Positions 1-64,000 of a stretch of 64,000 nucleotides of DNA are shown one piece after another. Numbering within the stretch: the first letter of the stretch is position 1; the number at the start of each line of letters is the position of its first letter. The notes beneath the pieces were generated by a model, which was not told the DNA's origin, made no database searches, and saw only the letters and a list, made by a program, of their open reading frames with translations. Position numbers and translations under genes: made by a program. Source of the stretch: Candidatus Nomurabacteria bacterium (lineage in GTDB: Bacteria; Patescibacteriota; Minisyncoccia; Phycocordibacterales; UBA9973); the NCBI GenBank assembly GCA_943350875.1, contig CALRAL010000001.1:165017-229016 (forward strand). The letters run 5' to 3'.

Positions 1-1
1 C

Positions 2-91
2 GCTCTCAAAGACGGCACAGTCAAATTCGGCTCAAAACGCAAAACTTCTTTCAACAGCAAAACTGTTGTCAAAAAAGTTGTGAATGTTATC
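2..91 (+). CDS. 3' end of an unidentified plus-strand CDS running into the window (reads ...DGTVKFGSKRKTSFNSKTVVKKVVNVI*)
   Basis: Open frame from window edge to TAG at 89-91; no recognisable motif. Confidence 0.15.
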
Positions 92-98
92 TAGGAAA

Positions 99-560
99 TT
101 ATTCCCCTTCTACGATGAGTTTGAATGAAGATTTTTTGTTGTTCACTTTGACGGGGATTTCAAATTCTCCTGTTTCTTTGATTGGTTTTTCGAGCATTAT
201 AAAAGCTTCATTTATATCTGCATGATTTTGCTCTTTCATGGCGCTCACTATGTCTCTCGCATGGATTGCAGAGAAAAGGTGTCCTATGTCATTAGTTTTG
301 CCTTTTATGGTGATGATTTTATCTTTCAATTCTTCCAAATTCTTCATTAACAAATCTTCTTGCACTTCCCTTTCAACCAATATTTCTTTCTTCCTTAATT
401 CTAATTCCGCTATGGCTTTTGGGGTGGCCATTACTGCCAATTTATTAGGCAAAAGGAAATTCATGGCGTATCCGTCATTTACATCTTTTATATCATGTCT
501 TTTACCCACCCTCGGCACATCTTTTAAAAAAATTACTTTCATGATTGATTTTATTTCCAA
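99..560 (-). CDS. rplI: 50S ribosomal protein L9
   Basis: N-term MKVIFLKDVPRVGKRHDIKDVNDGYAMNFLLPNKLA matches the L9 N-domain consensus; length 153 aa. Confidence 0.85.
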   Translation of the reverse strand: MEIKSIMKVIFLKDVPRVGKRHDIKDVNDGYAMNFLLPNKLAVMATPKAIAELELRKKEILVEREVQEDLLMKNLEELKDKIITIKGKTNDIGHLFSAIHARDIVSAMKEQNHADINEAFIMLEKPIKETGEFEIPVKVNNKKSSFKLIVEGE

Positions 561-1804
561 TTATTTAATAATTCTACTGCTTTATCCATTTGTGGATCCT
601 CGCCTGCATCGCTATGCGAAGCATTACGGGCAGGTTTTTTATTCTCTACTTTATAATCCGGAGTGAGCCCTTTTTCAGATATTGACGTGCCGTTTGGGGT
701 GAGCCACTTTGCCACAGTTATTTTCAATATAGTATCTGGTGTGACATCTACCACTTCTTGTACTGAACCTTTACCATAGCTCTGTGTTCCCACGAGTTTT
801 GCTTTTTTATGGTCTTGCATTGCTCCTGCCAATATTTCTGAAGCAGAAGCAGAGCCTCCATCTATGAGTATGGCAAATTTTAATTTATCTGTGAATACAT
901 CATAGCCTAGACTTCGGTGTATTTTAGGCTTGGCATTGGTCCCATAGTCTTCTGTCACGACTGTCTTACCACTCTGTAAAAACCAGCTCGCCATACTGAC
1001 TGCGGCATCTAAGTATCCTCCAGGATTACCTCTCAAATCAAGCAACAATTTATCTGTTTTTGCATCGGCGAATTCCTTGACTGCTTTTTGGAAAAGTCTC
1101 GCAGAGTCGGCAGAAAAGCTGTAAAGTCTTATTATAAAAATTCCATCTTTACGTAATTCAGTATCGAGTGTAGGTACATTGATAGTATCACGGACTATTT
1201 TTATTTCTCTCGGCTCTTTATCACCTTCACGATATATAGTAAGCGTGACAGCAGTGTCTTTATCGCCTCGTATTAGTTTTATAGCTTTTTCTATACTCAA
1301 GTCAGCTGTACTTGTTTTATCTATTTTTAGAATTTTGTCACCTGGTTTTACTCCGGCTTTGTACCCAGGAGTATCTTTAAGTGGGGCTATGACAGTCAGA
1401 ACCTTGTCTTTTATACCCACTTCTACCCCTATGCCTCCAAATGATCCAGCTATGTCATCTTCGAAGAGTTTAGCTTCGTCTGGACTGAAAAATACGCTAT
1501 AAGGGTCATTTAAAGAGCCTACAAGCCCTGAAATAGCCCCATATACCCGTTTCTGGTCATTTATCTTGTTTGCGTTCGGAGACTTCTCGTTGATGGTATT
1601 CCAGACTTTCCAAAATGGAGCAAAGTCAGCTTTTGTTGTGACAGCTGTTTCTTTATTTTGTACATCTGCTTTATTTATTTCTGGAATTGATTTACTGTGA
1701 AAACCAATATAAATACCTAAAATAAAAAAACCAGCAACGAGCAGGATGAAGCTTGCAGTGCGTTTTGTTTTTAAAAATTCAAGCATTTTCTGAAAAATTA
1801 TCAA
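551..1804 (-). CDS. ctpA: Carboxy-terminal processing (S41) peptidase with PDZ domain; C-terminus carries an in-frame palindromic repeat insertion (PARNASHSDAG)
   Basis: PDZ-like GVKPGDKILKID, S41 catalytic region LILDLRGNPGG and GSASASEILAGAMQD; N-terminal TM anchor. Confidence 0.8.
   Translation of the reverse strand: MIIFQKMLEFLKTKRTASFILLVAGFFILGIYIGFHSKSIPEINKADVQNKETAVTTKADFAPFWKVWNTINEKSPNANKINDQKRVYGAISGLVGSLNDPYSVFFSPDEAKLFEDDIAGSFGGIGVEVGIKDKVLTVIAPLKDTPGYKAGVKPGDKILKIDKTSTADLSIEKAIKLIRGDKDTAVTLTIYREGDKEPREIKIVRDTINVPTLDTELRKDGIFIIRLYSFSADSARLFQKAVKEFADAKTDKLLLDLRGNPGGYLDAAVSMASWFLQSGKTVVTEDYGTNAKPKIHRSLGYDVFTDKLKFAILIDGGSASASEILAGAMQDHKKAKLVGTQSYGKGSVQEVVDVTPDTILKITVAKWLTPNGTSISEKGLTPDYKVENKKPARNASHSDAGEDPQMDKAVELLNNWK
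598..634. repeat. Family-1 GC-rich imperfect palindrome CCyCGCCTGCATCGCTATGCGAAGCATTrCGGGCAGG, copy 1, inside the ctp 3' end
   Basis: Near-identical copies at 30187, 33085 and 33948; GC-rich island in AT-rich DNA. Confidence 0.75.
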
Positions 1805-1982
1805 ACTTTTTTTCTTCCATTTTTTCTACTTCCTTTACTTCTCTTCTTAATGTAAAACTAAAATAAATCAGAGCCAAACCTGTGACAGTAAAAAATATAT
1901 TCTTAACATTATAAGGAAAACCTAAATAAGGCAAAACTGCTACCCAAATACCAAGTATCAAAAGTCTTTTTATTCTTATCAT
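1779..1982 (-). CDS. Small hydrophobic membrane protein, unknown function
   Basis: 67-aa ORF with two predicted TM segments in the operon between PBP and ctp. Confidence 0.3.
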   Translation of the reverse strand: MIRIKRLLILGIWVAVLPYLGFPYNVKNIFFTVTGLALIYFSFTLRREVKEVEKMEEKKFDNFSENA

Positions 1983-2028
1983 ATCTTTATATTATATCTC
2001 AACAAAACTACAAAATGCAAATGTATTT

Positions 2029-3744
2029 TTATTTGAAATAATCTGCAGAATTTATAGACATCCAGTCGAGTAATTGGCGTAATATGAATGAGGCCCCGAC
2101 ACCGTTCGTAGAGGGGCCGGCTTCCATCATTACAGTAAATGCATATTTAGGATTCTCATATGGGAAGAATCCAATTACCCAAGAGTTCACTTTGTTTTTA
2201 GCCACGCCGAGCTGAGCTGTACCAGTCTTGGCGGCGACATGTGTATAAGGCACATTGAGAGTTATGGCTGTTCCATTGGTCACTGCGAGACGCATACCCT
2301 TTTGCACTACATTGAAATATTCTTTTTTAAAATCAAGAGCTAAAGTTTTATTTTCCTTTTCTATATCTTCTAAAATAAAATGTGGAGTTAAAAGTTCCCC
2401 TGAGTTTGCGATAGAGGCGACCGCTCGAGCCATTTCAATCGGTGTCACTTGGAAGCCGTACTGCCCGATAGCTGTGTGATACGTGTCTCCAATACGCCAG
2501 ACGCCATCTTTGAAGTTCTTCACTTTCCATTCTGGACTAGGGATGGTGCCACCTTTTTCATCTGGCATGTCTATGCCTGTTTTTTGTCCAATACCAAAAA
2601 GTGATGCATATTTCCCAATATTATTTATGCCCAATCCTTTTTGCCCTTCATATCCCCCTCCTATTTCATAAAAATAAACGTCTGAAGATACAGCTATGGC
2701 TTCCATTATATTGGTCCAACCATTGGCTCGCCAGTCTTTGAAAACAGTTTTTTGATCTGGGAAATATGGATTCGGTATGGAGATAGAACCTGTTGAAAGT
2801 ATTTTCTTATATGGATCGATCACGCCTTCGGTCAATGCTCCCAATGCAAAGAATGGTTTGACAATGGACCCTGGAGTATAAAGTCCAGAGAGAGTCCTAT
2901 CCATGAAAACTTTTCTTTTGTCTTTGAAATAATTTTTTATTATATCATTTTCCTTTCCTTCTGAAAGTATTCCAGAATCATATTCTGGATAGCTTACAGA
3001 TGCTATCATCTCGCCATTCCTCACATCCATTATAACTCCGGCTCCACCGTTGAAAGAATTACTTTTTGATAAATTTCTTATTAAGTTAAATAATTCTTGC
3101 TGTATTTTTGCATCAATAGTAGTCACTAGGTCAATGCCTCTCTTGGGTGCATTTACCACATTTTCTGAATAAATTTTACCCTTGGCATCTACTTCCACTA
3201 TTTTTAAACCTTTCTCACCTTTTATTTTATCATCATATTGTTTTTCTAAACCATCTTTACCTATAAATTCAGTTTGCCAATAATTACCTGTCTTATCTTG
3301 AGCAGGATAGCTCACATATCCTAAAACATGTGAGAATCCAGGGTTTTTATAAACTCTCAATGGGAAGCCTAAATTATCATTCTCTGTTTCCACATTTTCC
3401 ACTTTTTTGTTCCAAGCCAGTTCGACTTTGTTTCTATCATATATGATTCCTCTATCCGCAAAAATTATATTTTTCTCTAAAGTATTATTTTCGCTACGTT
3501 TCAAATACATCTCTCCTTTTTGCATTTGCAAATATTCTAGACGTATCATAAACATAACGATGACACATATAAAAAAAAATCCGATAGTTAAAACATTCTT
3601 CTTAGGGATAGACTTTTCTATTCGTCCTTCGAATTGTTGCAGGTCAAAGTTCTGTAAATTTTTTGAATCCAGAAATATCTCGTCTGGTTCTACAAAAAAG
3701 TTTGATTTACTGACTTTTCTATTCGTTAATATCTTTCTAATCAT
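2029..3744 (-). CDS. mrdA: Class B penicillin-binding protein (peptidoglycan D,D-transpeptidase), probably the elongation-type PBP2
   Basis: N-terminal TM; transpeptidase motifs SIVKP (SxxK), SSD (SxN-like) and KTGTAQ (KTG); a second class-B PBP sits in the dcw cluster, so this one is assigned as PBP2 by context. Confidence 0.7.
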   Translation of the reverse strand: MIRKILTNRKVSKSNFFVEPDEIFLDSKNLQNFDLQQFEGRIEKSIPKKNVLTIGFFFICVIVMFMIRLEYLQMQKGEMYLKRSENNTLEKNIIFADRGIIYDRNKVELAWNKKVENVETENDNLGFPLRVYKNPGFSHVLGYVSYPAQDKTGNYWQTEFIGKDGLEKQYDDKIKGEKGLKIVEVDAKGKIYSENVVNAPKRGIDLVTTIDAKIQQELFNLIRNLSKSNSFNGGAGVIMDVRNGEMIASVSYPEYDSGILSEGKENDIIKNYFKDKRKVFMDRTLSGLYTPGSIVKPFFALGALTEGVIDPYKKILSTGSISIPNPYFPDQKTVFKDWRANGWTNIMEAIAVSSDVYFYEIGGGYEGQKGLGINNIGKYASLFGIGQKTGIDMPDEKGGTIPSPEWKVKNFKDGVWRIGDTYHTAIGQYGFQVTPIEMARAVASIANSGELLTPHFILEDIEKENKTLALDFKKEYFNVVQKGMRLAVTNGTAITLNVPYTHVAAKTGTAQLGVAKNKVNSWVIGFFPYENPKYAFTVMMEAGPSTNGVGASFILRQLLDWMSINSADYFK

Positions 3745-3746
3745 TT

Positions 3747-4031
3747 CTATATTTTATGATAAAATTTTATTTTCTTTTTTAATATTTCTATGATGCAAAG
3801 TATTATGATTGAACCAATCAAAGATATAAAAACTATATTATAAAGTCTTGTTTCTCTAACCCCATACAACAAATCTGAAAGAAAAAATAATGCTATGGCT
3901 TCAAAGAAAAAAGAGAAATAAATCATTCCCAATGAGCCTAGAATGACAGAAAGCCAAAATGGCATGAAAAGTATGGATATAAGTAAGACAACAGAATATA
4001 TTATCCTATATATTAAAATATTTTTTTCCAT
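3747..4031 (-). CDS. Small polytopic membrane protein, unknown (possibly a reduced MreD-like protein, by position only)
   Basis: 94 aa, three hydrophobic segments, immediately upstream of PBP2. Confidence 0.3.
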   Translation of the reverse strand: MEKNILIYRIIYSVVLLISILFMPFWLSVILGSLGMIYFSFFFEAIALFFLSDLLYGVRETRLYNIVFISLIGSIIILCIIEILKKKIKFYHKI

Positions 4032-4828
4032 ATATATTTAATTAAGAAAAACAAAATTAGGATAGATATAATATAGAATACTATTTTGGTGTTTAAGATA
4101 AAAGAAAATACAGATAAGAAAAATAATTCTATGTATTTGAATGGCTTCAAAAGCGTGCTACTCTTGTCTGTATTATTATTTAGCACACTTTTATTTTCCC
4201 CTAGTTTTTTTATATCCCCTTTAATTACTTCTTTTTTGTTTTCTGTTTCTTTAGCTGTATTTATTCTAAAATTTTCTACTGCATTTACACTTTCGTTTAT
4301 AGGCTTTTTTACTTCATCTGGTATTTTTTCTTCTACAAATTTATTTACACTATTTATTGGAGAAGAAAGAGTATTTATTATATTGCCTATGTCCGCCTTA
4401 GGGATTATTTTTTTAGCTACTGTTGTTTTATTTTTATCTGTCTCATTTTCAGCTAGGTAAACTTCTTCATACTTACTGGTTCCTATTAAAAATTTTGCAT
4501 TTTCTATTTTACCAAATATTGTATGATCGCCAGCATTTACAGTCCAATCAATAGATATATCTTTGGTGCCCTTTGGAGATGCAGAGAAATCTTTCTTACC
4601 CAAGAGTATTGTATTGTCGAAAAAAAATACTGTACCAGAGAGCTCCCTAGCATCTGGATTAAATACTAAAGTGTAGATTTTTATTTTATCTCCTTCCTCA
4701 AATGGGTCTTTGGAGTACCAAATATTTGCAGGGATAAATCCAGCATTTGAATTAGCGCCGTATATCTTACTTACAGGTAACAAAGAAAATAATAAAAATA
4801 AAATTAGGCTGATTTTTTTAAGAGTCAT
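4013..4828 (-). CDS. Hypothetical exported/membrane-anchored protein (signal peptide, C-terminal TM)
   Basis: Start placed at internal Met MTLKKISLILFLLFSLLPVSKIYGA (signal peptide); the ORF-track N-extension overlaps the upstream gene. Confidence 0.4.
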   Translation of the reverse strand: MTLKKISLILFLLFSLLPVSKIYGANSNAGFIPANIWYSKDPFEEGDKIKIYTLVFNPDARELSGTVFFFDNTILLGKKDFSASPKGTKDISIDWTVNAGDHTIFGKIENAKFLIGTSKYEEVYLAENETDKNKTTVAKKIIPKADIGNIINTLSSPINSVNKFVEEKIPDEVKKPINESVNAVENFRINTAKETENKKEVIKGDIKKLGENKSVLNNNTDKSSTLLKPFKYIELFFLSVFSFILNTKIVFYIISILILFFLIKYIWKKIF

Positions 4829-4851
4829 AAGAAAATTATAGCATAAAAATA

Positions 4852-5451
4852 TTAAATATTTGCGATTTTCTTTTTTAGATATTTTGTTAGGAAATAGATA
4901 AAAGTGACAGGGATGCATATCCCTAAAATAGCGAAAGTTAATTTAAATTTATCAGATACAGAATAATATGCTTCCCCAAAGAAATATCCTATGGTCAGCA
5001 TTATAGAAATAAGGATTATTTCCCCTGCCCCGTTTAATAATATGTATTTTTTTAGAGATATCTTTGTAGCCCCTGCTGTCATTAATGTGGCTATGGATAT
5101 GCCGAGTCCGATAGTGATTTTAGAAAAAAATAGTATTCTCTCATGATATTTCTGAAATAGTTTTTTTGATCTCTCAAATATTTCTGGAGTAAAATTTAAA
5201 ATGTGCCCGTGCTTTTTAAGTATTGGTTCTGCAAAATAATATCCTATATGGTACCAAACGATATCTGCAAAAAGGTCCCCTAAGGCTAGGGCCACAAATG
5301 TCGGAATTAAATCAAGGAATTTGGTGTGAATCAAAAATCCGCAAGTGATCATTAACACTGGCCCCTCTATGACTGCACCGATAAAAATGGCTATATATTT
5401 GAAGCCATACAGAAGTGAAATTAAAGATTGTATAAATGGGGTGAAATACAT
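4852..5451 (-). CDS. DedA/TVP38 (SNARE-associated) family membrane protein
   Basis: N-terminal IAIFIGAVIEGPVLMI motif typical of DedA; polytopic. Confidence 0.55.
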   Translation of the reverse strand: MYFTPFIQSLISLLYGFKYIAIFIGAVIEGPVLMITCGFLIHTKFLDLIPTFVALALGDLFADIVWYHIGYYFAEPILKKHGHILNFTPEIFERSKKLFQKYHERILFFSKITIGLGISIATLMTAGATKISLKKYILLNGAGEIILISIMLTIGYFFGEAYYSVSDKFKLTFAILGICIPVTFIYFLTKYLKKKIANI

Positions 5452-5536
5452 TAAATTGGAGTTGCTTTGTTTACAGAGCAGCTCTTCCTTTTTTTATATC
5501 ATGACTGTAGACCCTGACGACCGAAGGGAGGAAGGG

Positions 5537-5607
5537 CTGGGATACATGGATTCGAACCACGATTAAAGGCTTCAAAGGCCTCTGTCCTACCATTAGACGA
5601 TATCCCA
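5537..5607 (-). tRNA. tRNA-Gln (anticodon TTG)
   Basis: Manual fold: acceptor TGGGATA/TATCCCA, D-arm GTCT..GGAC, anticodon stem GAGGC/GCCTT with loop CTTTGAA, T-arm CGTGG-TTCGAAT-CCATG. Confidence 0.75.
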
Positions 5608-5610
5608 ATA

Positions 5611-6651
5611 TCATTTATCTTGCCTCATTATTTCAATAAGCGCAAGTTCGAGCGGAAGTTCTGATACAAAGGCTTTATCTATATTCTGGTATGCTTCGAG
5701 GAGTGTGGATAAGGCAGTCGAGCGTAATTTGCCCTCTTTATCATTCTTTACTGTACTTTTTATAAACTCCAAATCTGTCTCAGAAAGATCGCTGCCCATC
5801 TCATCTATTAGCTTTGGCGCATAACGGATTATGATAGCCACCCTTAATTTTTGAATTATGAGTTTTAAATATAATTTCATATCCAGATTCTCACTCGATG
5901 CTTTTTGTACAGTCATTATTCCCTCTTCCAGATTTTTATTTACAATGGAAGAAATAAAATCATTTACTAAAATGCTTTTTGGCGCGCCAGTTATTTTTTC
6001 TACATCCTCTTTTTTAATTTTCTTAGTTTTCGAGAAATTTAAAACTTTTTGCAATATCCCCTCTGCATCTCTGAAAGATCCATCACCCAACAATGCTATC
6101 AATTCTGCAGATCCGGAATCAAGTTCAAAGCCCTCGCTTTTTGCAATCTCTGTCACGCAATTTTTAAGAATTACATCTGAAGGTTTGTTGAAATTAAAAA
6201 CTTGGCAACGAGAGATGATAGTTTCTGGGACTTTATGAAATTCCGTGGTAGCTAAAATAAATATAACGTGTTTTGGGGGCTCTTCTAATGTTTTAAGTAG
6301 CGCCCCCCAAGCGTCCTTGGAAAGCATATGAACCTCGTCTATAATGTATATTTTGTATTTTGAATCAAACGGGAGGACTCTAGTGCCATCCCTTAGGGTC
6401 CTAATGTCGTCAATTCCGCGATTTGAGGCTGCATCTATCTCATATAGGTCATTTACTGATACGCCTATTTCGTTTGCAAATATGCGCGCTACAGACGTTT
6501 TGCCAGTGCCTCTAGAGCCCACAAAAAGGTATGCATGCGAGACTTTGTTCATTTTTATAGAACTTTCTAATATCTTTACTATATGGTCTTGCCCTAGAAC
6601 CTCGCCAAAAGTTTTAGGTCTGTATTTCCTGTATAATGCCAAATCTTGCAT
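5611..6651 (-). CDS. dnaX: DNA polymerase III subunit gamma/tau (short form)
   Basis: YRKYRPKTFGEVLGQ, Walker A GSRGTGKTS, Walker B IYIIDEVHML, sensor ISRCQ. Confidence 0.8.
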   Translation of the reverse strand: MQDLALYRKYRPKTFGEVLGQDHIVKILESSIKMNKVSHAYLFVGSRGTGKTSVARIFANEIGVSVNDLYEIDAASNRGIDDIRTLRDGTRVLPFDSKYKIYIIDEVHMLSKDAWGALLKTLEEPPKHVIFILATTEFHKVPETIISRCQVFNFNKPSDVILKNCVTEIAKSEGFELDSGSAELIALLGDGSFRDAEGILQKVLNFSKTKKIKKEDVEKITGAPKSILVNDFISSIVNKNLEEGIMTVQKASSENLDMKLYLKLIIQKLRVAIIIRYAPKLIDEMGSDLSETDLEFIKSTVKNDKEGKLRSTALSTLLEAYQNIDKAFVSELPLELALIEIMRQDK

Positions 6652-6677
6652 AAGTGTATTCTACCTTATTTAGAGAA

Positions 6678-6756
6678 GAATTTCAAAAATTTTAAGAGTC
6701 GTGGGTCCCCTGTCCTTGTGTCCCCGAGGGCGAAGGCTCAGAAATTTTTGAAATTC
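6678..6756. repeat. Family-2 MITE-like element: 13-bp TIRs GAATTTCAAAAAT/ATTTTTGAAATTC around a GC-rich core GTGGGTCCCCTGTCCTTGTGTCCCCGAGGGCGAAGGCTC; intergenic dnaX/dus and overlapping the dus stop
   Basis: About 95% identical copy at 48858-48927; related copies at 41129, 60368, 6978 and 37727. Confidence 0.75.
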
Positions 6757-7865
6757 TTCAGCAATAAAAAATCATTAGTTATTTTTTCCACCTCGCTGGC
6801 ATTTTCGGCTCCCATAAGTTTTTCTCGTAATTCTTTTGCACCATCAAAACCATTCACATATGCTTTGTAATGTTTTTTCATTATGGCAAACTTTTTGTAT
6901 TTCCCTAACATTTCTTCAAAAAGTTTTGTGTGCTCTACCATGACTTTTAGTTTTTGTTTAATATTTTGTTCGCTTCGTTCTCTTAAATTTTCTGTCCCTG
7001 CGCCCTTCTCAGAGTACTGAGTGGGACCCTCGGGCGCAGAAAATTCAAGAGAACTTCGCTTACTAAATAGCCATGGATTCCCGAAAATAGCTCTGCCCAA
7101 CATCACCCCATCACAACCATATTCTTCACACTTCCTCCTAGCGTCGTCAGTGTCTACGACATCACCATTGCCGATGATAAGTGTATTTTTATTTATTTCA
7201 TTTCGCATTTCAACTATTCTTGGCATCAAGTCCCAATGCGCAGGAACTTTGGACATCTCTTTACGAGTTCGCAGGTGTACCGTTAGCACAGAAATATTTT
7301 CTTCTAATAAAGTTTTTATCCACTCAACATCCAACAAATGATTATTTTTGCCTGCCCGTCCGAGGACTTTAGGCGAAGGCGGGTTAAAACCAATACGAGT
7401 TTTGACAGAGATCGGTAGACTTGGTGCACCTTCTTTTGCGGCACGAATTATTTCTCTTGCAAGTTTTGGATTCTTTATACAAGCTGCTCCTGCACCTTGT
7501 TTCTCTATGGATTTATCCGGACAACCCATATTTATATCTATTCCATCAAAACCAAGTTCTGCACAAAGAGCTGAAGCCAGCTTTATATTTCCTGGTCTTG
7601 AACCAAATATTTGAGCCACTATCGGATGCTCATTTTCTCCATATTTTAGGTCAATTAAGAGCTTTTCACGTGCTTTTGGGTGTGCAAGGCCATCAGCTGA
7701 CACAAATTCTGTCCAAAATACATCTGGCTTACCATATTTTGCTATTATTTGCCTAAATGCACAATCTGTCACATCTGCCATTGGAGCAAGTACAAAAATA
7801 GGCCTGTTTAATTTTTGCCAAAAGTTTTGCATATTACTTGAATTTGTAATATACCTTATTTCCAA
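6738..7865 (-). CDS. dus: tRNA-dihydrouridine synthase
   Basis: FVLAPMADVTDCAFRQI, catalytic NMGCP and HLRTR motifs; an in-frame MITE-like insertion sits in the C-terminal extension. Confidence 0.85.
   Translation of the reverse strand: MEIRYITNSSNMQNFWQKLNRPIFVLAPMADVTDCAFRQIIAKYGKPDVFWTEFVSADGLAHPKAREKLLIDLKYGENEHPIVAQIFGSRPGNIKLASALCAELGFDGIDINMGCPDKSIEKQGAGAACIKNPKLAREIIRAAKEGAPSLPISVKTRIGFNPPSPKVLGRAGKNNHLLDVEWIKTLLEENISVLTVHLRTRKEMSKVPAHWDLMPRIVEMRNEINKNTLIIGNGDVVDTDDARRKCEEYGCDGVMLGRAIFGNPWLFSKRSSLEFSAPEGPTQYSEKGAGTENLRERSEQNIKQKLKVMVEHTKLFEEMLGKYKKFAIMKKHYKAYVNGFDGAKELREKLMGAENASEVEKITNDFLLLKNFKNF
6978..7053. repeat. Family-2 variant element (TIR GTTCTCTTAAATTTTCTG/CAGAAAATTCAAGAGAAC, core GGGTCCCACTCAGTACTCTG) inserted in-frame in dus (encodes ...EFSAPEGPTQYSEKGAG...)
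   Basis: Core matches the element at 37727-37810 (27/32 nt); 18-bp TIR with one mismatch. Confidence 0.6.
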
Positions 7866-8718
7866 ATCTTAGATCAATATATAAAAGAGAAGAATATTTT
7901 TTCACAAATTCTGCTTGCAAAGGTTCTGTAGACAATATAGTGTCCAAGTTCTCTATTATTTTTTCTGGAATGAAATCTTTTTTGATAATAATCTTTGGTG
8001 AGTCCGCCAAAGATACATTTGATGACAAGTATATATTTATGTCTCCATCATCTCTATATGAAAAAGCAGTCGTTTTTGCTTTTGTTTGTTTTAACAGTTC
8101 TATAAGAGAGGAAATATTTCCAAAATTTTCTTTACTAAAATTATACCCTATTGGATTTTCTAAATTTTCTAATATTCCCCCAAAGAACTTAAAATATACA
8201 TTACCTGAGAAATATGGTGCATTATCAAAGATATATCCATTTTCATCTACAAAATAGCACTTATCTTCTTTAGATTTATCACTGTTTTCATATAGTGTCA
8301 CATCATCTCCACACCAGACATATTTTTTCTCTCTTTCAGTGACATTTATTTCTAAAGTGTCTGTATTTTTTACACTTACAGAAATAGCTTTAAATATTTT
8401 AAATTTGTTTACTAACTCATTTTTGATTTTACTTTTAGGATATAAAACAAAATTTGTCTTAGGGAATAACCACAGATAGTCCCCCTCTATACTCTTTTGA
8501 ACTATTTCTTTTATTTTATCTGTTTCTGTTATTTTATTACCAGAGATTTGTATGTCTATAATATTTATCTTTTGCCACCTCGATAAGAATATGAGGCCAA
8601 CAAATATGATTAAAAAGCAAGAAAAATAAAATAGAATCTTATTTTTCAAAACCGAAATCTTCCTCTTTTTAAGTTTTTGAACTGGCGCAGAATTTAAAAC
8701 AACTTTTTTTTTTATCAT
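7834..8718 (-). CDS. ftsQ: Cell-division protein FtsQ/DivIB-like (TM plus POTRA-like region)
   Basis: Cytoplasmic K-rich N-term, single TM, then a POTRA-like pattern INIIDIQISGNKITETDKIKEIV...; low similarity. Confidence 0.4.
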   Translation of the reverse strand: MIKKKVVLNSAPVQKLKKRKISVLKNKILFYFSCFLIIFVGLIFLSRWQKINIIDIQISGNKITETDKIKEIVQKSIEGDYLWLFPKTNFVLYPKSKIKNELVNKFKIFKAISVSVKNTDTLEINVTEREKKYVWCGDDVTLYENSDKSKEDKCYFVDENGYIFDNAPYFSGNVYFKFFGGILENLENPIGYNFSKENFGNISSLIELLKQTKAKTTAFSYRDDGDINIYLSSNVSLADSPKIIIKKDFIPEKIIENLDTILSTEPLQAEFVKKYSSLLYIDLRFGNKVYYKFK

Positions 8719-8738
8719 TTAATATAAGAATTAAATAA

Positions 8739-10004
8739 CTAAGAAATAAATTCTTTACCACCCATATATTTTCTCAAAACTTCAGGGATTTTTATGGTGC
8801 CGTCTGCTTGCTGGAAGTTTTCAACCATGGAAACCAATATTCGCGGAGTAGGTATCGCAGTGCAATTTAATGAATGAGCATAATTCATTTTCCCAGTTTC
8901 ATCTTTATAGCGTATATTAAAACGTCTAGTTTGAAAATCATGAAAATAAGAAGCTGAAGATATTTCTCTATATTTATTCTCTTTTGGCACCCAGAGTTCA
9001 ATGTCATACTTTTTTACTTGACCCAAACCTAAATCTCCTCCGCAGTTTATTACTGTGTGATATGGAATTTCCAAGGACTCTATAAACTCTTCAGTATTCC
9101 TATTTATTTCCTCGTGCATTTTTACAGAAATTTCATGATTGGCTTCACATAATACAACTTGTTCCATTTTATAAAATTCGTGAACACGAATAAGACCTTT
9201 TGTATCTTTACCGTGACTTCCCGCTTCCCGCCTAAAACAAGGTGAGAATCCCAAGTATTTTAATGGGAATAATTTTTTATCAATAATTTCTCCAGAATAA
9301 AAACCCATTATTGGCACTTCGGATGTTCCAGCTAAATATTCTCCATCTTGAGTTTTGTATAAATCTTCTTCCCCTTGAGGTATAAATCCAGTTCCCAAAA
9401 AAGACTCTTTGCGGTCTATGATTGGTGGGATTATCGGTGTAAATCCTTTATCTGTAAAAAAATCCATAGCATAATTCCATATAGCAAAACAAAGTTTAAC
9501 ACTTTCACCAGTCAAGAAATAACCGCGAAAACCATGCACTTTTATTCCACGTTCAAAATCAACCATTTTGTGCGAGTTCATTATTTCAATATGATCTTTG
9601 GGTTCAAAATTGAATTTTGTTTTCTCACCCCATGTTTTTATTTCTACATTATCTCCATCATCTTTACCTTCTGGTACAGATATATCAGGTATATTTGGTA
9701 TTTGGAGCATCATCTTTTGCCATTCCTCTACAATAGTTTTCAATTTTTCTTCTTTTGCTTTTATCTCTTCTTTTACAGTGCGCATTTCTTCTATTAGTTG
9801 TATTTTGAGTGCAGGATCTTGATCTCGCACAATGTCATTTGAAACCTTGTTTACTTCACTACGAAGGTCTTCTACTTCCTTCAATATTTTCAAACGTTCA
9901 TCATCGAGTTTTATCAATTTTTCAATATCGACTTCCACATGCTTTTTTTTAGCACCTGCTTCTACTATTTCTTTATTTTCTTTTATAAACTTAATATCTA
10001 GCAT
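8739..10004 (-). CDS. serS: Seryl-tRNA synthetase
   Basis: N-terminal coiled coil, class II motif 2 GFSPCFRREAGSHGKDTKGLIRVHEF, motif 3 region. Confidence 0.9.
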   Translation of the reverse strand: MLDIKFIKENKEIVEAGAKKKHVEVDIEKLIKLDDERLKILKEVEDLRSEVNKVSNDIVRDQDPALKIQLIEEMRTVKEEIKAKEEKLKTIVEEWQKMMLQIPNIPDISVPEGKDDGDNVEIKTWGEKTKFNFEPKDHIEIMNSHKMVDFERGIKVHGFRGYFLTGESVKLCFAIWNYAMDFFTDKGFTPIIPPIIDRKESFLGTGFIPQGEEDLYKTQDGEYLAGTSEVPIMGFYSGEIIDKKLFPLKYLGFSPCFRREAGSHGKDTKGLIRVHEFYKMEQVVLCEANHEISVKMHEEINRNTEEFIESLEIPYHTVINCGGDLGLGQVKKYDIELWVPKENKYREISSASYFHDFQTRRFNIRYKDETGKMNYAHSLNCTAIPTPRILVSMVENFQQADGTIKIPEVLRKYMGGKEFIS

Positions 10005-10151
10005 AATGTTTCTATTATATATTATTATTGGTATAATGAAAAGACGGGAATTACTTCTAAAAACCGCATATAATTTTCTGCTGAAAATTTATTATGCTCG
10101 GCTCGTCAGCCTGCGCAATGCTTTTTATAAGTAATTCCCGTCTTTTCATTC

Positions 10152-11015
10152 ATGAAAATCTACAAACTACCTAAAAATAAATTCCCTAGTGCTTTAATGG
10201 AAATACCTCAGCCCCCAGAGACACTGTGGGCTATAGGAGAACTTCCAAGTGAGGAATTAGTACATTTATGTGTGGTAGGTTCTAGGAAATTCACTTCCTA
10301 CGGCAAAGAAGCATGCGAAAAGATAATTGCGGGGCTCAAAGGATATCCTATTGTAATAGTTTCTGGCTTTGCTATGGGTATAGACACTATTGCTCACAAA
10401 AAAGCAATGCAGATGGGACTCAAGACTCTTGTTTTTCCAGGTTCTGGACTTTCTGATGAAGCAATGTATCCAAAAACGAATGTCCGCCTTATGCGAGAAG
10501 TCATAGAGAGTGATGGATGTTTGCTTTCAGAATTTGAACCAGATTTTAAAGCAACACAATGGAGCTTCCCTATGAGAAATAGATTAATGGCTGGAATCTC
10601 AAAGGCAGTACTTGTGATAGAAGGAGAAGAAAGATCTGGCACACTCATCACTGCTCGTTTGACTACAGAATACAATAGAGATCTGCTAGTAGTACCCGGA
10701 TCTATATTTTCTCCAAATTCAAAAGGGACAAATAAATTATTAAAACAAGGAGCGACACCTGTAACCTGTGCGGAAGATGTTTTAGAAGCACTTGGATTTG
10801 TACAAAAGAAAGATGAAGAAAAACAAGCACAATTATTTTTGGATTTATCTCCTGAAGAAAAGAAGGTTATGGATATGCTTCGTGAACCAATGCCGAGAGA
10901 TGATTTAATCCGCTCTATGAAAATGAATATCTCAATATCTAATTCCCTCCTTTCCGCAATGGAAATACGAGGGCTCATAAAAGAAGAAATGGGTGAGATT
11001 AGGCTAAATAGTTGA
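10152..11015 (+). CDS. dprA: DNA-processing protein DprA (Smf)
   Basis: VVGSRKFTSYG...IVSGFAMGIDTIAHK Rossmann-fold core of DprA. Confidence 0.85.
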   Translation: MKIYKLPKNKFPSALMEIPQPPETLWAIGELPSEELVHLCVVGSRKFTSYGKEACEKIIAGLKGYPIVIVSGFAMGIDTIAHKKAMQMGLKTLVFPGSGLSDEAMYPKTNVRLMREVIESDGCLLSEFEPDFKATQWSFPMRNRLMAGISKAVLVIEGEERSGTLITARLTTEYNRDLLVVPGSIFSPNSKGTNKLLKQGATPVTCAEDVLEALGFVQKKDEEKQAQLFLDLSPEEKKVMDMLREPMPRDDLIRSMKMNISISNSLLSAMEIRGLIKEEMGEIRLNS

Positions 11016-11135
11016 TCTAATACCAAAAATCTATCCAAAAAGCCAGTTTTTATGCTTTAAAGTTATCCACCACAACATTTTGTTGCATAATATTTAGTGG
11101 TTATGGTATACTTGTTGCATAAGGCCTTCGGGCTC

Positions 11136-11170
11136 CGAGAAATCCCCACTTTTGTGGGGATTTCGATTTT
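11136..11170 (+). terminator. Intrinsic terminator after dprA
   Basis: 11-bp stem GAAATCCCCAC-TTTT-GTGGGGATTTC followed by ATTTTAT. Confidence 0.55.
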
Positions 11171-11198
11171 ATGTCTTGCATATTTTATTTATATACTA

Positions 11199-11274
11199 TA
11201 TAATGGAGATATTGAGAGGTTACCTCTCTTGCTCGAAAGAGCCCATAGCCCCGAAAGGGGCTATTATATTTTTG
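11199..11274 (+). ncRNA. Candidate small transcript: a -10 TATAAT box, then about 65 nt with hairpins GAGAGG-TTA-CCTCTC and ATAGCCCC-GAAA-GGGGCTAT ending in a T-run
   Basis: Promoter-like box at 11199-11204 and a GNRA-capped terminator hairpin at 11245-11264 followed by TTTTT; no family recognised. Confidence 0.25.
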
Positions 11275-11446
11275 GCTCAATTTTAAATAATTTATCAAAA
11301 ACTATTTTAATCTTTTTATATTCTTCTTCTTCATTCAAATCATGAAAATCTTTCATTCTTACATTATGTCATTTAATTCATAATTAACAAAGTTTTATAC
11401 AATAAAATTTGCTAAAAAAATATATTTCGTGTAATACTTGTTATTA

Positions 11447-13675
11447 ATGAAGCTTTTAATTGTTGAATCACCATCCAAAGCAAAGACTATCGAAAAATAT
11501 CTCGATGGCGCTTTTACTGTACGCGCATCTGTTGGGCATATTCGTGATTTACCAAAATCAAATAAAAAAGCAATAGATATAGAAGGTGGATTTATTCCTC
11601 ATTATGAAATTTCAAAAGGTAAAGAAAAAGTTGTAAATGAACTTCACGATTTGGCTAAAAAGGCTACAGAAGTGATGCTAGCCACTGACCCTGATCGTGA
11701 AGGTGAAGCTATAGCTTGGCATATTGAAGAATTGATAAAAAATATAAAAGCTCCTATCAAAAGAGTAGCATTTAATGAGATAACTAAAGAAGCAGTGGAA
11801 GAAGCCTTAAAGAATCCACGAGAAATAGATACAAATTTAAGAAAAGCTCAAGAGGCTAGGAGAGTGTTAGATAGATTAGTAGGATATGATTTATCTGGCC
11901 TTATTTGGAAAAAGGTTCGCTATGGACTCTCGGCTGGGCGAGTGCAATCCCCTGCTTTACGTATAATAATGGAACGTGAACGCGAAATTAGAGCTTTTAT
12001 TCCAGAAGCATATTGGGTATTAGAAGGACTTTTTGCCAGCCCTAGGCTGGTCAGCCTTGGGCTGAAAACAGAAGATACACAACTCAAATTAACATGCAAA
12101 GAAGAACCTCGTGACGAAAAAGTAGTTGAACACATATTAAGTGTCGGTAAATCTGGTAAATGGTATGTGAGTGATGTAAAAGAAAGTGAACAAAAGAGAT
12201 CTGCTCGTGCACCGTTTACTACTTCTACTCTTCAACAGACGGCATCATCACGACTTGGATTCTCACCTTCTCGTACAATGCAAGTCGCACAGAAGCTCTA
12301 CGAAGCTGGGCATATTACTTATATGCGTACAGATTCTACCAATATTTCACAAGTAGCGCAGGCACAAATACTTACTCTAGTAGAAAAGAAATATGGTAAA
12401 GAATATGCTGAAGCTCATATATATAAAACAAAAAGTAAAAATGCTCAAGAAGCTCATGAAGCTATCCGTCCTACACATATAGAAAATATGTCGAATGGTT
12501 TTAATGACGAACAAGAGAGACTTTATAAACTTATTTGGGAGCGTACTGTGTCTTCTCAAATGTCTGATGCAAGATTATTAAAAACAAAAGTTTCTGCAAA
12601 AATTGAAAATCATGATGAAATTCCAGAGTTCAATACCACTGGGTCAAGGGTATTATTTTTGGGTTGGCTCAAGGTAGATGCTGATGCAAGAGGTGAAGAT
12701 GTAGAGCTTCCAGAAGTTAAAAAAGGAGAGAAATTAAAATTGCTTGATTTAAATAGCATGGGCAAACAGACAGAACCACCAGGCAGGTATAGTGAAGCAG
12801 GACTAGTGAAAGAACTCGAAAGTAGAGGTATAGGTAGGCCTTCTACATATGCAGCAATAATGAAAACTCTAGAGGATCGTGAATACGTAAGAAAAGAAGG
12901 TAGAACTTTATTCCCTACTGATGTGGGTGAAGTTGTGTCTGATTTCTTGGAAAAGAATTTTGCTAATTATATTTCAGATACATTTACCGCGGAAATGGAG
13001 GATGAACTAGATGAGATAGCTGAAGGTAAACGTGAATATGGTAAAACTTTGAAAGATTTTTATGGACCATTCTTAAAAGATGTAAAGTCGAAAGATAAAT
13101 TAGAAAAAGCAACCAATCTAGGTGAAGCACCAGAGAATATAAAATGTCCAAAATGTGGAGGTAAGATGATTTTAAAACTTTCTCGCGCAGGTAAATTCTA
13201 TTCTTGTGTAAATTATCCAGATTGTACTGGTGCCTTGATGCTTGATGGTAAAGAAATGGAAGGTCCAAAAGAAACTGGGGAAATTTGTCCAGATTGCGGT
13301 GAAAAGAAAAGCAAATCTGGTGGTGGCAAGTTGGTAGTTCGTCAAGGACGATATGGTGCATTCATATCTTGTTCTCGTTATCCAAAATGTAAATTTATAA
13401 AAGAAGATGAAGAAGAAAAAAAGAAAAAGATGACAGGAGTTATTTGTCCAACTTGCAAAAAAGGAGATATCTCGGAGAGACGTGGAAGATTTGGAATATT
13501 TTATTCTTGTTCTAATTATCCAAATTGTAAGTTTGCCATAAAAGCAAAGCCGACAGGCAATGTTTGTGATAAATGTAGCTCTTTGATGATGGAAGGTACA
13601 AAAACCATACCAGAGAGATGTTCAAATAAATCTTGTCCAAACTACAATCCACATAAAATATCAAAAATGGTATAA
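11447..13675 (+). CDS. topA: DNA topoisomerase I with three C-terminal zinc-ribbon repeats
   Basis: Toprim N-term LIVESPSKAKTI, active-site region; C-term repeats CPKCGG...C, CPDCGE...C, CPTCKK...C; ATG start at 11447 (ORF-track TTG at 11438). Confidence 0.9.
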   Translation: MKLLIVESPSKAKTIEKYLDGAFTVRASVGHIRDLPKSNKKAIDIEGGFIPHYEISKGKEKVVNELHDLAKKATEVMLATDPDREGEAIAWHIEELIKNIKAPIKRVAFNEITKEAVEEALKNPREIDTNLRKAQEARRVLDRLVGYDLSGLIWKKVRYGLSAGRVQSPALRIIMEREREIRAFIPEAYWVLEGLFASPRLVSLGLKTEDTQLKLTCKEEPRDEKVVEHILSVGKSGKWYVSDVKESEQKRSARAPFTTSTLQQTASSRLGFSPSRTMQVAQKLYEAGHITYMRTDSTNISQVAQAQILTLVEKKYGKEYAEAHIYKTKSKNAQEAHEAIRPTHIENMSNGFNDEQERLYKLIWERTVSSQMSDARLLKTKVSAKIENHDEIPEFNTTGSRVLFLGWLKVDADARGEDVELPEVKKGEKLKLLDLNSMGKQTEPPGRYSEAGLVKELESRGIGRPSTYAAIMKTLEDREYVRKEGRTLFPTDVGEVVSDFLEKNFANYISDTFTAEMEDELDEIAEGKREYGKTLKDFYGPFLKDVKSKDKLEKATNLGEAPENIKCPKCGGKMILKLSRAGKFYSCVNYPDCTGALMLDGKEMEGPKETGEICPDCGEKKSKSGGGKLVVRQGRYGAFISCSRYPKCKFIKEDEEEKKKKMTGVICPTCKKGDISERRGRFGIFYSCSNYPNCKFAIKAKPTGNVCDKCSSLMMEGTKTIPERCSNKSCPNYNPHKISKMV
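12035..12064. repeat. Two adjacent GC-rich mini-palindromes AGCCCTAGGCT / AGCCTTGGGCT inserted in-frame in topA (ASPRLVSLGLK)
   Basis: Local GC spike in AT-rich coding sequence; a spurious antisense ORF is created. Confidence 0.45.
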
Positions 13676-13682
13676 TTTTTGT

Positions 13683-15152
13683 ATGTCAGATATAAAGAAA
13701 ATAGCTGATTTAATAAGTAAAGATATGAGTAAAAAAGATGTAGAGCTCATCACAAAGGCCTATGTTTTTGCAGAGAAAGCTCATACTGGTCAAAAGAGAA
13801 TGAATGGAGAGCCATATTTTTTTCATGTATTTGAAACAGCAAAGATTTTACACAAATTGGGAATGGATGCTAAGACCATCTCAGCTGGGCTGCTGCACGA
13901 TGTTTTAGAAGATACCCAAACAAAAGAAGAAGAAATTAAAAAAGAATTTGGAGATGATATTTTATTTTTAATAAATGGAGTCACTAAGCTTGGCAAATTA
14001 AAGTATCGCGGACACGAACGTCATGTGGAAAGTTTAAGAAAGTTTTTTGTCGCTATCTCAAATGATTTGAGAGTAGTTATAATAAAATTCGCTGACAGGT
14101 TGCATAATTTACGAACTTTAGAGTTTGTGCGTGAAGACAAAAGAAAAAGGATAGCTGTCGAGTCTGTTGAGATATATGCTTCTCTGGCAGATAGATTAGG
14201 GATGGGTAAATTAAAAGGTCAGATAGAAGATGCAGCTTTCCCATACGCTTATCCGAAAGAATATAAGGAGATAGAAGAAATATTAAAAGACAGAATGAGT
14301 TCTTACGAAAAAGATATAAAACAAGTCGGTGAAGAATTGGAAAAAGAATTAAAGAAAAATAAAATCAAATTTATTGAAATATCTTCTAGAATAAAACATA
14401 AATATAGTCTTTGGAAAAAATTGGTTGGTCGTGATATGGATATTAATAAAATATATGACATTGTTGCCTTGTGTGTGGTGGTTAAAAATGTTGAAGATTG
14501 TTATAGAGTTTTAGGTATTGTGCATTCTATTTGGAAACCTTTACCCGGTAGGATCAAGGATTATATAGCTTTTCCAAAACCAAATGGATATAGATCACTT
14601 CACACAACTATTTTAAATGGTTTGGGTGGAGTGGCAGAAATCCAAATAAGGACAGAAGAAATGCATGCAGAAGCTGCTTATGGAATAGCTGCTCATTTTG
14701 CTTATAAAGATTATGACAGTAAAAAGGCCAAAAATGACAAAGAGAAATTCAAATGGATAGAGGAATTGAAAGATTTGAAACATATTCCCAACGACCCTAA
14801 AATATTTTTAGAAAATTTAAAAATAGATTTCTTTAATGATCGTATTTTTATTTTTACTCCCGAAGGCGATGTAGTAGACTTACCAAAGGATTCTAGTCCG
14901 ATAGATTTTGCTTATTCCATACATTCTGACATTGGTGACCATACTTCTGGAGCCAAGATAAATAATAAAATGTCTCACATTTTTTCTAAACTTAAAAACG
15001 GAGATGTGGTAGAAATTATAAATAGACAAGATGCTCATCCATCTAGTAAATGGTTGGAATATACTAAAACAAGCGTAGCAAAAAAGCATATTAAAAATTA
15101 CTTAGAGAAAAATAGCTTGCTCGCCAAACTCAAGTCTTTTGGTCACTCTTAA
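13683..15152 (+). CDS. rel: Bifunctional (p)ppGpp synthetase/hydrolase Rel/SpoT homologue (HD + synthetase + TGS; no ACT domain)
   Basis: HD motif LLHDVLEDT, synthetase motifs DIVALCVVV and GYRSLHTTI, TGS region IFIFTPEGDVVDLPKDSSPIDFAYSIH. Confidence 0.8.
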   Translation: MSDIKKIADLISKDMSKKDVELITKAYVFAEKAHTGQKRMNGEPYFFHVFETAKILHKLGMDAKTISAGLLHDVLEDTQTKEEEIKKEFGDDILFLINGVTKLGKLKYRGHERHVESLRKFFVAISNDLRVVIIKFADRLHNLRTLEFVREDKRKRIAVESVEIYASLADRLGMGKLKGQIEDAAFPYAYPKEYKEIEEILKDRMSSYEKDIKQVGEELEKELKKNKIKFIEISSRIKHKYSLWKKLVGRDMDINKIYDIVALCVVVKNVEDCYRVLGIVHSIWKPLPGRIKDYIAFPKPNGYRSLHTTILNGLGGVAEIQIRTEEMHAEAAYGIAAHFAYKDYDSKKAKNDKEKFKWIEELKDLKHIPNDPKIFLENLKIDFFNDRIFIFTPEGDVVDLPKDSSPIDFAYSIHSDIGDHTSGAKINNKMSHIFSKLKNGDVVEIINRQDAHPSSKWLEYTKTSVAKKHIKNYLEKNSLLAKLKSFGHS

Positions 15153-15180
15153 TTCAGCTAGGCAAGGCCTAGCTGAAAGA

Positions 15181-16161
15181 TTAGATACTAAAACTTGAAA
15201 TATCATATAGATTATTTTCATCTTCATTCTTTTCTTCTTTTGTTCTGTCATCCATTTCTTCAGATGGAGGTGTTGCCTCTGAAGGGGGTAAACTAGCGAC
15301 ATAATGCTCTAGCATTTGTTCTGGTTTTTTATTGATTTCTGATCTACTAATCAAATCCAAAATCATCCTAAGATCTTCATTTGAAAAGAAATCTATCTTT
15401 ATTTGTCCACCTAATTCCTTTCTATCTATATGTACTCGGGTACCGAGTTTTTCTTGAAATTCTTCTTCTAATTCAACTATTTCTGGATCAGGCATAAATT
15501 CTTTTTTACGGACTCTGTCATAGGCTATTTTTCTTGCCAATCTTTCTGCCTCGCGAACTGAAATTTTTTTATAAACAATTTCTTTAAACAATACCATCTG
15601 TTCTTCAGAATGATCTACTAACATAAGAAGCGGTCTAGTGTGACCTTCGGATATCTTACCTTCGGAAAGAGCGTTCAATATCTCATCATTTAAAACCAAG
15701 ATACGCAAAGTATTAGACACAGATTCCCTACTTTTACCCATTTTCTTGGCTATTTCAGCATGAGTGAATTTGAATTCATTTGCCAAACGAAAGAATGCTC
15801 GCGCTTTATCTACCACATTTAAATCTTCTCTTTGTAAATTCTCAATAATAGCAAGCTCAAGTTTCATCATCGAAGTATCCCCTTCACGAATTATTGCTGG
15901 CACTTGGGATACTCCTGCGAGTACTGCTGCACGTAATCTACGCTCTCCCGCTATCAATTCATATTCTGTTAAAAGTCCACCGTCTTCTTTTACTATTTCA
16001 GTGCGAGAGACTGTGAGGGGTTGAAGGACGCCATACTGCTTTATAGAGTCTGCTAAGTCTTGTAAACGCGCAGGGTCAAAGTCCCGCCTTGGTTGGAAAG
16101 GGTTTGGTTTTATTTTGTCGGTATCTATCCAGAAAATTGAGTTGGAATACAAGTTCGACAT
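15181..16161 (-). CDS. parB: ParB/Spo0J-family partition protein (no adjacent parA) with acidic C-terminal tail
   Basis: LQPLTVSR, GERRLRAAVLAG, HTH region; C-term PPSEEMDDRTKEEKNEDENN. Confidence 0.7.
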   Translation of the reverse strand: MSNLYSNSIFWIDTDKIKPNPFQPRRDFDPARLQDLADSIKQYGVLQPLTVSRTEIVKEDGGLLTEYELIAGERRLRAAVLAGVSQVPAIIREGDTSMMKLELAIIENLQREDLNVVDKARAFFRLANEFKFTHAEIAKKMGKSRESVSNTLRILVLNDEILNALSEGKISEGHTRPLLMLVDHSEEQMVLFKEIVYKKISVREAERLARKIAYDRVRKKEFMPDPEIVELEEEFQEKLGTRVHIDRKELGGQIKIDFFSNEDLRMILDLISRSEINKKPEQMLEHYVASLPPSEATPPSEEMDDRTKEEKNEDENNLYDISSFSI

Positions 16162-16234
16162 GAGTTTATTCTAGCATATTCAAATTTTTTATCTAATTGA
16201 TTTAAAAGCTTTTTTTGTGTAAAATGTGTGAATT

Positions 16235-16318
16235 GCCGTGGTGGCGGAATTGGTAGACGCAATTGACTCAAAATCAATCGAGGGCAACCTCATGAGAGTT
16301 CGATTCTCTCCCGCGGCA
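16235..16318 (+). tRNA. tRNA-Leu (anticodon CAA)
   Basis: Acceptor GCCGTGG/CCGCGGC, anticodon arm ATTGA-CTCAAAA-TCAAT, long variable arm, T-loop GTTCGATTC. Confidence 0.85.
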
Positions 16319-16349
16319 CACAGGAGAGTTCGACCTGTCCCGCACCGAG
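16319..16349 (+). other. Degenerate duplicate of the tRNA-Leu 3' end (CAGGAGAGTTCGACCTGTCCCGCACC vs GAGAGTTCGATTCTCTCCCGCGGCACA)
   Basis: 10-nt identical GAGAGTTCGA and about 21/27 overall identity directly after the tRNA. Confidence 0.3.
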
Positions 16350-16386
16350 CTTTGCTCTGGTGCTGGAATTCTCTCTGGGTACATTT

Positions 16387-17724
16387 ATGAAAAAAATAAT
16401 AAAAAAATATAAATATTTGTCAGTTGATTTTGAAGTAATCGGTGGGAAAAAGCTTCATGGAACTATCAAAACAGGATTCTCAAAGAATGGCTCAGTGGGG
16501 CTTCTTTGTGCTTCCCTTTTAAACAAAGGTGTGACTACCTTAAAAGGTATTGCTCGTATTGAAGAGGTATATAGAGTGATAGAGATATTAGAAAGTATTG
16601 GTGTATCAGTAAAATGGATTGGGCAAAATGAAGTAAAAATAATTCCTCCAAAAAAGTTTGACTTAAAGAATATGAATGTAGAATCTGCTATCAAAACTCG
16701 TTCTATCATTATGTTGATCGGACCACTTATTCACTTACTTCCATCTTTTTCTATCCCTCACGCACAAGGTTGCAAGCTTGGTAAGCGTACTATCAGTGCT
16801 CACAAATATGCCTTTGAAGAAATAGGTGTACATGTAAAAGCTACAAATAATAGTTATGAAATAAGTTCTACTAAAATAAAACCAAGTGAAATAGTGATGT
16901 ATGAATCTGGAGACACTGCTTGTGAGAATATATTGATGGCAGTGGCAAAAATAGAAGGTAAAACAATTATAAAATGCGCTAGTGGCAACTATATGGTGCA
17001 AGAAATGTGTTTCTTTTTGCAAAAATTAGGAGTAAAAGTAGAAGGTATAAGTACAGGCACACTCACTATTTATGGAATAAAAGATATAAATAAAGAGGTA
17101 GAATATCACAATAGTGAAGATCCAATAGAATCTATGATGCTTATTTCTGCTACTATTGTCACAAATTCACAATTAATTATAGAAAGATGTTCAATTGATT
17201 TCTTGACTTTAGAATTATATAGATTAGAGAAAATGGGTCTGAAATATAAAATACTAAAAAAATATTTTTCAAACAATGAAAATACAAAATTAGTTGATAT
17301 TGAAATTTTTCCTAGTAAATTAAATGCACCGGAAGATAAAATCCATGCGAATCCATATCCTGGTATAAATATAGACAATTTGCCTTTCTTTGTTCCTATA
17401 GCTATTTCTGCTAAAGGTACGACTTTGATTCATGATTGGTTTTATGAAAATAGAGCAATTTACTTTACAGAATTAAATAGACTTGGAGCAGACGTAAAAC
17501 TTGCTGATCCACACCGCGCATACATCACAGGTGGCGCACAGCTTAAATCAGCTCAGGTCGTCTGCCCGCCAGCGCTTAGGCCTTCTATGGTTATACTTTT
17601 ATGTATGTTGGCATCAGAAGGTACTTCTATTTTAAGAAATGTATATATGATAAATCGAGGATATGAAGAAATAGCCGAAAGATTAAATTCTATTGGAGCA
17701 GAAATAAAAGTTATTCATGGATAG
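16387..17724 (+). CDS. murA: UDP-N-acetylglucosamine 1-carboxyvinyltransferase
   Basis: EPT fold, active-site loop HAQGCKLGKRTISAH (catalytic Cys); ATG at 16387 (ORF track begins at GTG 16360). Confidence 0.85.
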   Translation: MKKIIKKYKYLSVDFEVIGGKKLHGTIKTGFSKNGSVGLLCASLLNKGVTTLKGIARIEEVYRVIEILESIGVSVKWIGQNEVKIIPPKKFDLKNMNVESAIKTRSIIMLIGPLIHLLPSFSIPHAQGCKLGKRTISAHKYAFEEIGVHVKATNNSYEISSTKIKPSEIVMYESGDTACENILMAVAKIEGKTIIKCASGNYMVQEMCFFLQKLGVKVEGISTGTLTIYGIKDINKEVEYHNSEDPIESMMLISATIVTNSQLIIERCSIDFLTLELYRLEKMGLKYKILKKYFSNNENTKLVDIEIFPSKLNAPEDKIHANPYPGINIDNLPFFVPIAISAKGTTLIHDWFYENRAIYFTELNRLGADVKLADPHRAYITGGAQLKSAQVVCPPALRPSMVILLCMLASEGTSILRNVYMINRGYEEIAERLNSIGAEIKVIHG

Positions 17725-18625
17725 AAAAAAGCCAAAAGTTATAGTGATTCTAGGACAAACAGCGACGGGCAAAAGTGCTTTGGCAGTTAAATTGGCTAGA
17801 AAAATTGGGGGAGAGATAATTTCGGCTGATTCTAGGCAAGTTTACAAAGGACTTGATGTAGGTACTGGCAAAATTACCAAAAAAGAAATGAAGGGTATGT
17901 CACATCATCTATTAGATGTGGTAAGTCCAAAGAAGAAATTTACAGTTGCAGAATATAAAAAATTAGCGGAAGAAAAAATAAAGGAAATAATTGCTCGTGG
18001 AAATACTCCAATAATTTGTGGTGGCACAGGATTCTACATAGATGCAATAACTAAAGGAATAATTTTACCAGAAGTCCCGCCAAATAATAAATTGAGAAAA
18101 ATTTTAGAAAAACAGAGTACAGAAAAACTTTTCAAAATTTTACAGAAACTTGATAAAAATAGAGCAAAAAGTATAGATAAATTTAATAAAGTCCGTCTTG
18201 TTCGAGCTATAGAAATAGCTAAATATCTAGGTAAAGTGCCCAAAATTACACAGGCAACGCCTGTGTATAAATTTATAAAAATAGGATTATTTTTACCGAA
18301 AGATATTCTAAAAAAGAGAATGGAAAAGAGAGTGAAAGAAATGTTTAATAAAAAGAATCATGGAGGATTATTGAATGAAATTAAAAAGTTAAAGAAAGCC
18401 GGAATTTCAGATAAAAGATTAAAAGAATTAGGCTTTGAATATTACAATCCAACTTATGAAAGCGTAGTTTTAGAAACTTTAAAATATGTCAAGCGCCAGA
18501 TGACTTGGTTTAAACGGGACAAAGAAATTAAATGGTTCAATGCATCATCGGATCACTTCCCACTCTTTGTCACAGGATTTCTTGAACAATTTGCTAGACA
18601 TAGCATTGCGAAACCAAGAGGATAA
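17717..18625 (+). CDS. miaA: tRNA dimethylallyltransferase
   Basis: P-loop ILGQTATGKSALAVKLA and IISADSRQVYKGLDVGTGK. Confidence 0.85.
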   Translation: MDRKKPKVIVILGQTATGKSALAVKLARKIGGEIISADSRQVYKGLDVGTGKITKKEMKGMSHHLLDVVSPKKKFTVAEYKKLAEEKIKEIIARGNTPIICGGTGFYIDAITKGIILPEVPPNNKLRKILEKQSTEKLFKILQKLDKNRAKSIDKFNKVRLVRAIEIAKYLGKVPKITQATPVYKFIKIGLFLPKDILKKRMEKRVKEMFNKKNHGGLLNEIKKLKKAGISDKRLKELGFEYYNPTYESVVLETLKYVKRQMTWFKRDKEIKWFNASSDHFPLFVTGFLEQFARHSIAKPRG

Positions 18626-19267
18626 TAGCCTTGGCCAGCCGACTTGATGTGGACGTCTTGGGGACTGAAAGATTTTTAAATTTCTATCAACTTTCGTTCT
18701 CCCTATTTTTGAAAGTCTAGAAAACATATCAATATCTTCAGCCGCGGAAAGTTTTTCATTATAACCATTAAGTTTTTTAAAAATGTCTTTCTGTATTATT
18801 TGGAATTCTCCTGCTGATTGTCCAATATGGAAGAAATTATTAGAAATATAATAAATATAATTCATTATTCCACCAAAAAAGTTATCAGCGAATGTAGCTT
18901 CTTTTTTGTAATAGTAAATAAATGGCGCAAGAGCCACTAGATCTTTATCTTGTTCAAAATTCTTAACAGCTTTTATAAAAAAAGAATTTATTTCAGGAAT
19001 TATTATATCAGCATCTATAAATATTAAGTATTCACCTTGAGCTACATCTGCCCCCATATTTCTAGCTTGGCCTATAGTTTGCCTTACAGAATCAGTGTAT
19101 TCAACTATTTTAGCATTGTATTTTTTTGCTATTTCTACTGTTTTATCAGTACTTTTGCCGTCAGAAATAATGATTTCATTATCATGCAAAGTTAACCCTT
19201 TTAAACAAAGCAAAGTACGCTCCAGCGTTTTCTCTTCATTTAATGTTGGAATAATTATTGAAAGCAT
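18545..19267 (-). CDS. Family-2 glycosyltransferase
   Basis: LSIIIPTLNEEKTLERTL...ISDGKSTDKT, DxD-like FIDADI. Confidence 0.7.
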   Translation of the reverse strand: MLSIIIPTLNEEKTLERTLLCLKGLTLHDNEIIISDGKSTDKTVEIAKKYNAKIVEYTDSVRQTIGQARNMGADVAQGEYLIFIDADIIIPEINSFFIKAVKNFEQDKDLVALAPFIYYYKKEATFADNFFGGIMNYIYYISNNFFHIGQSAGEFQIIQKDIFKKLNGYNEKLSAAEDIDMFSRLSKIGRTKVDRNLKIFQSPRRPHQVGWPRLLSSWFRNAMSSKLFKKSCDKEWEVIR

Positions 19268-19269
19268 TT

Positions 19270-19343
19270 TGGCGGGCGATGAGGGAATCGGACCCCCGAC
19301 ATCGGTTTTGGAGACCGAAGTTATACCACTTAACTAATCGCCC
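19270..19343 (-). tRNA. tRNA-Trp (anticodon CCA), CCA end encoded
   Basis: Acceptor GGGCGAT/ATCGCCC, anticodon arm TCGGT-CTCCAAA-ACCGA, T-loop GGTCCGATTCC. Confidence 0.85.
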
Positions 19344-19347
19344 ATAT

Positions 19348-19369
19348 CTTCCGACCGAAGTCGGAAGAC
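19348..19369. repeat. Hairpin TCTTCCGAC-CGAA-GTCGGAAGA between rpmG and tRNA-Trp
   Basis: 9-bp stem with CGAA tetraloop; related TCCGAC-N4-GTCGGA palindrome at 23783. Confidence 0.4.
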
Positions 19370-19476
19370 ACGGAAATAAAAAACTATATAATTATTTATT
19401 TCCTTTAAAGAACAAGCAACAAAAAAATTCTTGTTGCTTGTAAATTATAACAAAGTAAAACAAAAACTAGAAGTTA

Positions 19477-19641
19477 TTAACCAACTATTTTAGCTTCTTT
19501 GTGTTTTGTTTTCTTTTTACAATGTTTGCAGTATTTATTTAGCTCAATTTTTTTCGTAATAAGTTTCTTGTTCTTTTTCGTATAATAATTGGCCTCTTTG
19601 CAGATACTACATTTAAGTCTAAAAAGTTTATCTTGTGACAT
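19477..19641 (-). CDS. rpmG: 50S ribosomal protein L33 (missed by the ORF track, under 60 aa)
   Basis: 54 aa MSQDKLFRLKCSICKEANYYTKKNKKLITKKIELNKYCKHCKKKTKHKEAKIVG with the L33 C4 zinc ribbon (CxxC...CxxC). Confidence 0.75.
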   Translation of the reverse strand: MSQDKLFRLKCSICKEANYYTKKNKKLITKKIELNKYCKHCKKKTKHKEAKIVG

Positions 19642-19677
19642 ATCTATATAATATCAGAAAAATAAGAATTTGCAACC

Positions 19678-20841
19678 TTATTTTACGATACGTTTTATGG
19701 TTGGATTTATACGATAATACCTTTTGATTATAGGGTTTATCCGAGTGACAATCTCATAATTAATAGTATCAGAGTCCTGAGCCATTATGTCTGCCTCCGC
19801 ATAATGTCCATGATTCCCTCCGATGATAGCTACTTCATCCCCGACTTTGGCGTTTACACTAGTTATATCCATCACTATCATATCCATAGATACTCGGCCT
19901 ATTAATTTCACTTTTTTACCATTTACATTAAAAACGCCTTTTCCAGAGAGAAGTCTAGGATACCCGTGCCAATAGCCTATGGGGATAATTGCGAGTTTTG
20001 AATCTCTTTTTAATTCTTCTGTCAGATCATAACCAATCCTTGTGCCTTTGGGTAAAGTTTTTATTTCCGTGATAATAGTTTTCCAAGAAAGCACTGGATA
20101 TAAACTATATTTTTTCTCCATGGCTATTTTTGTTTCCTTAGAAGACCAAAGTCCATACATACCAATGCCGACACGCACCATATCAAACTGAAATTCTGGA
20201 TAAAACATAGCAGCAGCAGATGCACAGATATGTTTTAATGGTTTGTAGCTAGCTTTTTTAAATTCTTTTTCCCATTGATTTAGTCTATTCACTTGTAGCT
20301 CTGTATATTTCCTGCCTTCTAATTCTTCTCCTAATGCTAAATGACTGTACAGTCCTTTCACTTCTATTTTTTTATTTTCCTTTAACAACGCCAAAACTTT
20401 TTTAATTTCATTCATCAAAAATCCTTGTCTGCCGAGCCCTGTGTCTGCTTTTATATGTATTTTAATTTTTTTATTAAATTTAGTTTTTACTAATGATCTC
20501 AGAGCATCCATATTTGAGATAGTTAGAGAAATATTTTTTTCGCTTGCCTCCTTGTAATATGCTGGAGAAACATAGCCAAAAACCATTATAGGTACTTTTA
20601 TACCTTCTTTTCTTAATTCTAATGCTTCTTCAAATGAATCAGTTCCCAAAAAACTGACTCCACATTTTACTACTTCTTTTGAAAACGGCACAAGTCCGTG
20701 TCCATAGGCATTTGATTTGACCACTGCCATCAAGATACAGTTTTTACCAATAACACTTTTGAAAGTCTCATAATTTTTTTTTATATTTTTACGATCAAGC
20801 TCTACCCAAGTTCGCAATTTTGTTTTTTCTGTTTGAGTCAT
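19678..20841 (-). CDS. alr: Alanine racemase
   Basis: PLP site AVVKSNAYGHG; C-terminal beta domain. Confidence 0.85.
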   Translation of the reverse strand: MTQTEKTKLRTWVELDRKNIKKNYETFKSVIGKNCILMAVVKSNAYGHGLVPFSKEVVKCGVSFLGTDSFEEALELRKEGIKVPIMVFGYVSPAYYKEASEKNISLTISNMDALRSLVKTKFNKKIKIHIKADTGLGRQGFLMNEIKKVLALLKENKKIEVKGLYSHLALGEELEGRKYTELQVNRLNQWEKEFKKASYKPLKHICASAAAMFYPEFQFDMVRVGIGMYGLWSSKETKIAMEKKYSLYPVLSWKTIITEIKTLPKGTRIGYDLTEELKRDSKLAIIPIGYWHGYPRLLSGKGVFNVNGKKVKLIGRVSMDMIVMDITSVNAKVGDEVAIIGGNHGHYAEADIMAQDSDTINYEIVTRINPIIKRYYRINPTIKRIVK

Positions 20842-20844
20842 TTT

Positions 20845-21813
20845 TTAATTTACACTAGTTTTTAATTTGTTTTCTCTTTCAGATCTCTCTATTGCAAGTT
20901 TGATTAATCTGTCCAAAAGTTTCGTGATTGGCACACCACTTGCTTCCCATAGTTTTGGATACATACTGATATTTGTAAAACCTGGAATTGTATTTATTTC
21001 ATTTACCAAAACTTTTCCATTTTTCTTAAGGAAGAAATCTACTCTACTCATACCTTCACAATTTAGAACTTTAAAGGTTTTAACAGCTAATTCTTGAATT
21101 ATTTTAGTTGTTTTTTTATCTATTTTTGCCGGTATTTCTGCTATGGATCCAGCATCTATATATTTTGCATTATAAGAATAAAACTCTTGATTGGCAATTA
21201 TTTCTCCAGGAATCGAAGCCATAGGGTTTTCATTACCCAAAACTGCACACTCTATCTCACGCCCATCGATGAATTCTTCAATAATTATTTTTGTATCATA
21301 TTGAAATGCTTCTTTGACAGCCTTTATAAACTCTTTTTCATTTTTTACCTTACTTATCCCAACAGATGAACCCATATTTGCTGGTTTTATAAAGAGTGAT
21401 AAACCCAACTCTTTTTTAACATTTGAAAAATTAATTTTATCTCCACTTCTTACCGTAATAAATTTACCAATGGGTATGTTTGAGTCTCTAAGAATTTTCT
21501 TAGTTATTTCCTTATCCATTCCCATGGCTGAGCCAAGTACACTTGGACCCACAAATGGTACACCCGCAAGCTTTAAAAGACCTTGCATGCTACCATCTTC
21601 ACCAAATGGTCCATGCATAATTGGAAAAACTATATCAAACTTTTTAATCTGTTCAAAATTGAATTTACCATCTTTATTTATCTTTATAGCAGTAACATTA
21701 TATTTATCTTTATCTAATGCATTGATGACATTTTTTGCAGACTGTAAAGATACTTCATGCTCTGCTGATTTACCCCCAAAAAGTACCCCTATTTTTAATC
21801 GTTTTTTTGCCAT
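20845..21813 (-). CDS. ddl: D-alanine--D-alanine ligase
   Basis: GVLFGGKSAEHEVSLQSA N-domain and ATP-grasp motifs; adjacent to alr. Confidence 0.85.
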   Translation of the reverse strand: MAKKRLKIGVLFGGKSAEHEVSLQSAKNVINALDKDKYNVTAIKINKDGKFNFEQIKKFDIVFPIMHGPFGEDGSMQGLLKLAGVPFVGPSVLGSAMGMDKEITKKILRDSNIPIGKFITVRSGDKINFSNVKKELGLSLFIKPANMGSSVGISKVKNEKEFIKAVKEAFQYDTKIIIEEFIDGREIECAVLGNENPMASIPGEIIANQEFYSYNAKYIDAGSIAEIPAKIDKKTTKIIQELAVKTFKVLNCEGMSRVDFFLKKNGKVLVNEINTIPGFTNISMYPKLWEASGVPITKLLDRLIKLAIERSERENKLKTSVN

Positions 21814-21833
21814 TTTTAGAGTATAGCACTTTT

Positions 21834-22973
21834 TTATAGTAATTTTACAACGTCGTGATATGTAACAAAAAGCATTAGGATTATGAGAACTGCAAAACCT
21901 GCCATGTTGGCAATATTAGTCACTTTTGGATTCATCTTTGAGCCTTTGATTTTCTCAATCAAGAGGAAGAGCAATCTACCTCCATCAAGCGCAGGAAAAG
22001 GCAAAAGGTTGATTATTGCTAGATTCACGGATATTAGGCCCGCAAAAGAAAGCAAATAATTAAAGCCAAATTTATAGGCATCACCCACTACTCCCACCAT
22101 CCCTACAGGCCCTGTGACAGAAGAAAAGCTACCTTTGCCCATTATTGCCCCTTTTATGAGCCCAAAAAGGCCTGAAACAGTGTCTTTGGTCACAGACCAA
22201 TCAAGTTTAAGCCCTTCCCAAAAAGCCATGTAAAACGGCAGTTTTTCAATACCAATCTGATCCATAGATATGCCTATCATTAGCTCACCAGATTCGCTAG
22301 ATTTAGGTTTGATGTTGACTATATTTATGGGTTCTGTTATTTTTCCACGAACATAACCTATTTCTAATCCCCCGCCTGCATCAGCTATGCCTGAAGCATT
22401 GTGGGCAGGATCTTTTTTTGAGTTTGTGGCAAAAGATTTAATAGTTTCTGGACTAATAAAAGTTGTAAATTGATTTCCGCTTTTTAAGGAAACAATCTTG
22501 TCACCAGTTTTGAGACCAGCTACATCTGCAGGAGATTTGGGTAATACAGACACCACTACAGTATGTACATCTTTTAATTCATAGCCATTGGCTTCTTCAC
22601 CGACAGATGTCGGAAGCCCAGACATAAAACTAAAAGAAAAAATAATCCAAGCAAGCAAGAAATTTGCAAATACTCCAGTAAAGAGAACTATTGCTTGCTT
22701 CCAAGCTGGTTTGTTTATAAAACTTCGACTTGCGTCTGGACCAGAAATGCTTTCTTCGTCTGGAGTCTCACCGAAAATCTTTACAAAACCACCAAAAGGT
22801 AAAAGATTGAAAGTATATTCTGTTTCTCCTTTCTTAATGCCGAAAAGTTTAGGGGGGAAGCCAAAGCCGAATTCATCTACTCTGATTCCAAACTTCTTCG
22901 CGCTAAAAAAATGCCCAAATTCATGGACCAACACTAGCACCAGAAGTATGATTATAAATATAATAATAGACAT
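21834..22973 (-). CDS. rseP: RIP (site-2) zinc metalloprotease RseP
   Basis: HEFGHF in TM1, PDZ domain, second zinc-site motif LLPFPALDGG. Confidence 0.8.
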   Translation of the reverse strand: MSIIIFIIILLVLVLVHEFGHFFSAKKFGIRVDEFGFGFPPKLFGIKKGETEYTFNLLPFGGFVKIFGETPDEESISGPDASRSFINKPAWKQAIVLFTGVFANFLLAWIIFSFSFMSGLPTSVGEEANGYELKDVHTVVVSVLPKSPADVAGLKTGDKIVSLKSGNQFTTFISPETIKSFATNSKKDPAHNASGIADAGGGLEIGYVRGKITEPINIVNIKPKSSESGELMIGISMDQIGIEKLPFYMAFWEGLKLDWSVTKDTVSGLFGLIKGAIMGKGSFSSVTGPVGMVGVVGDAYKFGFNYLLSFAGLISVNLAIINLLPFPALDGGRLLFLLIEKIKGSKMNPKVTNIANMAGFAVLIILMLFVTYHDVVKLL

Positions 22974-22976
22974 CTT

Positions 22977-23528
22977 TTAATTCATTACTTCTTTTTCTTT
23001 TTTCTCAAAAATACTTTCCAAGTTTTTATTTACTTCGTCGATTATTTTCTGTAAATCTTCTTTCGCTTTAAACTTTTCATCCTTTGTGATTTTACCTTCT
23101 TTTTCTAATTTCTGAACATCGTCCCAAATGCGTTCTCGTTCTCTACGGACAGTGATCCTTTGCTCTTCTAACTTCTCTTTTAAGACTTTTACGAGTTTTT
23201 GCCTCGTCTCTGTGGTGAGTTGAGGGAATATCACTCGAAGCCCTGATTCATCTGTAGCTAAAGATAAGCCTATATTTGAAGCTAAAATAGCTTTTTCAAT
23301 TACTTTCAATTGAGTCTTATCCCAAGGAGCAATACGCAAGGTCTTTGAGTCTTCGATGGAAATAGAGGCAACGTTCTTGATCGGCTGATAGGCACCATAT
23401 ATTTCTAAAGAGATATTGTCTAAAATCATCGGCGAAGCACGACCGACATTGAGCTGGTTGTATTCTTTACTCAAGAATTCTTCCACCTTTTTTATTTCTG
23501 TTTTAAAGTTTGAAAAGTTGTATTGCAT
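22977..23528 (-). CDS. frr: Ribosome recycling factor
   Basis: 183 aa with the characteristic RRF N-terminal region and C-terminal helical bundle. Confidence 0.85.
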   Translation of the reverse strand: MQYNFSNFKTEIKKVEEFLSKEYNQLNVGRASPMILDNISLEIYGAYQPIKNVASISIEDSKTLRIAPWDKTQLKVIEKAILASNIGLSLATDESGLRVIFPQLTTETRQKLVKVLKEKLEEQRITVRRERERIWDDVQKLEKEGKITKDEKFKAKEDLQKIIDEVNKNLESIFEKKEKEVMN

Positions 23529-23555
23529 ATTATGATTATACCAATAATTATAAAT

Positions 23556-24311
23556 TTATAAAATGGGGACAACTAAAGCCACTGATTCCATTAAGCTTTT
23601 TACTGAAGATCCTGGCTGACGCAAAAATTCTCTGATTTTGAAAAAATGTTTAAAATAAGTAATACCCATATGGAGGGTAGTCCTTGATATTTTATTGTGT
23701 AAAACGCATTCTAAACTGTTTAAAAAACTTATAGCTTTAGAACGAGAGGAATCTCTTTGGCTCTCTTTCCCGATCTCTATAAGGACTCCGACTTTGGTCG
23801 GAGCCTCTTCTTCAGCTAATAATTCTTTTATAAAATTAATTCTGTTCTGTAAAGACATCTTTATAAATTTTTCTGCCTCACCCTCCGCTAGGTCAGACCT
23901 AGCGGAAATAAAATGGAACCGAGATACAACAGTTTTCAAAAGTACATTTACATCAGGAATAATTATATAAAAAAGTGTATTTGGTACAGGGTCTTCAAAA
24001 AGTTTCAAAAGTGCTTGCTCTGCATCTAATGTAAAATTATTGGCACAAATTATAAATATCTTTTTATTTTCAGCCTCGCCCGTAAAGCTATGGCTTAGGG
24101 AAAATCCACTCTGATACGCCATGTCACGCACACTGAAAGCATCATCAATTTTAAAATTATCAATCACCAAATGACATACATCCGGATTATTTAAAACTTT
24201 TATTCCCAAACTTTCCACAAACTCAAAAATCTCAGGCACAACTTTCTCATGTTCGCCTTCTATTAGGTATGCGTGATGATTATTGTTATTTTCTAAATAT
24301 TCTTTTAACAT
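23556..24311 (-). CDS. holB: DNA polymerase III delta-prime-like clamp-loader subunit (no Walker A); carries in-frame palindromic insertions
   Basis: HAYLIEG..., PDVCHLVID, ...IFIICANNFTLDAEQALLKLFEDPVPNTLFYII...VVSRF aligns with HolB TLEEPP/SRC region. Confidence 0.5.
   Translation of the reverse strand: MLKEYLENNNNHHAYLIEGEHEKVVPEIFEFVESLGIKVLNNPDVCHLVIDNFKIDDAFSVRDMAYQSGFSLSHSFTGEAENKKIFIICANNFTLDAEQALLKLFEDPVPNTLFYIIIPDVNVLLKTVVSRFHFISARSDLAEGEAEKFIKMSLQNRINFIKELLAEEEAPTKVGVLIEIGKESQRDSSRSKAISFLNSLECVLHNKISRTTLHMGITYFKHFFKIREFLRQPGSSVKSLMESVALVVPIL
23783..23805. repeat. Palindrome GGACTCCGAC-TTTG-GTCGGAGCC inside the holB-like CDS
   Basis: In-frame (EEAPTKVGVL); related to the hairpin at 19348. 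Confidence 0.4.
23885..23905. repeat. REP-like palindrome CCGCTAGGTC-AGA-CCTAGCGG, a variant of the RAYT-flanking REP, inside the holB-like CDS
   Basis: Same stem as 61292, 62189, 62891 and 63503; in-frame (ISARSDLAEGE). Confidence 0.6.
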
Positions 24312-25324
24312 TATTTCTTACTTAGGATAGCCTTTTTATACACATCCAGGTGTTCTAGCGCGATACCTGTACCATTTACCACACAGAAAAGAGGGTCATC
24401 GGCTAAAATAGCCTTCACTCCAGTCTTCCTGTACACCAAATCAGTCAGATTGCGGAGCATGGATGAGCCACCGGTCATGATTATCCCATGATCCATGATA
24501 TCAGAAGAGAGCTCAGGTGGAGTTTCTTGCAACACGTCTTTTATTGCTTTCACCATCATTTTTAATTCACCATCTATCGCTTTTACGATTTCGTTTGTGG
24601 AGATCTGTGCTGAACGCGGAAGCCCTTGGATAAAATCTCGCCCTTTTATCGTTGCATGAAGCTCTTCTTCAAGCGGTACAGCTGCGCCTATTTTTATTTT
24701 CACTTCTTCAGCTGTTCTGTCACCTATTGCAAGGTTAAAAGTCTTTTTTATATAGTCTGCTATGGCTTGATCTATCTTGTTTCCAGCGCATTTTACAGAA
24801 GTAGAAGCCACTATTCCACCCAATGAAATAACCGCCACATCCGTCGTACCACCACCGATATCCACTATCATATGCCCTCTAGCCTCGTAAATCGGTACTC
24901 CAGCGCCTATCGCCGCTAAAATGGGCTCTTTGACCACATAGGCGTTTTTAGCCCCTGCGCGGATAGCTGCCTCTACCACAGCTCGGCGTTCTGTCGAAGT
25001 TATGCCTGCTGGCACTGAAACCATGACATCGGGCTTGAAAATGTTAAATTTGCCCATTGCTTTATTTATGAAATATCGGAGCATGGCTTCGGTCACCCTA
25101 TGGTCTGCGATGACGCCATCTTTCATTGGACAATATGTGATGATGGATTCTGGGGTTTTACCTATCATGTCTTTGGCCTCAAAGCCGATAGCCATTATTT
25201 TGTTATCTTGTTCGGATACAGCTACCACCGAAGGCTCATTTAAAATGATGCCTTTTCCTGGTAAAAAGACGAGAGTATTGGCTGTACCTAGATCTATGCC
25301 TAATTTCTTTGAAAAGATTCCCAT
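24311..25324 (-). CDS. mreB: Rod-shape-determining actin homologue MreB
   Basis: LGIDLGTANTLVF..., MIVDIGGGTTDVAVISLGGIV actin-fold motifs. Confidence 0.9.
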   Translation of the reverse strand: MGIFSKKLGIDLGTANTLVFLPGKGIILNEPSVVAVSEQDNKIMAIGFEAKDMIGKTPESIITYCPMKDGVIADHRVTEAMLRYFINKAMGKFNIFKPDVMVSVPAGITSTERRAVVEAAIRAGAKNAYVVKEPILAAIGAGVPIYEARGHMIVDIGGGTTDVAVISLGGIVASTSVKCAGNKIDQAIADYIKKTFNLAIGDRTAEEVKIKIGAAVPLEEELHATIKGRDFIQGLPRSAQISTNEIVKAIDGELKMMVKAIKDVLQETPPELSSDIMDHGIIMTGGSSMLRNLTDLVYRKTGVKAILADDPLFCVVNGTGIALEHLDVYKKAILSKK

Positions 25325-25486
25325 CCCGTACGAAATAGGAAATCGTTAGATTTCCGTACTTTATTTAAACTTTAATAATTTCGACTTCTCTCAATATAAT
25401 ATCTACCCGAAGAAACCTATTTTAACAGAAAGATTTCATACGGGACCCATGAGTCAAATATATCACATTTATGCTAAAATAAAAGC

Positions 25487-25822
25487 ATGGATTCAGAAGA
25501 AGAAAATGACAAAAAAAACCATATAAAAAACCCATTTCAGGGCTATTTAGAAAACTTAAAAAAACACAAAGAGGCAGTAAACCCGGTGCATGAGATAGTG
25601 AACTGTTATTATAAAATGAATGGTTGGGAAAAGATGCCAAAAACTTTTTACACTGGCCGATATGCTTACAACAAGCTCGCCTTTGAGGCAAAAAAACTTT
25701 ACGAAGCTTGTGACAAAGAATTAGACGACTGTATCTGGGCACTCGATAAGATGAAATATTTAGCACAAAAAGGAAACTTCGATTGGTCTATCATCACGTG
25801 TTTGAAACATGAGTTGAAATAA
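25487..25822 (+). CDS. Hypothetical protein (111 aa)
   Basis: Protein-like composition; downstream hairpin CTTGGAC-ACCC-GTCCAAG plus T-run at 25926-25954; the overlapping minus ORF looks spurious. Confidence 0.4.
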   Translation: MDSEEENDKKNHIKNPFQGYLENLKKHKEAVNPVHEIVNCYYKMNGWEKMPKTFYTGRYAYNKLAFEAKKLYEACDKELDDCIWALDKMKYLAQKGNFDWSIITCLKHELK

Positions 25823-26025
25823 AAAACCCATTTACGTTTTCACATAAAAGGGTCTATCAGATATTATTTCATTCAGCCAAAAATAAAAATGGCCAAAAGA
25901 ATTAATGCAAACACCAATGCTAATGCTTGGACACCCGTCCAAGATTTTTTATTTTCTGTACTCATATAAAGAGCTTTCTATTAAAAGTGAAACATACAAA
26001 TATCATAATACCATACTTAGTATTT

Positions 26026-26733
26026 TTACGCAACGATGACAGTGAACTCTCCTCGCACTTTGTCTTTATTTTTATCAAAGTATTCTAAAAGCTCTGCAGG
26101 TGAGCCGATTTTAAATTCTTCATAGATTTTAGTAAGTTCGCGAGCGATGCAGACTTTTTTATTGGGGCAAAATTTCTGCAAAGATTCTAAAGTTTTCAAA
26201 ATACGATGTGGAGATTCATAGAAAACCATTGTTCTCTTTGATTGCTCAATTTCTTTAAATAAAGTTTCTCTACCCTTTTTATGTGGCAAAAATCCAAGAA
26301 AAGTAAATTCATGAGTTGGGAGTCCTGAAGCAGAAAGCGCAGTGATGACTGCTGAAGCTCCAGGAATAGGGATAACTTGAATGTCAAAGACCGTCTTTGA
26401 CACAGGAGGTGTCAAGGACTGTCCTTGACATTCTTTTATCTGAGCCACCAGCATCGCTCCAGGATCAGAGATGCCTGGAGTGCCTGCATCTGAGACTAAA
26501 GCTAAATCTTTCCCTTTTTTTATTAATTCAAAAATTTTACCAGTTTTAGAAAGTTTGCTTTGAGCATGATAGCTCATAGTCGGTTTATTTATATTATATT
26601 TTTCTAAAATTTTTTTAGTCTCTCGAGTATCCTCGCATAATATCAAATCGACGTTCTTTAATGTCTCAATAGCTCGAAAACTAATGTCTCCCATATTTCC
26701 TATCGGCGTCGCCACTACGTAAAATTTGGACAT
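26026..26733 (-). CDS. rsmI: 16S rRNA (cytidine1402-2'-O)-methyltransferase RsmI
   Basis: FYVVATPIGNMGDISFRAIETLKNVDLILCEDTR tetrapyrrole-methylase-like N-term. Confidence 0.85.
   Translation of the reverse strand: MSKFYVVATPIGNMGDISFRAIETLKNVDLILCEDTRETKKILEKYNINKPTMSYHAQSKLSKTGKIFELIKKGKDLALVSDAGTPGISDPGAMLVAQIKECQGQSLTPPVSKTVFDIQVIPIPGASAVITALSASGLPTHEFTFLGFLPHKKGRETLFKEIEQSKRTMVFYESPHRILKTLESLQKFCPNKKVCIARELTKIYEEFKIGSPAELLEYFDKNKDKVRGEFTVIVA
26410..26430. repeat. Palindrome TGTCAAGGACTGTCCTTGACA inside rsmI (in-frame KECQGQSLT)
   Basis: Same CAAGGACWGTCCTTG core as 29226 and 29251. Confidence 0.55.
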
Positions 26734-26741
26734 AAAATAAA

Positions 26742-27209
26742 TTAACTATTACGAGCTTTTTTAAACGTATGCAAATGCGAAGAAATGCCTATGCCTATGG
26801 CTATGATGAGGATGTTTTTTATGATGTATTGTCCTTCGAGTGTAGGAGTTAAGAATCCTTGCCAAGTGACAGAGGTCAGTAAAAACAACGGCATAACAGT
26901 CGTTATTAAATGTATTACCAAAAGTAAAATCGCCAACCGTTCTAATTTTGGGATTATAAAAATAATACCAATAAGCATCTCAAAAATACCAAAGAAAATT
27001 ATAAAAGTATTAAAAGACACTCCTGGCAAAGTCCTCTCTAGAAGCGATGCTACGAGCGGGTTCGCCGGACTCATGGATAAAACTTTCAACAATCCAAACC
27101 AAAAATAAACTAAAAAAATAGCAAATCTAGAAAATGGTACAGCCCAATGTTTGGTATGGTCTATTATTTCTTCATCTATTTTTTCTATTTCGTTTTCTAT
27201 TTTATTCAT
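26742..27209 (-). CDS. Hypothetical polytopic membrane protein
   Basis: 155 aa with four hydrophobic helices. Confidence 0.4.
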   Translation of the reverse strand: MNKIENEIEKIDEEIIDHTKHWAVPFSRFAIFLVYFWFGLLKVLSMSPANPLVASLLERTLPGVSFNTFIIFFGIFEMLIGIIFIIPKLERLAILLLVIHLITTVMPLFLLTSVTWQGFLTPTLEGQYIIKNILIIAIGIGISSHLHTFKKARNS

Positions 27210-27214
27210 GATTT

Positions 27215-27661
27215 TTATTTCCTATATTTTTTTAATTTCCATTTATCTGCTACCTTGACTCTAGTCAGTGAGCGTTCGAGTTCTGTGGCAAAATGTTCAT
27301 AATCAACCACTTCTTTATTCTCTGCTTGTTTTCTTAATTCTTCTGCACGAGCTTTTGCTTTTTCAATACTTTCATCATTCATTTCAGACACATGTAGAGC
27401 GAAATCAGCCAAGATAGCGACATTTGTAACACCATCTTCGCCTTTTTTGACCTCTATAAAACCACCCACCACTGCCATAGGCACATATTCACCATTTACA
27501 AGTGACACGATGTCCCCAGAAGCAAGTTCTGCTATAAGTGGTATGTGATCAGGTAAAACTGTTATCTCACCTTGTTTTGTAGGCAAACTCACTTGATCTA
27601 CCATCTCATCAAGTAATAATTTTTCCGGTGTGACTATTTTAAGTTTTAGTTGTTTTGACAT
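27215..27661 (-). CDS. atpC: F1 ATP synthase subunit epsilon
   Basis: LKIVTPEKLLLDEMVDQVSLPTKQGEITVLPDHIPLIAELASGDI. Confidence 0.85.
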   Translation of the reverse strand: MSKQLKLKIVTPEKLLLDEMVDQVSLPTKQGEITVLPDHIPLIAELASGDIVSLVNGEYVPMAVVGGFIEVKKGEDGVTNVAILADFALHVSEMNDESIEKAKARAEELRKQAENKEVVDYEHFATELERSLTRVKVADKWKLKKYRK

Positions 27662-27836
27662 ATGTATTCACTTTGAGAGTTAAATAGTTCTTGAGAAAAG
27701 CCTTGCGCAGAAGTTTAGAAAATAAAAATGGTATTCCATTTATTATTTTCTTGAACGACGAGCAGTTCGCTGGCAAGCTTCGCCAGATAGATTGCTTTTT
27801 GAAAGAAGCTATTTAATTTTCAAAGACTATTTAATT

Positions 27837-29265
<1,429 letters not shown>

Positions 29266-29270
29266 TAAGC

Positions 29271-30170
29271 CTAGCTCATACTTGCCATGCCGGCACTTAT
29301 TTCTGATATTTCTCTGGTGATGCCTGACTGGCGAACTTTGTTAAATACTAATGTCAGATCATCTATCATCTCTGTACTTGCCTCACTTGCATTCTTCATC
29401 GCCATCATTCTGGCTGACTGTTCACTCGCATTTGATTCTAGCATCATCTGATATATCTGAGTTCTGACTATTTTCTCTGCAAGTGATTCTATTAAAACAT
29501 TCATATCCCCTTCAAATAAATATTCTACATCACCACCCCCAGCCCCCTCCTCCTCAAGGCGGGGATTAATTTCTTCAATTAATTCCTTTAAAGCATCTTT
29601 TGAAACAGGGATAACTTGGCGAATGTTCGGCTTTTGAGTCAGAGCAGAAACGAAATCAGTATAAGCCACTAATACTTTATCATAATTACCTAAATTATAT
29701 TCATCAGTTGAAAGTTTTGAAATCGGTATTATATCTCCGATAGAAATGTTATCTGGAATCTCATTAAAGCTTGCAATAACTTTTTTACCAATCCTTCGCA
29801 TTAAAATATCACCTTTTTTGCCGACAGTGATTACATCAATATTTGGATACACATTTTGTTTAAAAATTAAAAGTACCTTTTTTGCCACTTGAGCATTATA
29901 AGCTCCGCAAAGTCCACGATTGGAAGTGACGAAAATAAGTAAAACATTTTTTACTTCTCTCTCTATGAAAAGCGGACTGGTTATCTTCTCTGTATTCTTG
30001 GCAATTGAAGTCAAAATCTCCCAAGAATATTCCGCGTACAAACGCGAAGCCAACGTACTCGATACTGCGCGTTTCATCTTGCTTGCAGCCACGAGCTCCA
30101 TGGCCTTGGTTATCTTCTTCGTGCTCTTGATCGATTTGATTCTACTTTTTATCTCTTTTGAATTTAACAT
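29271..30170 (-). CDS. atpG: F1 ATP synthase subunit gamma
   Basis: N-term IKSRIKSIKSTKKITKAMELVAASKM, C-term helix. Confidence 0.85.
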   Translation of the reverse strand: MLNSKEIKSRIKSIKSTKKITKAMELVAASKMKRAVSSTLASRLYAEYSWEILTSIAKNTEKITSPLFIEREVKNVLLIFVTSNRGLCGAYNAQVAKKVLLIFKQNVYPNIDVITVGKKGDILMRRIGKKVIASFNEIPDNISIGDIIPISKLSTDEYNLGNYDKVLVAYTDFVSALTQKPNIRQVIPVSKDALKELIEEINPRLEEEGAGGGDVEYLFEGDMNVLIESLAEKIVRTQIYQMMLESNASEQSARMMAMKNASEASTEMIDDLTLVFNKVRQSGITREISEISAGMASMS

Positions 30171-30186
30171 ACATTTTTCTCTTTAT

Positions 30187-30224
30187 TCCCCGCCTGCAAC
30201 GCTATGCGTAGCATTGCGGGCAGG
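30187..30224. repeat. Family-1 palindrome copy 2 (intergenic atpA/atpG)
   Basis: CCCCGCCTGCAACGCTATGCGTAGCATTGCGGGCAGG. Confidence 0.75.
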
Positions 30225-30262
30225 TTCTTTTAATTTCTTTCGTTGATGCCATAAATAATTTT

Positions 30263-31765
30263 CTATTTCAAAAAGTTAGCTTTAAACTCAATTACTGCTT
30301 TTTTGAAGGATTCTTCGCTTTTTTCGCTATACATGCCTTTTTCTTTAATTTCAGCAAAAAAGTCTTTTGCATTATTTTGAGTATATTCTATAAGGTCTGT
30401 TTCGAAGGCTTTAATCCTATCTAAGGGTATTTCATCCATCAAACCCTTGGTGAGGGCGTACAGTACGGCTACCTGATGTTCTACTATCATAGGGGCATAT
30501 TGTGGCTGTTTTAGGACTTCCACGGCTCTTTTACCCCTTTCTAGCTGTCTTTTAGTTGATTCATCAAGGTCAGAACCAAATTGCGAGAACGCTTCAAGCT
30601 CACGGAATTGAGCCAAATCAAGCTTTAAGGTGCCAGCCACCTTTTTCATCGCCTTTATCTGAGCCATTCCTCCAACCCGAGACACAGAAAGACCGATATT
30701 TACAGCAGGACGAATACCTTTATAGAACAAATCTGTCTCCAGGAAAATCTGCCCATCGGTGATAGAGATGACGTTTGTGGGAATGTATGCAGACACATCG
30801 CCAGCCTGAGTTTCAATTATTGGCAGTGCAGTGATAGATCCTCCGCCATATTGTTTATTCCTTCGGCATGCGCGTTCGAGCAAACGTGAATGCAAATAAA
30901 AAACATCTCCCGGATATGCTTCACGACCTGGTGGACGACGCAAGAGAAGTGATATTTCACGATATGCCACAGCATGTTTGGAAAGATCATCATAAATGAT
31001 GAGCACATCTTTACCTTGATCCATAAAATATTCAGCGATAGAAACTCCAGTATAAGGTGCAATATATGAAAGAGCTGCAGACTCGGAAGCAGAAGCATTT
31101 ACAATAACTGTGTATTTCATCGCGCCACCTTCTTCGAGGCGGACTTGAAGTTTGCGAAGTTTAGAATCTTTTTGGCCAATTGAAACATACACACAGATCA
31201 TGTTTTGACCTTTCTGGTTTAGAATTGTATCTATAGCGATAGCTGTCTTACCTGTCTGTCTGTCTCCAATGATGAGCTCACGCTGACCACGACCGATAGG
31301 GATAGTCGCATCGATAACCTTGATACCTGTTGATACTGGTTGGTCCACACCCTGGCGTGTTATGACTCCGGGAGCCACTTTTTCTACAGGATATGTCTTT
31401 TCAGCTTTTATCACACCTTTGCCATCAACTGGCATACCCAAAGCATTCACCACACGTCCCATAATACTGTCTGAAACAGGAACTTCGAGGATTTTCCCCG
31501 TAGCTTTTACCTCATCACCTTCTCTGATACCAGAAGTATCACCGAAAATAATCGCACCGATGGTGTCTTCTTCAAGGTTTAGCACTACGCCGACTTCACC
31601 ATTTGGAAAAGTCACCATTTCAGAAGATTTTACATCCGCCAGTCCAGAAATCTTTGCAATACCATCAAAAACTTCTATCACATGACCTATTTTTTCTGCT
31701 TTGAGGGAGCTTGAGAAGCGATCTATCTCCTTTTTTAAATTGTCTACTATGTAATTACTGTTCAT
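30263..31765 (-). CDS. atpA: F1 ATP synthase subunit alpha
   Basis: Walker [10 protein letters not shown]; full alpha/beta fold. Confidence 0.95.
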
Positions 31766-32172
31766 ATTTCTCTTGTTAAATGTTCTTGTAATTTTTTAAT
31801 TTTATAACTGACAGTATTGTCTATTTTCTCATCACCCACTTCTATTTTTACTCCGCCAAACAATTCTTTGTTCAAAACTTCTTCTAAGATTACTTCTTTT
31901 GCTTTATAATGTTCTCCTAAAATCTTTTTTAAATCTTTTTTTGCTTCTTCTTTCAAAACTCTCGAACTTGATACCTTTGCCACCACTCTACCCTCATCTT
32001 TATTCATTATTTTAGCCAAACTTTTCAATATTTCTTTTGATTTTGGAAGTAATCTTTTTCTATATAAAAACTTGGTGACATTTTTAAATAAAGAATGCAG
32101 CTCGGACTCATTCTTATCTTTAGAAAGGAAATAAATTGCGCGAGCTATGTCATTGTTTGAAACTTTGGCCAT
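31762..32172 (-). CDS. atpH: ATP synthase subunit delta (short, 136 aa)
   Basis: Assigned by position between atpF and atpA and weak OSCP-like helical pattern. Confidence 0.55.
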
Positions 32173-32175
32173 ATA

Positions 32176-32667
32176 TTATAAATTACTCAATTCTTTTATC
32201 GTTTTTTCATCAAAAGAAGCATCTAGCTTTTTATCTATTAATTTTTCTGTCACTTTCATCACCAATGACACTATCTCATTCTTTGCATCTGCAACCATTT
32301 TTGTCTTTTCAGCTTCAAGAGTCTTTTTACCATCACTTATCATAATGGCTACATCAGACTTTGCTTTCTCTAACATCTCATCTTTTTTTATTTCGGCTTC
32401 TTTTATAGTGTTATTAAATAATATTTGCGCTTCAGTTTTAGCTTTGACTAACACTTTCTCATACTCGATATTTGTTTTTTCTAAAATTTGAGCATTTTCT
32501 TCAGCATCATCTACCCCTTTTGCTATCTTTTCTCCACGTTCTTTCATTAACTTGCTAAGTGGCTTGAGCGCATAAATATAAAGCATGGTAAATACAATAC
32601 TAAAGTTCAAAACTTGAGCGATAATAATTTTCCAATCTATGTGAAATGTTGAAACAATTGAATCCAT
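32176..32667 (-). CDS. atpF: Fo ATP synthase subunit b
   Basis: N-terminal TM then a long charged coiled coil; position. Confidence 0.7.
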   Translation of the reverse strand: MDSIVSTFHIDWKIIIAQVLNFSIVFTMLYIYALKPLSKLMKERGEKIAKGVDDAEENAQILEKTNIEYEKVLVKAKTEAQILFNNTIKEAEIKKDEMLEKAKSDVAIMISDGKKTLEAEKTKMVADAKNEIVSLVMKVTEKLIDKKLDASFDEKTIKELSNL

Positions 32668-32763
32668 AATTTAAATAAAAAAATAATTTTAAAACCACGC
32701 ATAGCGCGCAGTATTGAAAATTAAAAATCTAATAAATTAGACCTTTAATTTTCGAACTGCAAA

Positions 32764-32979
<216 letters not shown>

Positions 32980-33043
32980 TTATTTTAATTTTTTAATAAT
33001 AAACAACTGCCAGAACGACTAATCGGGCAATTTGATAATAAAT

Positions 33044-33931
33044 TTATACCACTCCCTGTGTTAATTTTTGGTGTTCGTGACTCTCCCCGCCTGCATCGTT
33101 ATGCGAAGCATTGCGGGCAGGCTCGTGATCGTGATCACTTGATGAAATCGTAAAGTAAACCACGAGCAGCATAGAGAATATCAAAGCTTGAATAAATCCA
33201 ACCAATATCTCAAGAAACAAGAACGGGATAGGCACAACATAAGCCACAAGCGCTGATATTGAGACCAAAAGCACTTCCCCAGCAAAAATGTTTCCAAAAA
33301 GACGGAAAGAAAGCGATGCTATTTTTGCCACTTCTCCAGCTATTTCTATCAAACCAACAAAGAACGTAATAGGAGCTACGATTATAACTGTTGGCTCCTT
33401 TTTTATCTTGGTAAAGATACTACCAAGCACACTCAGATTAACATATTTATTAAAAGTTTTCCATATACCTACGGATACTACACCAAACAAATTCGCACCG
33501 ATAACAGCTGACACTGCCAGAGCTAAAGTCGTGTTCACATCTGCCGTCCCTCCACGCAAAAACGGGATGAAGGATTTTATTCCTTCGTGGTTTTCAATGA
33601 GTCCAAAGCCTCCAAGTGGTATAAGTCCAAGCCAATTATTTACTAAAATAAAAAAGAAAACAGAGATAGCCATGGGGAAAATCCTGATAGAAAGAGCTCT
33701 ATCATTCGTTACTTGATCACACATAGATAAAGCTCCTTCTGCAAAAACCTCAAAAACGTTCTGAATTCCCTTTGGAATTTCTTTTAATTTACGACGGAGA
33801 AAAATTGAAATGATAACGATAACTGCCACAGCTACCCAGCTTGTTATAAGAGCATTGGTGATATGAAAACTACCAAAATCAGTTATTTTTTCTGCGAATA
33901 TTGTTGTTTCGTGTAATATTTTTTCTTTCAT
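33044..33931 (-). CDS. atpB: Fo ATP synthase subunit a; C-terminus carries an in-frame Family-1 insertion (PARNASHNDAGG)
   Basis: Conserved Arg helix SFRLFGNIFAGEVLL. Confidence 0.85.
   Translation of the reverse strand: MKEKILHETTIFAEKITDFGSFHITNALITSWVAVAVIVIISIFLRRKLKEIPKGIQNVFEVFAEGALSMCDQVTNDRALSIRIFPMAISVFFFILVNNWLGLIPLGGFGLIENHEGIKSFIPFLRGGTADVNTTLALAVSAVIGANLFGVVSVGIWKTFNKYVNLSVLGSIFTKIKKEPTVIIVAPITFFVGLIEIAGEVAKIASLSFRLFGNIFAGEVLLVSISALVAYVVPIPFLFLEILVGFIQALIFSMLLVVYFTISSSDHDHEPARNASHNDAGGESHEHQKLTQGVV
33085..33121. repeat. Family-1 palindrome copy 3 (inside the atpB 3' end)
   Basis: CCCCGCCTGCATCGTTATGCGAAGCATTGCGGGCAGG. Confidence 0.75.
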
Positions 33932-34221
33932 AAATTCTTATTTTTTTCCCCGCCTGCATCGCTATGCGAAGCATTGCGGGCAGGTATCGAATCTTGTCTC
34001 TCTAATTTTATTTTATATTTTTTTACAGTTTTGACAATACCATAAGCTGAAAGTAAAAAAGATAAAATTATTAGTATAAAAAATATCCAAGGCTTGGTAT
34101 TGTATTTATTATCTAAATATTTTCCAATAATCAAAGCCAAAATTACGGGCACAATAATCCATGTGGATATGTCGCTAAATATTTGAACTCCTGTTTTCCA
34201 CCATATATCATTTTTACCCAT
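33928..34221 (-). CDS. Small two-TM protein at the head of the atp operon (AtpZ/AtpI-like), C-terminus extended by a Family-1 insertion
   Basis: Start trimmed to MGKNDIWW because the ORF-track N-extension overlaps a tRNA; two hydrophobic helices; position. Confidence 0.4.
   Translation of the reverse strand: MGKNDIWWKTGVQIFSDISTWIIVPVILALIIGKYLDNKYNTKPWIFFILIILSFLLSAYGIVKTVKKYKIKLERQDSIPARNASHSDAGGEKNKNL
33948..33984. repeat. Family-1 palindrome copy 4 (3' end of the atpZ-like gene, at the atpB start)
   Basis: CCCCGCCTGCATCGCTATGCGAAGCATTGCGGGCAGG. Confidence 0.75.
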
Positions 34222-34223
34222 AG

Positions 34224-34297
34224 TGAGTGTGGATGGAATCGGACCATCGACCTCTGTCTTATCAGGACAGCGTTCTACCACTGAACTACACACTCAT
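34224..34297 (-). tRNA. tRNA-Ile (anticodon GAT)
   Basis: Acceptor GAGTGTG/CACACTC, D-arm GTTC-AGTGGTA-GAAC, anticodon arm CTGTC-CTGATAA-GACAG, T-arm GATGG-TCCGATT-CCATC. Confidence 0.8.
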
Positions 34298-34384
34298 ATC
34301 TAAAAAATATAACAAAAATAAGGAGTTTAGGCAAATTTTAAGTAAAAAAATATAAAAAGAAAGTTTGCTGTTTTATAAACAAAC

Positions 34385-34410
34385 AAAAAGCGCCCTTTTG
34401 AGCGCTTTTT
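34385..34410. terminator. Bidirectional intrinsic terminator AAAAAGCGC-CCTTTT-GAGCGCTTTTT
   Basis: GC stem flanked by A-run and T-run; downstream of the RRM gene. Confidence 0.6.
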
Positions 34411-34430
34411 GTTTTAAGAAATTACTAGAG

Positions 34431-34772
34431 TTAGTATTCTCGGCGACCACCACGAGAGCCACCGCCGTAACCACCATTCCCTCCACCGTATCCGCCAGAG
34501 CCACCAGTTCTTGGTGGACGAGCTTCCATAGGACGAGCTTCATTCACTGTGAGTTTTCGTCCTTCGAATTCTTGTTCATTGAACATTGAGATAGCAGCTT
34601 GTGCTTCCTCGTTGGTTGACATTTCAACGAAACCGAAACCCTTTGAACGACCGGACATTTTGTCCATAATAATCACAGCTGATGTAACATTTCCAGCTTG
34701 TGCGAAAAGCTCTTTAAGAGCATCTTCTTGAACACTGTAAGGGAGTCCCCCTACATATAGCTTTGTAGCCAT
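34431..34772 (-). CDS. RRM-type RNA-binding protein with Gly-rich tail
   Basis: RNP2 LYVGGL and RNP1 KGFGFVEM; C-term GGSGGYGGGNGGYGGGSRGG. Confidence 0.8.
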   Translation of the reverse strand: MATKLYVGGLPYSVQEDALKELFAQAGNVTSAVIIMDKMSGRSKGFGFVEMSTNEEAQAAISMFNEQEFEGRKLTVNEARPMEARPPRTGGSGGYGGGNGGYGGGSRGGRREY

Positions 34773-34939
34773 ATTATATACTTCTCCTATTTTTTAAAAA
34801 AATTAGGCAAAAACTATTTTATAATGCCTAATCTATCGATAGATCAAGCGTAGATACTCTTAACGCCCGCTTCACAAGGAAACACAAAAGCTATACGAGA
34901 AACTACTGTATATAGTATAACACATCCTAAATAAAAAGG

Positions 34940-36694
34940 CTATTCCAAGAATCCGCCAGTTTGATGATTCCAGAGGTCTGCATAGAAACCGCCTTTTTCG
35001 AGCAATGTTTTATGATTCCCTTCTTCCACAATTTTGCCATTATCAAGCACTATGATCCTATCCATCTTTTGGATTGTAGAGAGTCTATGCGCAATGACTA
35101 TTGTAGTCTTACCTTTCATAAGTTCATTGAACGCTTCTTGAATATATGATTCACTTATACTATCGAGCGAACTTGTCGCCTCATCTAGAAGTAATATCGG
35201 TGCAGATTTAAGCATTGCGCGAGCTATAGCTACACGTTGGCGTTCTCCACCGGAGAGTTTGATTCCCCTTTCCCCAACCAGAGTTTCGTAACCTTTTTCA
35301 AATTTTGAGATAAATTCATGAGCATGAGCTTTTTTAGACGCATCAATTATTTCTTCATCTCTCGCATCTGACTTGGAATAGCCGATATTTTCAGAAAGAC
35401 TTCTATGGAATAATATCGAGTCTTGTGGCACATAAGATATCTTTGACCTTAGATCATCTTGAGTTATTTTAGAAATATCCTGCCCATCGATAGTGATGAC
35501 TCCCGCTTTCAAGTCTGCAAAACGAAGCAATATCTTTGTGATAGTCGATTTACCAGAGCCAGAATGCCCCACCAAACCTATTTTTTCTCCTGCTTTTATT
35601 TTCAAATTAAAATCGTCAAATACATGTGCCCCACCAATATATGTAAAAGAAACATTTTCAAAACTTATTTCTCCATTTTTAATTCTCAAAGCTTCCGGAT
35701 TCACCGGATCCAAAATATCCGGCACTTGGTCAAAGATGTCAGTCATTTCTTTCGAATTTGATATTTCTTTCATAAGTCTTGCTATAGCTTTACCTAAATC
35801 CCAAATACGACTGAAAATACTAAGCATATATGCTTGAACAAGAACCAAGGTACCAGTAGAAACTTCATCTTTTAGCCAAAGATAAATCATTGTATATAAA
35901 ACAATTATCTGAAGAGTAGCCATTAAATAACCCTGGATTACTTGTCTTTTATTATTAAAAAACCAAGCTTGAGTTCTTTTCTCGTATTCATTTTGAGTTA
36001 CTTTTTTAAATAAATTGAATTCAGAAAATGATGCAGAAAATATTTTTAAATTCAAAACATTAGTGATAGTATCTGCAAAAGCACCTGTAGTCTTTGAATC
36101 GGCTTCTGCTTCTTCTAAATCATATCTAATTTTAGTTTTTATAGAAAAAGTAGTAAAAGTAATATATAAAATAACCCAAATTAAAAATATAAAACCAATT
36201 AAAGGAATTGTGTAAAACAAAACAAAAAACACTCCTGAAAGTTCAATGAAAATAAACCAGAAATTAAATGCCAAAACATCAACAATCCTTTCGAAAGAAG
36301 CTGAAAATCTTTTTGCTTTTGCTACTAAACTGCCAGAAAAGTTATTGGAGAAAAAAGTATAAGAATGTTTTAATAAAAAACTAAAAGTATTATTATGAAT
36401 TTCTCTCATGGAATTTGATTCAAAATTCATTAAAGCTTTATCTGCAATTCTAAAAAATGTCTGATAAGCAAAAATAATTATTCCAGCTTTCAAGACAAGA
36501 TTTACTAAAGCTTTAGCTACAGTTGATTTTTCTGGCGAATTAGAAATTAAATCTACAATTTTTTTTAAAATAATTGGATTTATTACAGACGCTAAAATAA
36601 TAGCTCCTGCATAAAAAATAAGACATAAATAAAAAGCTAATTTATATTTTTTAGCTGATAACCAATAATATTTAAAAACAGTTTTGAATTTCAT
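34940..36694 (-). CDS. ABC transporter, fused permease/ATPase (MsbA-like exporter)
   Basis: Six TM, Walker A GHSGSGKST, signature LSGGERQRVAIARA, Walker B ILLLDEATS. Confidence 0.8.
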   Translation of the reverse strand: MKFKTVFKYYWLSAKKYKLAFYLCLIFYAGAIILASVINPIILKKIVDLISNSPEKSTVAKALVNLVLKAGIIIFAYQTFFRIADKALMNFESNSMREIHNNTFSFLLKHSYTFFSNNFSGSLVAKAKRFSASFERIVDVLAFNFWFIFIELSGVFFVLFYTIPLIGFIFLIWVILYITFTTFSIKTKIRYDLEEAEADSKTTGAFADTITNVLNLKIFSASFSEFNLFKKVTQNEYEKRTQAWFFNNKRQVIQGYLMATLQIIVLYTMIYLWLKDEVSTGTLVLVQAYMLSIFSRIWDLGKAIARLMKEISNSKEMTDIFDQVPDILDPVNPEALRIKNGEISFENVSFTYIGGAHVFDDFNLKIKAGEKIGLVGHSGSGKSTITKILLRFADLKAGVITIDGQDISKITQDDLRSKISYVPQDSILFHRSLSENIGYSKSDARDEEIIDASKKAHAHEFISKFEKGYETLVGERGIKLSGGERQRVAIARAMLKSAPILLLDEATSSLDSISESYIQEAFNELMKGKTTIVIAHRLSTIQKMDRIIVLDNGKIVEEGNHKTLLEKGGFYADLWNHQTGGFLE

Positions 36695-36734
36695 AGAATT
36701 TTATTCTTGAATATCAAGGACTACCCTCCATATT

Positions 36735-37706
36735 TTACTCTTCGTCTTCACTACCTGTCTCGCCAGACTCAAGTGAAGATATTATTTCACTCATATCGCC
36801 TTCCATTATCTTTGGCAGATTATGCCAAGATTTCTTTATACGGTGATCAGTGATACGATCTTGCGGAAAATTATAAGTACGAATTTTCTCTGACCTATCA
36901 CCTGAACCTATCTGGTCTTTGCGGGTACCTGCATATTTCTTTGCTTCTTCCTCTTCTTTTAACGCTTGGATTTTAGCGGTCAAAATAGTCATCGCTTTTT
37001 CACGGTTTGCGAGCTGACTGCGTTCGTTTGTAGACCTCACATCGAGCCCTGTCGGCTTGTGGATAAGGCGTACAGCAGTTTCCACTTTGTTCACATTTTG
37101 CCCGCCTTTACCACCGGAGCGTGAATATTCCATTTCCAAATCTGCAGGATTTATCACAAAGGAAACTTTCTTCTTAATTGGAAGCACTGCCACAGATGCA
37201 GTAGAAGTATGCACCCTGCCATTCTTTTCAGTTGCAGGAATTCTCTGTACTCGATGAACCCCAGTCTCATAACGCATTTTCTTGTACACATCTTTACCTT
37301 TTATTTCAAAACTCGCTTCTTTAAAACCGTTCAGGTCACTTTTTGATTCATAATTTACTTTCCAGTCCCATCGCTGCGTTTCAGCAAATTTCTCATACAT
37401 ATGTGCAAGTTCCCAGGCAAAAAGTGAAGCCTCGTCACCTCCAGCTCCAGCTCGCACTTCAAGCACTATTTCATTTGGAAATTCCTCCTCTTCTTTATCC
37501 TTGTCTAAAATCTCTTGAATATTCTTTTCTGTATTCTCCCTCTGTTCTTCTATATTCTTTAATTCACCCTCAACCATTTCATGTAAAGTTCCATCATTTT
37601 TTAGTATTTCACACACTTCTTTTTCCTCACGATCTAATCGCTCTAAAATATCTGCTAGATAACTAGTCTTGTGATTCTTCTTAAGTTCTTCTAAATCAAA
37701 TGACAT
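36735..37706 (-). CDS. prfA: Peptide chain release factor 1
   Basis: GGQ motif [18 protein letters not shown] and RF1 tripeptide PAT; acidic C-terminal extension. Confidence 0.85.
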
Positions 37707-37726
37707 AAAATTATCAAAAAAATAAA

Positions 37727-37810
37727 AAGCCTCCTAAAATTTTTCGCTCCTGAAGGGTCCCAACCAGTACTCTGGGAAGGGCGTAGGGACGGAAAATTTC
37801 AGGAGGCTTT
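37727..37810. repeat. Family-2 variant element with 18-bp TIRs AAAGCCTCCTAAAATTTT/AAAATTTCAGGAGGCTTT around core GGGTCCCAACCAGTACTCTGGGAAGGGCG; also acts as a terminator-like hairpin between rpmE and prfA
   Basis: Core matches the in-dus element at 6978. Confidence 0.65.
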
Positions 37811-37815
37811 GTTTT

Positions 37816-38034
37816 TTACTTCTTAACTTTTGCAGAGGCAGCTCGGCGCTTATTGAAACGATCAACACGTCCAGCTGTATCCATTATCTTTTCATTGCCA
37901 GTATAAAAAGGATGACATTGACTACAGATTTCTATTTTAACTTCAGGCATAGTAGAACCCACTTCAAAAGTAGCTCCACAAGCACAGGTAGCCTTTGTTT
38001 TTAAATCATATTTTGGATGGATATCTTTTTTCAT
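37816..38034 (-). CDS. rpmE: 50S ribosomal protein L31
   Basis: MKKDIHPKY...CxC...C..CHPFYTG. Confidence 0.85.
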
Positions 38035-38057
38035 ATTTTTTATATGTTATCACAATT

Positions 38058-39401
38058 TTAACTCGAAAGCAAATCTATATTATCCTGTATGCTTTTTGCT
38101 TTTTTCATTACATTATCACCATAGAAAGCATTAGCTTTCTTTTTCCAATTAGCACCAGCATAATATTTAAGGGCAGCCGTTCGTTCAGCCGTATAACCCC
38201 CATTATTAGCGCCTAATTCTTCTAGGTATATAGAAGTAGCAAAAAATGCATCCCTCGGCTCCCAAGGGTTCGGCATCCCACCGATAACCAAAGCACTGGC
38301 TATTTTATCCGCATAAAGTTCCCAAGTTGAAGGAATAAATTGCGAAGGACCCATCGCTCCACCCCAGCCCCCATGCCAAGGACAAGAAAGTGGTACAGAA
38401 TACGGATTAAGCCCTAAGGCCGAAGTTATTCGTTGAAACGGCGCTATATCCCTATCTGGTTTCATTATATATTTCCAACTTTTCTCTGTTCCATCACCCA
38501 AGCGATTACAGGTCCCAACATTTTCTCCTAAATTTGTCTCTTGAGTTAGAATTGCAAGCACAAATGCTGAACGGACACCTGTTTTAGCTTCTGCTTCTTT
38601 AGCATATTGGAGAGCAGTACCGAAAGGAATAGCTTTTGTATCTCGAAGGGCAAATAGCGCAGCGCGTATTTTATCTGCTCTGGCTTTTTTCTCAGCCACC
38701 AGTTTTTGATAAGAATCTTCTTTTTGTTTACTGACAGCGAGTAAAAGTTTCTTTTCAGCTTCAGTTTGAGCAACTTTTTTCTGAGTATTTTCTAATTCTA
38801 CTTTTGCATCCGTCTCAGCATTTTGTTTTATTTCTAAATCTTTTTTCTCCGCTTCTGTTTGAGTTTTTATTCCCATTATTCTATCTACGGATATCTTCAC
38901 TGCTTGTTTTATGGAAGCATATGATTCTAAATCACTATAAAAAGCTTGCAAGCTATCATCAGAAAAAATAAAGTAAACAAAATCTTTATTATCAAAATCA
39001 TTTGTATTGCGAAGGAGTTGAGCGATAGATTCATATTGTTTATCTATCCTATCTGACAGAGTATCTATCTTCAAAACTTTTTCTTTAATAGAAAGTTTTA
39101 ACTGAGCAATAACTAAAGTGCGGGCCTTTACTTTAGCTTTAAGGGCATTAATCTGGCTAGTCAAATAATTCACATCGCCTTTTAATGTTCCAGTTTGTTT
39201 ATTTTGTTCTTTTAGTTGAGCTTCTAGATTCGCTTGTTCTTGCAAAAGCTGATTTAGTTCATTCTGGCAATAATCTTTATCTGATTGTGGAGAAGCAATA
39301 TTAAGATTTAAACAATCAAATACCGCATGTGCATTTTGCGTTTTTGTAAGAAAAAATAATAAAAATACAACAAAAAAAGTAATGGCATTCTTTTTTACCA
39401 T
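38058..39401 (-). CDS. Secreted coiled-coil protein with C-terminal lytic-transglycosylase-like domain
   Basis: Signal peptide, about 250-aa coiled coil, then AILTQETNLG (catalytic-Glu-like) and aromatic-rich C-term; family-level call only. Confidence 0.4.
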   Translation of the reverse strand: MVKKNAITFFVVFLLFFLTKTQNAHAVFDCLNLNIASPQSDKDYCQNELNQLLQEQANLEAQLKEQNKQTGTLKGDVNYLTSQINALKAKVKARTLVIAQLKLSIKEKVLKIDTLSDRIDKQYESIAQLLRNTNDFDNKDFVYFIFSDDSLQAFYSDLESYASIKQAVKISVDRIMGIKTQTEAEKKDLEIKQNAETDAKVELENTQKKVAQTEAEKKLLLAVSKQKEDSYQKLVAEKKARADKIRAALFALRDTKAIPFGTALQYAKEAEAKTGVRSAFVLAILTQETNLGENVGTCNRLGDGTEKSWKYIMKPDRDIAPFQRITSALGLNPYSVPLSCPWHGGWGGAMGPSQFIPSTWELYADKIASALVIGGMPNPWEPRDAFFATSIYLEELGANNGGYTAERTAALKYYAGANWKKKANAFYGDNVMKKAKSIQDNIDLLSS

Positions 39402-39434
39402 AATTTTATTATAACATATTTGAGGTTTAAAAAA

Positions 39435-40121
39435 TTAATTTTCTTTTTTATTTTCAATTATAGATGTAGACACTGATCCTTCTTCTCCTGCTTCGCCGGC
39501 AGGCAGGTCTTTCTTGCCTTTCTTCTCTACTTCAATAGCAGATAGATCAACAGGAGCTACTACTTCTTCTTTTTCTTCAACTTGTTCAGCAATAGAAGCT
39601 ACAACATCGTTGGCATGAGTAATAACTGTAACTCCAGTAGGGATTCTAATATCTGAAACCAATATTTGACTTTGCAATGTTTCAAGAGTGGAGATATCAG
39701 CAACCAAATTCTGCGGCAAATCTTTAGGCAAAGCTTCAATTTCAACTTCATACATAACTTTAACTAATGTACCCAAACCACTCTTTACCGCACCTGAAAT
39801 ACCAGTGAATTCTAGAGGGACTTTAACCTTCAATTTTTTATTCATATCAATAGCAAGGAAATCCACATGTATTGGTTCACTCGTCACTGGATCAGTCTGA
39901 ACTTCATGAATAATAGCATCTATAATACCATCTAGAGTGGTGATTTTAAGAGCAGAAGACTCTCCAGCTTTGTGCCAAACTTTCTTGAATTCAACATTAG
40001 ATACAGAAATAGGAGTGTTTTTCTGACCTGCTCCGTAAAAAACAGCAGGTATTTCGCCTGTTTTTCTTAATGTATCCAATTTTATTTTAGGATCTCGATT
40101 TTTCGCCTTAATTCCAAACAT
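39435..40121 (-). CDS. rplY: 50S ribosomal protein L25 / general stress protein Ctc
   Basis: KLDTLRKTGEIPAVFYGAGQKNTPISV beta-barrel N-domain plus acidic C-term. Confidence 0.8.
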   Translation of the reverse strand: MFGIKAKNRDPKIKLDTLRKTGEIPAVFYGAGQKNTPISVSNVEFKKVWHKAGESSALKITTLDGIIDAIIHEVQTDPVTSEPIHVDFLAIDMNKKLKVKVPLEFTGISGAVKSGLGTLVKVMYEVEIEALPKDLPQNLVADISTLETLQSQILVSDIRIPTGVTVITHANDVVASIAEQVEEKEEVVAPVDLSAIEVEKKGKKDLPAGEAGEEGSVSTSIIENKKEN

Positions 40122-40156
40122 AAAAATATTATATAGGAAAATTAAAAAAATGCAAA

Positions 40157-42037
40157 TTATCCCTTGTTATTTAAGTGAGGATATTCCGCGGTTAGGTTGT
40201 TAACTATGTATTCTTTCGTACCAGCTTGGGAATCCGAGAGAGCTATCTTTTTACCAGGGTTAAAAATATTTTGCGGGTCGAAAATATTTTTAACCTGTTT
40301 GAACAAATCGCAAATGGATTTACCATACATTTTTTCTAAGTAAGGTGTACGGATCAGGCCGTCATTGTGTTCTGCTGTTATTGAACCGCCGAGCCGTATG
40401 ACCAAGTCATACACTTTTTCTGACACGTTCATAATTTCATCTTCTAATTCGACATCTTTTGGATCAAGCAATGTATAAATATGCATATTACCATCACCAG
40501 CATGTCCGCCTACAGCAAAAGTCATTTTCTTCTTATACTCTCCGAGTATTTTATAAAGTGCTGGAAAAAATTCTGGTAACTTTTCCGGACGTACTATTAC
40601 ATCATCTATAAATGGTTCAGACTTTGATTTTTTTAGGTGATAGCGAATAAGATTGAAAGCTTCATGCCGAATAGTCCAGTATTTTTTCATTTCAAAATCA
40701 TTTTTTGCCAAGTGTAAACCAATTTTTTTTACATTGCTTAATTCTCTTAATGCATCTTCTGCGCTTTCATTAGCTTCTGCTTCAGTATCCCCAGTAAATT
40801 CAACTAACAGAATCAACTTAGGAAAACCATACCGTAACGTCATTATAGCTTCCGGTCCAAAACTAAAAATGAGTTTGAAGAAATTTTTTAAACCTAAAAG
40901 GTTAGCAAAACTCACTATGTATTTTAATACGAGCAAAAAAGTCTTGTCATCGTAAGATTCGAGTGTTTGAGGATTATATTTTAAAATCTTATTCACCAAG
41001 TCAGGAACTATTGTCATATCTCTTAAAAAAACTACCACTAATTTTGTGTATGGTTTTGGTTTCACTAGACGAAAAGTAATTTCTGTGGCTATACCTAAAG
41101 TCCCTTGCGAACCTACTAGCAACTTATTGAGATCAAAATTCAAAGAATTTGAGGAGCCGTGGGTCCCCTGTCCTGTGTCTCCGAGGGCGAAGGCGGGCAA
41201 ATTCTTTGAATTTTGATCGATGACATTCCAAATGTAATAGCCAGCAGAATTCTTGTGAACTTTTGGTTTTGCATTTTTTATCTTTGTTTCATTATTTTTT
41301 ATTAATTCGTAAATGTTTTTATAAATATTTCCTTCAAAATCATTCTGCGCTATTTTCTGTTTTAATTCTCCTTCATTTAATGGTTTTACCATATATTCAT
41401 TCCCATCTTCAAAAACAACTCTGGTTTCCATTATATAATCCTCAGTTTTTCCATATTTCAAAGTCCTTTCACCAGCAGAATTGTTACCAAACATTCCACC
41501 CATAGCATTCAGGCTCTTTGAGGCAGTATAACAAGGTAAAATTAAACCTTTTTCTAAAGTTATTTTTTCAAAATCCCTATAAAACATCCCCGGTTGGACG
41601 GTAATGGAATTTATTCCCCTCTTGAGGGGTGGCTCAGTAATCTGAGACGGGGTGGAAAATGTGTCCACCTCCCCCTGCGGGTACTCCTCAAGAGGAGAAT
41701 TTAAATTCTTTACAGGAAAACTGATTAGCTTATTCATATACCTCGTAAAATCTAAAATTATAGATTCACCTATAGACCCACCAGACATATCCGTCCCTGC
41801 ACAACGAGCAGTGATTGAGAGGTTAGAATACAAACCCCCTGAATCCCCCTTGTCAGGGGGACTATTTTTTTTCTCATTTACCCATTTTACAAGATTTTTC
41901 ACATCTTCAGAATCTTTTGGAAAAGCAACCACTTTAGGCCGTATCTCAAAAATACTGGCATCGTGAGAATACTTTGTCAGTGTTTCCTCACTATCCTCCA
42001 CATCCCCTTTGAAAAATTTTTGTATTTCTGATTTCAT
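40157..42037 (-). CDS. FAD-linked oxidase/dehydrogenase (GlcD/D-lactate dehydrogenase-like) carrying several GC-rich insertions
   Basis: PCMH-type FAD-binding region ...ARCAGTDMSGGSIG...; C-terminal FAD-oxidase domain; in-frame MITE at 41129-41218. Confidence 0.6.
   Translation of the reverse strand: MKSEIQKFFKGDVEDSEETLTKYSHDASIFEIRPKVVAFPKDSEDVKNLVKWVNEKKNSPPDKGDSGGLYSNLSITARCAGTDMSGGSIGESIILDFTRYMNKLISFPVKNLNSPLEEYPQGEVDTFSTPSQITEPPLKRGINSITVQPGMFYRDFEKITLEKGLILPCYTASKSLNAMGGMFGNNSAGERTLKYGKTEDYIMETRVVFEDGNEYMVKPLNEGELKQKIAQNDFEGNIYKNIYELIKNNETKIKNAKPKVHKNSAGYYIWNVIDQNSKNLPAFALGDTGQGTHGSSNSLNFDLNKLLVGSQGTLGIATEITFRLVKPKPYTKLVVVFLRDMTIVPDLVNKILKYNPQTLESYDDKTFLLVLKYIVSFANLLGLKNFFKLIFSFGPEAIMTLRYGFPKLILLVEFTGDTEAEANESAEDALRELSNVKKIGLHLAKNDFEMKKYWTIRHEAFNLIRYHLKKSKSEPFIDDVIVRPEKLPEFFPALYKILGEYKKKMTFAVGGHAGDGNMHIYTLLDPKDVELEDEIMNVSEKVYDLVIRLGGSITAEHNDGLIRTPYLEKMYGKSICDLFKQVKNIFDPQNIFNPGKKIALSDSQAGTKEYIVNNLTAEYPHLNNKG
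41129..41218. repeat. Family-2 MITE with perfect 21-bp TIRs GATCAAAATTCAAAGAATTTG/CAAATTCTTTGAATTTTGATC inserted in-frame in the FAD-oxidase gene (LPAFALGDTGQGTHGS)
   Basis: Core GTGGGTCCCCTGTCCTGTGTCTCCGAGGGCGAAGGC matches 6678 and 48858. Confidence 0.7.
41615..41700. repeat. Cluster of GC-rich hairpins (CCCCTCTTGAGGGG, CTCCTCAAGAGGAG, ...) inside the FAD-oxidase CDS
   Basis: Seen directly; a second one, CCCCCTGA..TCAGGGGG, lies at 41835-41863. Confidence 0.4.
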
Positions 42038-42528
42038 GTTATATAATCTGGAACAATTCCCATTTTTATGTATTTATTTTGTAAATCTTTTTCAAGAGTA
42101 ATAAATTTTTTAATAATTTTTCTACAATTAATAGACCCACAATTACATTTCATTGTCCATTCGTCATCATCTGCCATGATTGTAGAATAATCTATTAAAA
42201 TTTCATGACCTTTAGAAATATCATCGATTGCTAATATATAAAGACCGTTGTTGCTTTTACAATATGCATTTGGATTACATGAATGATTTATAAAATCCCC
42301 TAATCCTTCTGGACTCAAATAGGTTGTTTTGCTAAATCTACAAGTATTAGCTTTTGAATGTTCATTAAGTGTAGTTTCTTCTTCGAGACTTATAATTTTC
42401 CCTTTCATTTTTAAAATGATTTCATTGGCTTTAAAATCTTTTTCAGTAAAAACACCATTACCATTTTTGGTTTCTTTTACAACCAAATAAGTCGGATTTT
42501 CATAATTCTGTAAGTTTTTCCCCTCCAT
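42034..42528 (-). CDS. SET-domain protein (putative protein-lysine methyltransferase) with post-SET Cys cluster
   Basis: Hallmark NHSCNPN, ELLIDY-like EILIDYS and post-SET CNCGSINCRK. Confidence 0.7.
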   Translation of the reverse strand: MEGKNLQNYENPTYLVVKETKNGNGVFTEKDFKANEIILKMKGKIISLEEETTLNEHSKANTCRFSKTTYLSPEGLGDFINHSCNPNAYCKSNNGLYILAIDDISKGHEILIDYSTIMADDDEWTMKCNCGSINCRKIIKKFITLEKDLQNKYIKMGIVPDYIT

Positions 42529-42535
42529 ATATTTT

Positions 42536-43402
42536 TTATTTCAAATTATTAAAAAGTTTTAATCGATCGAGAACTACTTTTTCTACTGCATCTACTGCTG
42601 GCTGTAATATCTTGTATGGCACCACTTCCTCTGGATGTTGTCTCAAAGATTCTTTCAAGGCCAAATCATAAGCTAGACGAATTTCAGTATTTATATGAAT
42701 AATTGAAATCCCAGCTTTTATGGCATTGGTAAAATCCACATCACGAAGCCCAGAACCACCATGTAGCACTAGTGGCACATTTGCAGAATTCCTGATTTCT
42801 GCCACAAGCACCTCATCTATATGTGGCTTACCACTTTTAATAAGCCCATGAATAGACCCCACAGACGGAGCAAGCATGTCTATACCCGTCATCTCCACAA
42901 ATTTCTTCGCGTCTTCTGGTTTTGTTTTTATCCCTGCGCCTTCTGGGATAGTTTCTTTTATATTTGATCCGGAACCAATATACCCAAGCTCTGCCTCCAC
43001 TAATATATCCTTGCCAGTATTTTTCATCACTTCATGCGCATAATCCACGCATTGTTTTGTTATTTTTACATTTTCTTCAAGACTTAATTTTGCAAGGTCA
43101 ATAATCACCGCATCAAAACCAGCATCAATAGCACCTTTTACACTTTCAAAACTATAATGATGATCAGCATTTAAAAAAATCGGATAATTCTCCTTTTCTC
43201 TTATTTCACGAATCATTCCTACAGCTTCATTTTTACCTACAAATTCTTCTTCACCTTCAGATAGGCCAATAATGACAGGCACATTCAGGCTCTTCGCTGC
43301 CTTATAAATACCATGGAATCCTTCTAAATTAGAAATATTAAAATGCCCAATCGCTACCCCTTTCTCTTCTGCTTCTTTTACATATTCTCGTAATGTTTTC
43401 AT
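42536..43402 (-). CDS. fba: Class II fructose-bisphosphate aldolase
   Basis: GVAIGHFNISNLE...; Zn-binding His residues; LHGGSG motif. Confidence 0.85.
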   Translation of the reverse strand: MKTLREYVKEAEEKGVAIGHFNISNLEGFHGIYKAAKSLNVPVIIGLSEGEEEFVGKNEAVGMIREIREKENYPIFLNADHHYSFESVKGAIDAGFDAVIIDLAKLSLEENVKITKQCVDYAHEVMKNTGKDILVEAELGYIGSGSNIKETIPEGAGIKTKPEDAKKFVEMTGIDMLAPSVGSIHGLIKSGKPHIDEVLVAEIRNSANVPLVLHGGSGLRDVDFTNAIKAGISIIHINTEIRLAYDLALKESLRQHPEEVVPYKILQPAVDAVEKVVLDRLKLFNNLK

Positions 43403-43406
43403 CTAA

Positions 43407-44945
43407 CTATTTTAACATATCAATCAAGATTTGTTTTGTCACAGCAGGGTTGGCAGAGCCTTTAGTCTCTTTCATGATTTGCCCCACCAGAGACATGAGA
43501 GCATTCTCTTTCCCTCCTTTGTAATCTGAAACAACCTTTTGATTTGCATCAATTATTTTCTTTGTAATTTCTTTTAATGAATTCTCATCATTTTTTTGTA
43601 ATAAATCTTTCTCTGTTGCTATTTTTTCTGGACTTTCATCTTTGACAACAATCATACCTAAAATATCCTTTGCTCCACGAGAAGAAATTTTATTTTCAGC
43701 AAACATATTTACTAATTCAGCAAAATTCTCTGCACTTGGAACCTCACTAGCCTTTGGCACCCTCTCCTTATCAAGGAGAGGGTTGGGGTGAGGTGTATTC
43801 TTAAGTATTCCTATGAGGTCAGAAGTTATAAAATTTGAAGCTACCCGAATGCTCTCCAAGGACTTACCTTTTCCCGCTTCGCTCCTCAAGGAAAGACCTT
43901 TGAGAGCGTTTACCACTTCTTCAAACCAAGCGCTGAGTACTGGATCATTGATGTATACTTCAATATCTTCATCTTTGATTCCAAAATCATTCTTATATCG
44001 TGCGCGTTTTGCATCTGGAAGCTCTGATAATTCTTTCTTCATCTTTTCTAATGGGAATGCTTCGTGGAGTTTCATTTTTGGAAGATCTGGATCAGGGAAA
44101 TACCTATAATCCGCGCTCCCTTCCTTTTTACGCTGAGAGAATGTTTTCTGTTTACTCTCATCCCATCCTCGCGTCTCTTGCACTATTTCATCTGCTTTCC
44201 CTTTTTCATAAAGTTCTGTCATCCTCTCTACTTCAAATAAAATAGCTTTCTCTACCGAACGGAAAGAATTTAAATTCTTCACTTCCACTTTTGTGCCGAG
44301 TTTACTTTTGTCTGGTGAGATTGAAATATTTGCTTCCACACGCATCTCACCTTTTTCCATATTTGCTTCTGACACACCTAAATACCACAAAACCAATTGG
44401 AATTCCTTGGCAAACTTTGAAGCACTTTTTGCAGTCGTCTCAGCATCATCAAATGTGTGAGGCTCCGTGACAAGCTCCATCAAAGGCACTCCTGCACGAT
44501 TAAAATCAATAAGAGAAAAATCACCTCGATCATGTTTGTTGTTTGCAGTATCTTCCTCTAAATGTACCCGAGTGATGTTAAAGCCCGCTAGATGCCCACC
44601 TGAAACTATCGGATATTTGTATTGAGAAATCTGATACCCTTTTGGAATATCTGGGTAAAAATAATTCTTGCGGTCAAATTCAGAAAAGTCTGCAATCTTG
44701 CCATTTATAGCGAGGCCTACTTTTATCACATTTTCAATTGCCTTTTTATTCGCCACAGGCAAAGCCCCCGGATGCGCCATGCACACCGGACAGATTAAAG
44801 TATTAGGGGCAATTTCAGGGTCGCCTGCCCCGTTGGAAGCTGAAAGCTTTCCTGCGGGGTTCTTGCAAGCACAAAACATCTTGGTGTTTGTCTTCAGCTC
44901 TGCATGCACCTCAAGCCCAATTGTCGGGTAATATCTATTCTGCAT
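43407..44945 (-). CDS. gatB: Asp/Glu-tRNA amidotransferase subunit B
   Basis: YYPTIGLEVHAELKTNTKMFC N-term, C-terminal YqeY-like domain; contains a GC-rich palindrome at 43762-43780. Confidence 0.9.
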   Translation of the reverse strand: MQNRYYPTIGLEVHAELKTNTKMFCACKNPAGKLSASNGAGDPEIAPNTLICPVCMAHPGALPVANKKAIENVIKVGLAINGKIADFSEFDRKNYFYPDIPKGYQISQYKYPIVSGGHLAGFNITRVHLEEDTANNKHDRGDFSLIDFNRAGVPLMELVTEPHTFDDAETTAKSASKFAKEFQLVLWYLGVSEANMEKGEMRVEANISISPDKSKLGTKVEVKNLNSFRSVEKAILFEVERMTELYEKGKADEIVQETRGWDESKQKTFSQRKKEGSADYRYFPDPDLPKMKLHEAFPLEKMKKELSELPDAKRARYKNDFGIKDEDIEVYINDPVLSAWFEEVVNALKGLSLRSEAGKGKSLESIRVASNFITSDLIGILKNTPHPNPLLDKERVPKASEVPSAENFAELVNMFAENKISSRGAKDILGMIVVKDESPEKIATEKDLLQKNDENSLKEITKKIIDANQKVVSDYKGGKENALMSLVGQIMKETKGSANPAVTKQILIDMLK

Positions 44946-45229
44946 AAAGTTTTTTAATTATAACACAAAAAAATAACCCGACCAACAAAAATGTGGTCGG
45001 GAGATATATTTATTAAAACTACACAAAAAGTTCACTGATCAAGCTAAACTTGTTAGTTGTATCAGATATTTTTGCTTCTTCTAACTTTAAGTAGACCAAG
45101 ACGTCTTATCGCGATAGACTGGCACGCTTGTTGCTTATCGACTACAATATTTACTTTTCACATACGCTACTCAATGAATATAGTTAGACATAATCTCACA
45201 AGAACATATCTAACTAAATATTACATCTT

Positions 45230-45469
45230 TCAGCTAAAAAAGCAAAGATCAGTTTCTTCTTTGCCAAAACATAATTCAAAATCTCTCATAATACCATGTA
45301 ATGTTCCTTTCTTAAGTGAATCATGTAAAGGAATAGTCACATGATATGAAGAATCATTTTTATCTAAAGTTAATCGAACATGACTTCCAAGAGTACGTTT
45401 TACTTTAAACCCATGAATTTCAAAAAGTTTTACAACTTCCTTTCCAGAAAATTGTTTTAATTTAGGCAT
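45230..45469 (-). CDS. hicA: HicA-family toxin (mRNA interferase)
   Basis: MPKLKQFSGKEVVKLFEIHGFKVKRTLGSHVRL...TIPLHDSLKKGTLHGIMRDF matches the HicA dsRBD consensus including the catalytic His. Confidence 0.7.
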   Translation of the reverse strand: MPKLKQFSGKEVVKLFEIHGFKVKRTLGSHVRLTLDKNDSSYHVTIPLHDSLKKGTLHGIMRDFELCFGKEETDLCFFS

Positions 45470-45472
45470 AAT

Positions 45473-45691
45473 TTACGCCATGGATGGCAAAGCAAAATTA
45501 ACCATCACTGGTACTGGATGTTTTTTTATTTCTTCTTCTCCAAAATGGCACTCCACAGCTTCATTTATGTTATGAACAGTTTCATCTAAAGTATTTCCTT
45601 CGGTATGTATAGAATATCCAACAGCAGTAGCAATATATCCACCTTCTTCGGCTACTTGTATAATAAATTGTAAAATATTTGGCATTTCCAT
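45473..45691 (-). CDS. hicB: HicB-family antitoxin (UPF0150-type)
   Basis: 72 aa; ...YIATAVGYSIHTEGNTLDETVHNINEAVECHF resembles the HicB RNase-H-like fold; 3-nt gap to hicA. Confidence 0.55.
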   Translation of the reverse strand: MEMPNILQFIIQVAEEGGYIATAVGYSIHTEGNTLDETVHNINEAVECHFGEEEIKKHPVPVMVNFALPSMA

Positions 45692-45726
45692 ATTTCAAAT
45701 ATAGCACAAATAGCAAAATAAAGCTA

Positions 45727-46788
45727 TCAAGTCTTCTTTAAAATTTTCATCAGTTTATCTTTAAAATCTTTTACAGATTTATCGTCAAACAAAGACAAGA
45801 TAAAAACATTCTTGCTTATTTTTTTGAACTTTTCTTTCTCTCTTTTAATTATTTTCTCATCTACTTCATCAGATTTTGTCAGAATTATTATTTCTTCTTT
45901 CTCAGATAATCCTTCATCTTCTAATTCAAATTTCTTATCATACTTTTCCAATTCTTTACGTATTTCTTTATATGCCTTTACCATCCCGTTCGAACTAACA
46001 GACTTCTTCGAAGTCTTACTTCGAACGGGACTAGTCCCATCAGATTTTACATTATTCAAGTTTTCAAAGGATACTAAGTGCGCCAACATATTTGTACGTT
46101 TTATATGTCGTAAGAATTTTACTCCGAGACCTTTGCCCTCACTGGCACCTTCTATGAGCCCTGGAATATCAGCAATAGTGTACCCGTAAAAATCCCCCAG
46201 GTTAGGGTCTAAGGTCGTAAAAGCATAATCTCCCACTTTGGCCTCTGCGTTCGTCAGAGCGTTCAGTAGCGATGATTTACCGACATTGGGTAGCCCTATA
46301 AGCCCCAGATCCGCGAAAAGCTCCAGTTCTATGGTGAAATTGCTATGTTCACCTTCTTGACCTAGATTGCGCTCTTTTGGAGTCGTATTTGTAGAACTTT
46401 TAAAATGTTCATTGCCATACCCACCATATCCACCTTTCAAGAGCTGTACTTCCTCACCTTCTTTCAATAACGACCATTTCTCACTTGTGACTATATTTGT
46501 AATAAGTGAACCAATAGGAAGTTCTAAAAAGAAATCATCACCATTTTTACCGTGTAAGCTTTTATTACTACCATCTTCCCCACGACCTGCAGAGAAATTT
46601 TTCTTGGCTTTGTATTTTGAAAGGATATGTATGTCACGCACAGCTCGGATGTAGAAATTCCCTCCTCGGCCTCCATCACCGCCCGATGGCCCGCCTTTTG
46701 GTATGAATTTCTCCTGCCTCCAACGCACTACGCCGTCTCCACCACGCCCTGCCTCTGCGTATATCTTTAATTCATCTATGAATGCCAT
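45727..46788 (-). CDS. obgE: GTPase Obg
   Basis: Gly-rich Obg fold GRGGDGVVRWRQEKFIPKGGPSGGDGGRGG, G1 GLPNVGKSSLL, G3 DIPGLIEGA. Confidence 0.9.
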   Translation of the reverse strand: MAFIDELKIYAEAGRGGDGVVRWRQEKFIPKGGPSGGDGGRGGNFYIRAVRDIHILSKYKAKKNFSAGRGEDGSNKSLHGKNGDDFFLELPIGSLITNIVTSEKWSLLKEGEEVQLLKGGYGGYGNEHFKSSTNTTPKERNLGQEGEHSNFTIELELFADLGLIGLPNVGKSSLLNALTNAEAKVGDYAFTTLDPNLGDFYGYTIADIPGLIEGASEGKGLGVKFLRHIKRTNMLAHLVSFENLNNVKSDGTSPVRSKTSKKSVSSNGMVKAYKEIRKELEKYDKKFELEDEGLSEKEEIIILTKSDEVDEKIIKREKEKFKKISKNVFILSLFDDKSVKDFKDKLMKILKKT

Positions 46789-46836
46789 GTAAATTCATAA
46801 TAGCATAAATTCAGAAAAAAATTTAAAACTAGGTTT

Positions 46837-47772
46837 TTAAGGGGTTTTGAGGGAGAAATTTAAGGCTAGTTCTGCTAATTTAATAGCCCCTTCTTTAGTT
46901 TTCACTGTGATTAAAAAACCAGCGCGGTGAGAAAATAGAGCATCAAAAACACCCGTAATTTTTGCTAAATTAATATCAGAATTCAAAAACCCACGCCAAG
47001 CTTCTGGAAATAGTTTTCTACTTTCTATTGTGTCGAAACTCTTTTTGATAGCTTCTACTTTAAAATGATCATTATCTCGTCCTGGATAAATGACATAAAT
47101 AGGTTCTGGAAAAGTAGAGAGAGTATTTTGATATAAATATCTGGGAAAATTATTTTCTAAAGTTATGATTTCTTTATTCACCGATTTATTGTAAGCTTCT
47201 ATAATTATTTTTCTTCCTAAAACATCTGCTTTGGCTACTGTTATCTCTCGTTTTAAAATCCTCACTGCATTGTTCACTTCGTTCTTAAATATCTTATTTG
47301 TATTTGATTCATCCTCTTGCCAAGTGGGTGAAAATATCAAAAATGGTTGATCTCCATAATAAGGTAGAACTCCGTTGTATTTTGGGATAGCTATATCCAT
47401 CCCATTATCTACTGCATCTATTGGAATAGCTATTTTTGAGTCTATTATATTCCAAACGGCTATGTCATCATCACATAATTTCATCCCAAAATGTTTCCAA
47501 ACTAGACCAAAAGAGGCATATTCAATATCATTTTCACGTTTGCCAGCACCACCTTTTTGATGATGATCAAATCTGTTTGTATTCTCGTTATAAATGCCAC
47601 CTACATCAAAAACATAATCTCCATCTTTTATTATATCTATATCTCGAGTGCGGATAATTTCAAATTCTTGTCCTTCTTTTTCCAACACCATACAGAGTGT
47701 AGCACAAGCAAAAATGTCATCTGCATGAAATGATCCGTCATGTGTTACTAATTTTTTCTTATTCGTCTCCAT
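46837..47772 (-). CDS. MYG1/UPF0160-family metal-dependent hydrolase
   Basis: THDGSFHADDIFACATL N-terminal motif. Confidence 0.7.
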   Translation of the reverse strand: METNKKKLVTHDGSFHADDIFACATLCMVLEKEGQEFEIIRTRDIDIIKDGDYVFDVGGIYNENTNRFDHHQKGGAGKRENDIEYASFGLVWKHFGMKLCDDDIAVWNIIDSKIAIPIDAVDNGMDIAIPKYNGVLPYYGDQPFLIFSPTWQEDESNTNKIFKNEVNNAVRILKREITVAKADVLGRKIIIEAYNKSVNKEIITLENNFPRYLYQNTLSTFPEPIYVIYPGRDNDHFKVEAIKKSFDTIESRKLFPEAWRGFLNSDINLAKITGVFDALFSHRAGFLITVKTKEGAIKLAELALNFSLKTP

Positions 47773-48388
47773 TATTTTTTGTATGATTTATATTATTTTT
47801 GAAATATTCAAAGAATCTATAAATTATAGCCATTAATTTATCAAACAGAAGAAAGATAATGACAAAAAGCAAGATAACCAATGAGAATCTACTTATCTCA
47901 CGACTGATGTGGATGGCAGTATAGCTAAAGAAATATCCGAGCGACAAAAGTAGTGGTGCCCAGATAAGAGTAGACAAAAATTCCGCTTTTAAATAAGTTT
48001 TAATGTCTATTTTTTTAAAACCAGAAAAAATAACTACAATATAGTTTACCCCCATAATAAATTTTGAAAAGAAAATAGACCAGAAAGGCCTTTCTTTAAA
48101 TCTGGGCATAAAGTAAAACAAACGTTTTTCAATATAAATAAAAAATTTATTGTTAGTATATTTTTGACCCAAGAAACACCCTAAATAATATCCACCTAAA
48201 GTCTTTGCTAATCCACCACCTAAAATAAATAGAAGTGAAAGCCAAAAATCAAGTGCTCCTAAATGTGCCAAAACCCCTGTCGAGATGACGACTACTTCCC
48301 CCTCAAAAATAAGACCCAAAAAAATCACCATATATGCTAATACTTGATGATTCTCTACTAAACGAGTGAGGATGTTTATCGTATGCAT
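47759..48388 (-). CDS. DedA-like membrane protein (second copy)
   Basis: GLIFEGEVVVISTGVLAHLG pattern; polytopic. Confidence 0.45.
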   Translation of the reverse strand: MHTINILTRLVENHQVLAYMVIFLGLIFEGEVVVISTGVLAHLGALDFWLSLLFILGGGLAKTLGGYYLGCFLGQKYTNNKFFIYIEKRLFYFMPRFKERPFWSIFFSKFIMGVNYIVVIFSGFKKIDIKTYLKAEFLSTLIWAPLLLSLGYFFSYTAIHISREISRFSLVILLFVIIFLLFDKLMAIIYRFFEYFKNNINHTKNNGDE

Positions 48389-48393
48389 ATATT

Positions 48394-48843
48394 CTAGAAA
48401 AGTGTATCAACTATTTCTTTTACAAGAGTTCCATCGGCCTTGCCTTTTAGATCTTTCATCACGGACGACATCAGCATTCCCTTTTTAGAAATATCATTTA
48501 CACCCAATTCATTTTTCTTATTTTTAATTATATTTTCAACTTCACTCCTACCCATCATTTTTGGTAGATAGGTCTCTAATATTGCAAGTTCGGCTTCTTC
48601 TTCTTTTACCAGGTCTTGCCTGTTACCTTTTTTGAACTGCTCTATAGAGTCCTTCCTTTGTTTAGCAAGACGAGTTATCACAGTTATAGCTTCTTCATCT
48701 GTAAGCATCTCATTTGGCTTTCTATTTTTAGCCACCAACTCATTCGTAAAACCGGCCACCATAGCTCGCACAGCTCTGAGCTTTACCTCGTCACGCGCCA
48801 TCATGGCTTCTTTAACACTATTTTTTATTTGTTCATGTAGCAT
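48394..48843 (-). CDS. GatB/YqeY-domain protein
   Basis: 149 aa, ...EEAITVITRLAKQRKDSIEQFKKGNRQDLVKEEEAELAILETYLP. Confidence 0.75.
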   Translation of the reverse strand: MLHEQIKNSVKEAMMARDEVKLRAVRAMVAGFTNELVAKNRKPNEMLTDEEAITVITRLAKQRKDSIEQFKKGNRQDLVKEEEAELAILETYLPKMMGRSEVENIIKNKKNELGVNDISKKGMLMSSVMKDLKGKADGTLVKEIVDTLF

Positions 48844-48857
48844 AAGTACGTTTAAAG

Positions 48858-48927
48858 AATAAAAATTTTAAGAGTCGTGGGTCCCCTGTCCTTATGTCCC
48901 CGAGGGTGAAGGCTCAGAAATTTTTGA
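48858..48927. repeat. Family-2 MITE-like element, near-identical to 6678-6756 (intergenic)
   Basis: AAAATTTTAAGAGTCGTGGGTCCCCTGTCCTTATGTCCCCGAGGGTGAAGGCTCAGAAATTTTTGA. Confidence 0.75.
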
Positions 48928-48971
48928 TTTTTTATAAGTACATTATATCAAAAGTATGTTAAAATAGCCAA

Positions 48972-49706
48972 ATGAGCAAAATAATATTTTTTGACACGGA
49001 AACAACAGGAAATACCGAGAAAGATTTCTTGGTACAAATAGCATATAAAAATGGCAATGAGAATTTCGTAGAATTATACAAACCACCGATCAAAATCCCT
49101 CCTGAAGCTTCTGCTGTACACCATATATCAAACAAAATGGTAGAAAATAAAATGCTATTTAGTGAAAGTAAAGATTCTAAAAAAATAAAAGTACTTTTTG
49201 AAAACCCTGAAAGTGTGTTGGTAGCTCACAACACTCCCTTTGACCTGATGATTATCAAAAAAGAAGGTATCAACCCTGCCAGATTTATCTGCACGCTCCG
49301 CCTTACTCGATATTTAGATAAAGAAGGAAAAATCGAAAAGTATAATATGCAGTATTTGCGTTATCTATGGGAGATAGAGATAGAAGCCACTGCGCACGAT
49401 GCCCTGGGAGATGTTTTGGTGTTAGAAAAGATATTTGAGAAATTAAAAAAAGATTTAATGAAAAGTGAGAATTTAGATGAGGACAAAGCAATAGAAAAAA
49501 TGATAGAAATATCTTCCCACCCTTCATTATTCAAGAAAATAAATTTCGGAAAATACGCAGGGCAAGAAGTAGCCTCTGTAGTACAAAATGATCCGAAGTA
49601 TCTAGAATGGCTTCTCGGAGAGAAACTCAAAAGCGATCAGATAGACGAAGACTGGATTTATACGTTAAAATATTATTTAACCCCTAATAATAAATTAAAT
49701 TTTTAA
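48972..49706 (+). CDS. DEDD-family 3'-5' exonuclease (DnaQ/epsilon-like)
   Basis: Exo I IIFFDTETTG, Exo II VAHNTPFDL, Exo III HDALGD. Confidence 0.7.
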   Translation: MSKIIFFDTETTGNTEKDFLVQIAYKNGNENFVELYKPPIKIPPEASAVHHISNKMVENKMLFSESKDSKKIKVLFENPESVLVAHNTPFDLMIIKKEGINPARFICTLRLTRYLDKEGKIEKYNMQYLRYLWEIEIEATAHDALGDVLVLEKIFEKLKKDLMKSENLDEDKAIEKMIEISSHPSLFKKINFGKYAGQEVASVVQNDPKYLEWLLGEKLKSDQIDEDWIYTLKYYLTPNNKLNF

Positions 49707-49707
49707 T

Positions 49708-50769
49708 ATGGAAAACATTGGATTCATAATAGTCGTGGTTTTAATAGGAGTAATTGCTTATCTTTTATTTGGTAAAAAAAAGAGTGACCCGTCTGTCAAC
49801 GAGGCAAGAGAAAATAATGTAGGTTTACAACTTATACTACAGCAATTAAACGAACTTTCTAGAACTGTTGATAATAAAATCGGTGAATCCCAAAAACAAG
49901 TAAATGAGAGTCTGCGCTACCATTCCACGGAATCAAATAAAATAATCCGTGAGATTACCGAGGAGCTTGTGCGGGTGTCTGAAGGCCAGAAGCAAGTCGT
50001 GGGCTTTGCGGACCAGCTCCAAGATTTGCAAAATATTTTGAAAAATCCAAAACAGCGTGGAATCCTCGGTGAATATTTTTTGGAGACAGTTCTGAAGAAC
50101 GTCTTGCCCGATGGGAGCTATCAGATGCAATACGAATTCCCTGACAAAACTATTGTGGATGCTGTGGTATTTGTAAAAGATAAAATAATCCCGATAGACT
50201 CCAAATTCTCCCTTGAAAACTATAACAAAATGGTAGAAGAAAATAATCCTGCTGAAAGAAAGAGACTGGAAACTATTTTTATAAATGACCTTAAAAATAG
50301 GATTACCGAAACTGCTAAATATGTGAAGCCTAACGAGGGCACTACGGACTTTGCCTTTATGTTCATCCCTCATGAAGCTATATATTATGATTTACTTGTA
50401 AATAAAATCGGCGGACTGAAAGATGAAGAGAATGAGAACCTCATTCAAAGAGCAGCAGGAAAATACAAAGTCATCATCACCTCGCCTACTTCATTTTTGG
50501 CATATTTACAAACTGTGCTCCAAGGATTGAAAGCCCTCAAAATAGAAGAATCAGCTAAAGAGATAATAAAGAGAGTGGGAGAATTAGGAAAACATTTGAA
50601 ATCCTACGATGAATACCATGGCAAACTCGGGAATGCACTTTCGACTGCATTTAATCATTATAATTTCTCTAGTAAAGAATTAAAAAAAATAGATAAAGAT
50701 ATCCTGCGCATTTCCGGCGTCTCGCCCGAGATTTTGGCTCTGTCTATAGATAAACCAAACGAAGAGTAA
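49708..50769 (+). CDS. rmuC: DNA recombination protein RmuC
   Basis: N-terminal TM, coiled coil, GEYFLETVL and DFAFMFIPHEAIY motifs of the RmuC family. Confidence 0.8.
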   Translation: MENIGFIIVVVLIGVIAYLLFGKKKSDPSVNEARENNVGLQLILQQLNELSRTVDNKIGESQKQVNESLRYHSTESNKIIREITEELVRVSEGQKQVVGFADQLQDLQNILKNPKQRGILGEYFLETVLKNVLPDGSYQMQYEFPDKTIVDAVVFVKDKIIPIDSKFSLENYNKMVEENNPAERKRLETIFINDLKNRITETAKYVKPNEGTTDFAFMFIPHEAIYYDLLVNKIGGLKDEENENLIQRAAGKYKVIITSPTSFLAYLQTVLQGLKALKIEESAKEIIKRVGELGKHLKSYDEYHGKLGNALSTAFNHYNFSSKELKKIDKDILRISGVSPEILALSIDKPNEE

Positions 50770-50770
50770 T

Positions 50771-50793
50771 CTGCAGAAGCCTTGCTTCTGCAG
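50771..50793 (+). terminator. Terminator hairpin CTGCAGAAGC-CTTG-CTTCTGCAG after rmuC
   Basis: 10-bp perfect stem; weak T-run. Confidence 0.45.
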
Positions 50794-50797
50794 ATAG

Positions 50798-50826
50798 TTG
50801 ACATTTTTGTGGTTTGGGTATATAAT
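50798..50826 (+). promoter_or_regulatory. Perfect sigma70-consensus promoter TTGACA-17 nt-TATAAT
   Basis: TTGACA 50798-50803, exact 17-nt spacer, TATAAT 50821-50826; about 60 nt upstream of ORF 50888. Confidence 0.6.
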
Positions 50827-50887
50827 GTAAGTAAATTAATTCATCTTGCTCTTTGCAAGAATTTCAAAAAAATAAATTTATTTTCAT

Positions 50888-51205
50888 ATGGAAAGAGAAA
50901 TTAATGTGACGATTGGAAAAACGTTACAAAAATTCAAACTTCTTGTTCTTTTTGATGAAAAACTCGAAGAGTGTTTTAAAAAAAAGAACATTAAAATTTC
51001 CCAAGATTCTACTTTTGGGAAAGCCTTACGAGGAAAAGTAGTCGGGGACATAGGGTCTTATGTCATCCGAAATGAAAACTTAGTGCAATTCCATGTAAGA
51101 GGAGTTGTAGAAACAAACAACAAAAATTCCAATTCAAAAACCATTGGGATTGGAAATTGTTTAGTGCAACACTCTTCAGTAGAAAGAGGCAGTTGGGATA
51201 ATTAA
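50888..51205 (+). CDS. Hypothetical protein (105 aa) driven by the consensus promoter
   Basis: Clean ORF between a consensus promoter and a terminator hairpin (TAGCGCAT...ATGCGCTA plus T-run at 51216-51250). Confidence 0.5.
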   Translation: MEREINVTIGKTLQKFKLLVLFDEKLEECFKKKNIKISQDSTFGKALRGKVVGDIGSYVIRNENLVQFHVRGVVETNNKNSNSKTIGIGNCLVQHSSVERGSWDN

Positions 51206-51283
51206 AAAGATTTTAGCGCATTTCTCAGGGGAGATGCGCTAATTTTTTTATTTTTTTCTTCAAAAATGCTATATTTTGTATAT

Positions 51284-51355
51284 GGCTCTATCGTCTAACG
51301 GTCAGGACACATCCTTCTCAAGGATGGAATCAGAGTTCGATTCTCTGTAGAGTCA
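51284..51355 (+). tRNA. tRNA-Glu (anticodon CTC)
   Basis: Acceptor GGCTCTA/TAGAGTC, anticodon arm CATCC-TTCTCAA-GGATG, T-arm CAGAG-TTCGATT-CTCTG. Confidence 0.8.
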
Positions 51356-51473
51356 CAAAAAAGAGAAAACCCTTATTTATAAGGCTTATTCGCTAAAAGC
51401 TTGCATTTTTTATATGGATATGGTATACTATACTATATACAGAGTTTTTCGTAAATAACAATATGTATCACAA

Positions 51474-51653
51474 ATGAAAGGAATTGATATGAATACTATC
51501 AATCCACCAGTGGTCACTGGATTAAAACCGACCAAAAAAGAGAAAGTGATAGGAATACTTTCTATCATTGGTATAATATTGATGTTTATCCTTTTATTTT
51601 GGAAAGCATCAATAGAAAATGTGCCAAACAGTACATGGCCATTCTCACATTAA
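51474..51653 (+). CDS. Small single-TM protein (59 aa)
   Basis: MKGIDMNTINPPVVTGLKPTKKEKVIGILSIIGIILMFILLFWKAS...; followed by a GC hairpin plus T-run. Confidence 0.3.
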   Translation: MKGIDMNTINPPVVTGLKPTKKEKVIGILSIIGIILMFILLFWKASIENVPNSTWPFSH

Positions 51654-51694
51654 AATTACGCCCGACTGTTAACCACACAGAAGGGCGTATTTTT

Positions 51695-53623
51695 TTATTT
51701 TTTTAAACCCCTCGTCAAAGCTTTTAGAATAATGTCAAGCTTCATTGTAGCCACGCCTACGACTGTATCTGCTCCGCCGTAATATATATAAACTAAATCA
51801 TTCTGCACTACCATCCCGCACGGGAAAACTACATTGTTCACAATTCCTACTTTTTCATATTGTTCTTTTGGCTCAAATATCGCATCAGTAGAACGAGCGA
51901 GGACTATCGCTGGATCTTTCAGATCAAGTAAAACTACCCCCACCCGATAAGTGTTATGACTCTTTGAAACTCCATGATAAATAAGAAGCCAGCCGTATTT
52001 TGTTTTTATAGGAGGAGCAGAAATACCGACTTTTGCACTATCCCACGTATTTGTCCTAGCGCCTATTATTCTGATACACCTCTTCACTGTTTCCTTTTTG
52101 AAATCAAGAGATTTAAAATAATCTGCGCAAATCTGATCCCCTACCCGATGCAAAATACAGTACTGTCCTTTTATTTTCTCTGGAAAAATACAAGTATCTT
52201 TGTCATCAAACCCAGCCGGAGTGATGAGAATAGGCTTCTCCCATTTCCAATTTTTATCCAAAAAATTTTTTTCTTTGACAGAGGTAATGGCAACTCTAGG
52301 AGGACCAATGCCATCAAAAGCGGTATAACACATGTAGATAGTGTTCCCTATCTTGGTCAAACGCGGATCTTCACAACCAGAACTTCCCCCCACTACTTTC
52401 TTTGATTCAAAATCCTCTCTCGGACTATAAATCGGTATAGAAAGTCTTTCTAAAATATTCACTCCATCTTTGGTCGAAGCATAACCAATAGATGAAGTAT
52501 TGTCTTCCGAAAGCGCCCTGTATAAAATGTGTATTGTATTTCTGATACGAAGCGCGCTTGGATTAAAAGCTGCTTTTGCTTCAAAAGAATTATTTTTATT
52601 AGGCAAAATTATAGGATTCTTTGGTGAACGTTTAAAATGCCAATCTGCACTTTTGTCTTTATGAATAGTTGATATTAAATCAGTCAGATTCACATAAGCC
52701 ATACACCCAGTTGTATCAGAAGCGCCATAATAAATATGAAGTGTATCCTTTTTAAGGATTGCTCCCGAAGGAAAAACAATATTTGGTACATAGCCTGAAA
52801 GCTCATACGGCTCGCTCGGCACTAATAAAGGCCCATAAGTGCGACCGATTATCTTGAATGGATTATTTGGATCTAGAAGTATCGCTTCAATTCCAAAAAT
52901 CTTGTCTAAATTGCTTCCAGGAAAATAATTCTGGATATGAGAATAAATGAGTAGCCAACCGTATTTTGTTTTTATCGGTGTAGCGCCAACTTCAATATGA
53001 TCATATTGATTCCTTTTTAAATCAATAATATGTTTATCTAATTCTTTATACCATTTATCCCAAAACTTTTGATCCCATAATTCTTCTATCTTATCCACTT
53101 GGGCTATGGCTATTTTGGCTGGAGGCATATCTGTATTTACAGCTAGTATGACCGTGATCTTGCCATCTACCCGTTGTGGAAAAAGAGTCATCGCTTTAGC
53201 ATTAAATGGAGTCACTAAATACTTTTCTTTCACCTTTTTTAAATCTTTTGAAATTGCCAAACCGACTTTTATACCACTTGCTTCAAATGGATACTTCGAA
53301 AGCGCTGTGTAAAAAACATAATAATGTCCTTCAAAATAAGTGACCCGAGGATCTTCACAACCATATTTATCCCATTCCTCTGTGGGAGTGATAAAAGGCA
53401 TTCGATCTTCGAAATGAATTCCATCTTTGCTTTTCCCTATGCCTATTACTGAGATATTTTTCTCTTGCTCCATTTCATCTCTGGCAGAAATAGCGCGATA
53501 AAATCCGAAAAAAGTGGCACCTTTCTTTATCACACTCATATTAAAAGTGGCAAATGCTTCCCAGTAATGGTTCCTATCTGGGACAAGTATTGGATTGTGC
53601 TCTGATCTTTTTACTACAAACAT
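51695..53623 (-). CDS. Tandem double-domain GH130-family glycoside phosphorylase/glycosidase
   Basis: Two repeats of the GH130 pattern (NPIL.P, WE..A.FNPS, ...YRA.., SKDG..F, GCEDPR, YY.G.AD). Confidence 0.6.
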   Translation of the reverse strand: MFVVKRSEHNPILVPDRNHYWEAFATFNMSVIKKGATFFGFYRAISARDEMEQEKNISVIGIGKSKDGIHFEDRMPFITPTEEWDKYGCEDPRVTYFEGHYYVFYTALSKYPFEASGIKVGLAISKDLKKVKEKYLVTPFNAKAMTLFPQRVDGKITVILAVNTDMPPAKIAIAQVDKIEELWDQKFWDKWYKELDKHIIDLKRNQYDHIEVGATPIKTKYGWLLIYSHIQNYFPGSNLDKIFGIEAILLDPNNPFKIIGRTYGPLLVPSEPYELSGYVPNIVFPSGAILKKDTLHIYYGASDTTGCMAYVNLTDLISTIHKDKSADWHFKRSPKNPIILPNKNNSFEAKAAFNPSALRIRNTIHILYRALSEDNTSSIGYASTKDGVNILERLSIPIYSPREDFESKKVVGGSSGCEDPRLTKIGNTIYMCYTAFDGIGPPRVAITSVKEKNFLDKNWKWEKPILITPAGFDDKDTCIFPEKIKGQYCILHRVGDQICADYFKSLDFKKETVKRCIRIIGARTNTWDSAKVGISAPPIKTKYGWLLIYHGVSKSHNTYRVGVVLLDLKDPAIVLARSTDAIFEPKEQYEKVGIVNNVVFPCGMVVQNDLVYIYYGGADTVVGVATMKLDIILKALTRGLKK

Positions 53624-53627
53624 AAAA

Positions 53628-54782
53628 TTAAACTCCTACCACAGATTTTTTAGAAAGCACTGCGTTGCCTTTTGTTTTTAATTTATGAATAAAATCTTCT
53701 AAGTCTGCAGCAGCGACAGCGATATGTTTATCTCCTCCTCCATAATAAAGGAACAAGGTTTCATCCCCGTCTTGCATCGAGGTAGGTTTTATTACTGCTC
53801 CGCTCACATACACTATCCCTGGTTTCCAATCGTTCTCATACCATTCATCTGGTTCTAAAACCGGATGGATTGCTCGATAGAGGACTTTTGTAGGATCTTT
53901 TAAATCCAGTAAAAGAGCTCCGACTTTATATCGATTCGGATCATCTTTGTCCATCGCATGATAGAAAAGTAGCCAGCCGTCTTTGATCTTTATGGGAGGA
54001 GCGGCAGCACTACGAGTGCGATTGTGCCAAGCAACTATGTGGTCAGGTAAAGTATGTGGATCGGGTGCATCTGCTTGTGTAGGAGCTTCTGACATATCAA
54101 GCTTATTCATAAAGGCAATATGCACCCTAGATGCATCCCCTTTGTCTAGATTATGAAAAACAGCAAATTTACCGTTTATTTTTTCTGGAAACAAAACCCA
54201 ATTCTTCTGTCTGTCTCCTGGACGAGAAAGATAAGTAAATTTACTCCAATCCCATATATTATTCTTTATATTTTCTGCTTTAATAGAAGTGACAGCGACT
54301 CGCATAGAATTCCAACCATTAAACATATTAAATGTCATATACGCATGATCATCTATTTTCACTACTCTCGGATCTTCACATCCACCCCATCCACCTCCTG
54401 AAGCATAAAGACTGGTGTTATAGACTAAACGAGCTGGAGAAGTATAAGAGTAATGCTTAGTCGCCTCCCACCTTTCTTCCGCAGAATAAACCGGGAATGG
54501 TGATCTATCGTGGAAATGTACACCGTCTTTACTTGAAATATGTCCTACCCGTGACACTCCATCATTCCCCAAGGCTCGATAAAAAAGGTGCACCCGTCCA
54601 TCATAAAATAAAGCTCCGGGATTAAAAACAGCTTGATTCTCCCAAGATGAACTTTGAAGTGGTTCTATTATTGGATTCTCTTTAGACTTTTTAACCAAAG
54701 ATGAAACTTTCTTCTTTACTGTTCTTTTTTTAAGAACTTTCTTTTTTATTATTTTTTTCTTTTTAAGCGCGGCCATATTCAT
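53628..54782 (-). CDS. GH130-family glycoside phosphorylase/glycosidase with Lys-rich N-terminal tail
   Basis: NPIIEP...WENQAVFNPGALFYDGRVHLFYRALG...SKDGVHFHDR...GGCEDPRV; N-term MNMAALKKKKIIKKKVLKKRTVKKKV. Confidence 0.6.
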   Translation of the reverse strand: MNMAALKKKKIIKKKVLKKRTVKKKVSSLVKKSKENPIIEPLQSSSWENQAVFNPGALFYDGRVHLFYRALGNDGVSRVGHISSKDGVHFHDRSPFPVYSAEERWEATKHYSYTSPARLVYNTSLYASGGGWGGCEDPRVVKIDDHAYMTFNMFNGWNSMRVAVTSIKAENIKNNIWDWSKFTYLSRPGDRQKNWVLFPEKINGKFAVFHNLDKGDASRVHIAFMNKLDMSEAPTQADAPDPHTLPDHIVAWHNRTRSAAAPPIKIKDGWLLFYHAMDKDDPNRYKVGALLLDLKDPTKVLYRAIHPVLEPDEWYENDWKPGIVYVSGAVIKPTSMQDGDETLFLYYGGGDKHIAVAAADLEDFIHKLKTKGNAVLSKKSVVGV

Positions 54783-55104
54783 CTTTTATCCTAATAATAT
54801 CGTTCTCGTCAAAATCCCCTTCTGCTATCTCTAGTACTTGCACAGTATCATTTTTAGCTCCTAATCTATGTGGTTCTAATTTATTTATGAAAAACTCATC
54901 CCCGGGAGACGCATCTATAGTTTTATCTCCAATAGTCACCAACGGATGCCCAGAAAGCACTCGCCAGAATTCTGTACGATTATTGTGATATTGCAAGCTG
55001 AGCGAACTATTTGGATTCACCGTAATTATTTTGACAGTGGATATCTCATTGTGAGTAAATTGCTCAAATTCTCCCCATGGCTTTTTCACGGTAAGTATTT
55101 TCAT
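54763..55104 (-). CDS. Cupin-2 protein (type-II mannose-6-phosphate isomerase-like barrel)
   Basis: ...LSLQYHNNRTEFWRVLSGHPLVTIGDKTI..GDEFFINKLEPHRL cupin motifs. Confidence 0.55.
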   Translation of the reverse strand: MKILTVKKPWGEFEQFTHNEISTVKIITVNPNSSLSLQYHNNRTEFWRVLSGHPLVTIGDKTIDASPGDEFFINKLEPHRLGAKNDTVQVLEIAEGDFDENDIIRIKDEYGRA

Positions 55105-55169
55105 ATTATTTAAAATAAATAATACCCTCCTAATTATATAACTAAACTATTTCTAAGCCAATACATAAA

Positions 55170-55925
55170 TTACTTAAAAGATAATATCTTCTGCATCAAC
55201 ATATCAGCCGGTAGATATTTACCTAAAAGTGGCACGTAAAACTTGCCATTTACCCTATCTTTATCAGCTGATATAGGTATTCCAGCCTCCCCTAAAAGCT
55301 CAAGATCATTGTAATTATCCCCAATAGCCATGACATTTTCTTTCTTTAATTTAAATATCTTCATCGCGCATTTTAACCCAAAAGCTTTAGTTTGATTCCT
55401 CTTTATCCCTATATCGTACGCTTCACCATTCCAAACAGTATAAAGTCTGTCCTCTTTTTTTACTAAATTCTCTATCTCTTGCACCATCTTTTTGCAATGG
55501 ATAGTGATGATGAATTCTTTTGGTTCAAAACCTTTCACATCTTTATTTTTTGCTGTCACCTTTTTCAACTTTGGAAAAATATCTTGCATATATTCAAAAC
55601 TATTTATATGCTGATATATCTTGCCTTTGTACCAAGTCGCACTGCCGTTCTCATATGTCAAACTAACAAAAGGCAATATCTCACGAAACATCTCTTGCAA
55701 CATATAGAGCCCTCGCCCAGAACTTATATTCACCAGAAAACCTTTTTTATTTAATTCTTCGATTTGTCTTATTTGCTTTTCATTTATTACTTTTGTCTCT
55801 AAAGTCGTCGTATTGCCTACTTGTTTTATTTTTGTCCCTCTCGGCACTAGCACTCCATCCACATCAAAAACAATCATTTTGATTTTATTTATATCGCTCG
55901 GCAACATTTCATTTAATAGTTTCAT
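55170..55925 (-). CDS. HAD-IIB (Cof-type) sugar-phosphate phosphatase
   Basis: Motif I MIVFDVDGVLV, motif IV GDNYNDLELL. Confidence 0.7.
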   Translation of the reverse strand: MKLLNEMLPSDINKIKMIVFDVDGVLVPRGTKIKQVGNTTTLETKVINEKQIRQIEELNKKGFLVNISSGRGLYMLQEMFREILPFVSLTYENGSATWYKGKIYQHINSFEYMQDIFPKLKKVTAKNKDVKGFEPKEFIITIHCKKMVQEIENLVKKEDRLYTVWNGEAYDIGIKRNQTKAFGLKCAMKIFKLKKENVMAIGDNYNDLELLGEAGIPISADKDRVNGKFYVPLLGKYLPADMLMQKILSFK

Positions 55926-56006
55926 CTTTCTATTATACCACTTATTTCTTTTTATTCCTTATAAAAAAAATCATAATTACCTTTGGAGTAATTATGATTT
56001 TTCATT

Positions 56007-56038
56007 TTTTATCATTAATAATTAATTATTAATGATAA
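56007..56038. repeat. Perfect 32-nt AT palindrome TTTATCATTAATAATTAATTATTAATGATAAA
   Basis: Exact reverse-complement symmetry; between the HAD gene start and murF. Confidence 0.5.
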
Positions 56039-56208
56039 AACAAACAAAACTATGCCTACGTAGATTGGAATCCAAGCAATTGCCGGAATTTTATCTTCGT
56101 AGACTATTTTTATAGTATTCATATAAAATACGATTTAATTTTAAAAAATCCCTTGTACTTATAAAAACAAAAAACAAGGCTTACTTCATTTTTAATATAA
56201 CACAATTT

Positions 56209-57564
56209 CTATTCTTTCACAATCCATTCAAGTTCTTGCCTGACGAGGAGATTTTTCTTATTTGCTTGATCTTGTAAGATAGCTTCTACTGCCCGTTCCA
56301 TTCGCATACCTTGCGAACCTTTAATGAGGACTATATCGTTTGTATTTACGAAAGTTTTCAAAAATTCTCCAGCTTCACGTGAATCTGAAAACTCAAATAT
56401 TTTTTGATTATCCATATTTGCTTCAATAGCACCATCTTTTATAGATTTAGCCCTTTGACCCACAACTATTAAAACATTTGCGTTTTCTTTAGCAATTTTC
56501 CCGACATTTTCATGCGCTTCTTTTGTATGTTTGCCTAATTCAAGCATATCACCTAAAACTGTAATTTTCCTGCCCGCCTGCGCTGGCAGGCCATTTTGTT
56601 TTATTCCCCCCAAAGTTTTTAAAGCTGACTCTGACGCAAAAGGGGAAGAATTGTAAGTATCATCTATAATAAGTGAATTATTTATCCCTTTTAACAACCG
56701 CATACGCCCCGCTGGGACATCATAATTCTTGAGTGCATTTATTGCTTCAAGCATATTCCACTTTAAACCAAAGGACAATGCTAAAGAGGCAAGAGAAGCA
56801 TAAATATGATTCCTGCCAAAAACTCCTTCGATAACCACAGGCAAACTACTCCCTCCCGCATCGATCCTGAATGTCACTCCTTTTGGTTCACCTGCCTGCC
56901 CTGCATGCGCAGGCATAGCAGGCAGACCCTTGTCATCATAAAATATTGCATCACCACTAGCTAAAATATCAGAATCTGAATTAAAACCGTAAGTAATGAC
57001 TATATTCTTGGTTTTATTTTTCATATCAGAAACTGCTTCATCATCATTATTTAAAATTAAAATTCCATCTTTTTTGAGAGTTTTAATCAAACTGGCTTTC
57101 TCATCTATCAAATGTTTTCGTGAATTAAAAAATTCTATATGCGCTGGAGTTTCCCCTATGGCTGTGATTATCACTGCATCAGTTTTAAGCCATGAAGCAG
57201 TTTTCTTCATATCACCAGGCTTACCTATCCCTACTTCCAAGACCAACCAATTTGGATATTTGTGTGACCATATCAAGAGCCATATACCTCGCCCTATATT
57301 TTGAAGCCAAGATAATGGGTTGTTCCAACCATTTGAAACACCTAAAATAGTAAGTGGTAAACCTATTTCACTATTAAAACTCTTCTCACTTTTCCTAACA
57401 TAGGCAAATTTTGACAAGACGGCATACACAGCATCTTTGGTAGAAGTCTTGCCTACAGATCCAGTAATAGCGATAACTTTTGGTTTATATTTCAATAATA
57501 CGAACTTGGATAAAATACGTAAAATATAAACTATAGCTTTTTTAAAAAATGATTTCATATTCAA
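56209..57564 (-). CDS. murF: UDP-MurNAc-tripeptide--D-Ala-D-Ala ligase
   Basis: Mur ligase P-loop AITGSVGKTSTKD; dcw-cluster position; two in-frame GC palindromes (GLPAQAGRK and GLPAMPAHAGQAGEPKG). Confidence 0.8.
   Translation of the reverse strand: MNMKSFFKKAIVYILRILSKFVLLKYKPKVIAITGSVGKTSTKDAVYAVLSKFAYVRKSEKSFNSEIGLPLTILGVSNGWNNPLSWLQNIGRGIWLLIWSHKYPNWLVLEVGIGKPGDMKKTASWLKTDAVIITAIGETPAHIEFFNSRKHLIDEKASLIKTLKKDGILILNNDDEAVSDMKNKTKNIVITYGFNSDSDILASGDAIFYDDKGLPAMPAHAGQAGEPKGVTFRIDAGGSSLPVVIEGVFGRNHIYASLASLALSFGLKWNMLEAINALKNYDVPAGRMRLLKGINNSLIIDDTYNSSPFASESALKTLGGIKQNGLPAQAGRKITVLGDMLELGKHTKEAHENVGKIAKENANVLIVVGQRAKSIKDGAIEANMDNQKIFEFSDSREAGEFLKTFVNTNDIVLIKGSQGMRMERAVEAILQDQANKKNLLVRQELEWIVKE
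56569..56590. repeat. GC-rich palindrome CCTGCCCGCCTGCGCTGGCAGG inside murF
   Basis: Seen directly; a second one at 56891-56928 (CCTGCCTGCCCTGCATGCGCAGGCATAGCAGGCAGACC). Confidence 0.5.
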
Positions 57565-59279
57565 CGGTCTGGTGGAATCTCGTAATAATTAATCAAGAAT
57601 TTAGTAATATCTAAAAATGGATCCGCCCAAGTCTGTGATGCATAAGGCACGCCTTTTGGATTCACAGCGTAAAGAAAAATGATAAATTTCGGATCATACG
57701 CAGGAAAATATCCAAAGAAAGAATGTGTATGCCTATCTTCATAATATCCCCCATCTTTTGGATTCGCAACTTGTGCCGTACCTGTTTTTACTGCCACACT
57801 GTAATGATCGAATTTAGCCAGTCCACCTTTGAGTGATTTATCCATCACCGTCACCAACATATTTGTAATCTCTTCTGATGTAGCAGGTGTTATCTTGGTA
57901 GGGATAATTGGGTAATTTATTTCTTTTTTTATACCATCATCATATTTGATTGATTTTACAAGATGTGGAGTGACTAAATTCCCACCATTTGAAAGTGAAG
58001 CTAAAGCGCGAATCATCTCGACTGGAGTAAGAGCTATACCTTGTCCAAAAGAAGCGTTAGCATATTCTATCTCGCGAGGACTGTTCAAGTTGGAAACTAA
58101 ACCACTCGTTTCGTTTGGCAGGTCAATTTCTGTTTTGTTCTTTATACCATAACCGAGTAAATAATCCCGTAATTTTTCCTTGCCCAAATATTGCTCTACA
58201 AACACCATCCCAGTATTTAAAGATTGATTCAAAACTTCTTGCATACTTGTGTTTGGACCTCTCCCTTTTTTGTCGAAATTAAATATCTCATGTTTTTCAA
58301 TAATAACAGAACCTTTGTCGTCATAAGTAGTCTGTGGGGTCAGTACTTTAGCATCGAGAGCAGCAGCCATCACGAGAGGCTTCACCACCGAGCCAAATTC
58401 CAAAACATTCTCCACTAATGGATTAGAAAAAGTGGAAGTTTTTTCTTTTGAAAAATCATTCAGGTTAAAATCAGGTTTTACTCCGAGCGCATATATAGAC
58501 CCGTCTTTAGGATTCATTATTATCCCACCGACAGAATCCACATTGTATTTATCTTTCACTTCATTTATTTTCTTTTCCAAAAAGCTCTGCATTTGCGGTT
58601 CGACAGTTGTCACTAAATTGCCCCCTTCTTCCTCGCCGTTAAATAATGTTTTACTTATATCAGAAAAAACTTCCGCAAAGAAATTCACATATACGCTACT
58701 CTTGTCCCGTGTTAAGTCCTTCTCATATTGTCTTTCTAACCCATATCGTCCAGCTAGCACGTCACCATTGTACCCGACAAAACCGATAGCGTGCGAAGCC
58801 AGATTCCCGCCTGGATAAAAACGCCATTTTTCTTTTGAAATAGACACTCCAGAGATTTTTAAGATAGAGATAGCATCGGCTTCTTCTTTGGTTAATCTAT
58901 CAGCAACTTCTTCGTAAGGATCTGCTGTTTTTTCTGCTTTGGCAATAAATTTATCATGGTCTAAGGGCAATATACTAGAGAGTTTTGTATAAACATCTTC
59001 TTTGTCTATTATTTTGCTTGGATTAATAGCGAGTTTAAAACCCGTGGCTTGAAGCGCAGAAGATACCAATCCACCATCTTTTTTTTGAAAGAAAATACTT
59101 CCCCGCTCAAAGATATCGGACGAGGAAGATACATATTGATGGTCAGCTTTTTCTAAATATGAATTATTGTTTATAATTTGCAGAGAAAAAAGTTTTCCCG
59201 CAAACACAAAAGCTATTATTAAAATAAAAAGAAATAAAACTTTGGTTCGAAAAACAAAACTATATTTCATTTTTAGCAA
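57561..59279 (-). CDS. ftsI: Division-specific class B PBP (FtsI/PBP3-like transpeptidase)
   Basis: SVVKP (SxxK), SxN-like, KTGTAQ; located ftsL-ftsI-murF. Confidence 0.8.
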   Translation of the reverse strand: MLKMKYSFVFRTKVLFLFILIIAFVFAGKLFSLQIINNNSYLEKADHQYVSSSSDIFERGSIFFQKKDGGLVSSALQATGFKLAINPSKIIDKEDVYTKLSSILPLDHDKFIAKAEKTADPYEEVADRLTKEEADAISILKISGVSISKEKWRFYPGGNLASHAIGFVGYNGDVLAGRYGLERQYEKDLTRDKSSVYVNFFAEVFSDISKTLFNGEEEGGNLVTTVEPQMQSFLEKKINEVKDKYNVDSVGGIIMNPKDGSIYALGVKPDFNLNDFSKEKTSTFSNPLVENVLEFGSVVKPLVMAAALDAKVLTPQTTYDDKGSVIIEKHEIFNFDKKGRGPNTSMQEVLNQSLNTGMVFVEQYLGKEKLRDYLLGYGIKNKTEIDLPNETSGLVSNLNSPREIEYANASFGQGIALTPVEMIRALASLSNGGNLVTPHLVKSIKYDDGIKKEINYPIIPTKITPATSEEITNMLVTVMDKSLKGGLAKFDHYSVAVKTGTAQVANPKDGGYYEDRHTHSFFGYFPAYDPKFIIFLYAVNPKGVPYASQTWADPFLDITKFLINYYEIPPDR

Positions 59280-59640
59280 TTTTTATATTACCAAAAGGAT
59301 CATTCCCCATTTTGAGGCCAACAGACTTTTTTGTAGCAAATGTCGTCTTTATCTCTTTAAAACCAAGTGCATATGAAGTAGGAAGATCTACCTTACTAGA
59401 TAATGACAAATAATTGAGCTCTAAATCCCCGACTTCGTTTGAAAGAGCTCTGGCTTGTGTCTCAAAAGTCCTTCTTTCTACTATGTTAAAGACCATATTT
59501 GCAAGGATGACTACATATACAAGACCCAAAACACCCATAGATAGAAGCATAAAACGAAACATCTTCTCCCTGAGATGAGTATCATTCATCACATCTATAT
59601 TCCCAGCATAATTCTTTATTTTTAAACTTATTTGTTTCAT
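59260..59640 (-). CDS. ftsL: FtsL-like small bitopic division protein
   Basis: 126 aa, single TM (FMLLSMGVLGLVYVVILANMVF) then a coiled coil; position between rsmH and ftsI. Confidence 0.45.
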   Translation of the reverse strand: MKQISLKIKNYAGNIDVMNDTHLREKMFRFMLLSMGVLGLVYVVILANMVFNIVERRTFETQARALSNEVGDLELNYLSLSSKVDLPTSYALGFKEIKTTFATKKSVGLKMGNDPFGNIKIAKNEI

Positions 59641-59738
59641 TTTTTTTATTATTTTTTATATTTTTTATATTTTTTATATTTTTTATATTTTTTATATTTT
59701 TTATATTTTTTATATTTTTTATATTTTTTATATTTTTT
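59641..59738. repeat. Tandem array of about 10 copies of the 9-mer TTTTTTATA between rsmH and ftsL
   Basis: Direct reading: ttttttata repeated head-to-tail from about 59652 to 59732 with degenerate flanking copies. Confidence 0.85.
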
Positions 59739-60654
59739 CCAAAACTCTTAATTTTGCACTTCGAGATCTTGGATTTTCTTTTATTTCTTTTTCGCTTGCT
59801 GTGATTATTCTTTTATTAATTAATTTTGCTTTGCCTTCTTTTTCTTTATTTTTATAAAATTTCTTTACTATCCTATCTTCTAAACTATGAAATGAAATAA
59901 CTGACATCCTGCCCCCACTTTTTAAAATTTCAAATCCACCTTTTAAACCTTCTTCCAATACTCTCAATTCATCATTTACTGCTATGCGTATCGCTTGGAA
60001 AGTCCTCGTCGCAAAGTGTAGTCTGCCTCTCCTGTACACTGCTGGGACCGAATCACTGATAATTTTTACTAAATCAAATGTAGTCTTTATCTCTGTCTTT
60101 GATCTAGCCTCCACTATCCCCTTTGCTATCCTTCTAGCAAACTTTTCCTCTCCATAGCCGTAAATGATATCTGCTAAGCTTTCTTCGCTCCAACTGTTTA
60201 CTACGTCATATGCTGTCACTTCATCTGAAAGCGGATTTTCTTTCTCTGAATCTTTACCTGAATTTTGCATTTGCATGAGCAATGGCTCATCTTTCATGAA
60301 AGAAAATCCGCGCCCAGAATTCTCTAATTGATCACTACTCAAACCTAAATCGAAAATGATTCCACTTATGTCTCCGAGGGCGAAGGCGCCGAAATCTTTT
60401 AAATTTTTCAGGTGCCTAAAGTTGATATTAATAAAAGTGATATTACAATCAAGACCTTTAAATTTACTTTTCGCTTTCTCAAATGCGCTAGCATCTTGAT
60501 CAATGGCAATTATCTTTACTTTTGGAAATCTTTTACAAATCTCCAAACTGTGCCCTCCTCCACCAAATGTGGCATCCACTACCACACTGTTTGATTTCAA
60601 GTTCAACCCCTCTATTGTTTCATTTAAAAGAACTGTCTTGTGAATACTTTCCAT
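59728..60654 (-). CDS. rsmH: 16S rRNA (cytosine1402-N4)-methyltransferase RsmH/MraW (carries a partial Family-2 element in-frame)
   Basis: SAM site VVDATFGGGGHS; dcw position after mraZ. Confidence 0.85.
   Translation of the reverse strand: MESIHKTVLLNETIEGLNLKSNSVVVDATFGGGGHSLEICKRFPKVKIIAIDQDASAFEKAKSKFKGLDCNITFININFRHLKNLKDFGAFALGDISGIIFDLGLSSDQLENSGRGFSFMKDEPLLMQMQNSGKDSEKENPLSDEVTAYDVVNSWSEESLADIIYGYGEEKFARRIAKGIVEARSKTEIKTTFDLVKIISDSVPAVYRRGRLHFATRTFQAIRIAVNDELRVLEEGLKGGFEILKSGGRMSVISFHSLEDRIVKKFYKNKEKEGKAKLINKRIITASEKEIKENPRSRSAKLRVLEKI
60368..60412. repeat. Half-copy of the Family-2 element (TGTCTCCGAGGGCGAAGGCGCCGAAATCTTTTAAATTTTTCAGG) inside rsmH (FGAFALGDISG)
   Basis: Matches the 3' half of 6678 and 41129. 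Confidence 0.55.
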
Positions 60655-60712
60655 AATCTTAAAAAAAATCTTCTCCTCCCTTTAAGCTTAAAAAAATTCG
60701 TACCCTAGAAAA

Positions 60713-61165
60713 CTACATTTTTAAATTTTTCTCGTTACTGAGTTTTTCTGCCAACTCATCCGCTTGCTTCTCTACTGTGTCCTTGTAAACCGACCATGTC
60801 TTGTCATTCCATATTTCTACTCTGTCCTCCACCCCCACTATCGCCACTTTCTCTCCTAGCTTTATCCTCTCCTTCAGAAAATCTGGAATCAGAATCCTCC
60901 CGATAGAATCCACCTCCACTTCTGCCGCTCGTCCAAACATAAATCTGTTAAAACTTCTCTTATCGGCTTTTAAAAATGAAAGATCTGAATCTGTATCGGA
61001 AAGTCTTTTGGAAACTTTCACCCATTCTTTCGCAGTAAAGATAAATAAACATTGATCGAGCCCCGGTGTGATGATTATTTTCTTGCCCATTTCCTTACGG
61101 AATTTGAATGGCAAAGAAATCCTATTCTTATCATCTATTGTGTGTATGTATTCGCCGATCAACAT
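60713..61165 (-). CDS. mraZ: Transcriptional regulator MraZ
   Basis: MLIGEYIHTIDDKNRISLPFKFRK...; duplicated MraZ fold; first gene of the dcw cluster. Confidence 0.85.
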   Translation of the reverse strand: MLIGEYIHTIDDKNRISLPFKFRKEMGKKIIITPGLDQCLFIFTAKEWVKVSKRLSDTDSDLSFLKADKRSFNRFMFGRAAEVEVDSIGRILIPDFLKERIKLGEKVAIVGVEDRVEIWNDKTWSVYKDTVEKQADELAEKLSNEKNLKM

Positions 61166-61263
61166 AAATTTTCTTTATTTCCAAATTTCCCACTTCTTCC
61201 CACCTGATATACATTATAAACCACATAAGAAAATACCACCAAGCCCTAACTGTGGATAACTAA

Positions 61264-61287
61264 AAAGCCCCCATTTAAGGGCTTTTT
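61264..61287. terminator. Bidirectional terminator hairpin AAAGCCC-CCATTTAA-GGGCTTT
   Basis: GC stem with A/T runs on both sides. Confidence 0.5.
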
Positions 61288-61291
61288 AGTT

Positions 61292-61312
61292 CCGCTAGGT
61301 CTTTCCTAGCGG
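61292..61312. repeat. REP CCGCTAGGTCTTTCCTAGCGG
   Basis: Perfect 8-bp stem palindrome; identical copies at 62189 and 63503, inverted copy at 62891. Confidence 0.8.
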
Positions 61313-61474
61313 AAAATATAATTTTTATTTAACTTTTTACTCTGGCAAAGCTGGAGGAACTAATCCTTGATCATCCCCATTCTTTGCTGAGTTTCCTTTT
61401 TGTATTAAGAAGTAACCTACAATTAACAAAGTGACTACTATAACGATATAAATAATTTTTTTCATAAAAATAAA

Positions 61475-62122
61475 TTAATTAAATACTGGTAATGGTGGTG
61501 GTAATGATCCTCCTTTTTCTCCAAACTTACATTCTTTTTCTACATTGATTGCAAATCCAAGACCAATTTGTTTTAGACCTTTGACTGATTCAAAAGTATA
61601 TCCTTTTAAATTAACCCATCTCTCACTGCCTTCTGAATTATATGCAAAAGCTTTTTTTACAATACAATCACCAGTCACATCATCAAAATTCTTGCCAACC
61701 ATTTCTGGAGTGATAAATTTTAAATTCCAACCTGCAAAAAGACGATGTGTTTGCCCGTAATCAACTTTAAATGTTATATCCTGTTCGGATGGATAATAAT
61801 ACCAATAAGTACCTACTATGCGTCCTTCGGTTTTATCTATATCAATCCCTCTGTCTTTAAAATCTTTTTGAATTTGTGACTTTTCTGTCTCAGTAGGACG
61901 TGGTTTTATAGGAAAATATCTATTTAAAATTGGAAGATACGCAAAAACAGAAGTAGCAGGAGGCATTAAAGTAGTGTTAAAATCACTACCTTCACCCAAA
62001 AGATACCAACCTTTAAAAACATGGATAGTCTGACTATATGCAGGTCTATCTGCAAAAACTTTAGAACCAAACATTATTGTTAAAATAAACACAATTAAAC
62101 AAATTGCTATTTTTTTGTTCAT
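61475..62122 (-). CDS. Hypothetical secreted protein (215 aa)
   Basis: Signal peptide MNKKIAICLIVFILTIMFGSKVFA; a 42-aa signal-peptide ORF lies downstream at about 61340-61468. Confidence 0.5.
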   Translation of the reverse strand: MNKKIAICLIVFILTIMFGSKVFADRPAYSQTIHVFKGWYLLGEGSDFNTTLMPPATSVFAYLPILNRYFPIKPRPTETEKSQIQKDFKDRGIDIDKTEGRIVGTYWYYYPSEQDITFKVDYGQTHRLFAGWNLKFITPEMVGKNFDDVTGDCIVKKAFAYNSEGSERWVNLKGYTFESVKGLKQIGLGFAINVEKECKFGEKGGSLPPPLPVFN

Positions 62123-62128
62123 ACGGTA

Positions 62129-62158
62129 ATGCTACCCCCCCCCAACAGGTTTTGTCAA
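62129..62158 (-). promoter_or_regulatory. Putative promoter TTGACA - 18-nt spacer containing G9 (C9 on the + strand, 62135-62143) - TAGCAT, immediately upstream of the secreted-protein gene
   Basis: Read on the minus strand: TTGACAaaacctgttgggggggggTAGCATtaccgtATG. Confidence 0.4.
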
Positions 62159-62188
62159 AAAATAATGTTAATAACAATTTCCACTATT

Positions 62189-62210
62189 CCCGCTAGGTCT
62201 TTCCTAGCGG
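62189..62210. repeat. REP CCCGCTAGGTCTTTCCTAGCGG, immediately 3' of the RAYT gene
   Basis: Identical to 61292 and 63503. Confidence 0.8.
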
Positions 62211-62214
62211 AGAA

Positions 62215-62871
62215 CTAGCGGAGGAAATTAATCCACTCTAAAATTTCCTTTTGGAAAGTTTTTTTAGCAGGAAAATAATCAGGAAATGGTTTTAGATCCA
62301 GGATATTTTTCTCTTTACGTTCTACTCTTAAATAATCCAAATAACTTGAATATTGATATTCTTCTAAAAATTTTAAAACCCTAGATTTATTCTGTATCCC
62401 CATTTCTTTCCATTTTGGCTCAACTAATTTTACAGGATTTAAATGTATATAAGAAAAAAGATATTTGAGATATCGATCTGTATCAATATGTTCAGCTTTA
62501 AATTTACCTTCAAATAAACTACCTGAACGTTTATATTTTTTATTAAAATACATTACATATGCAGTAACTAATTTTTGCATAAATTTACTAATATTCCCCT
62601 CATCAGTATCTGTAATTAAAATATGAAAATGATTTGGCATTAAACAATATGCCCCAATGTTGACAATTTGATCACCACGAGAAGACTCAAATAAACTTTG
62701 ATTTTTATTTAAATTATCTATTTTAAAATCTCTAGAAGAATTACAGGCAAAAAGTAACCCTATAAACCTACCATAATCAGATTTATCTTTAAAAATGAGT
62801 TGTTTGCTATTACCGCGATTATATATGTGATAATACTCACCTTTTACAAAATTAACTTTCCTTAAGGACAT
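62215..62871 (-). CDS. rayT: REP-associated tyrosine transposase (RAYT; IS200/IS605-like Y1 HUH transposase)
   Basis: HUH motif YCLMPNHFHILI and catalytic Tyr motif YIHLNPVK; aligns with E. coli RAYT (VVLPEHMHCIW ... YIYINPVKHG); flanked by REPs. Confidence 0.8.
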   Translation of the reverse strand: MSLRKVNFVKGEYYHIYNRGNSKQLIFKDKSDYGRFIGLLFACNSSRDFKIDNLNKNQSLFESSRGDQIVNIGAYCLMPNHFHILITDTDEGNISKFMQKLVTAYVMYFNKKYKRSGSLFEGKFKAEHIDTDRYLKYLFSYIHLNPVKLVEPKWKEMGIQNKSRVLKFLEEYQYSSYLDYLRVERKEKNILDLKPFPDYFPAKKTFQKEILEWINFLR

Positions 62872-62890
62872 AATTTTAATTATATCACCT

Positions 62891-62911
62891 CCGCTAGGAA
62901 AGACCTAGCGG
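62891..62911. repeat. REP (inverted copy) CCGCTAGGAAAGACCTAGCGG, immediately 5' of the RAYT gene
   Basis: Reverse-complement loop (AAAGA vs TCTTT) relative to the other copies. Confidence 0.8.
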
Positions 62912-62996
62912 TAGAAATACCACCAAGCCCTAGCTGTGGATAACTTTGCTCGGTTAATTACTATGGTTTTAAATAAGATTTTGGTATATTTACACT

Positions 62997-63476
62997 ATGC
63001 CTAGCGAGAGAATAGACACATCAAAAATGGGATTAGCTTCTGACCCTTTGGCTCAAATTAAAAATTGGGAATTAATGGCTAACGATATAGAAAAGTATCA
63101 AAAGATGAAGGAACTGATTATCGAATCTTTTAAATCGATCCTTGATTTGATGCCGCCTCAAGTCAAGATTACTGTCCAAGACAAAATCAACAACTTGAAT
63201 AATACAGATGCCATTTATGAGTATGAAGAATTAATAGGTTTTATTAAATTAGCAAAAATCCACTCTGAAAGTCTACTAAGTAGTCTAGATGATAAAGATA
63301 TACCTGACTATGCTGCCCCTTATAAAGCCGTAAGTTACTTAAATACAGTAATTAGTTTAACTATAGAAAATGACTCAGAAAATAACCTTAATCAAATGGG
63401 TGTTGCCTTTGTTGGGCGATTACATGCTTCAAGAGATCAAATAGAGAAGATCGATTGGGCTGAAGGTTGGAAATAA
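62997..63476 (+). CDS. Hypothetical protein (159 aa) bracketed by REPs
   Basis: Clean ORF; no recognisable motif. Confidence 0.4.
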   Translation: MPSERIDTSKMGLASDPLAQIKNWELMANDIEKYQKMKELIIESFKSILDLMPPQVKITVQDKINNLNNTDAIYEYEELIGFIKLAKIHSESLLSSLDDKDIPDYAAPYKAVSYLNTVISLTIENDSENNLNQMGVAFVGRLHASRDQIEKIDWAEGWK

Positions 63477-63502
63477 GTTTTATTTAGAAGATAAAATCTG
63501 TA

Positions 63503-63523
63503 CCGCTAGGTCTTTCCTAGCGG
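63503..63523. repeat. REP CCGCTAGGTCTTTCCTAGCGG overlapping the lysS stop codon
   Basis: Identical to 61292. Confidence 0.8.
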
Positions 63524-64000
63524 AGGGGTTTCATCGTAGGAAAAAAGACGACTTCTTTAATGTTTTGAGTATCAGTGAGAAACATCACGAGGCGGTCGAT
63601 GCCGATACCGACACCTCCCGCAGGAGGCATACCGTATTCCATAGCTTCGATGAAGTCTTCATCTTTACATTGAGCATCTGCTTCCCCTGCTTTCTTATTT
63701 TTCTCTTGTTCTTCAAATCGAGCATTCTGATCGATAGGGTCATTCAACTCTGAAAAGGCTTTCACGAGTTCTATTCCTCCGATGACGAGCTGAAATGCTT
63801 CCACGAATTTAGGATTATTTTTATTCTTCTTTGCCAGTGGCAAATACTCTCTAGGATAATCAATAATGAATGTTGGATTTACTAATTTCGGACGGCACAT
63901 TTTTTTATAAATTCCATCTAAGAGTTTCGCAATAGAGTCCCCTTTGCTTACTACAACTCCGCATTTCTCTGCTTCTTTTTCTAAATCTTTTATATCTATG
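63517..64000 (-). CDS. lysS: Lysyl-tRNA synthetase, C-terminal part (gene continues beyond the window)
   Basis: Class II motif 3 GMPPAGGVGIGIDRLVMFLT and ELVKAFSELNDPIDQ..RF. Confidence 0.8.
   Translation of the reverse strand, partial: IDIKDLEKEAEKCGVVVSKGDSIAKLLDGIYKKMCRPKLVNPTFIIDYPREYLPLAKKNKNNPKFVEAFQLVIGGIELVKAFSELNDPIDQNARFEEQEKNKKAGEADAQCKDEDFIEAMEYGMPPAGGVGIGIDRLVMFLTDTQNIKEVVFFPTMKPLR

Follow-up and report, generated by a model that had tools for sequence, protein, structure and literature searches.

Introduction

The closest described counterparts of the repeats analysed here are the RPEs of Rickettsia. According to what Ogata et al. are said to have reported in 2000–2002, these are short elements of a reduced, AT-rich genome, many of them lying in unrelated housekeeping genes and others between genes. 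To our knowledge, no transposase is known for any of RPE-1 to RPE-10. The GC clusters and double-hairpin elements of fungal mitochondria are likewise GC-rich palindromic mini-inserts in an AT-rich genome; they occur in protein genes as well as elsewhere, form several families and can be nested. RPEs have been described as in-frame palindromic insertions (PMC10969869), and the identity of their repeats is reported to be lost over time (PMC6649704). The byp elements of fungal mitochondria are mentioned in the same source, as are coding palindromes of Nematomorpha mitochondria, for which arm conversion or template switching was proposed to keep the arms identical (PMC6649704). Some MITEs also lie occasionally in frame inside genes, according to PMC10969869 (see also PMC5896051).

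No description of in-frame palindromic elements in the candidate phyla radiation was found in the literature searched. Here we analyse such elements, termed family 2, in a 64 kb stretch of a Candidatus Nomurabacteria genome (the window) and in related genomes. The parallel with Rickettsia RPEs drawn in an earlier note on this DNA proved apt. These are dispersed, non-coding repeated palindromes whose presence or absence differs at orthologous sites.

Results

Copies in the window

The earlier note had placed six copies in the window. All six were confirmed at those places, and a covariance model built from variant A and scanned over the window for completeness recovered exactly these six in 64 kb, with nothing else above noise; the three full A copies scored 82–93 bits. 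The core GTGGGTCCCCTGTCC occurs at 6701, 41159 and 48877 (chance expectation 0.14), CCGAGGGCGAAGGC at 6724, 41181, 48900 (one mismatch) and 60374, and the variant B sequence GGGTCCCAnCCAGTACTCTG at 37755 (plus strand) and 7010 (minus strand; chance expectation 0.00). Folding as single-stranded DNA gave z values of −4.5 to −7.1 in four of the five full copies.

The first variant A copy (6675..6759, plus strand) is an 85-bp hairpin whose arms, GAAGAATTTCAAAAATTT and AAATTTTTGAAATTCTTC, form 18 Watson-Crick pairs with 0 mismatches (folding z = −4.7; 93.3 bits). It had been called intergenic. A dispersed copy does lie there, but not purely between genes: the dus ORF (6738-7865, minus strand) ends within its right arm, and the last three dus codons (KNF) and the stop codon are supplied by the element (…LLKNF-KNF*). 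Its reported near-identity to the variant A copy at 48854..48933 (plus strand) was borne out at 97% over 67 nt (6685-6751 versus 48861-48927), which makes the two close relatives; the resemblance between copies, which might have vanished under proper alignment, persisted. The 48854..48933 copy is intergenic, with a YqeY-like gene (48394-48843, minus strand) on one side and a divergently oriented RNase T-like gene (48972-49706, plus strand) on the other. Deletions of 3 nt and 2 nt have degraded the arms of this copy in comparison with the 6675 copy (z = −0.6; 86 bits).

A third variant A copy (41131..41218, plus strand) lies inside an FAD-binding oxidase gene (40157-42037, minus strand) and reads DQNSKNLPAFALGDTGQGTHGSSNSLN in antisense. 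The perfect 21-bp inverted repeat claimed for it is present, with 41131-41151 pairing with 41198-41218 (z = −7.1; 82.2 bits). The truncated variant A copy inside rsmH (60365..60408, plus strand; gene at 59728-60654, minus strand) retains the 3′ half of the core and the right arm, reads KDFGAFALGDI in antisense and scored 19.6 bits.

Variant B is represented twice. The copy inside dus (6972..7059, minus strand) has a solid hairpin at 6977-7054 (78 nt, 26 codons), with a model match at 6978-7053 on the minus strand (30.8 bits, E = 1e-4) and a folding z of −6.7; its sense reading, EFSAPEGPTQYSEKGAGTENL, sits in the linker that joins the TIM barrel to the helical domain. The other (37719..37817, plus strand) takes up the entire spacer that separates rpmE (37816-38034, minus strand) from prfA (36735-37706, minus strand), antisense to both, with a model match at 37730-37806 on the plus strand (23.7 bits, E = 0.007). 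Its description as terminator-like did not hold, as canonical terminator geometry, in which a short GC-rich stem with a loop of 3–8 nt runs straight into a T-run, was absent and no such site was found in 37500-38100. For the family at large, an intrinsic terminator was also rejected as an identity, many copies lying inside reading frames.

Family architecture

Each copy is a hairpin with a median length of 94 nt. The conserved part consists of an asymmetric GC-rich centre with 13–18 nt on each side, and variants A and B have the scaffold GGGTCCC…GA(A)GGG in common; B copies were scored by the A model in collinear orientation. Beyond ~18 nt from the core the information content is ~0, yet arm complementarity continues. 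The A arms comprised 1745 Watson-Crick pairs versus 134 mismatches, with a median of 23 bp against 8 bp in a control in which arms of different copies were paired with each other; for B the medians were 22 bp and 7 bp. The hairpin is capped by a loop in A and by a stem-loop in B, where the stem covaries (CAG/CTG, CGG/CCG, CCG/CGG and CTG/CAG).

In searches against Rfam 15, tRNAs alone passed the gathering threshold in the window, and the elements had no family match at that threshold or at E values up to 10. The best sub-threshold match over 6640-7080 was SmY, whose 22.8 bits fell short of the threshold of 39.

Terminal inverted repeats combined with a conserved core had been taken as the signature of a non-autonomous transposon. 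A classical MITE would have arisen by deletion from an insertion sequence and would depend for its movement on a DDE transposase acting in trans, one that binds the terminal repeats and leaves target-site duplications. Family 2 resembles such elements in its small size, its many non-coding copies, its inverted-repeat arms and its insertion polymorphism. However, conservation is central, while the termini differ and each copy has outer arms of its own.

Intragenic copies and orthologous sites

Long open frames contain 38–40 of the ~80 copies of A and 82 of the 102 copies of B. The frame was open through every intragenic copy and differed from gene to gene, A using the three antisense frames and B all six, and these copies fall in variable or low-confidence loops. 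In the window, the in-frame read-through reported inside dus, the FAD oxidase gene and rsmH was verified, and the peptides quoted for it (LPAFALGDTGQGTHGS, EFSAPEGPTQYSEKGAG and FGAFALGDISG) were correct.

Orthologue alignments of Dus and the FAD oxidase showed lineage-specific insertions in variable loops, as had been suggested; the segments are missing from many orthologues. At the FAD oxidase site, about half of 120 orthologues have no insert and read NVVKDNIFDLNK; the remaining ones carry A, B or other inserts. The Dus linker, where the insert was placed relative to the solved structure 1vhn, is empty in ~20% of orthologues, holds B in P0159 and P0175 and hosts more than 10 other insert families in the alignment. 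The AlphaFold model of Dus has a mean pLDDT of 89.5, with values of 51–53 over the B insert (residues 261-280). For rsmH, the proposed insertion stood in part: over a stretch of 47 nt the DNA matches the element at 85% identity, but it replaces a native variable segment and the net gain in length is only ~2 residues relative to solved RsmH structures. Full A copies occupy the same site in at least five other species (L021, L030, L060, L062, L080 and L081).

These comparisons bear on the possibility that the intragenic segments are ancestral protein sequence whose nucleotide similarity is convergent or due to chance. The nearly native length of the RsmH segment speaks for this explanation. However, close orthologues of Dus and the FAD oxidase lack the inserts, the reading frame of the same nucleotides changes from one protein to another, the cores have a chance expectation of 0–0.14 matches, and the rsmH site holds both element-like DNA and, in other species, complete copies. 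The orthologue alignments have already refuted the ancestral reading, and we give it practically no credence.

The permissive positions comprise gene junctions and, in each protein, two or three surface loops; different families have occupied them repeatedly and independently, in different orientations. The rpmE-prfA junction, for example, measures 0–1 nt in L057 and L079, holds A in L074 and L084 and holds an inverted A in L011. The site orthologous to 48854..48933 is empty in L041.

Distribution and evidence for mobility

The exact variant A core was scanned across 185,579 species genomes. It was found at 84 genome loci, all in Nomurabacteria, Paceibacterota or Patescibacteria bins except for 5–6 chance matches in GC-rich genomes; this amounts to ~80 occurrences over ~50 Nomurabacteria/Paceibacterota genome bins. 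Variant B was found at no fewer than 120 metagenome loci. Variant A had no match in viral contigs.

Seven cases allowed filled and empty orthologous sites to be compared, and in all six that aligned cleanly the empty site lacked both arms. Nesting was also observed, with a second hairpin within the A core in L053 and L085. No donor copy sharing the outer arms was found within the same assembly, the bins being incomplete.

Target-site duplications and an autonomous partner with matching ends, both proposed as checks, were sought. The longest direct repeats flanking 74 copies followed the same distribution as mismatched pairs of left and right flanks, which indicates that target-site duplications are absent. 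The 48854..48933 copy does lie between 8-bp direct repeats, ATAAGTAC, which could be claimed for a MITE; this is the single 8-mer among the 74 copies, with 0.9 expected by chance. No longer element, split core or pair of cores bounding a gene was found in the window or at 79 loci, and no DDE transposase is present among the annotated genes of the 90-kb contig. Together with the central conservation, these results make a classical MITE very unlikely.

The sole transposase-like gene of the window encodes a Y1/RAYT protein (62215-62871). It is flanked by another hairpin family (62188-62211 and 62889-62912), and no family 2 copies flank it or its homologues in L028 and L039, which are bordered by other, species-specific hairpins. 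In a comparison with PATE (IS200/IS605-derived), the missing target-site duplications and the strand bias were compatible, while neither separate left-end and right-end hairpins nor a linked TnpA was seen.

Strand bias and conservation in place

Variant A copies are oriented antisense to transcription at a ratio of 38:2 within genes and 21:1 between genes. In 8 of 9 cases, ~5 of them independent, the bias seems to go with the host gene and not with the majority of local genes. A neutral, purely selfish model does not predict a strand bias linked to transcription.

In syntenic copies, the flanks were 70–84% identical, the inner arms were 91% identical and the core was almost unchanged; the arms covaried, while the loop and flanks diverged. 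Model scores in 572 kb were bimodal, at 59–97 bits for A and 27–39 bits for B-like copies, with none in between. Pure junk would be expected to show a continuum of decay, so its absence points to selection on the nucleic acid, gene conversion or rapid turnover.

The same observations could indicate a host-functional structured nucleic-acid motif dispersed in the genome, with selfish spread secondary or absent. Such a motif could act in the RNA of operon transcripts, as a stabiliser, processing site, protein-binding site or attenuator, or as a strand-preferring DNA site. An invariant core with covarying arms, the lack of decayed copies at 40–59 bits, the antisense orientation both in and between genes, and intergenic copies that fill tight operon junctions such as rpmE-prfA all agree with it. 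However, at least half of the copies are putatively translated parts of unrelated proteins in varied frames, and close relatives vary at the same site between presence, absence and other families, which argues against a site-specific role. Among the arm mismatches, G:U pairs are not enriched on the transcribed strand, where 22 occur; the opposite strand has 47, and a further 65 mismatches are of other kinds. Neither an Rfam match nor canonical terminator geometry at 37727 was obtained. We consider a primary host function unlikely, though a good deal less so than a classical MITE.

Discussion

Family 2 is probably a selfish, RPE-like hairpin superfamily restricted to Nomurabacteria/Paceibacterota (Patescibacteria) rather than a classical MITE. 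The elements would behave as selfish DNA, the complete hairpin being copied as a unit, and the recognition determinant would reside in the central core displayed by the stem, not at the termini. Given this architecture and the missing target-site duplications, a cut-and-paste DDE transposase is a poorer fit than a mechanism that works on single-stranded DNA or hairpins. Candidate movers would be an HUH/Y1-type nuclease or template switching during replication.

Insertions that break the frame or strike constrained parts of a protein would be purged, and the in-frame, putatively translated copies would be those that remain, as with Rickettsia RPEs. Judging from the reading frames, translation of the intragenic copies is a simpler reading than bypassing, because every one of them is open and in frame.

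A more far-reaching proposal is that these elements form a previously undescribed class of bacterial hairpins, recognised, like the nick sites of HUH replication origins, at a conserved asymmetric centre, with an arbitrary stem, free of target-site duplications, strand-biased relative to transcription and with a centre near-invariant in place across species. We put this forward only tentatively and regard it as somewhat doubtful. If true, these elements and their sister families would account for much of the length variation in Paceibacteria housekeeping proteins, and they could reflect a new mechanism of transposition or conversion, or a dual-use motif exploited by the host at the RNA or DNA level.

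Until now, in-frame palindromic selfish DNA has been known as an oddity of Rickettsia and a handful of other lineages; family 2 would extend it on a large scale to the candidate phyla radiation. It would explain why the same small set of loops makes the lengths of Nomurabacteria orthologues differ by tens of residues. Loop insertions of this kind matter for annotation, structure prediction and phylogenomics of Nomurabacteria genomes, and they provide a natural experiment revealing which protein loops tolerate insertion. With an architecture that misfits the usual MITE model, the family also offers a concrete system in which hairpin-based mobility or maintenance can be tested.

Comparison with known systems

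Bacterial MITEs such as Correia/CREE, ERIC, BOX/RUP, Coxiella QMITE and Nezha are, like family 2, small non-autonomous hairpin-forming repeats. They have terminal inverted repeats conserved across the family, they make target-site duplications, and in many cases a cognate insertion sequence exists; family 2 showed none of these three features.

REP/REPIN sequences with their RAYT proteins share GC-rich hairpins at gene junctions, the lack of target-site duplications and a movement thought to be single-stranded, and the source genome has its own RAYT and REP family. However, family 2 elements are 2–4 times longer than a REP, at least half of them are intragenic, and the pattern of conservation is reversed: REPIN arms are conserved and the loop varies. 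Membership in REP, defined as extragenic imperfect palindromes of 20–40 nt with conserved stems, was rejected for elements of ~94 nt that occur within genes and have unconserved stems.

The fungal mitochondrial elements resemble family 2 as scattered GC-rich palindromes with nesting, in an organelle rather than a free bacterial genome. Translational bypassing skips over the byp elements, which therefore need no frame, whereas intragenic family 2 copies are in frame. Nematomorpha mitochondria similarly maintain near-perfect inverted repeats inside translated genes; there the palindromes are the gene's own conserved sequence with no shared core, whereas family 2 consists of inserted units with a common centre.

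The likeness to Rickettsia RPEs as described in the literature lies in in-frame palindromes within unrelated genes that are compatible with the protein fold. RPEs are translated as extra surface peptides, and here too the genome is reduced and AT-rich and no transposase was found for the elements. Family 2 differs in belonging to an unrelated lineage, the Patescibacteria, in its length (~94 nt versus 100–150 nt) and in showing a strong antisense bias and no decay continuum. Its conservation lies in an asymmetric centre carried on copy-specific stems, and many families share the same few loops.

Six Copies in the Window

The window is AT-rich (32–40% G+C), and the variant A core GTGGGTCCCCTGTCC of family 2 occurs in it at 6701, 41159 and 48877, compared with a mean of 0.14 matches in shuffled sequence. 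The variant A motif CCGAGGGCGAAGGC lies at 6724, 41181 and 60374, and with one mismatch at 48900. The variant B core was found at 37755 on the plus strand and at 7010 on the minus strand, with 0.00 matches expected. Run over the window with filters off, a covariance model trained on 78 copies of variant A returned exactly the six elements located in the earlier note, at 6675, 6972 (dus), 37719 (rpmE-prfA junction), 41131 (FAD oxidase), 48854 and 60365 (rsmH half-copy); the remainder was weak AT-rich hairpin noise. The three A copies scored 82–93 bits, the two B copies, in collinear orientation, 30.8 and 23.7 bits, and the rsmH half-copy 19.6 bits. In single-stranded DNA folding, four of the five copies that are full-length proved far stabler than shuffled sequence, with z between −4.5 and −7.1; the copy at 48854, termed 48850, has degraded arms (z = −0.6).

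Positions 6685–6751 and 48861–48927 share 97% identity across 67 nt. Once deletions of 3 nt and 2 nt are allowed, the 6675 and 48850 copies are homologous into their outer arms; in this pair the arms moved together with the element. The 6675 copy had been described as intergenic, which needs correction: the dus reading frame enters it, and the element provides the last three codons and the stop.

Structure of the Hairpin

Each copy of the family is one long hairpin, with a median base-to-base length of 94 nt (range 74–130). The variant A consensus is AAAAATTTTAAGAGTCGT-GGGTCCCCTGTCC-loop-GnCTCCGAGGG-CGAAGGCTCAGAAATTTTT, and its four subtypes differ at the inner stem. In A the GC-rich centre is conserved together with some 18 nt to either side of it; beyond this the information content of the outer arms is close to zero, yet pairing continues for another 8–20 bp. 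The "TIRs" of the earlier note are therefore stems specific to each copy, flanking a conserved asymmetric centre, rather than conserved termini. Over all copies, the A arms contain 1745 Watson-Crick pairs, 47 G:T, 22 A:C, 65 other mismatches and 46 bulges. The median number of pairs per copy was 23 for A and 22 for B, compared with 8 and 7, respectively, in a control pairing the left arm with the right arm of another copy.

The apical stem of variant B, C-N-G/TACT/C-N'-G, covaries (CAG/CTG, CGG/CCG, CCG/CGG and CTG/CAG). The two variants are related, being collinear on alignment with GGGTCCC…GA(A)GGGCG.AGG in common. Rfam searches gave no support for a ribozyme, HDV-like or otherwise, as prompted by GGGUCCC…GGCGNAGGGAC; no family matched family 2 either at the gathering threshold or at E values up to 10.

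Distribution

The window lies on the metagenome contig ENA ERZ27280321 k141_283857 and is also present in Logan ERR5863125; its proteins are 56–75% identical to ones named Candidatus Nomurabacteria, Paceibacterota or Patescibacteria. Scanning one genome per species for the variant A pattern GGGTCCCCTGTCC-N5-9-CCGAGGG yielded 84 loci across 185,579 species. Five are evident chance matches in GC-rich genomes (50–77% G+C) and a few further ones lie on AT-rich contigs in bins labelled otherwise; all the rest belong to Nomurabacteria, Paceibacterota or Patescibacteria bins. The variant B pattern GGGTCCCNNNCNGTACTCNGNGAAGGG gave at least 120 metagenome loci, with 102 distinct copies among the matches listed. 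The family is much larger than the window alone suggests. The variant A core was not found in viral contigs, and full-text literature searches, whose coverage was not exhaustive, returned no description of such elements in Patescibacteria.

Copies Inside Genes

Long open frames contain 38–40 of the roughly 80 A copies, and the frame stays open through the element in all of them. The frames in which A is read number three, all antisense (AFALGDxGQGTH, ETAPSExKGQGTH and LSLRPRSHKDRGPTT). Variant B is intragenic in 82 of the 102 distinct copies among the matches listed and uses all six frames. Predicted element-encoded peptides include AFALGDxGQGTH, SGLTLPGVPGGTH and PEGPTQYSEKGAG, and those quoted in the earlier note proved correct on translation. 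Because several frames are used in both variants, the conserved feature is the nucleotide sequence and not the peptide.

Alignments of Dus and FAD-oxidase orthologues showed the insert present or absent by species at the same loop. About half of 120 FAD-oxidase orthologues have no insert and read NVVKDNIFDLNK, and roughly a dozen have A; further ones contain SGLTLPGVPGGTH (variant B in antisense, as in loci L024 and L011 from other genomes) or other inserts. In 50 of the 120, a second loop, which follows residue 109, is longer by 8 residues or more, with A and B copies among the inserts. The window gene, on the minus strand, holds two further GC-rich palindromic inserts: TCCCCCTGACAAGGGGGA at 41835–41868, encoding PPDKGDSGG, and a composite of about 90 nt at ~41620–41710, containing CTCCTCTTGAGGAG and CCCCTCAAGAGGGG and encoding SPLEEYPQGEVD…EPPLKRG.

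About 20% of orthologues have nothing inserted in the Dus linker NPWLFxx|IPSLxEKL. The linker contains B in orthologues P0159 and P0175 and a B-like insert with another apical part in five more. More than ten further insert families follow NPWLF in different species of the set P0121–P0240 (e.g., ISKSNLSGAAAPANFSARQPAKGFS, HENFLLKIFSVRRRHSSQGFSQ, SKFLQVLGSPRDYTRPDHSEIL and VLKKSLGRSDGDGQRKF), which suggests that the lineage harbours a great many kinds of such element. Relative to the solved structure 1vhn, the insert falls between the barrel and the helical domain; the AlphaFold model has a mean pLDDT of 89.5, with only 51–53 at residues 261–280. Elsewhere in dus (minus strand, 7340–7385), CCGCCTTCGCCTAAAGTCCTCGGACGGGCAGGC encodes PPSPKVLGRAG, an insert found in 26 of 120 orthologues (pLDDT ~60) that probably represents an older element from a different family.

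In RsmH, LKDFGAFALGDISG stands in place of the native segment, which reads …VLEKEGKREVDG… in the closest representative. At the nucleotide level it matches the right half of A with 85% identity, and a full A occupies the same site in six other loci (L021, L030, L060, L062, L080 and L081) and is missing from L020; the window copy is thus a deletion remnant. The half-copy claimed for rsmH holds as element-derived DNA within the gene, and the protein changes in length by only about two residues. Directly 3' of rsmH, where the next gene begins, the 9-nt unit TATTTTTTA is repeated in tandem about ten times (59640–59740).

Insertion, Turnover and Arm Evolution

Filled and empty sites were compared by anchoring loci on their flanks. 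Six of seven orthologous pairs aligned cleanly, and in these the entire hairpin with both outer arms is missing at the empty site. These clean pairs include L004 versus window 7828–7840, L024 versus window 40148–40164, L022 versus L047, L086 versus L044, and the window 48850 copy versus L041. The six empty sites contain neither arm, which for these cases rules out that the outer arms were palindromes already in place or arose by inverted copying of the flank. A search for arms taken from the flank of another copy in the same genome yielded nothing beyond low-complexity 11-mer matches, in incomplete bins; exact-core copies of one assembly, other than 6675/48850, did not have outer arms in common, again in incomplete bins.

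The earlier note had proposed a search for target-site duplications. Flanking direct repeats were no longer than in mismatched controls in a family-wide test, and hence there is no duplication; ATAAGTAC, a direct repeat of 8 bp that brackets the 48850 copy, had looked promising, but the family as a whole matches the null. For the FAD-oxidase copy, reconstructing GATCAAAATTTTGATC with duplication of AATT is speculation.

The rpmE-prfA junction is a hot spot. It measures 0–1 nt in L057 and L079, and holds variant A in L074 and L084, an inverted A with similar arms in L011, and variant B in the window. Swapping of cores in place on kept arms is ruled out at hot spots: A and B arms at one site are unrelated, making these independent insertions or replacements of the whole element. 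Syntenic A pairs were accepted only if their flanks were identical at a level of about 0.74 or above, or if their arms were homologous. Some clearly syntenic pairs have common arms (identity 0.78 in flanks, 0.80 in outer arms, 0.91 in inner arms); in others the arms are unrelated or the subtypes differ. Stem pairs had changed on both sides in 13/36 and 8/36 cases in orthologous sets, and uncompensated changes in close relatives comprised two T:G pairs (L013) and one C:A (L017).

A second small GC hairpin sits within the A core in L053 and L085. This 20-nt sequence, CCTGCCTGYCGGTAGGCAGG (L053 ~6090–6110), is related to the GC-rich hairpin family CCCCGCCTGCATCGCTATGCGAAGCATTGCGGGCAGG, with window copies at 592–635, 30182–30225, 33079–33122 and 33942–33985. 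In L044, positions 407–523 hold a different element with GGGTCGCCTGTAC, two mismatches from the A motif, at a site that carries A in five relatives; a similar 13-mer at window 44817, inside gatB, is probably due to chance.

Strand Bias and Absence of a Decay Series

Variant A is antisense to its host gene in 38 cases and sense in 2. Around intergenic A copies, the two neighbouring genes both lie opposite to the element in 21 cases and both share its strand in a single case. Variant B has a weaker bias (64:18 among the matches listed). With host genes that oppose their neighbours as a crude proxy, 8 of 9 A copies kept the antisense orientation relative to the host (about five of these cases being independent), which favours transcription over replication as what the bias tracks.

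Covariance scores over 572 kb of loci were 59–97 bits for A, including six copies missed by the exact pattern, and 27–39 bits for B-like copies, with none between. Copies identified by synteny only have 1–3 core changes versus a flank difference of 17–30%. The missing decay series and the nearly unchanged cores imply nucleic-acid selection, gene conversion or fast replacement. The hairpin may have a host-level role, as RNA or DNA, for which both the conservation of copies in place and the strand bias speak. Together with the origin of the copy-specific arms, the strand bias and the absent decay series go beyond a simple selfish model.

Candidate Partner and Comparison with Known Systems

The autonomous partner with matching TIRs envisaged in the earlier note did not emerge: in the window and in 79 loci, no half-cores were split by a gene or bounded a larger element. 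The contig encodes a 218-aa Y1_Tnp protein (62215–62871, minus strand; PF01797, E = 3e-9) of the IS200-like/RAYT type. It is flanked by inverted CCGCTAGGTCTTTCCTAGCGG hairpins (62188–62211 and 62889–62912), which are also dispersed at 61287–61316, 63498–63527, 15150–15179 and 23880–23909. Homologues in L028 (5271–5912) and L039 (1257–1922) have their own, different flanking hairpins. The gene and CCGCTAGGTCTTTCCTAGCGG are a standard RAYT/REP pair in a Patescibacteria genome, showing that hairpin-processing HUH enzymes exist in the lineage. As a partner of family 2 this RAYT was rejected, being unlinked to it and flanked by another hairpin family.

Family 2 is best explained as a lineage-specific superfamily of hairpin elements. 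Whole hairpins would be copied without target-site duplication, with recognition presumably through the conserved centre, and the copies that survive would be those at gene junctions and those lying in frame within permissive loops. A classical MITE, as first proposed, is defined by conserved termini, target-site duplication and a partner element, tests that family 2 fails, and it fails those of REP/RAYT membership as well. The likeness to Rickettsia palindromic elements drawn in the earlier note is borne out: family 2 works as they do (PMC10969869).

Follow-up and report, generated by a model that had tools for sequence, protein, structure and literature searches.

The classical REP/RAYT (REPIN) systems are said to be those that Nunvar in 2010, Bertels and Rainey in 2011 and Ton-Hoang in 2012 reported from Escherichia, Pseudomonas and Stenotrophomonas. 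Such systems are built on a single-copy Y1 HUH transposase with inverted copies of a genome-dispersed hairpin on either side of it (PMC3184786, PMC5581495). REPs of the GTAG/CGTC type have been described inside genes, in frame (Di Nocera, De Gregorio and Rocco 2013, BMC Genomics 14:522, PMC3733652). Many sit in genes for DNA replication or repair, and they were proposed there to be neutral, lying in flexible linkers or loops. The palindromic elements of Rickettsia (RPE; Ogata et al. 2000, cited in PMC3733652 and PMC3184786) are likewise carried in frame by housekeeping genes that still function. Our search of the Patescibacteria/CPR literature for REPs or for palindromic elements in frame returned nothing relevant.

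The locus described here lies in a stretch of 64,000 nucleotides (the window, meaning the whole stretch of DNA that was analysed). As with the GTAG/CGTC REPs (PMC3733652), a short GC-rich hairpin lies whole within an open reading frame, in frame, and a RAYT gene is flanked by REPs (‘REPtrons’). Unlike them, the element belongs to a Nomurabacteria-like host of the Patescibacteria/CPR with 35% GC, is a single unit of 21–25 nt that lacks the GTAG/CGTC tag, has one stop-free frame giving one recurrent peptide, SARxxLAE, and occupies the same register in ~50%-identical orthologues at constant length and with co-varying stems. The inverted hairpins around a Y1 HUH transposase and the copies between convergent genes are shared with the classical REP/RAYT systems, whereas the low copy number (5–6 in 73 kb), the absence of REPIN doublets in the window, the intragenic position of a third of the copies in a metagenome sample and a RAYT that falls under the NCBIfam REP_Tyr_transpos cut-off are not. 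Rickettsia palindromic elements have a length on the order of 100–150 bp, whereas the present element encodes 8 residues and is tied to a RAYT. It resembles the RPE, as far as the papers citing them describe these, in being a palindromic repeat of surface or linker regions in reduced genomes, but the RPE of those accounts vary in presence or absence between orthologues and the present site does not.

Results

A RAYT gene and its REPs

The features of the window are collected in Table 1. The predicted product of ORF 62215–62871 matches Pfam Y1_Tnp (PF01797) at 37.3 bits (cut-off 23), and the HUH and catalytic-Tyr motifs of a Y1 transposase can be read in its translation as NHFHILI and YIHLNPV; its best and only NCBIfam match, REP_Tyr_transpos (NF047646), scores 45.8 bits, under the cut-off of 80. 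Four intergenic copies, at 61292, 62190, 62891 and 63503, have identical 8+8 stems and the loop TCTTT or AAAGA, and those at 62190 (TCTTT) and 62891 (AAAGA) stand inverted around the RAYT gene. The general form of this family is a pair of 8–10 bp stems, (CT)CCGCTAGG and CCTAGCGG(AG), enclosing a 5-nt loop. The copies lack the GTAG/CGTC end tag and are flanked by (C/T)T...A(G/A), with CGGTAG following the copy at 62891 only. All REP copies of the window are single units with no REPIN doublets among them; direct pairs ~46 nt apart were found in contigs L128 and L130. A search of the window allowing at most 2 mismatches returned the six perfect copies and no degenerate ones, the half-site CCTAGCGG does not occur in the window outside the REP copies, and a further 9 kb of the RAYT contig past the window end holds no more REP copies. 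The count is 5 copies plus 1 related copy in ~73 kb.

Table 1. Palindromes and associated genes, with positions in the window
Feature	Position	Strand	Sequence, product or basis
REP-type hairpin related to the family	15153..15177		TTCAGCTAGGC-AAG-GCCTAGCTGAA
Intergenic CCGAC..GTCGG member	19351..19364		adjoins tRNA-Trp
In-frame CCGAC..GTCGG member	22600..22613	minus	in 379-aa ORF 21834-22973
Delta-prime-like (HolB-like) AAA+ clamp-loader subunit gene (host gene)	23556..24311	minus	251 aa; PF13177, 43.8 bits
Second in-frame palindrome (site 2), CCGAC-N4-GTCGG family	23783..23805	minus	A-P-T-K-V-G-V
In-frame REP copy (site 1)	23884..23906	minus	coding strand TCCGCTAGGT-CTG-ACCTAGCGGA = S136-A-R-S-D-L-A-E143
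Residues 71-83 of the host protein	24063..24101	minus	SLSHSFTGEAE; orthologue comparison
Intergenic REP copy	61290..61314	plus	TTCCGCTAGG-TCTTT-CCTAGCGGAA; stem search and folding
REP copy 5 nt past the 3′ end of the RAYT gene	62190..62210	plus	stem search and folding
RAYT-like Y1 (HUH) tyrosine transposase gene	62215..62871	minus	218 aa; Pfam PF01797
REP copy 20 nt upstream of the RAYT start	62891..62911	minus	loop AAAGA on the plus strand
Intergenic REP between a 159-aa ORF and the end of a lysyl-tRNA synthetase-like gene	63503..63523	plus	

Comparable loci are found elsewhere. Homologues of the RAYT with 62–78% identity and adjoining REPs are present on seven contigs, with a fragmented copy in L107/L164, and inverted REPs around the RAYT gene recur in L090, L125, L130, L187, L107 and L164. 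The three closest homologues go with the loop TCTTT/AAAGA and four of the more distant ones with TCTTG/CAAGA. In a metagenome scan, the REP hairpin was found at 76 sites in low-GC contigs when the four main loop types were counted, CAAGA being the commonest.

An in-frame REP in a delta-prime-like gene

The palindrome CCGCTAGGT-CAG-ACCTAGCGG (full string CCGCTAGGTCAGACCTAGCGG) occupies 21 bases at 23885–23905, and one extra base on each side extends it to 10-bp arms, TCCGCTAGGT and ACCTAGCGGA, around a 3-nt loop. The four REPs near the RAYT gene have exactly the same 8+8 stems, and the window contains five matches to these stems against 0.00 expected from 100 shuffles. The first three bases of the loop, TCT, are those of the REP loop, whereas most orthologues have CAA. 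As single-stranded DNA the hairpin folds at −11.0 kcal/mol (z = −5.9), compared with −9.6 to −11.4 kcal/mol for the intergenic copies, and the local mRNA around it folds at −20.8 kcal/mol (z = −2.3). For this peptide and the codon usage of the window, these stems have a probability of 1.3e-5. The palindrome is thus a genuine member of the RAYT-linked REP family in being short, GC-rich, stably folded and repeated beyond chance with shared sequence; it is not extragenic, as it covers codons 136–143 of a conserved gene (TCC GCT AGG TCT GAC CTA GCG GAG, SARSDLAE). The REP can be read through in one frame only, which the two strands share; TAG interrupts the remaining frames, so that every surviving intragenic copy must read S-A-R-x-x-L-A-E. 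The initial annotation had placed a REP variant here in frame, with the peptide ISARSDLAEGE, and a further palindrome at 23783–23805, and both assignments are correct.

The host protein matches Pfam PF13177 (DNA_pol3_delta2) over residues 2–136 at 43.8 bits (cut-off 27), carries SRF at the position of the SRC motif and lacks a Walker A motif. A HolB of full three-domain length has ~330 residues; because the protein has 251 and all NCBIfam delta-prime models score far under cut-off (the best reaches 56 bits where 140 are required), ‘delta-prime-like’ is the best name for it. More than 500 orthologues exist. A PDB search with the orthologue-alignment profile (A1), run to gauge the canonical linker length, gave weak matches only, to the Escherichia coli gamma/tau and delta-prime structures, with alignments that end at site 1. 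In the AlphaFold model (mean pLDDT 70.6, ~70 around the REP stretch), the REP peptide is predicted to fall on a surface linker, formed by a strand at 133–136, a loop at 137–141 and a helix at 142–151, in agreement with the surface position that the initial annotation had proposed checking. On this model the REP codons would finish the last core beta-strand, form a short loop and begin the lid helix with its first turn.

Site 1 across orthologues

Comparison with 36 close orthologues and 74 genomic orthologues shows no indel at site 1, at ~50% identity. Homologous residues are present, with the consensus I-S-x-R-x-D-L-x-E-E, and the window protein is 2 residues shorter than this consensus. In homologues at 30–45% identity the linker is similarly long (8–12 residues). 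Among the orthologues compared, none without the site-1 segment was found, so the original insertion would have to be deduced rather than seen, and presence/absence variation of the RPE kind does not occur here.

In 12 of 75 genes, that of the window included, a perfect palindrome of 7 bp or more occupies this codon register, with co-varying stems, and a few further orthologues carry imperfect hairpins. The stems of L056 are those of the window, L045 has CCGCTAGG-TCTTG-CCTAGTGG, an exact TCTTT REP spans these codons in L150 (SARSFLAE), L007 also carries a REP-type palindrome in the site-1 register, and different perfect stems are found in L010, L012, L017, L026 and L078. A compensatory synonymous change distinguishes L004 (GCA..CTT versus GCT..CTA). 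Other orthologues have AT-rich versions of the REP peptide, e.g. STKQDLTE. Over 56 orthologues, 60.1% of cells pair at site 1 as compared with 49.3 ± 1.5% after shuffling, a level that none of 500 shuffles reaches, and the covariation score is 0.290 against 0.152, with slid controls at 0.08–0.19. Across 74 genes, 46 perfect hairpins were counted where synonymous resampling gives 4.0 ± 1.8 (~11-fold fewer), and all 46 are confined to three linker hot spots. A neighbour-joining tree of the 75 orthologues with the hot spots masked, built to see whether the palindrome types of site 1 are monophyletic, is star-like at ~50% identity and does not separate one ancient event from repeated events; the shifted registers of the REP peptide in P0124 and P0127 argue for at least some independent events.

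Other palindromes and other host genes

The palindrome at site 2, GGACTCCGAC-TTTG-GTCGGAGCC, has 7 perfect pairs and a bulged extension and lies in a disordered acidic linker of the delta-prime-like protein. It had been called unrelated, and it does not stand alone: CCGAC..GTCGG constitutes a second in-frame palindrome family, which encodes P-T-x-V-G. The coding strand at 22600–22613 appears, by reading, to give P-T-S-V-G, matching GLPTSVGEE of ORF 21834–22973, a putative RseP-type protease on the same basis. Residues 71–83 of the host protein are the decayed version of a 13-aa in-frame segment of patchy occurrence, which an imperfect GC-rich palindrome encodes in other orthologues. Presence/absence differences between orthologues were found for other palindrome families, at holB sites 2 and 3 and at residues 71–83. 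The hairpin at 15153–15177 fills a 28-nt gap between convergent RelA/SpoT-like and ParB genes and is identical at 25 of 25 positions to the in-gene site-1 sequence of L012.

Of the 76 low-GC copies, 25 fall within open frames 200 aa or longer, where 24 read SAR..LA and one TAR..LA. Their hosts, as read from the translations, probably include UvrD, MurD, LigA, RecJ, SecA, ArgRS, LeuRS, MurB, TruB and RsmI. The ArgRS-like ORF (L197), on a contig with no overlap with the window, has an identical 25-mer, down to the TCTGA loop. RsmI orthologues differ clearly in length: the base state is 33–35 aa, L029 and L168 are longer by 5 to 7, and REP-type peptides go with gains of 5 to 29 residues, so that presence and absence can be observed there. 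Homogenization of in-gene palindromes to the resident REP family of each genome was considered and rejected as a general rule, because variants coexist (15153 versus 23885 in the window; site 1 versus RsmI in L001 and L004).

Discussion

We consider it probable that a RAYT-family REP is an old, tolerated occupant of the delta-prime-like linker that has been repeatedly renewed. The linker would have held REP-type palindromes in one register since before the Nomurabacteria-like lineages split. AT mutation pressure would erode them in most lineages to peptides such as STKQDLTE, and a minority would retain a perfect palindrome whose stems differ between lineages yet stay complementary. The hairpin may have been re-perfected or overwritten time and again, candidate routes being template switching in the quasi-palindrome, short-patch conversion from REP copies and RAYT action. 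S-A-R-x-x-L-A-E is a short hydrophilic peptide that linkers tolerate, presumably neutral for the protein, and we do not think that the hairpin is kept for clamp-loader function. The initial annotation had suggested tolerance or selection of REP-encoded peptide loops; such peptides are evidently tolerated in proteins. The 5 + 1 copies per ~73 kb are few for a proliferating REP family and count against this explanation.

Selection for the hairpin would explain the compensatory changes and the significant covariation just as well. The hairpin would then be a functional nucleic-acid structure under selection in the gene, with the resemblance to REPs secondary, and could be a ribosome-pausing mRNA stem at the AAA+ core/lid boundary, an mRNA-decay modulator or a DNA site bound by the RAYT or another protein; even taken jointly, we regard these as rather unlikely. 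Pairing that persists over 56 orthologues while both arms change (e.g. the synonymous compensation in L004), hairpins of the gene family at three domain-boundary or linker positions only, their ~11-fold excess and the local mRNA fold would all be accounted for, but with a perfect site-1 hairpin of at least 7 bp in only 12 of 75 genes, most genes are without one and the gene evidently works in its absence. Another point against such a function is that identical 21–25-mers turn up next to RAYT genes, between genes and in many genes of other kinds, and purifying selection against disruptive insertions would likewise restrict hairpins to linkers. Chance, by which a conserved S-A-R-x-D-L-A-E happens to be written in palindromic codons, has practically no standing: it is refuted by the codon-usage probability, by the shuffles, which gave 0 matches, and by the recurrence of identical 25-mers in other genes and genomes.

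The initial annotation supposed a RAYT-type REP inserted in frame; the corresponding model is a recent, RAYT-mediated insertion that gave the protein ~8 new residues. Family membership and frame hold, but the predicted indel of 8–10 residues is absent against both the 36 and the 74 orthologues, with the window protein 2 residues below the consensus. The annotation had named homologous residues with no indel, together with a coincidental palindrome, as its counter-case; the former is what is seen, and the latter is contradicted by P = 1.3e-5. Stems identical to the resident REPtron copies, the TCT loop start in place of CAA and the length gains in RsmI are what a recent event would leave. The same register, however, holds REP-type palindromes in ~50%-identical L056, L045, L150, L007 and L012, and distant homologues have linkers of 8–12 residues; recent insertion already largely fails and appears improbable. 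The opposite direction, in which a coding hairpin at this or a similar site was captured by a RAYT and spread to intergenic sites, would suit the wide and old occurrence of a SAR(Q)DLAE-encoding palindrome at site 1 and the match of its usual loop to CAAGA, the commonest in the metagenome. Classical inverted REPs flank RAYT genes in many contigs, as in other phyla, and several unrelated palindrome families act alike in the same linkers, which argues for a general invasion of linkers and not for one source gene, so that this direction seems very unlikely.

More generally, though quite tentatively, short one-frame palindromes (SARxxLAE, PTxVG, SRxxLD and others) could be more than tolerated debris and be actively kept or renewed at fixed registers of housekeeping genes in these reduced genomes. 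If so, this upkeep would yield amino-acid pairs that co-vary as reverse-complement codons (A-R/L-A, T-R/L-V, P-K/L-G, P-T/V-G). The driver would be selection for a structure that mRNA or DNA forms where domains meet, or else RAYT- or conversion-driven replacement, which would rewrite protein linkers at constant length.

To call an intragenic REP in a replication gene unusual, as was done initially, overstates the matter, as such REPs were described in 2013 (PMC3733652). With in-gene REPs already known in other bacteria, we rate the case in Patescibacteria as what is new, and knowledge of clamp loaders is unchanged by it. It appears that REP/RAYT systems are at work in Patescibacteria (CPR), with REP hairpins written into the linkers of many core proteins (the clamp loader, RsmI, and LigA-, RecJ-, UvrD-, SecA- and tRNA synthetase-like ORFs). 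For annotators and modellers, recurrent peptides of the SARQDLAE and PTxVG types would reflect DNA palindromes and not protein function. With the same codons occupied in many lineages, site 1 may provide a tractable system in which neutral passengers, DNA-level renewal and selected structures can be told apart.

An in-frame REP palindrome in a delta-prime-like gene

The in-gene palindrome (CCGCTAGGTCAGACCTAGCGG), located by a sequence search of the window, forms a 10-bp stem (TCCGCTAGGT/ACCTAGCGGA) with a 3-nt loop once one flanking base is added on each side, and corresponds to codons 136–143 of its host ORF (TCC GCT AGG TCT GAC CTA GCG GAG, SARSDLAE; hereafter site 1, also for the same codons in orthologues). 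The host protein matches Pfam PF13177 (DNA_pol3_delta2) over residues 2–136, and is named delta-prime-like because it scores under the cut-off of all curated delta-prime models in NCBIfam. The 8+8 stems match those of the RAYT-flanking copies, confirming the initial annotation of an in-frame REP palindrome inside a clamp-loader-type ORF. Folded as single-stranded DNA, the hairpin (−11.0 kcal/mol, z = −5.9) equals the four intergenic REP copies (−9.6 to −11.4 kcal/mol) in stability. The GC content of the window is 35% and, conditional on the peptide and the window codon usage, the observed stem bases have P = 1.3e-5, which, with none expected in shuffled sequence, rules out a chance palindrome.

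The intergenic copies carry stems CCGCTAGG/CCTAGCGG around a TCTTT loop or its complement, with none expected after shuffling, and a window-wide search finds the half-site CCTAGCGG nowhere beyond the REP copies. Two copies lie inverted, one on each side of an ORF that matches Pfam Y1_Tnp (37.3 bits), contains NHFHILI and YIHLNPV motifs, and has REP_Tyr_transpos as its best NCBIfam match (45.8 bits, under the cut-off of 80); this layout is the classical ‘REPtron’ arrangement. The perfect hairpin at 15153–15177 is identical at 25 of 25 positions to the site-1 25-mer of a delta-prime-like orthologue from another genome (L012). Upstream of mraZ, the block REP-orf42-orf215-REP-RAYT-REP is flanked on both sides by a 31-nt direct repeat (AAATACCACCAAGCCCTA[A/G]CTGTGGATAACT, 97% identical), the minus strand of which carries TTATCCACA, a fit to the DnaA-box consensus; the repeat may be a trace of acquisition of the REPtron block, or a duplicated mraZ upstream region. 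Past the window end on the same contig, a perfect inverted repeat with 22-bp arms (GTTGCAGAAGCCTTGCTTTTGC-TAGTTT-GCAAAAGCAAGGCTTCTGCAAC) resembles a window palindrome with 12-bp arms (ATCTGCAGAAGC-CTT-GCTTCTGCAGAT).

Features in the window and at orthologous loci (L-numbers, loci from genomes or metagenome-scan contigs)
Feature	Location	Sequence or peptide	Remarks
In-gene palindrome	23885–23905		site 1
Delta-prime-like ORF	23556–24311 (−)		251 aa
REP copies	61292, 62190, 62891, 63503		intergenic
RAYT ORF	62215–62871 (−)		218 aa; flanked by REPs 62190 and 62891
Hairpin	15153–15177	TTCAGCTAGGC-AAG-GCCTAGCTGAA	perfect; fills 28-nt gap between convergent RelA/SpoT-like (13683–15152) and ParB (15181–16161)
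31-nt repeat	61231–61261, 62915–62945
12-bp-arm palindrome	50769–50795
22-bp-arm repeat	L201:3751–3800		same contig, past window end
Second palindrome	23783–23805	APTKVGV	delta-prime-like gene
CCGAC..GTCGG	19351–19364		intergenic, beside tRNA-Trp
CCGAC..GTCGG	22600–22613	PTSVG (coding strand); GLPTSVGEE in ORF translation	in frame in ORF 21834–22973
CCGAC..GTCGG	23788		within second palindrome
GatB palindrome	43759–43783	NPLLDKERV	GatB 43410–44957 (−)
Residues 71–83	24063–24101	SLSHSFTGEAE	delta-prime-like protein
RsmI	26026–26733 (−)
Site 1	L056	CCGCTAGG-CAAGA-CCTAGCGG	stems identical to the window's
Site 1	L045	CCGCTAGG-TCTTG-CCTAGTGG
Site 1	L004	CTCCGCAAGGC-AAG-GCCTTGCGGAG	compensatory synonymous change, Ala and Leu codons
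Site 1	L010	TTCTACTAGG-CAAGA-CCTAGTAGAA; STRQDLVE
Site 1	L012	TTCAGCTAGGC-AAG-GCCTAGCTGAA
Site 1	L017	TTTCCCCTAA-...-TTAGGGGAAA; SPKPGLGE
Site 1	L026, L036	CCCCGACAC-CTG-GTGTCGGGG; SPTPGVGV
Site 1	L078	TTCCCCTATCC-CGG-GGATAGGGGAA; SPIPGIGE
Site 1	L150	SARSFLAE	exact TCTTT REP, same codons; protein 52% identical to the window's

A dispersed family with a single open frame

A metagenome scan for CCGCTAGG-N5-CCTAGCGG gave at least 120 contigs. Among the matches listed, the main loops in low-GC contigs are CAAGA/TCTTG, AAAGA/TCTTT, CAAGG/CCTTG and AAAGT/ACTTT, low-GC copies typically have CT...AG flanks, and inverted REP pairs occur on L090, L125, L130, L187, L107 and L164. RAYT homologues with 62–78% identity to that of the window lie on at least seven contigs, with a fragmented copy on L107 and L164. 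Among the matches listed, the three closest (71–78%; L130, L148 and L187) accompany the loop of the window's REPtron, TCTTT/AAAGA, and four more distant ones (62–67%; L090, L125, L095 and L107) accompany TCTTG/CAAGA; at L196 (64%) the loop differs. The hairpin belongs to a family of dispersed REPs and is not a structure specific to one gene.

Of the element's three frames, two are closed by TAG (CGC-TAG in one, CC-TAG in the other), the other strand has an equal stop pattern owing to palindromic symmetry, and the sole stop-free frame is GCT-AGG-NNN-NNC-CTA-GCG. Among the matches listed, 25 of the 76 low-GC copies lie inside open frames 200 aa or longer and, since just one frame is open, nearly all read alike (SAR..LA in 24, TAR..LA in one). 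Of these listed in-frame copies, 22 are oriented so that the first loop codon specifies Q or K (QD, KV, QG, KD) and not SC, PC or SF; either peptide-level selection or strand-biased insertion could account for this excess. Hosts predicted from translated ORFs are UvrD/PcrA, a PIF1/RecD-like helicase, SecA, ArgRS, LeuRS, MurB and TruB, together with MurD, LigA and RecJ on two contigs each at the same site; RsmI is a host in scan contigs L168 and L158 and genome locus L029, and the delta-prime-like gene is itself among the hosts, on L150. Further short peptide segments of GC-rich appearance (for example TSPRPSPKER, present two times in LeuRS, and FLSRGSRPVLREGRSEENF) occur at two CPR scan loci read as LeuRS (L104) and UvrD (L089), and suggest that housekeeping proteins of such lineages are decorated by many additional in-frame palindromic elements.

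Protein and DNA comparison of site 1

A database search gave more than 500 relatives of the delta-prime-like protein, the closest of which, besides an identical sequence, are ~55% identical and come from sources named Nomurabacteria, Paceibacterota and Yanofskybacteria. The initial annotation predicted an indel of 8–10 residues relative to orthologues; none is present at site 1 in an alignment of 36 relatives, where the consensus is V-S-R-F-Y-x-I-S-x-R-x-D-L-x-E-E (ISARQDLAEE in many) and the window protein is 2 residues shorter, nor among 74 orthologous genes taken with their DNA from species-representative genomes. In distant family members (30–45% identity) the linker, measured from the strand that follows the SR[FLC] motif to the next helix, has a similar length (8–12 residues), mostly without a REP-type peptide; two of these proteins, P0127 (KDSARQDLAVE) and P0124 (KTSSARQGLDENTKE), contain the REP peptide in a shifted register. 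Given the absence of an indel and the similar linker length, the comparison does not support a recent insertion with a gain of residues.

An AlphaFold model with the orthologue alignment as input (mean pLDDT 70.6, ~70 in the REP stretch) has a strand at 133–136, a loop at 137–141 and a helix at 142–151, and the Pfam AAA+ match stops at residue 136. The REP peptide is thus predicted to run from the terminus of the final core strand through the connecting loop into the opening turn of the lid helix. Disorder is predicted for site 2 (169–186).

Many of the orthologous genes hold a palindrome precisely over the site-1 codons, with stems that differ in sequence yet are complementary (see table), and the remainder include AT-rich, non-palindromic versions of equal length (e.g. 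STKQDLTE) that look like transition-decayed copies. In 56 gap-free orthologues, 60.1% of the cells of the 9-pair helix are paired, versus 49.3 ± 1.5% when shuffled (0 of 500 shuffles reach 60.1%), and the covariation score is 0.290 versus 0.152 (slid controls, 0.08–0.19). Hairpins with perfect stems of 7 bp or more are confined to three places along the gene, at residues ~139–143 (site 1), ~172–182 (site 2) and ~207–216 (site 3), and number 46 in the 74 genes, versus 4.0 ± 1.8 after synonymous resampling.

Other palindromes and the RsmI linker

The second palindrome in the gene, initially called unrelated, belongs to a second in-frame family, CCGAC-N3-8-GTCGG, with three members in the window versus 0.04 expected, one of them in an ORF that looks RseP-like. 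This family is patchy at site 2 of the orthologues (VPTEVG, IPTGVGK, often dimers), and is found at site 1 in L002, L025, L026 and L036.

Between its GatB_N and GatB_Yqey domains, GatB has an in-frame palindrome with an 11-bp stem (ACCCTCTCCTT-ATC-AAGGAGAGGGT), the stems of which recur in frame in delta-prime-like L077 (PSPYQGEG) and L079 (SPLLGKGEG); RsmI of L016 has SPYQGEG, similar at the peptide level. Residues 71–83 of the delta-prime-like protein form a patchy segment of ~10–16 aa (13 aa in the window), present in 8 of 75 genes; five read F[SA]LGHSxTGEA, with an imperfect palindrome rich in GC (CCCTCGGCC...GGGCGAGG) as coding sequence, and the window copy is degraded. Site 3 (e.g. L056:10574–10596, L031, L069) holds several families, namely GTGTCAAGG..CCTTGACAC (VSRxxLDT), TCCATCC..GGATGGA (HPxDG) and long nested palindromes on CACAGGG..CCCTGTG with arms up to 22 bp; perfect hairpins of 7 bp or more are absent from site 3 of the window (SRTTLHM).

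The spacing from DPGAMLVSKIKE to VIPIPG in RsmI is 33–35 residues in most of 72 orthologues. The window RsmI has ~11 extra residues (ECQGQSLTPPVSKTVFDIQ) between DPGAMLVAQIKE and VIPIPG, L029 reads LSARKDLAEG from CTCCGCTAGG-AAAGA-CCTAGCGGAG (the window's REP, loop included), and L168 reads NSARQDLAEK. Different inserts of palindrome type, reaching +29 residues, are present in many other orthologues, some have none, and ARQDLA occurs in RsmI of L004 and L010 with length unchanged. The segment before VIPIPG is a hypervariable hot spot of in-frame insertion, and REP-type palindromes can therefore occupy linkers with or without net lengthening.

Origin and maintenance of the hairpin

We consider it probable that this REP-family hairpin has been present for a long time in a tolerant linker of the delta-prime-like gene. 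Its survival at this position would be due to the short hydrophilic peptide that its one open frame specifies; AT pressure would decay it in most lineages, and in some it would stay perfect or be renewed. Candidate routes of renewal are template switching at the quasi-palindrome, short-patch conversion with other REP copies as donors, and replacement by the RAYT. The window loop TCTGA, which also occurs in a 25-mer identical to that of the window on the ArgRS-like contig L197, is intermediate between TCTTT of the REPtron (also in L150) and CAAGA, the loop common among orthologues, and fits an exchange with a pool of REPs and subsequent selection favouring the conserved Asp. The covariation at site 1 is also compatible with the main rival, selection on the hairpin itself as a structure in mRNA or DNA at the domain boundary, but a perfect site-1 hairpin of at least 7 bp is present in only 12 of 75 genes, and we regard this rival as unlikely.

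The literature searched yielded no report for Patescibacteria. Intragenic REPs as such are already known from a 2013 paper (PMC3733652), and passages of PMC3733652 and PMC3184786 cite the Rickettsia RPEs, an older precedent. Unlike the REPs of PMC3733652, the element described here belongs to Patescibacteria, lacks a GTAG or CGTC tag and is a very small unit, its single open frame gives one recurrent peptide, and the same register is occupied across deeply diverged orthologues with length unchanged.

What the first reader, a model, noticed from the sequence alone, without database searches (positions are those of the whole stretch)
62120..62160. Homopolymeric C9/G9 tract inside a promoter spacer of a secreted-protein gene: candidate phase-variation switch
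On the minus strand the sequence upstream of ORF 61475-62122 reads TTGACA-aaacctgtt-GGGGGGGGG-TAGCAT-taccgt-ATG. That is a -35 consensus, an 18-nt spacer that is half poly-G, and a -10-like hexamer only 6 nt from the start codon (leaderless-type). Poly-G/C tracts in -35/-10 spacers are a classic slipped-strand phase-variation mechanism (e.g. Neisseria, Haemophilus, Bordetella fimbrial promoters). Loss of one G would give the optimal 17-nt spacing. A C9 run is conspicuous in a low-GC genome, and the regulated gene encodes a signal-peptide protein followed by a small signal-peptide ORF. Both are plausible surface or host-interaction factors.
Basis: partly seen in the sequence, partly recalled or inferred. 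Interest (0 to 1): 0.6.

Follow-up and report, generated by a model that had tools for sequence, protein, structure and literature searches.

The report
Poly-G promoter switch in CPR bacterium
A run of nine G's sits inside the promoter of a secreted-protein gene in an ultra-small (Patescibacteria/CPR) bacterium, and the same promoter module in related genomes differs only in its number of G's, so it is probably a slippage-driven expression switch, a mechanism known from pathogens but apparently unreported in this phylum.

Summary
On the minus strand, 62158-62120 reads TTGACA-aaacctgtt-G9-TAGCAT-taccgt-ATG. It is the only G/C run longer than 6 in 64 kb (about 0.07 expected).

The promoter reading is well supported. 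In this Patescibacteria lineage a -10 hexamer ending exactly 6 nt before the ATG is the modal gene-start geometry, and SD motifs are rare. This promoter is the window's only perfect-TTGACA, weak -10, no-TG case, so spacer length should matter.

The 47-nt module (GTTATTAACA box, -35, 9 nt, poly-G, -10) recurs 77% identical in a distant Nomurabacteria genome, upstream of an unrelated secreted protein. A related copy has G11. Four assemblies of that Nomurabacteria organism are otherwise identical over 2.9-11.8 kb and differ only here (G9, G10, G10, G10). All runs of 9 or more in 1.15 Mb of related DNA are intergenic and lie beside REP hairpins.

Limits: the window's own tract is G9 in all three available assemblies, a sister strain lacks the module, and no reads, TSS or expression data exist.

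Verdict: a likely homopolymer promoter-spacer phase-variation switch, and a new member of a known kind in an unreported phylum.

The parts
62135..62143 (-). Poly-G tract (G9 on the minus strand, C9 on the plus strand); the variable half of the promoter spacer
   Evidence: only G/C run longer than 6 in 64 kb. Homologous tracts are G9/G10 and G11.
62153..62158 (-). -35 hexamer TTGACA (perfect consensus)
   Evidence: Among the leaderless-type promoter candidates of the window listed, it is the only one with a 6/6 -35.
62129..62134 (-). -10 hexamer TAGCAT (T1, A2 and T6 kept; no TG extension), ending 6 nt before the ATG
   Evidence: d=6 is the modal -10-to-ATG distance in the window and in 80 related loci.
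62129..62175 (-). 47-nt promoter module GTTATTAACA-N11-CAAAA-N3-GTT-G9-TAnnAT, including the near-palindromic box GTTATTAAC at 62167-62175
   Evidence: 36 of 47 positions identical, ungapped, to L084 10765-10811. nhmmer E=4e-10 and 2e-9 for the two copies (these are the two sequences the profile was built from, so they match by construction). Absent from sister strain L015.
61475..62122 (-). ORF215: secreted 215-aa protein with a signal peptide, two GWN(L/F) motifs, two invariant Cys and a C-terminal PPxLP tail; predicted leaderless mRNA starting at or near the A of the ATG
   Evidence: 390 HMMER relatives; alignment; AF2 pLDDT 87.8; no PDB fold match.
61337..61465 (-). ORF42: small protein with an N-terminal hydrophobic helix and a VPPALPE tail, co-transcribed with ORF215; conserved in the sister strain
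61258..61291 (.). Terminator-like hairpin AACTAAAAAGCCC-N8-GGGCTTTTTAGTT closing the ORF215-ORF42 unit; its sequence is symmetric, so it reads the same on both strands
   Evidence: I22, 13-nt arms, 100% complementary.
62190..62210 (.). REP2 hairpin CCGCTAGG-TCTTT-CCTAGCGG, 46 nt upstream of the tract, between the RAYT gene and the module
61292..61312 (.). REP1 hairpin downstream of ORF42
62891..62911 (.). REP3 hairpin (inverted orientation) upstream of the RAYT gene
   Evidence: I3: 23 nt, 100% complementary to REP2.
63503..63523 (.). REP4 hairpin between ORF159 and lysS
62215..62871 (-). RAYT-like Y1 (IS200-type) tyrosine transposase gene, itself of leaderless type (TGaTATAAT + 7 nt + ATG)
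   Evidence: Pfam Y1_Tnp 3e-9; NCBIfam REP_Tyr_transpos 5.6e-12, below cutoff; more than 7900 homologues, Patescibacteria.
61231..61261 (.). 31-nt direct repeat D2a (contains TGTGGATAACT, a DnaA-box-like motif); brackets the whole block together with D2b
   Evidence: (D2, 97%).
62915..62945 (.). 31-nt direct repeat D2b

Best explanation
The G9 tract is the length-variable half of the 18-nt spacer of a sigma-70-type promoter (TTGACA / TAGCAT). This promoter fires a leaderless mRNA for a secreted 215-aa protein and a 42-aa membrane peptide. Unlike the other leaderless-type promoter candidates found in the window, which mostly rely on a good -10 (often with a TG extension) and have poor -35 hexamers, this one has a weak -10 without TG and a perfect -35. 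RNA polymerase must therefore contact both hexamers, and the spacer length sets promoter strength. Slipped-strand mispairing in the poly-G run during replication adds or removes a G. That changes the spacer (17, 18, 19 nt and so on) and heritably but reversibly shifts expression of the surface or secreted protein among high, intermediate and off states. The tract is part of a 47-nt promoter module (GTTATTAACA box, -35, 9 nt, poly-G, -10). The module occurs next to REP hairpins and RAYT genes in other Paceibacteria/Nomurabacteria upstream of unrelated secreted proteins, and it was acquired by this strain after its split from a sister strain. Shown here: the sequence architecture, the leaderless geometry, homology of the module, and tract-length polymorphism in the homologous copy. 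Inferred: slippage in this strain, the effect on transcription, and the biological role.
For: The tract is unique in 64 kb. The -10 ends exactly at the lineage's modal 6-nt distance from the ATG: 10 of 57 starts in the window against 1.1% background, p=1e-9, with SD-like motifs at 4 of 57; and 141 of 965 ORFs in 80 related loci, with SD-like motifs at 46 of 965. It is the only 6/6 -35 among the window's leaderless-type promoter candidates and lacks the TG extension that many of the d=6 candidates have. The module is 36/47 identical to L084, with an identical GTTATTAACA at the same distance, although the RAYT proteins are only about 52% identical and the downstream genes are unrelated. L020 has TTGCCA-N9-G11-TATTAT upstream of a secreted beta-helix protein whose N-terminus is homologous to L084's protein. 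Four assemblies of the L084 organism show 0 mismatches over 2.9-11.8 kb and a single indel, in this tract: G9, G10, G10, G10. Five A/T runs of 8 and a C6 in the 11.8 kb shared by L084 and L097 are invariant between those two assemblies. In 1.15 Mb of related loci the only three G/C runs of 9 or more are all intergenic, lie upstream of secreted or envelope genes (including a Wzy_C O-antigen-ligase-like gene), and are within 50 nt of a REP hairpin. The sister strain has the same RAYT-REP-ORF215 synteny without the module, so the tract is not structurally required. The products are secreted.
Against: The window's own tract is G9 in all three other assemblies that carry it, which are the same strain from one study. 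No read-level data were available. G9 versus G10 between consensus assemblies could in principle be homopolymer sequencing or assembly error, and the four Rifle-type assemblies may not be fully independent samples. No observed state has the canonical optimum of 17 nt (18, 18, 19, 20). Only one such tract occurs in 64 kb, so there is no evidence of a large set of phase-variable loci (a phasome). Promoter function and TSS are inferred from sequence only, and sigma-factor specificity in CPR bacteria is not characterised. L032's G9 lies upstream of the spacer rather than in it. Homologues of both target protein families exist with ordinary promoters.
Confidence: 0.6

Rival explanations
1. Static promoter. 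The module is a real promoter, but in this strain the G9 run is simply a fixed, GC-rich spacer, a fossil of an ancestral element, and does not switch at a biologically meaningful rate.
For: All assemblies of the window strain show G9. G9 is at the low end of tract lengths that slip frequently (general knowledge). There is only one tract in 64 kb.
Against: The homologous module varies G9/G10 in an otherwise invariant background and is G11 in a related copy. A run this long is strongly disfavoured by base composition, yet it recurs at the same promoter position in three genomes.
Confidence: 0.2
2. By-product of REP/RAYT activity. The poly-G run is a scar, target or end structure created by REP/RAYT-mediated DNA transactions and has no regulatory role. 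Its position between promoter-like hexamers is incidental.
For: All four tracts of 9 or more lie 7-48 nt from a REP hairpin, and three lie within 130 nt of a RAYT stop codon.
Against: 76 of 80 RAYT loci have no such tract. The REP-to-tract distance varies, whereas the -35 / 9 nt / poly-G / -10 register is constant in three of four cases. The REP sequences differ completely between genomes while the module is conserved. The 80 loci were selected through the RAYT gene, which inflates the apparent association.
Confidence: 0.1
3. Sequencing or assembly noise. The G9/G10 difference among assemblies of the L084 organism reflects Illumina homopolymer error or assembler choice, so there is no real evidence of hypermutability anywhere.
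For: G/C homopolymers of 9-10 are error-prone on short-read platforms (general knowledge). Only consensus sequences were compared.
Against: Consensus calls average many reads. Three assemblies agree on G10 and one gives G9. No other position differs in up to 11.8 kb, including six other homopolymers between L084 and L097. A diverged copy carries G11. Three assemblies of the window strain reproducibly give G9, so the base-calling is not random at this length.
Confidence: 0.07
4. Transcribed element. The tract lies in a 5'UTR made from an upstream promoter or by read-through from the RAYT gene, and acts as a G-rich ribosome-binding or RNA-structure element 12 nt before the ATG.
For: All genes here are co-oriented, and REP2 lacks a T-run after the stem. 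GGGGG can pair with the anti-SD sequence through G-U wobble (inference).
Against: SD-like motifs are nearly absent in this lineage (4 of 57 and 46 of 965). A 12-nt spacing is long. The perfect -35 and the correctly placed -10 with exact d=6 geometry are then unexplained. In L084 and L020 the tract is about 41-47 nt upstream of the ATG and again directly abuts a -10 hexamer.
Confidence: 0.03

Closest known systems
Bordetella fim2/fim3/fimX promoters (C-stretch plus conserved 'fim box')
   Same: A homopolymeric C/G tract sits inside the promoter of genes for surface structures. The tract is part of a conserved promoter element shared by several genes. Tract length differs between strains, and a single-base change (C7 versus C8) altered fimX transcript levels about fourfold (PMC1891110).
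   Different: Bordetella tracts are longer (up to about 19) and the promoters are activator (BvgA) dependent and serve paralogous fimbrial genes (my own knowledge for BvgA). Here the module precedes unrelated genes in different genomes, drives a leaderless mRNA, sits next to REP/RAYT elements, and no activator is known. The GTTATTAAC near-palindrome is only a candidate operator.
Neisseria meningitidis porA / opc poly-G/C tracts in the -35/-10 spacer
   Same: A poly-G/C run makes up much of the spacer, and gain or loss of one base gives high, intermediate or no expression of an outer-membrane protein (own knowledge; PorA phase variation is cited in PMC5084427).
   Different: A different phylum and lifestyle. 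Neisseria has dozens of such loci, while only one is seen in this 64-kb window. Switching is experimentally proven in Neisseria and untested here.
Mycoplasma hyorhinis vlp promoters (poly-A tract in the spacer)
   Same: A reduced-genome, host-dependent bacterium uses a homopolymer in the promoter spacer to switch surface lipoproteins on and off (own knowledge).
   Different: Poly-A rather than poly-G. The vlp genes are a paralogous family with a shared promoter and 5' end, and they are not linked to REP/RAYT.
REPtrons (RAYT gene flanked by REP hairpins; E. coli, Pseudomonas)
   Same: A Y1 HUH-type transposase gene is flanked by inverted copies of a short GC-rich hairpin, and further copies lie nearby. 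The hairpin sequence changes with the RAYT in different genomes.
   Different: REPs are not dispersed in this window: 4 copies, all within 2.3 kb. The NCBIfam RAYT model scores below its cutoff. No REPtron that I know of has been linked to a homopolymer promoter switch.

Membership tests
Homopolymer (SSR) promoter-spacer phase-variation switch | G/C homopolymer long enough to slip (roughly 7-8 or more) and far longer than base composition predicts | tested here: met
   G9; the only run longer than 6 in 64 kb; about 0.07 expected.
Homopolymer (SSR) promoter-spacer phase-variation switch | Tract lies between the -35 and -10 hexamers of the promoter of the regulated gene | tested here: met
   Met at the sequence level. 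TTGACA-N9-G9-TAGCAT, with the -10 at the lineage's modal leaderless distance. The TSS has not been mapped experimentally.
Homopolymer (SSR) promoter-spacer phase-variation switch | Tract length is polymorphic within or between populations of the same strain (this locus) | tested here: inconclusive
   G9 in the window and in three other assemblies of the same strain. These are consensus sequences only, from one study, with no reads.
Homopolymer (SSR) promoter-spacer phase-variation switch | Tract length is polymorphic in homologous copies of the element | tested here: met
   G9, G10, G10 and G10 in four otherwise identical assemblies of the L084 organism. G11 in the related L020 module.
Homopolymer (SSR) promoter-spacer phase-variation switch | Length changes alter transcription reversibly and at high frequency | not testable with these tools
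   Needs reporter assays, RT-qPCR or metatranscriptomes, and fluctuation or read-level measurements.
Homopolymer (SSR) promoter-spacer phase-variation switch | Regulated gene encodes a surface-exposed or secreted product | tested here: met
   Signal peptide and a conserved secreted family. The homologous modules precede secreted PTL_trimer or beta-helix proteins.
Leaderless mRNA gene (bacterial type) | -10 element about 6-7 nt upstream of the start codon, no SD, ATG start | tested here: met
   TAGCAT + 6 nt + ATG. The d=6 peak is 10 of 57 starts in the window (p=1e-9) and 141 of 965 ORFs in related loci. SD-like motifs occur at about 5-7% of starts.
Leaderless mRNA gene (bacterial type) | Mapped TSS coincides with the A of the ATG | not testable with these tools
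   No transcriptome data are available.
REPtron (RAYT + REP) | Y1/HUH tyrosine transposase of the RAYT type | tested here: inconclusive
   Pfam Y1_Tnp 3.3e-9, above its cutoff. NCBIfam REP_Tyr_transpos scores 45.8 bits against a cutoff of 80. Sources name close homologues RayT.
REPtron (RAYT + REP) | Gene flanked by inverted REP hairpins | tested here: met
   62190-62212 and 62889-62911, 23 nt, 100% complementary. The same arrangement occurs in relatives.
REPtron (RAYT + REP) | REPs dispersed in many copies through the genome | tested here: not met
   Only 4 exact copies in 64 kb, all within 61292-63523. The rest of the genome was not available.

The most novel reading that the evidence does not exclude
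The 47-nt element (GTTATTAAC box, -35, 9 nt, poly-G, -10) is a portable 'switch promoter' cassette that travels with REP/RAYT elements between Patescibacteria genomes and is captured upstream of unrelated surface-protein genes. It would give these ultra-small episymbionts ready-made contingency loci for varying the proteins they use to contact hosts. This would be the first repeat-mediated phase variation described in the CPR, and a new functional link between REPtrons and gene-expression switching.
Probability: 0.25. Interest if true: 0.8.

Novelty: new member of a known kind. Interest (0 to 1): 0.62.

Why it matters
Patescibacteria (CPR) make up a large share of bacterial diversity. They mostly live attached to host cells and are almost entirely uncultured, so little is known about how they regulate their surface. 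Full-text searches of the held library found no report of repeat-mediated phase variation in this phylum. They also found no paper treating leaderless gene organisation in the phylum; the only co-mentions of 'leaderless' with CPR were incidental.

If the switch is real, it shows that environmental, non-pathogenic, genome-reduced symbionts use the same stochastic bet-hedging strategy as mucosal pathogens. It also points to specific secreted proteins as candidate host-interaction factors: the ORF215 family, the PTL_trimer and beta-helix fibre-like proteins, and a Wzy-like enzyme. The hypothesis can be tested directly from existing metagenomic reads.

A practical by-product concerns annotation. 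Gene callers mis-place starts in these leaderless genomes (199 versus 215 aa and 267 versus 275 aa), and this removes signal peptides from predicted proteins.

Tried and rejected
- The word-indexed homology search for ORF215 found nothing. That wrongly suggested an orphan; the exhaustive HMMER search found 390 relatives.
- The exact-protein look-up of the 215-aa form found nothing, because the public calls use the 199-aa start.
- The search for related loci with the single ORF215 protein found no relative in the GTDB species genomes or the JGI metagenomes.
- Two viral-contig pattern scans were empty.
- Foldseek against the PDB gave no meaningful fold match for ORF215.
- Pfam and NCBIfam give no family for ORF215.
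- Rfam shows no known RNA at the site; there are two sub-threshold hits elsewhere.
- The TTGACA...G-run segment has no second copy in the window.
- I considered that the DnaA-box-like TTATCCACA in the 31-nt repeats might mark an origin. Perfect boxes do not cluster in the window and are only modestly enriched near RAYT genes (6 of 80 loci), so this was not pursued.
- I considered that G8 runs in related loci might be the same element. They are the stems of GC-rich hairpins in higher-GC genomes, not promoter spacers.
- I rejected a poly-G sequencing artefact of two-colour chemistry, because the tract is internal, has unique flanks, and is reproduced in independent assemblies.

Full report
**1. 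Observation**

The ATG opens a 215-aa ORF (61475-62122), which is followed by a 42-aa ORF (61337-61465).

The window has 35% GC. Apart from this C9/G9 run, no G or C run exceeds 6 bases, and a first-order Markov model expects about 0.07 runs of this length. The simple consensus scan reports the site as TTGACA/18/TAGCAT with 10 of 12 matches. That scan finds about as many promoter-like sites as in shuffled sequence, so on its own it proves nothing.

**2. Organism and neighbourhood**

All local genes are on the minus strand: lysS, a RAYT-like Y1 transposase gene (62215-62871), ORF215, ORF42, then mraZ-rsmH-ftsL-PBP. The RAYT protein has more than 7900 homologues. The named ones are all Patescibacteria: Paceibacterota, Nomurabacteria and 'Parcubacteria'.

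A 21-nt hairpin, CCGCTAGG-TCTTT-CCTAGCGG, occurs exactly four times, all within 61292-63523. Two copies flank the RAYT gene in inverted orientation, as in a REPtron. One copy (REP2, 62190-62210) lies 46 nt upstream of the tract, and another (REP1) follows ORF42. A symmetric terminator-like hairpin (61258-61291) closes the ORF215-ORF42 unit. A 31-nt direct repeat (61231-61261 and 62915-62945) brackets the whole block of RAYT gene plus cassette.

**3. Is it a promoter? The leaderless test**

The -10-like hexamer ends 6 nt before the ATG, so I asked whether that geometry means anything in this genome.

| Measure | Window | 80 related loci |
|---|---|---|
| Gene starts / ORFs examined | 57 | 965 |
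| TATAAT match of at least 5/6 ending exactly 6 nt before the ATG | 10 (background 1.1%, binomial p = 1e-9) | 141 (next best, d=7: 54; about 1-1.5% at non-peak offsets) |
| TANNNT at that position | 13 (background 2.7%, p = 3e-9) | not counted |
| SD-like motif upstream | 4 | 46 |

Leaderless transcription from a -10 placed 6 nt upstream of the ATG is therefore the dominant arrangement in this lineage, and TAGCAT-taccgt-ATG has exactly that geometry.

Most of the window's leaderless-type promoter candidates have a good -10, often with a TGn extension, and a poor -35. The ORF215 promoter is the exception. It has a weak -10 (4/6, keeping T1, A2 and T6), no TG, and the only perfect TTGACA in the set. 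A promoter built this way depends on the -35, and hence on spacer length; that step is inference from established sigma-70 promoter biology.

The 215-aa start is confirmed by a family alignment in which all 31 relatives begin M(N)KK plus a hydrophobic signal peptide at the same column. Public gene calls use an internal Met (199 aa) and so lose the signal peptide.

**4. What the gene encodes**

A word-indexed search found nothing. An exhaustive HMMER search found 390 relatives, 24 of them at E of 1e-10 or better. The family consists of secreted proteins of about 210-230 aa with two GWN(L/F) motifs, two invariant cysteines and a C-terminal PPxLP(N) tail. The C-terminal half also ends some proteins of 1000-2300 aa. 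ORF42 ends in a similar VPPALPE.

An AlphaFold model is confident (pLDDT 87.8, pTM 0.78) but matches no solved structure. Pfam and NCBIfam give no family. 'Secreted, function unknown' is as far as the evidence goes.

**5. Same strain, other assemblies**

Exact-protein look-ups found the locus on contigs from one study: ENA ERZ27280321 and ERZ27280317, and Logan ERR5863125 and ERR5863126. Those that overlap the window are 100% identical to it. The three assemblies that include the tract all show G9. The consensus length is therefore reproducible, but these contigs give no independent evolutionary comparison and no read-level information.

**6. A sister strain lacks the module**

Two short contigs from other samples, L015 and L016, carry a copy of ORF215 that is 82-88% identical, with the same synteny: RAYT 3' end, REP, gene, ORF42, REP, terminator, mraZ promoter.

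Their REP-to-ATG interval is about 20 nt shorter and has neither TTGACA nor a G run. It reads ...tagTATTGTtgtcttATG, which still has a TANNNT at d=6. So the -35/poly-G segment was gained or replaced recently in the window strain, and it is not needed for the gene to exist.

In the sister strain the gene is also interrupted at about codons 83-98 by foreign DNA, so it is dispensable there.

**7. The module recurs elsewhere, with different tract lengths**

I used the conserved RAYT gene as an anchor to fetch 80 loci (1.15 Mb) from species-representative Patescibacteria MAGs and surveyed their homopolymers. There are only three G/C runs of 9 or more. All three are intergenic and RAYT-proximal (55, 128 and 2021 nt from the gene), and all lie within 50 nt of a REP hairpin.

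- **L084** (Nomurabacteria RIFCSPHIGHO2_01_FULL_37_25) reads GTTATTAACAaaatctgTTTGCAaaataagtt-G9-TATTAT. This is 36/47 identical, without gaps, to the window's GTTATTAACAttatttttTGACAaaacctgtt-G9-TAGCAT, including an identical 10-mer box at the same distance.
- **L020** reads TTGCCA-aagtcctgc-G11-TATTATtag....
- **L032** has a G9 run 8 nt after a REP pair. It lies upstream of, not inside, the spacer of a leaderless promoter for a Wzy_C (O-antigen-ligase-like) membrane protein.

The genes behind the L084 and L020 modules are not ORF215 relatives. They are secreted proteins with homologous N-termini: one carries a PTL_trimer domain and the other a right-handed beta-helix. The RAYT proteins of the window and L084 are only about 52% identical, and their REP hairpins are unrelated in sequence. 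The promoter module is thus better conserved than its surroundings and is attached to unrelated cargo.

**8. Direct evidence for length instability, in the homologous copy**

A metagenome scan with a pattern built from the positions shared by the window and L084 returned one contig, L097 from JGI Ga0209542. Over 11,765 bp it has zero mismatches to L084 and one gap, an extra G in the tract. Two further NCBI MAG contigs of the same organism (MFTZ01000005 and MFVJ01000026) are likewise identical over 3.8 and 2.9 kb except for G10 in place of G9.

The shared 11.8 kb holds five A/T runs of 8 and a C6, and none of them differs between L084 and L097. Across all copies, the observed spacer lengths are 18 (window), 18 and 19 (L084 organism) and 20 (L020).

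**9. Interpretation**

It now rests on three things:
- a lineage-wide leaderless promoter geometry;
- a conserved module;
- tract-length polymorphism as the sole difference between assemblies of one organism.

The evidence is still indirect for this particular locus. Its tract is G9 in every available assembly. The polymorphism elsewhere is between consensus sequences. No state with a 17-nt spacer was seen. Transcription has not been measured.

I put the probability that this tract functions as a phase-variable, or at least hypermutable and expression-tuning, promoter element at about 0.6. The main alternatives are a now-static spacer (0.2), a REP/RAYT by-product without regulatory function (0.1), homopolymer noise (0.07) and a transcribed 5'UTR element (0.03).

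**10. Comparison with known systems**

The mechanism is of the kind described for Bordetella fim2/fim3/fimX. There a 'C-stretch' forms part of a conserved promoter element together with a 'fim box', and C7 versus C8 changed fimX transcript levels about fourfold (PMC1891110). From my own knowledge, the same kind of mechanism operates at Neisseria porA/opc and at Mycoplasma vlp.

The differences here are the phylum, the leaderless transcript, a module attached to unrelated genes in different genomes, and the consistent adjacency to REP hairpins and RAYT genes.

Full-text searches found no paper linking phase variation with Patescibacteria; the single co-mention is unrelated. They found no paper treating leaderless organisation in the phylum, where the few co-mentions are incidental, and none linking RAYTs to homopolymer promoter switches. 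The library is incomplete, so this is absence of evidence only.

**11. Verdict**

- **Observation:** confirmed.
- **Interpretation:** partly supported. The architecture and the hypermutability of the element are supported. Switching at this locus and its effect on expression are untested.
- **Novelty:** a new member of a known kind. A more novel reading, a REP/RAYT-associated portable switch promoter, is not excluded (p about 0.25).
- **Interest:** 0.62.

Noticed in passing
whole window; L017-L096: Leaderless gene organisation appears to be the rule in this lineage. A strong -10 ends exactly 6 nt before the ATG at 10 of 57 gene starts in the window and 141 of 965 ORFs in related loci, and SD-like motifs occur at only about 5-7% of starts. 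Gene callers consequently mis-place starts (ORF215 called as 199 instead of 215 aa; the L084 protein as 267 instead of 275 aa), which removes signal peptides.
   Followed up: yes
window 61231-61261 and 62915-62945: A 31-nt direct repeat (97% identical) brackets the whole block REP3-RAYT-REP2-promoter-ORF215-ORF42-REP1-terminator. It contains TGTGGATAACT, the DnaA-box consensus TTATCCACA on the other strand. The same motif lies beside the RAYT/REP in the closest relatives (L011-L014) and directly abuts the module in L084. It is only modestly enriched across the 80 loci (6 against 1.6 expected). Its meaning is unknown: a duplication from insertion, or a regulatory site.
   Followed up: partly
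window 61292-61312, 62190-62210, 62891-62911, 63503-63523: Four copies of a REP-like hairpin (CCGCTAGG-TCTTT-CCTAGCGG) cluster within 2.3 kb around a RAYT-like gene, and there are none in the other 61 kb. In relatives the hairpin stem co-varies with the RAYT: the same stem in close relatives and unrelated hairpins in distant ones.
   Followed up: partly
L015 about 430-657; L016 1-143; window 61865-61877: In the sister strain the ORF215 homologue is interrupted at about codons 83-98 by foreign, GC-richer DNA carrying an SD-led zinc-ribbon-like ORF. The Logan assembly of the window strain from ERR5863126 breaks into two contigs at the same place, which hints at a polymorphic insertion in the population.
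   Followed up: partly
window 59629-59738: A tandem array of about 12 copies of a 9-nt unit (TATTTTTTA; TAAAAAATA on the coding strand) spans the end of rsmH and the start of the ftsL-like ORF. The copy number is identical in the other assemblies of this strain. It is another simple-sequence repeat that could vary in length.
   Followed up: no
window 61166-61200 (minus strand, upstream of mraZ): Direct repeats GTGGGaagaaGTGGGaaattTGGAA with about 10-nt periodicity lie upstream of mraZ and are conserved in the sister strain. They resemble the repeated MraZ operator boxes known from other bacteria (own knowledge).
   Followed up: no
window 61475-62122 and 61337-61465; alignment A3: The ORF215 family (390 HMMER hits) ends in a conserved PPxLP(N) tail, and the small downstream ORF42 ends in a similar VPPALPE. 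The C-terminal half of ORF215 also forms the C-terminus of proteins of 1000-2300 aa. The confident AF2 model has no PDB match, so this may be an uncharacterised CPR surface domain or sorting motif.
   Followed up: partly
window 62166-62175; L084 10765-10774: GTTATTAAC(A), immediately upstream of the -35, is a near-perfect palindrome (GTTA-T-TAAC) and is identical in the window and L084. It is a candidate operator for an unknown regulator, analogous to the Bordetella 'fim box'.
   Followed up: no
L032 10694-10702: A G9 run lies 8 nt after a REP pair downstream of a RAYT gene, about 25 nt upstream of the -10 of a leaderless promoter for a Wzy_C/TPR membrane protein. The tract lies outside the spacer, so if it is functional it would act differently, for example through the UP-element or -35 region.
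   Followed up: no
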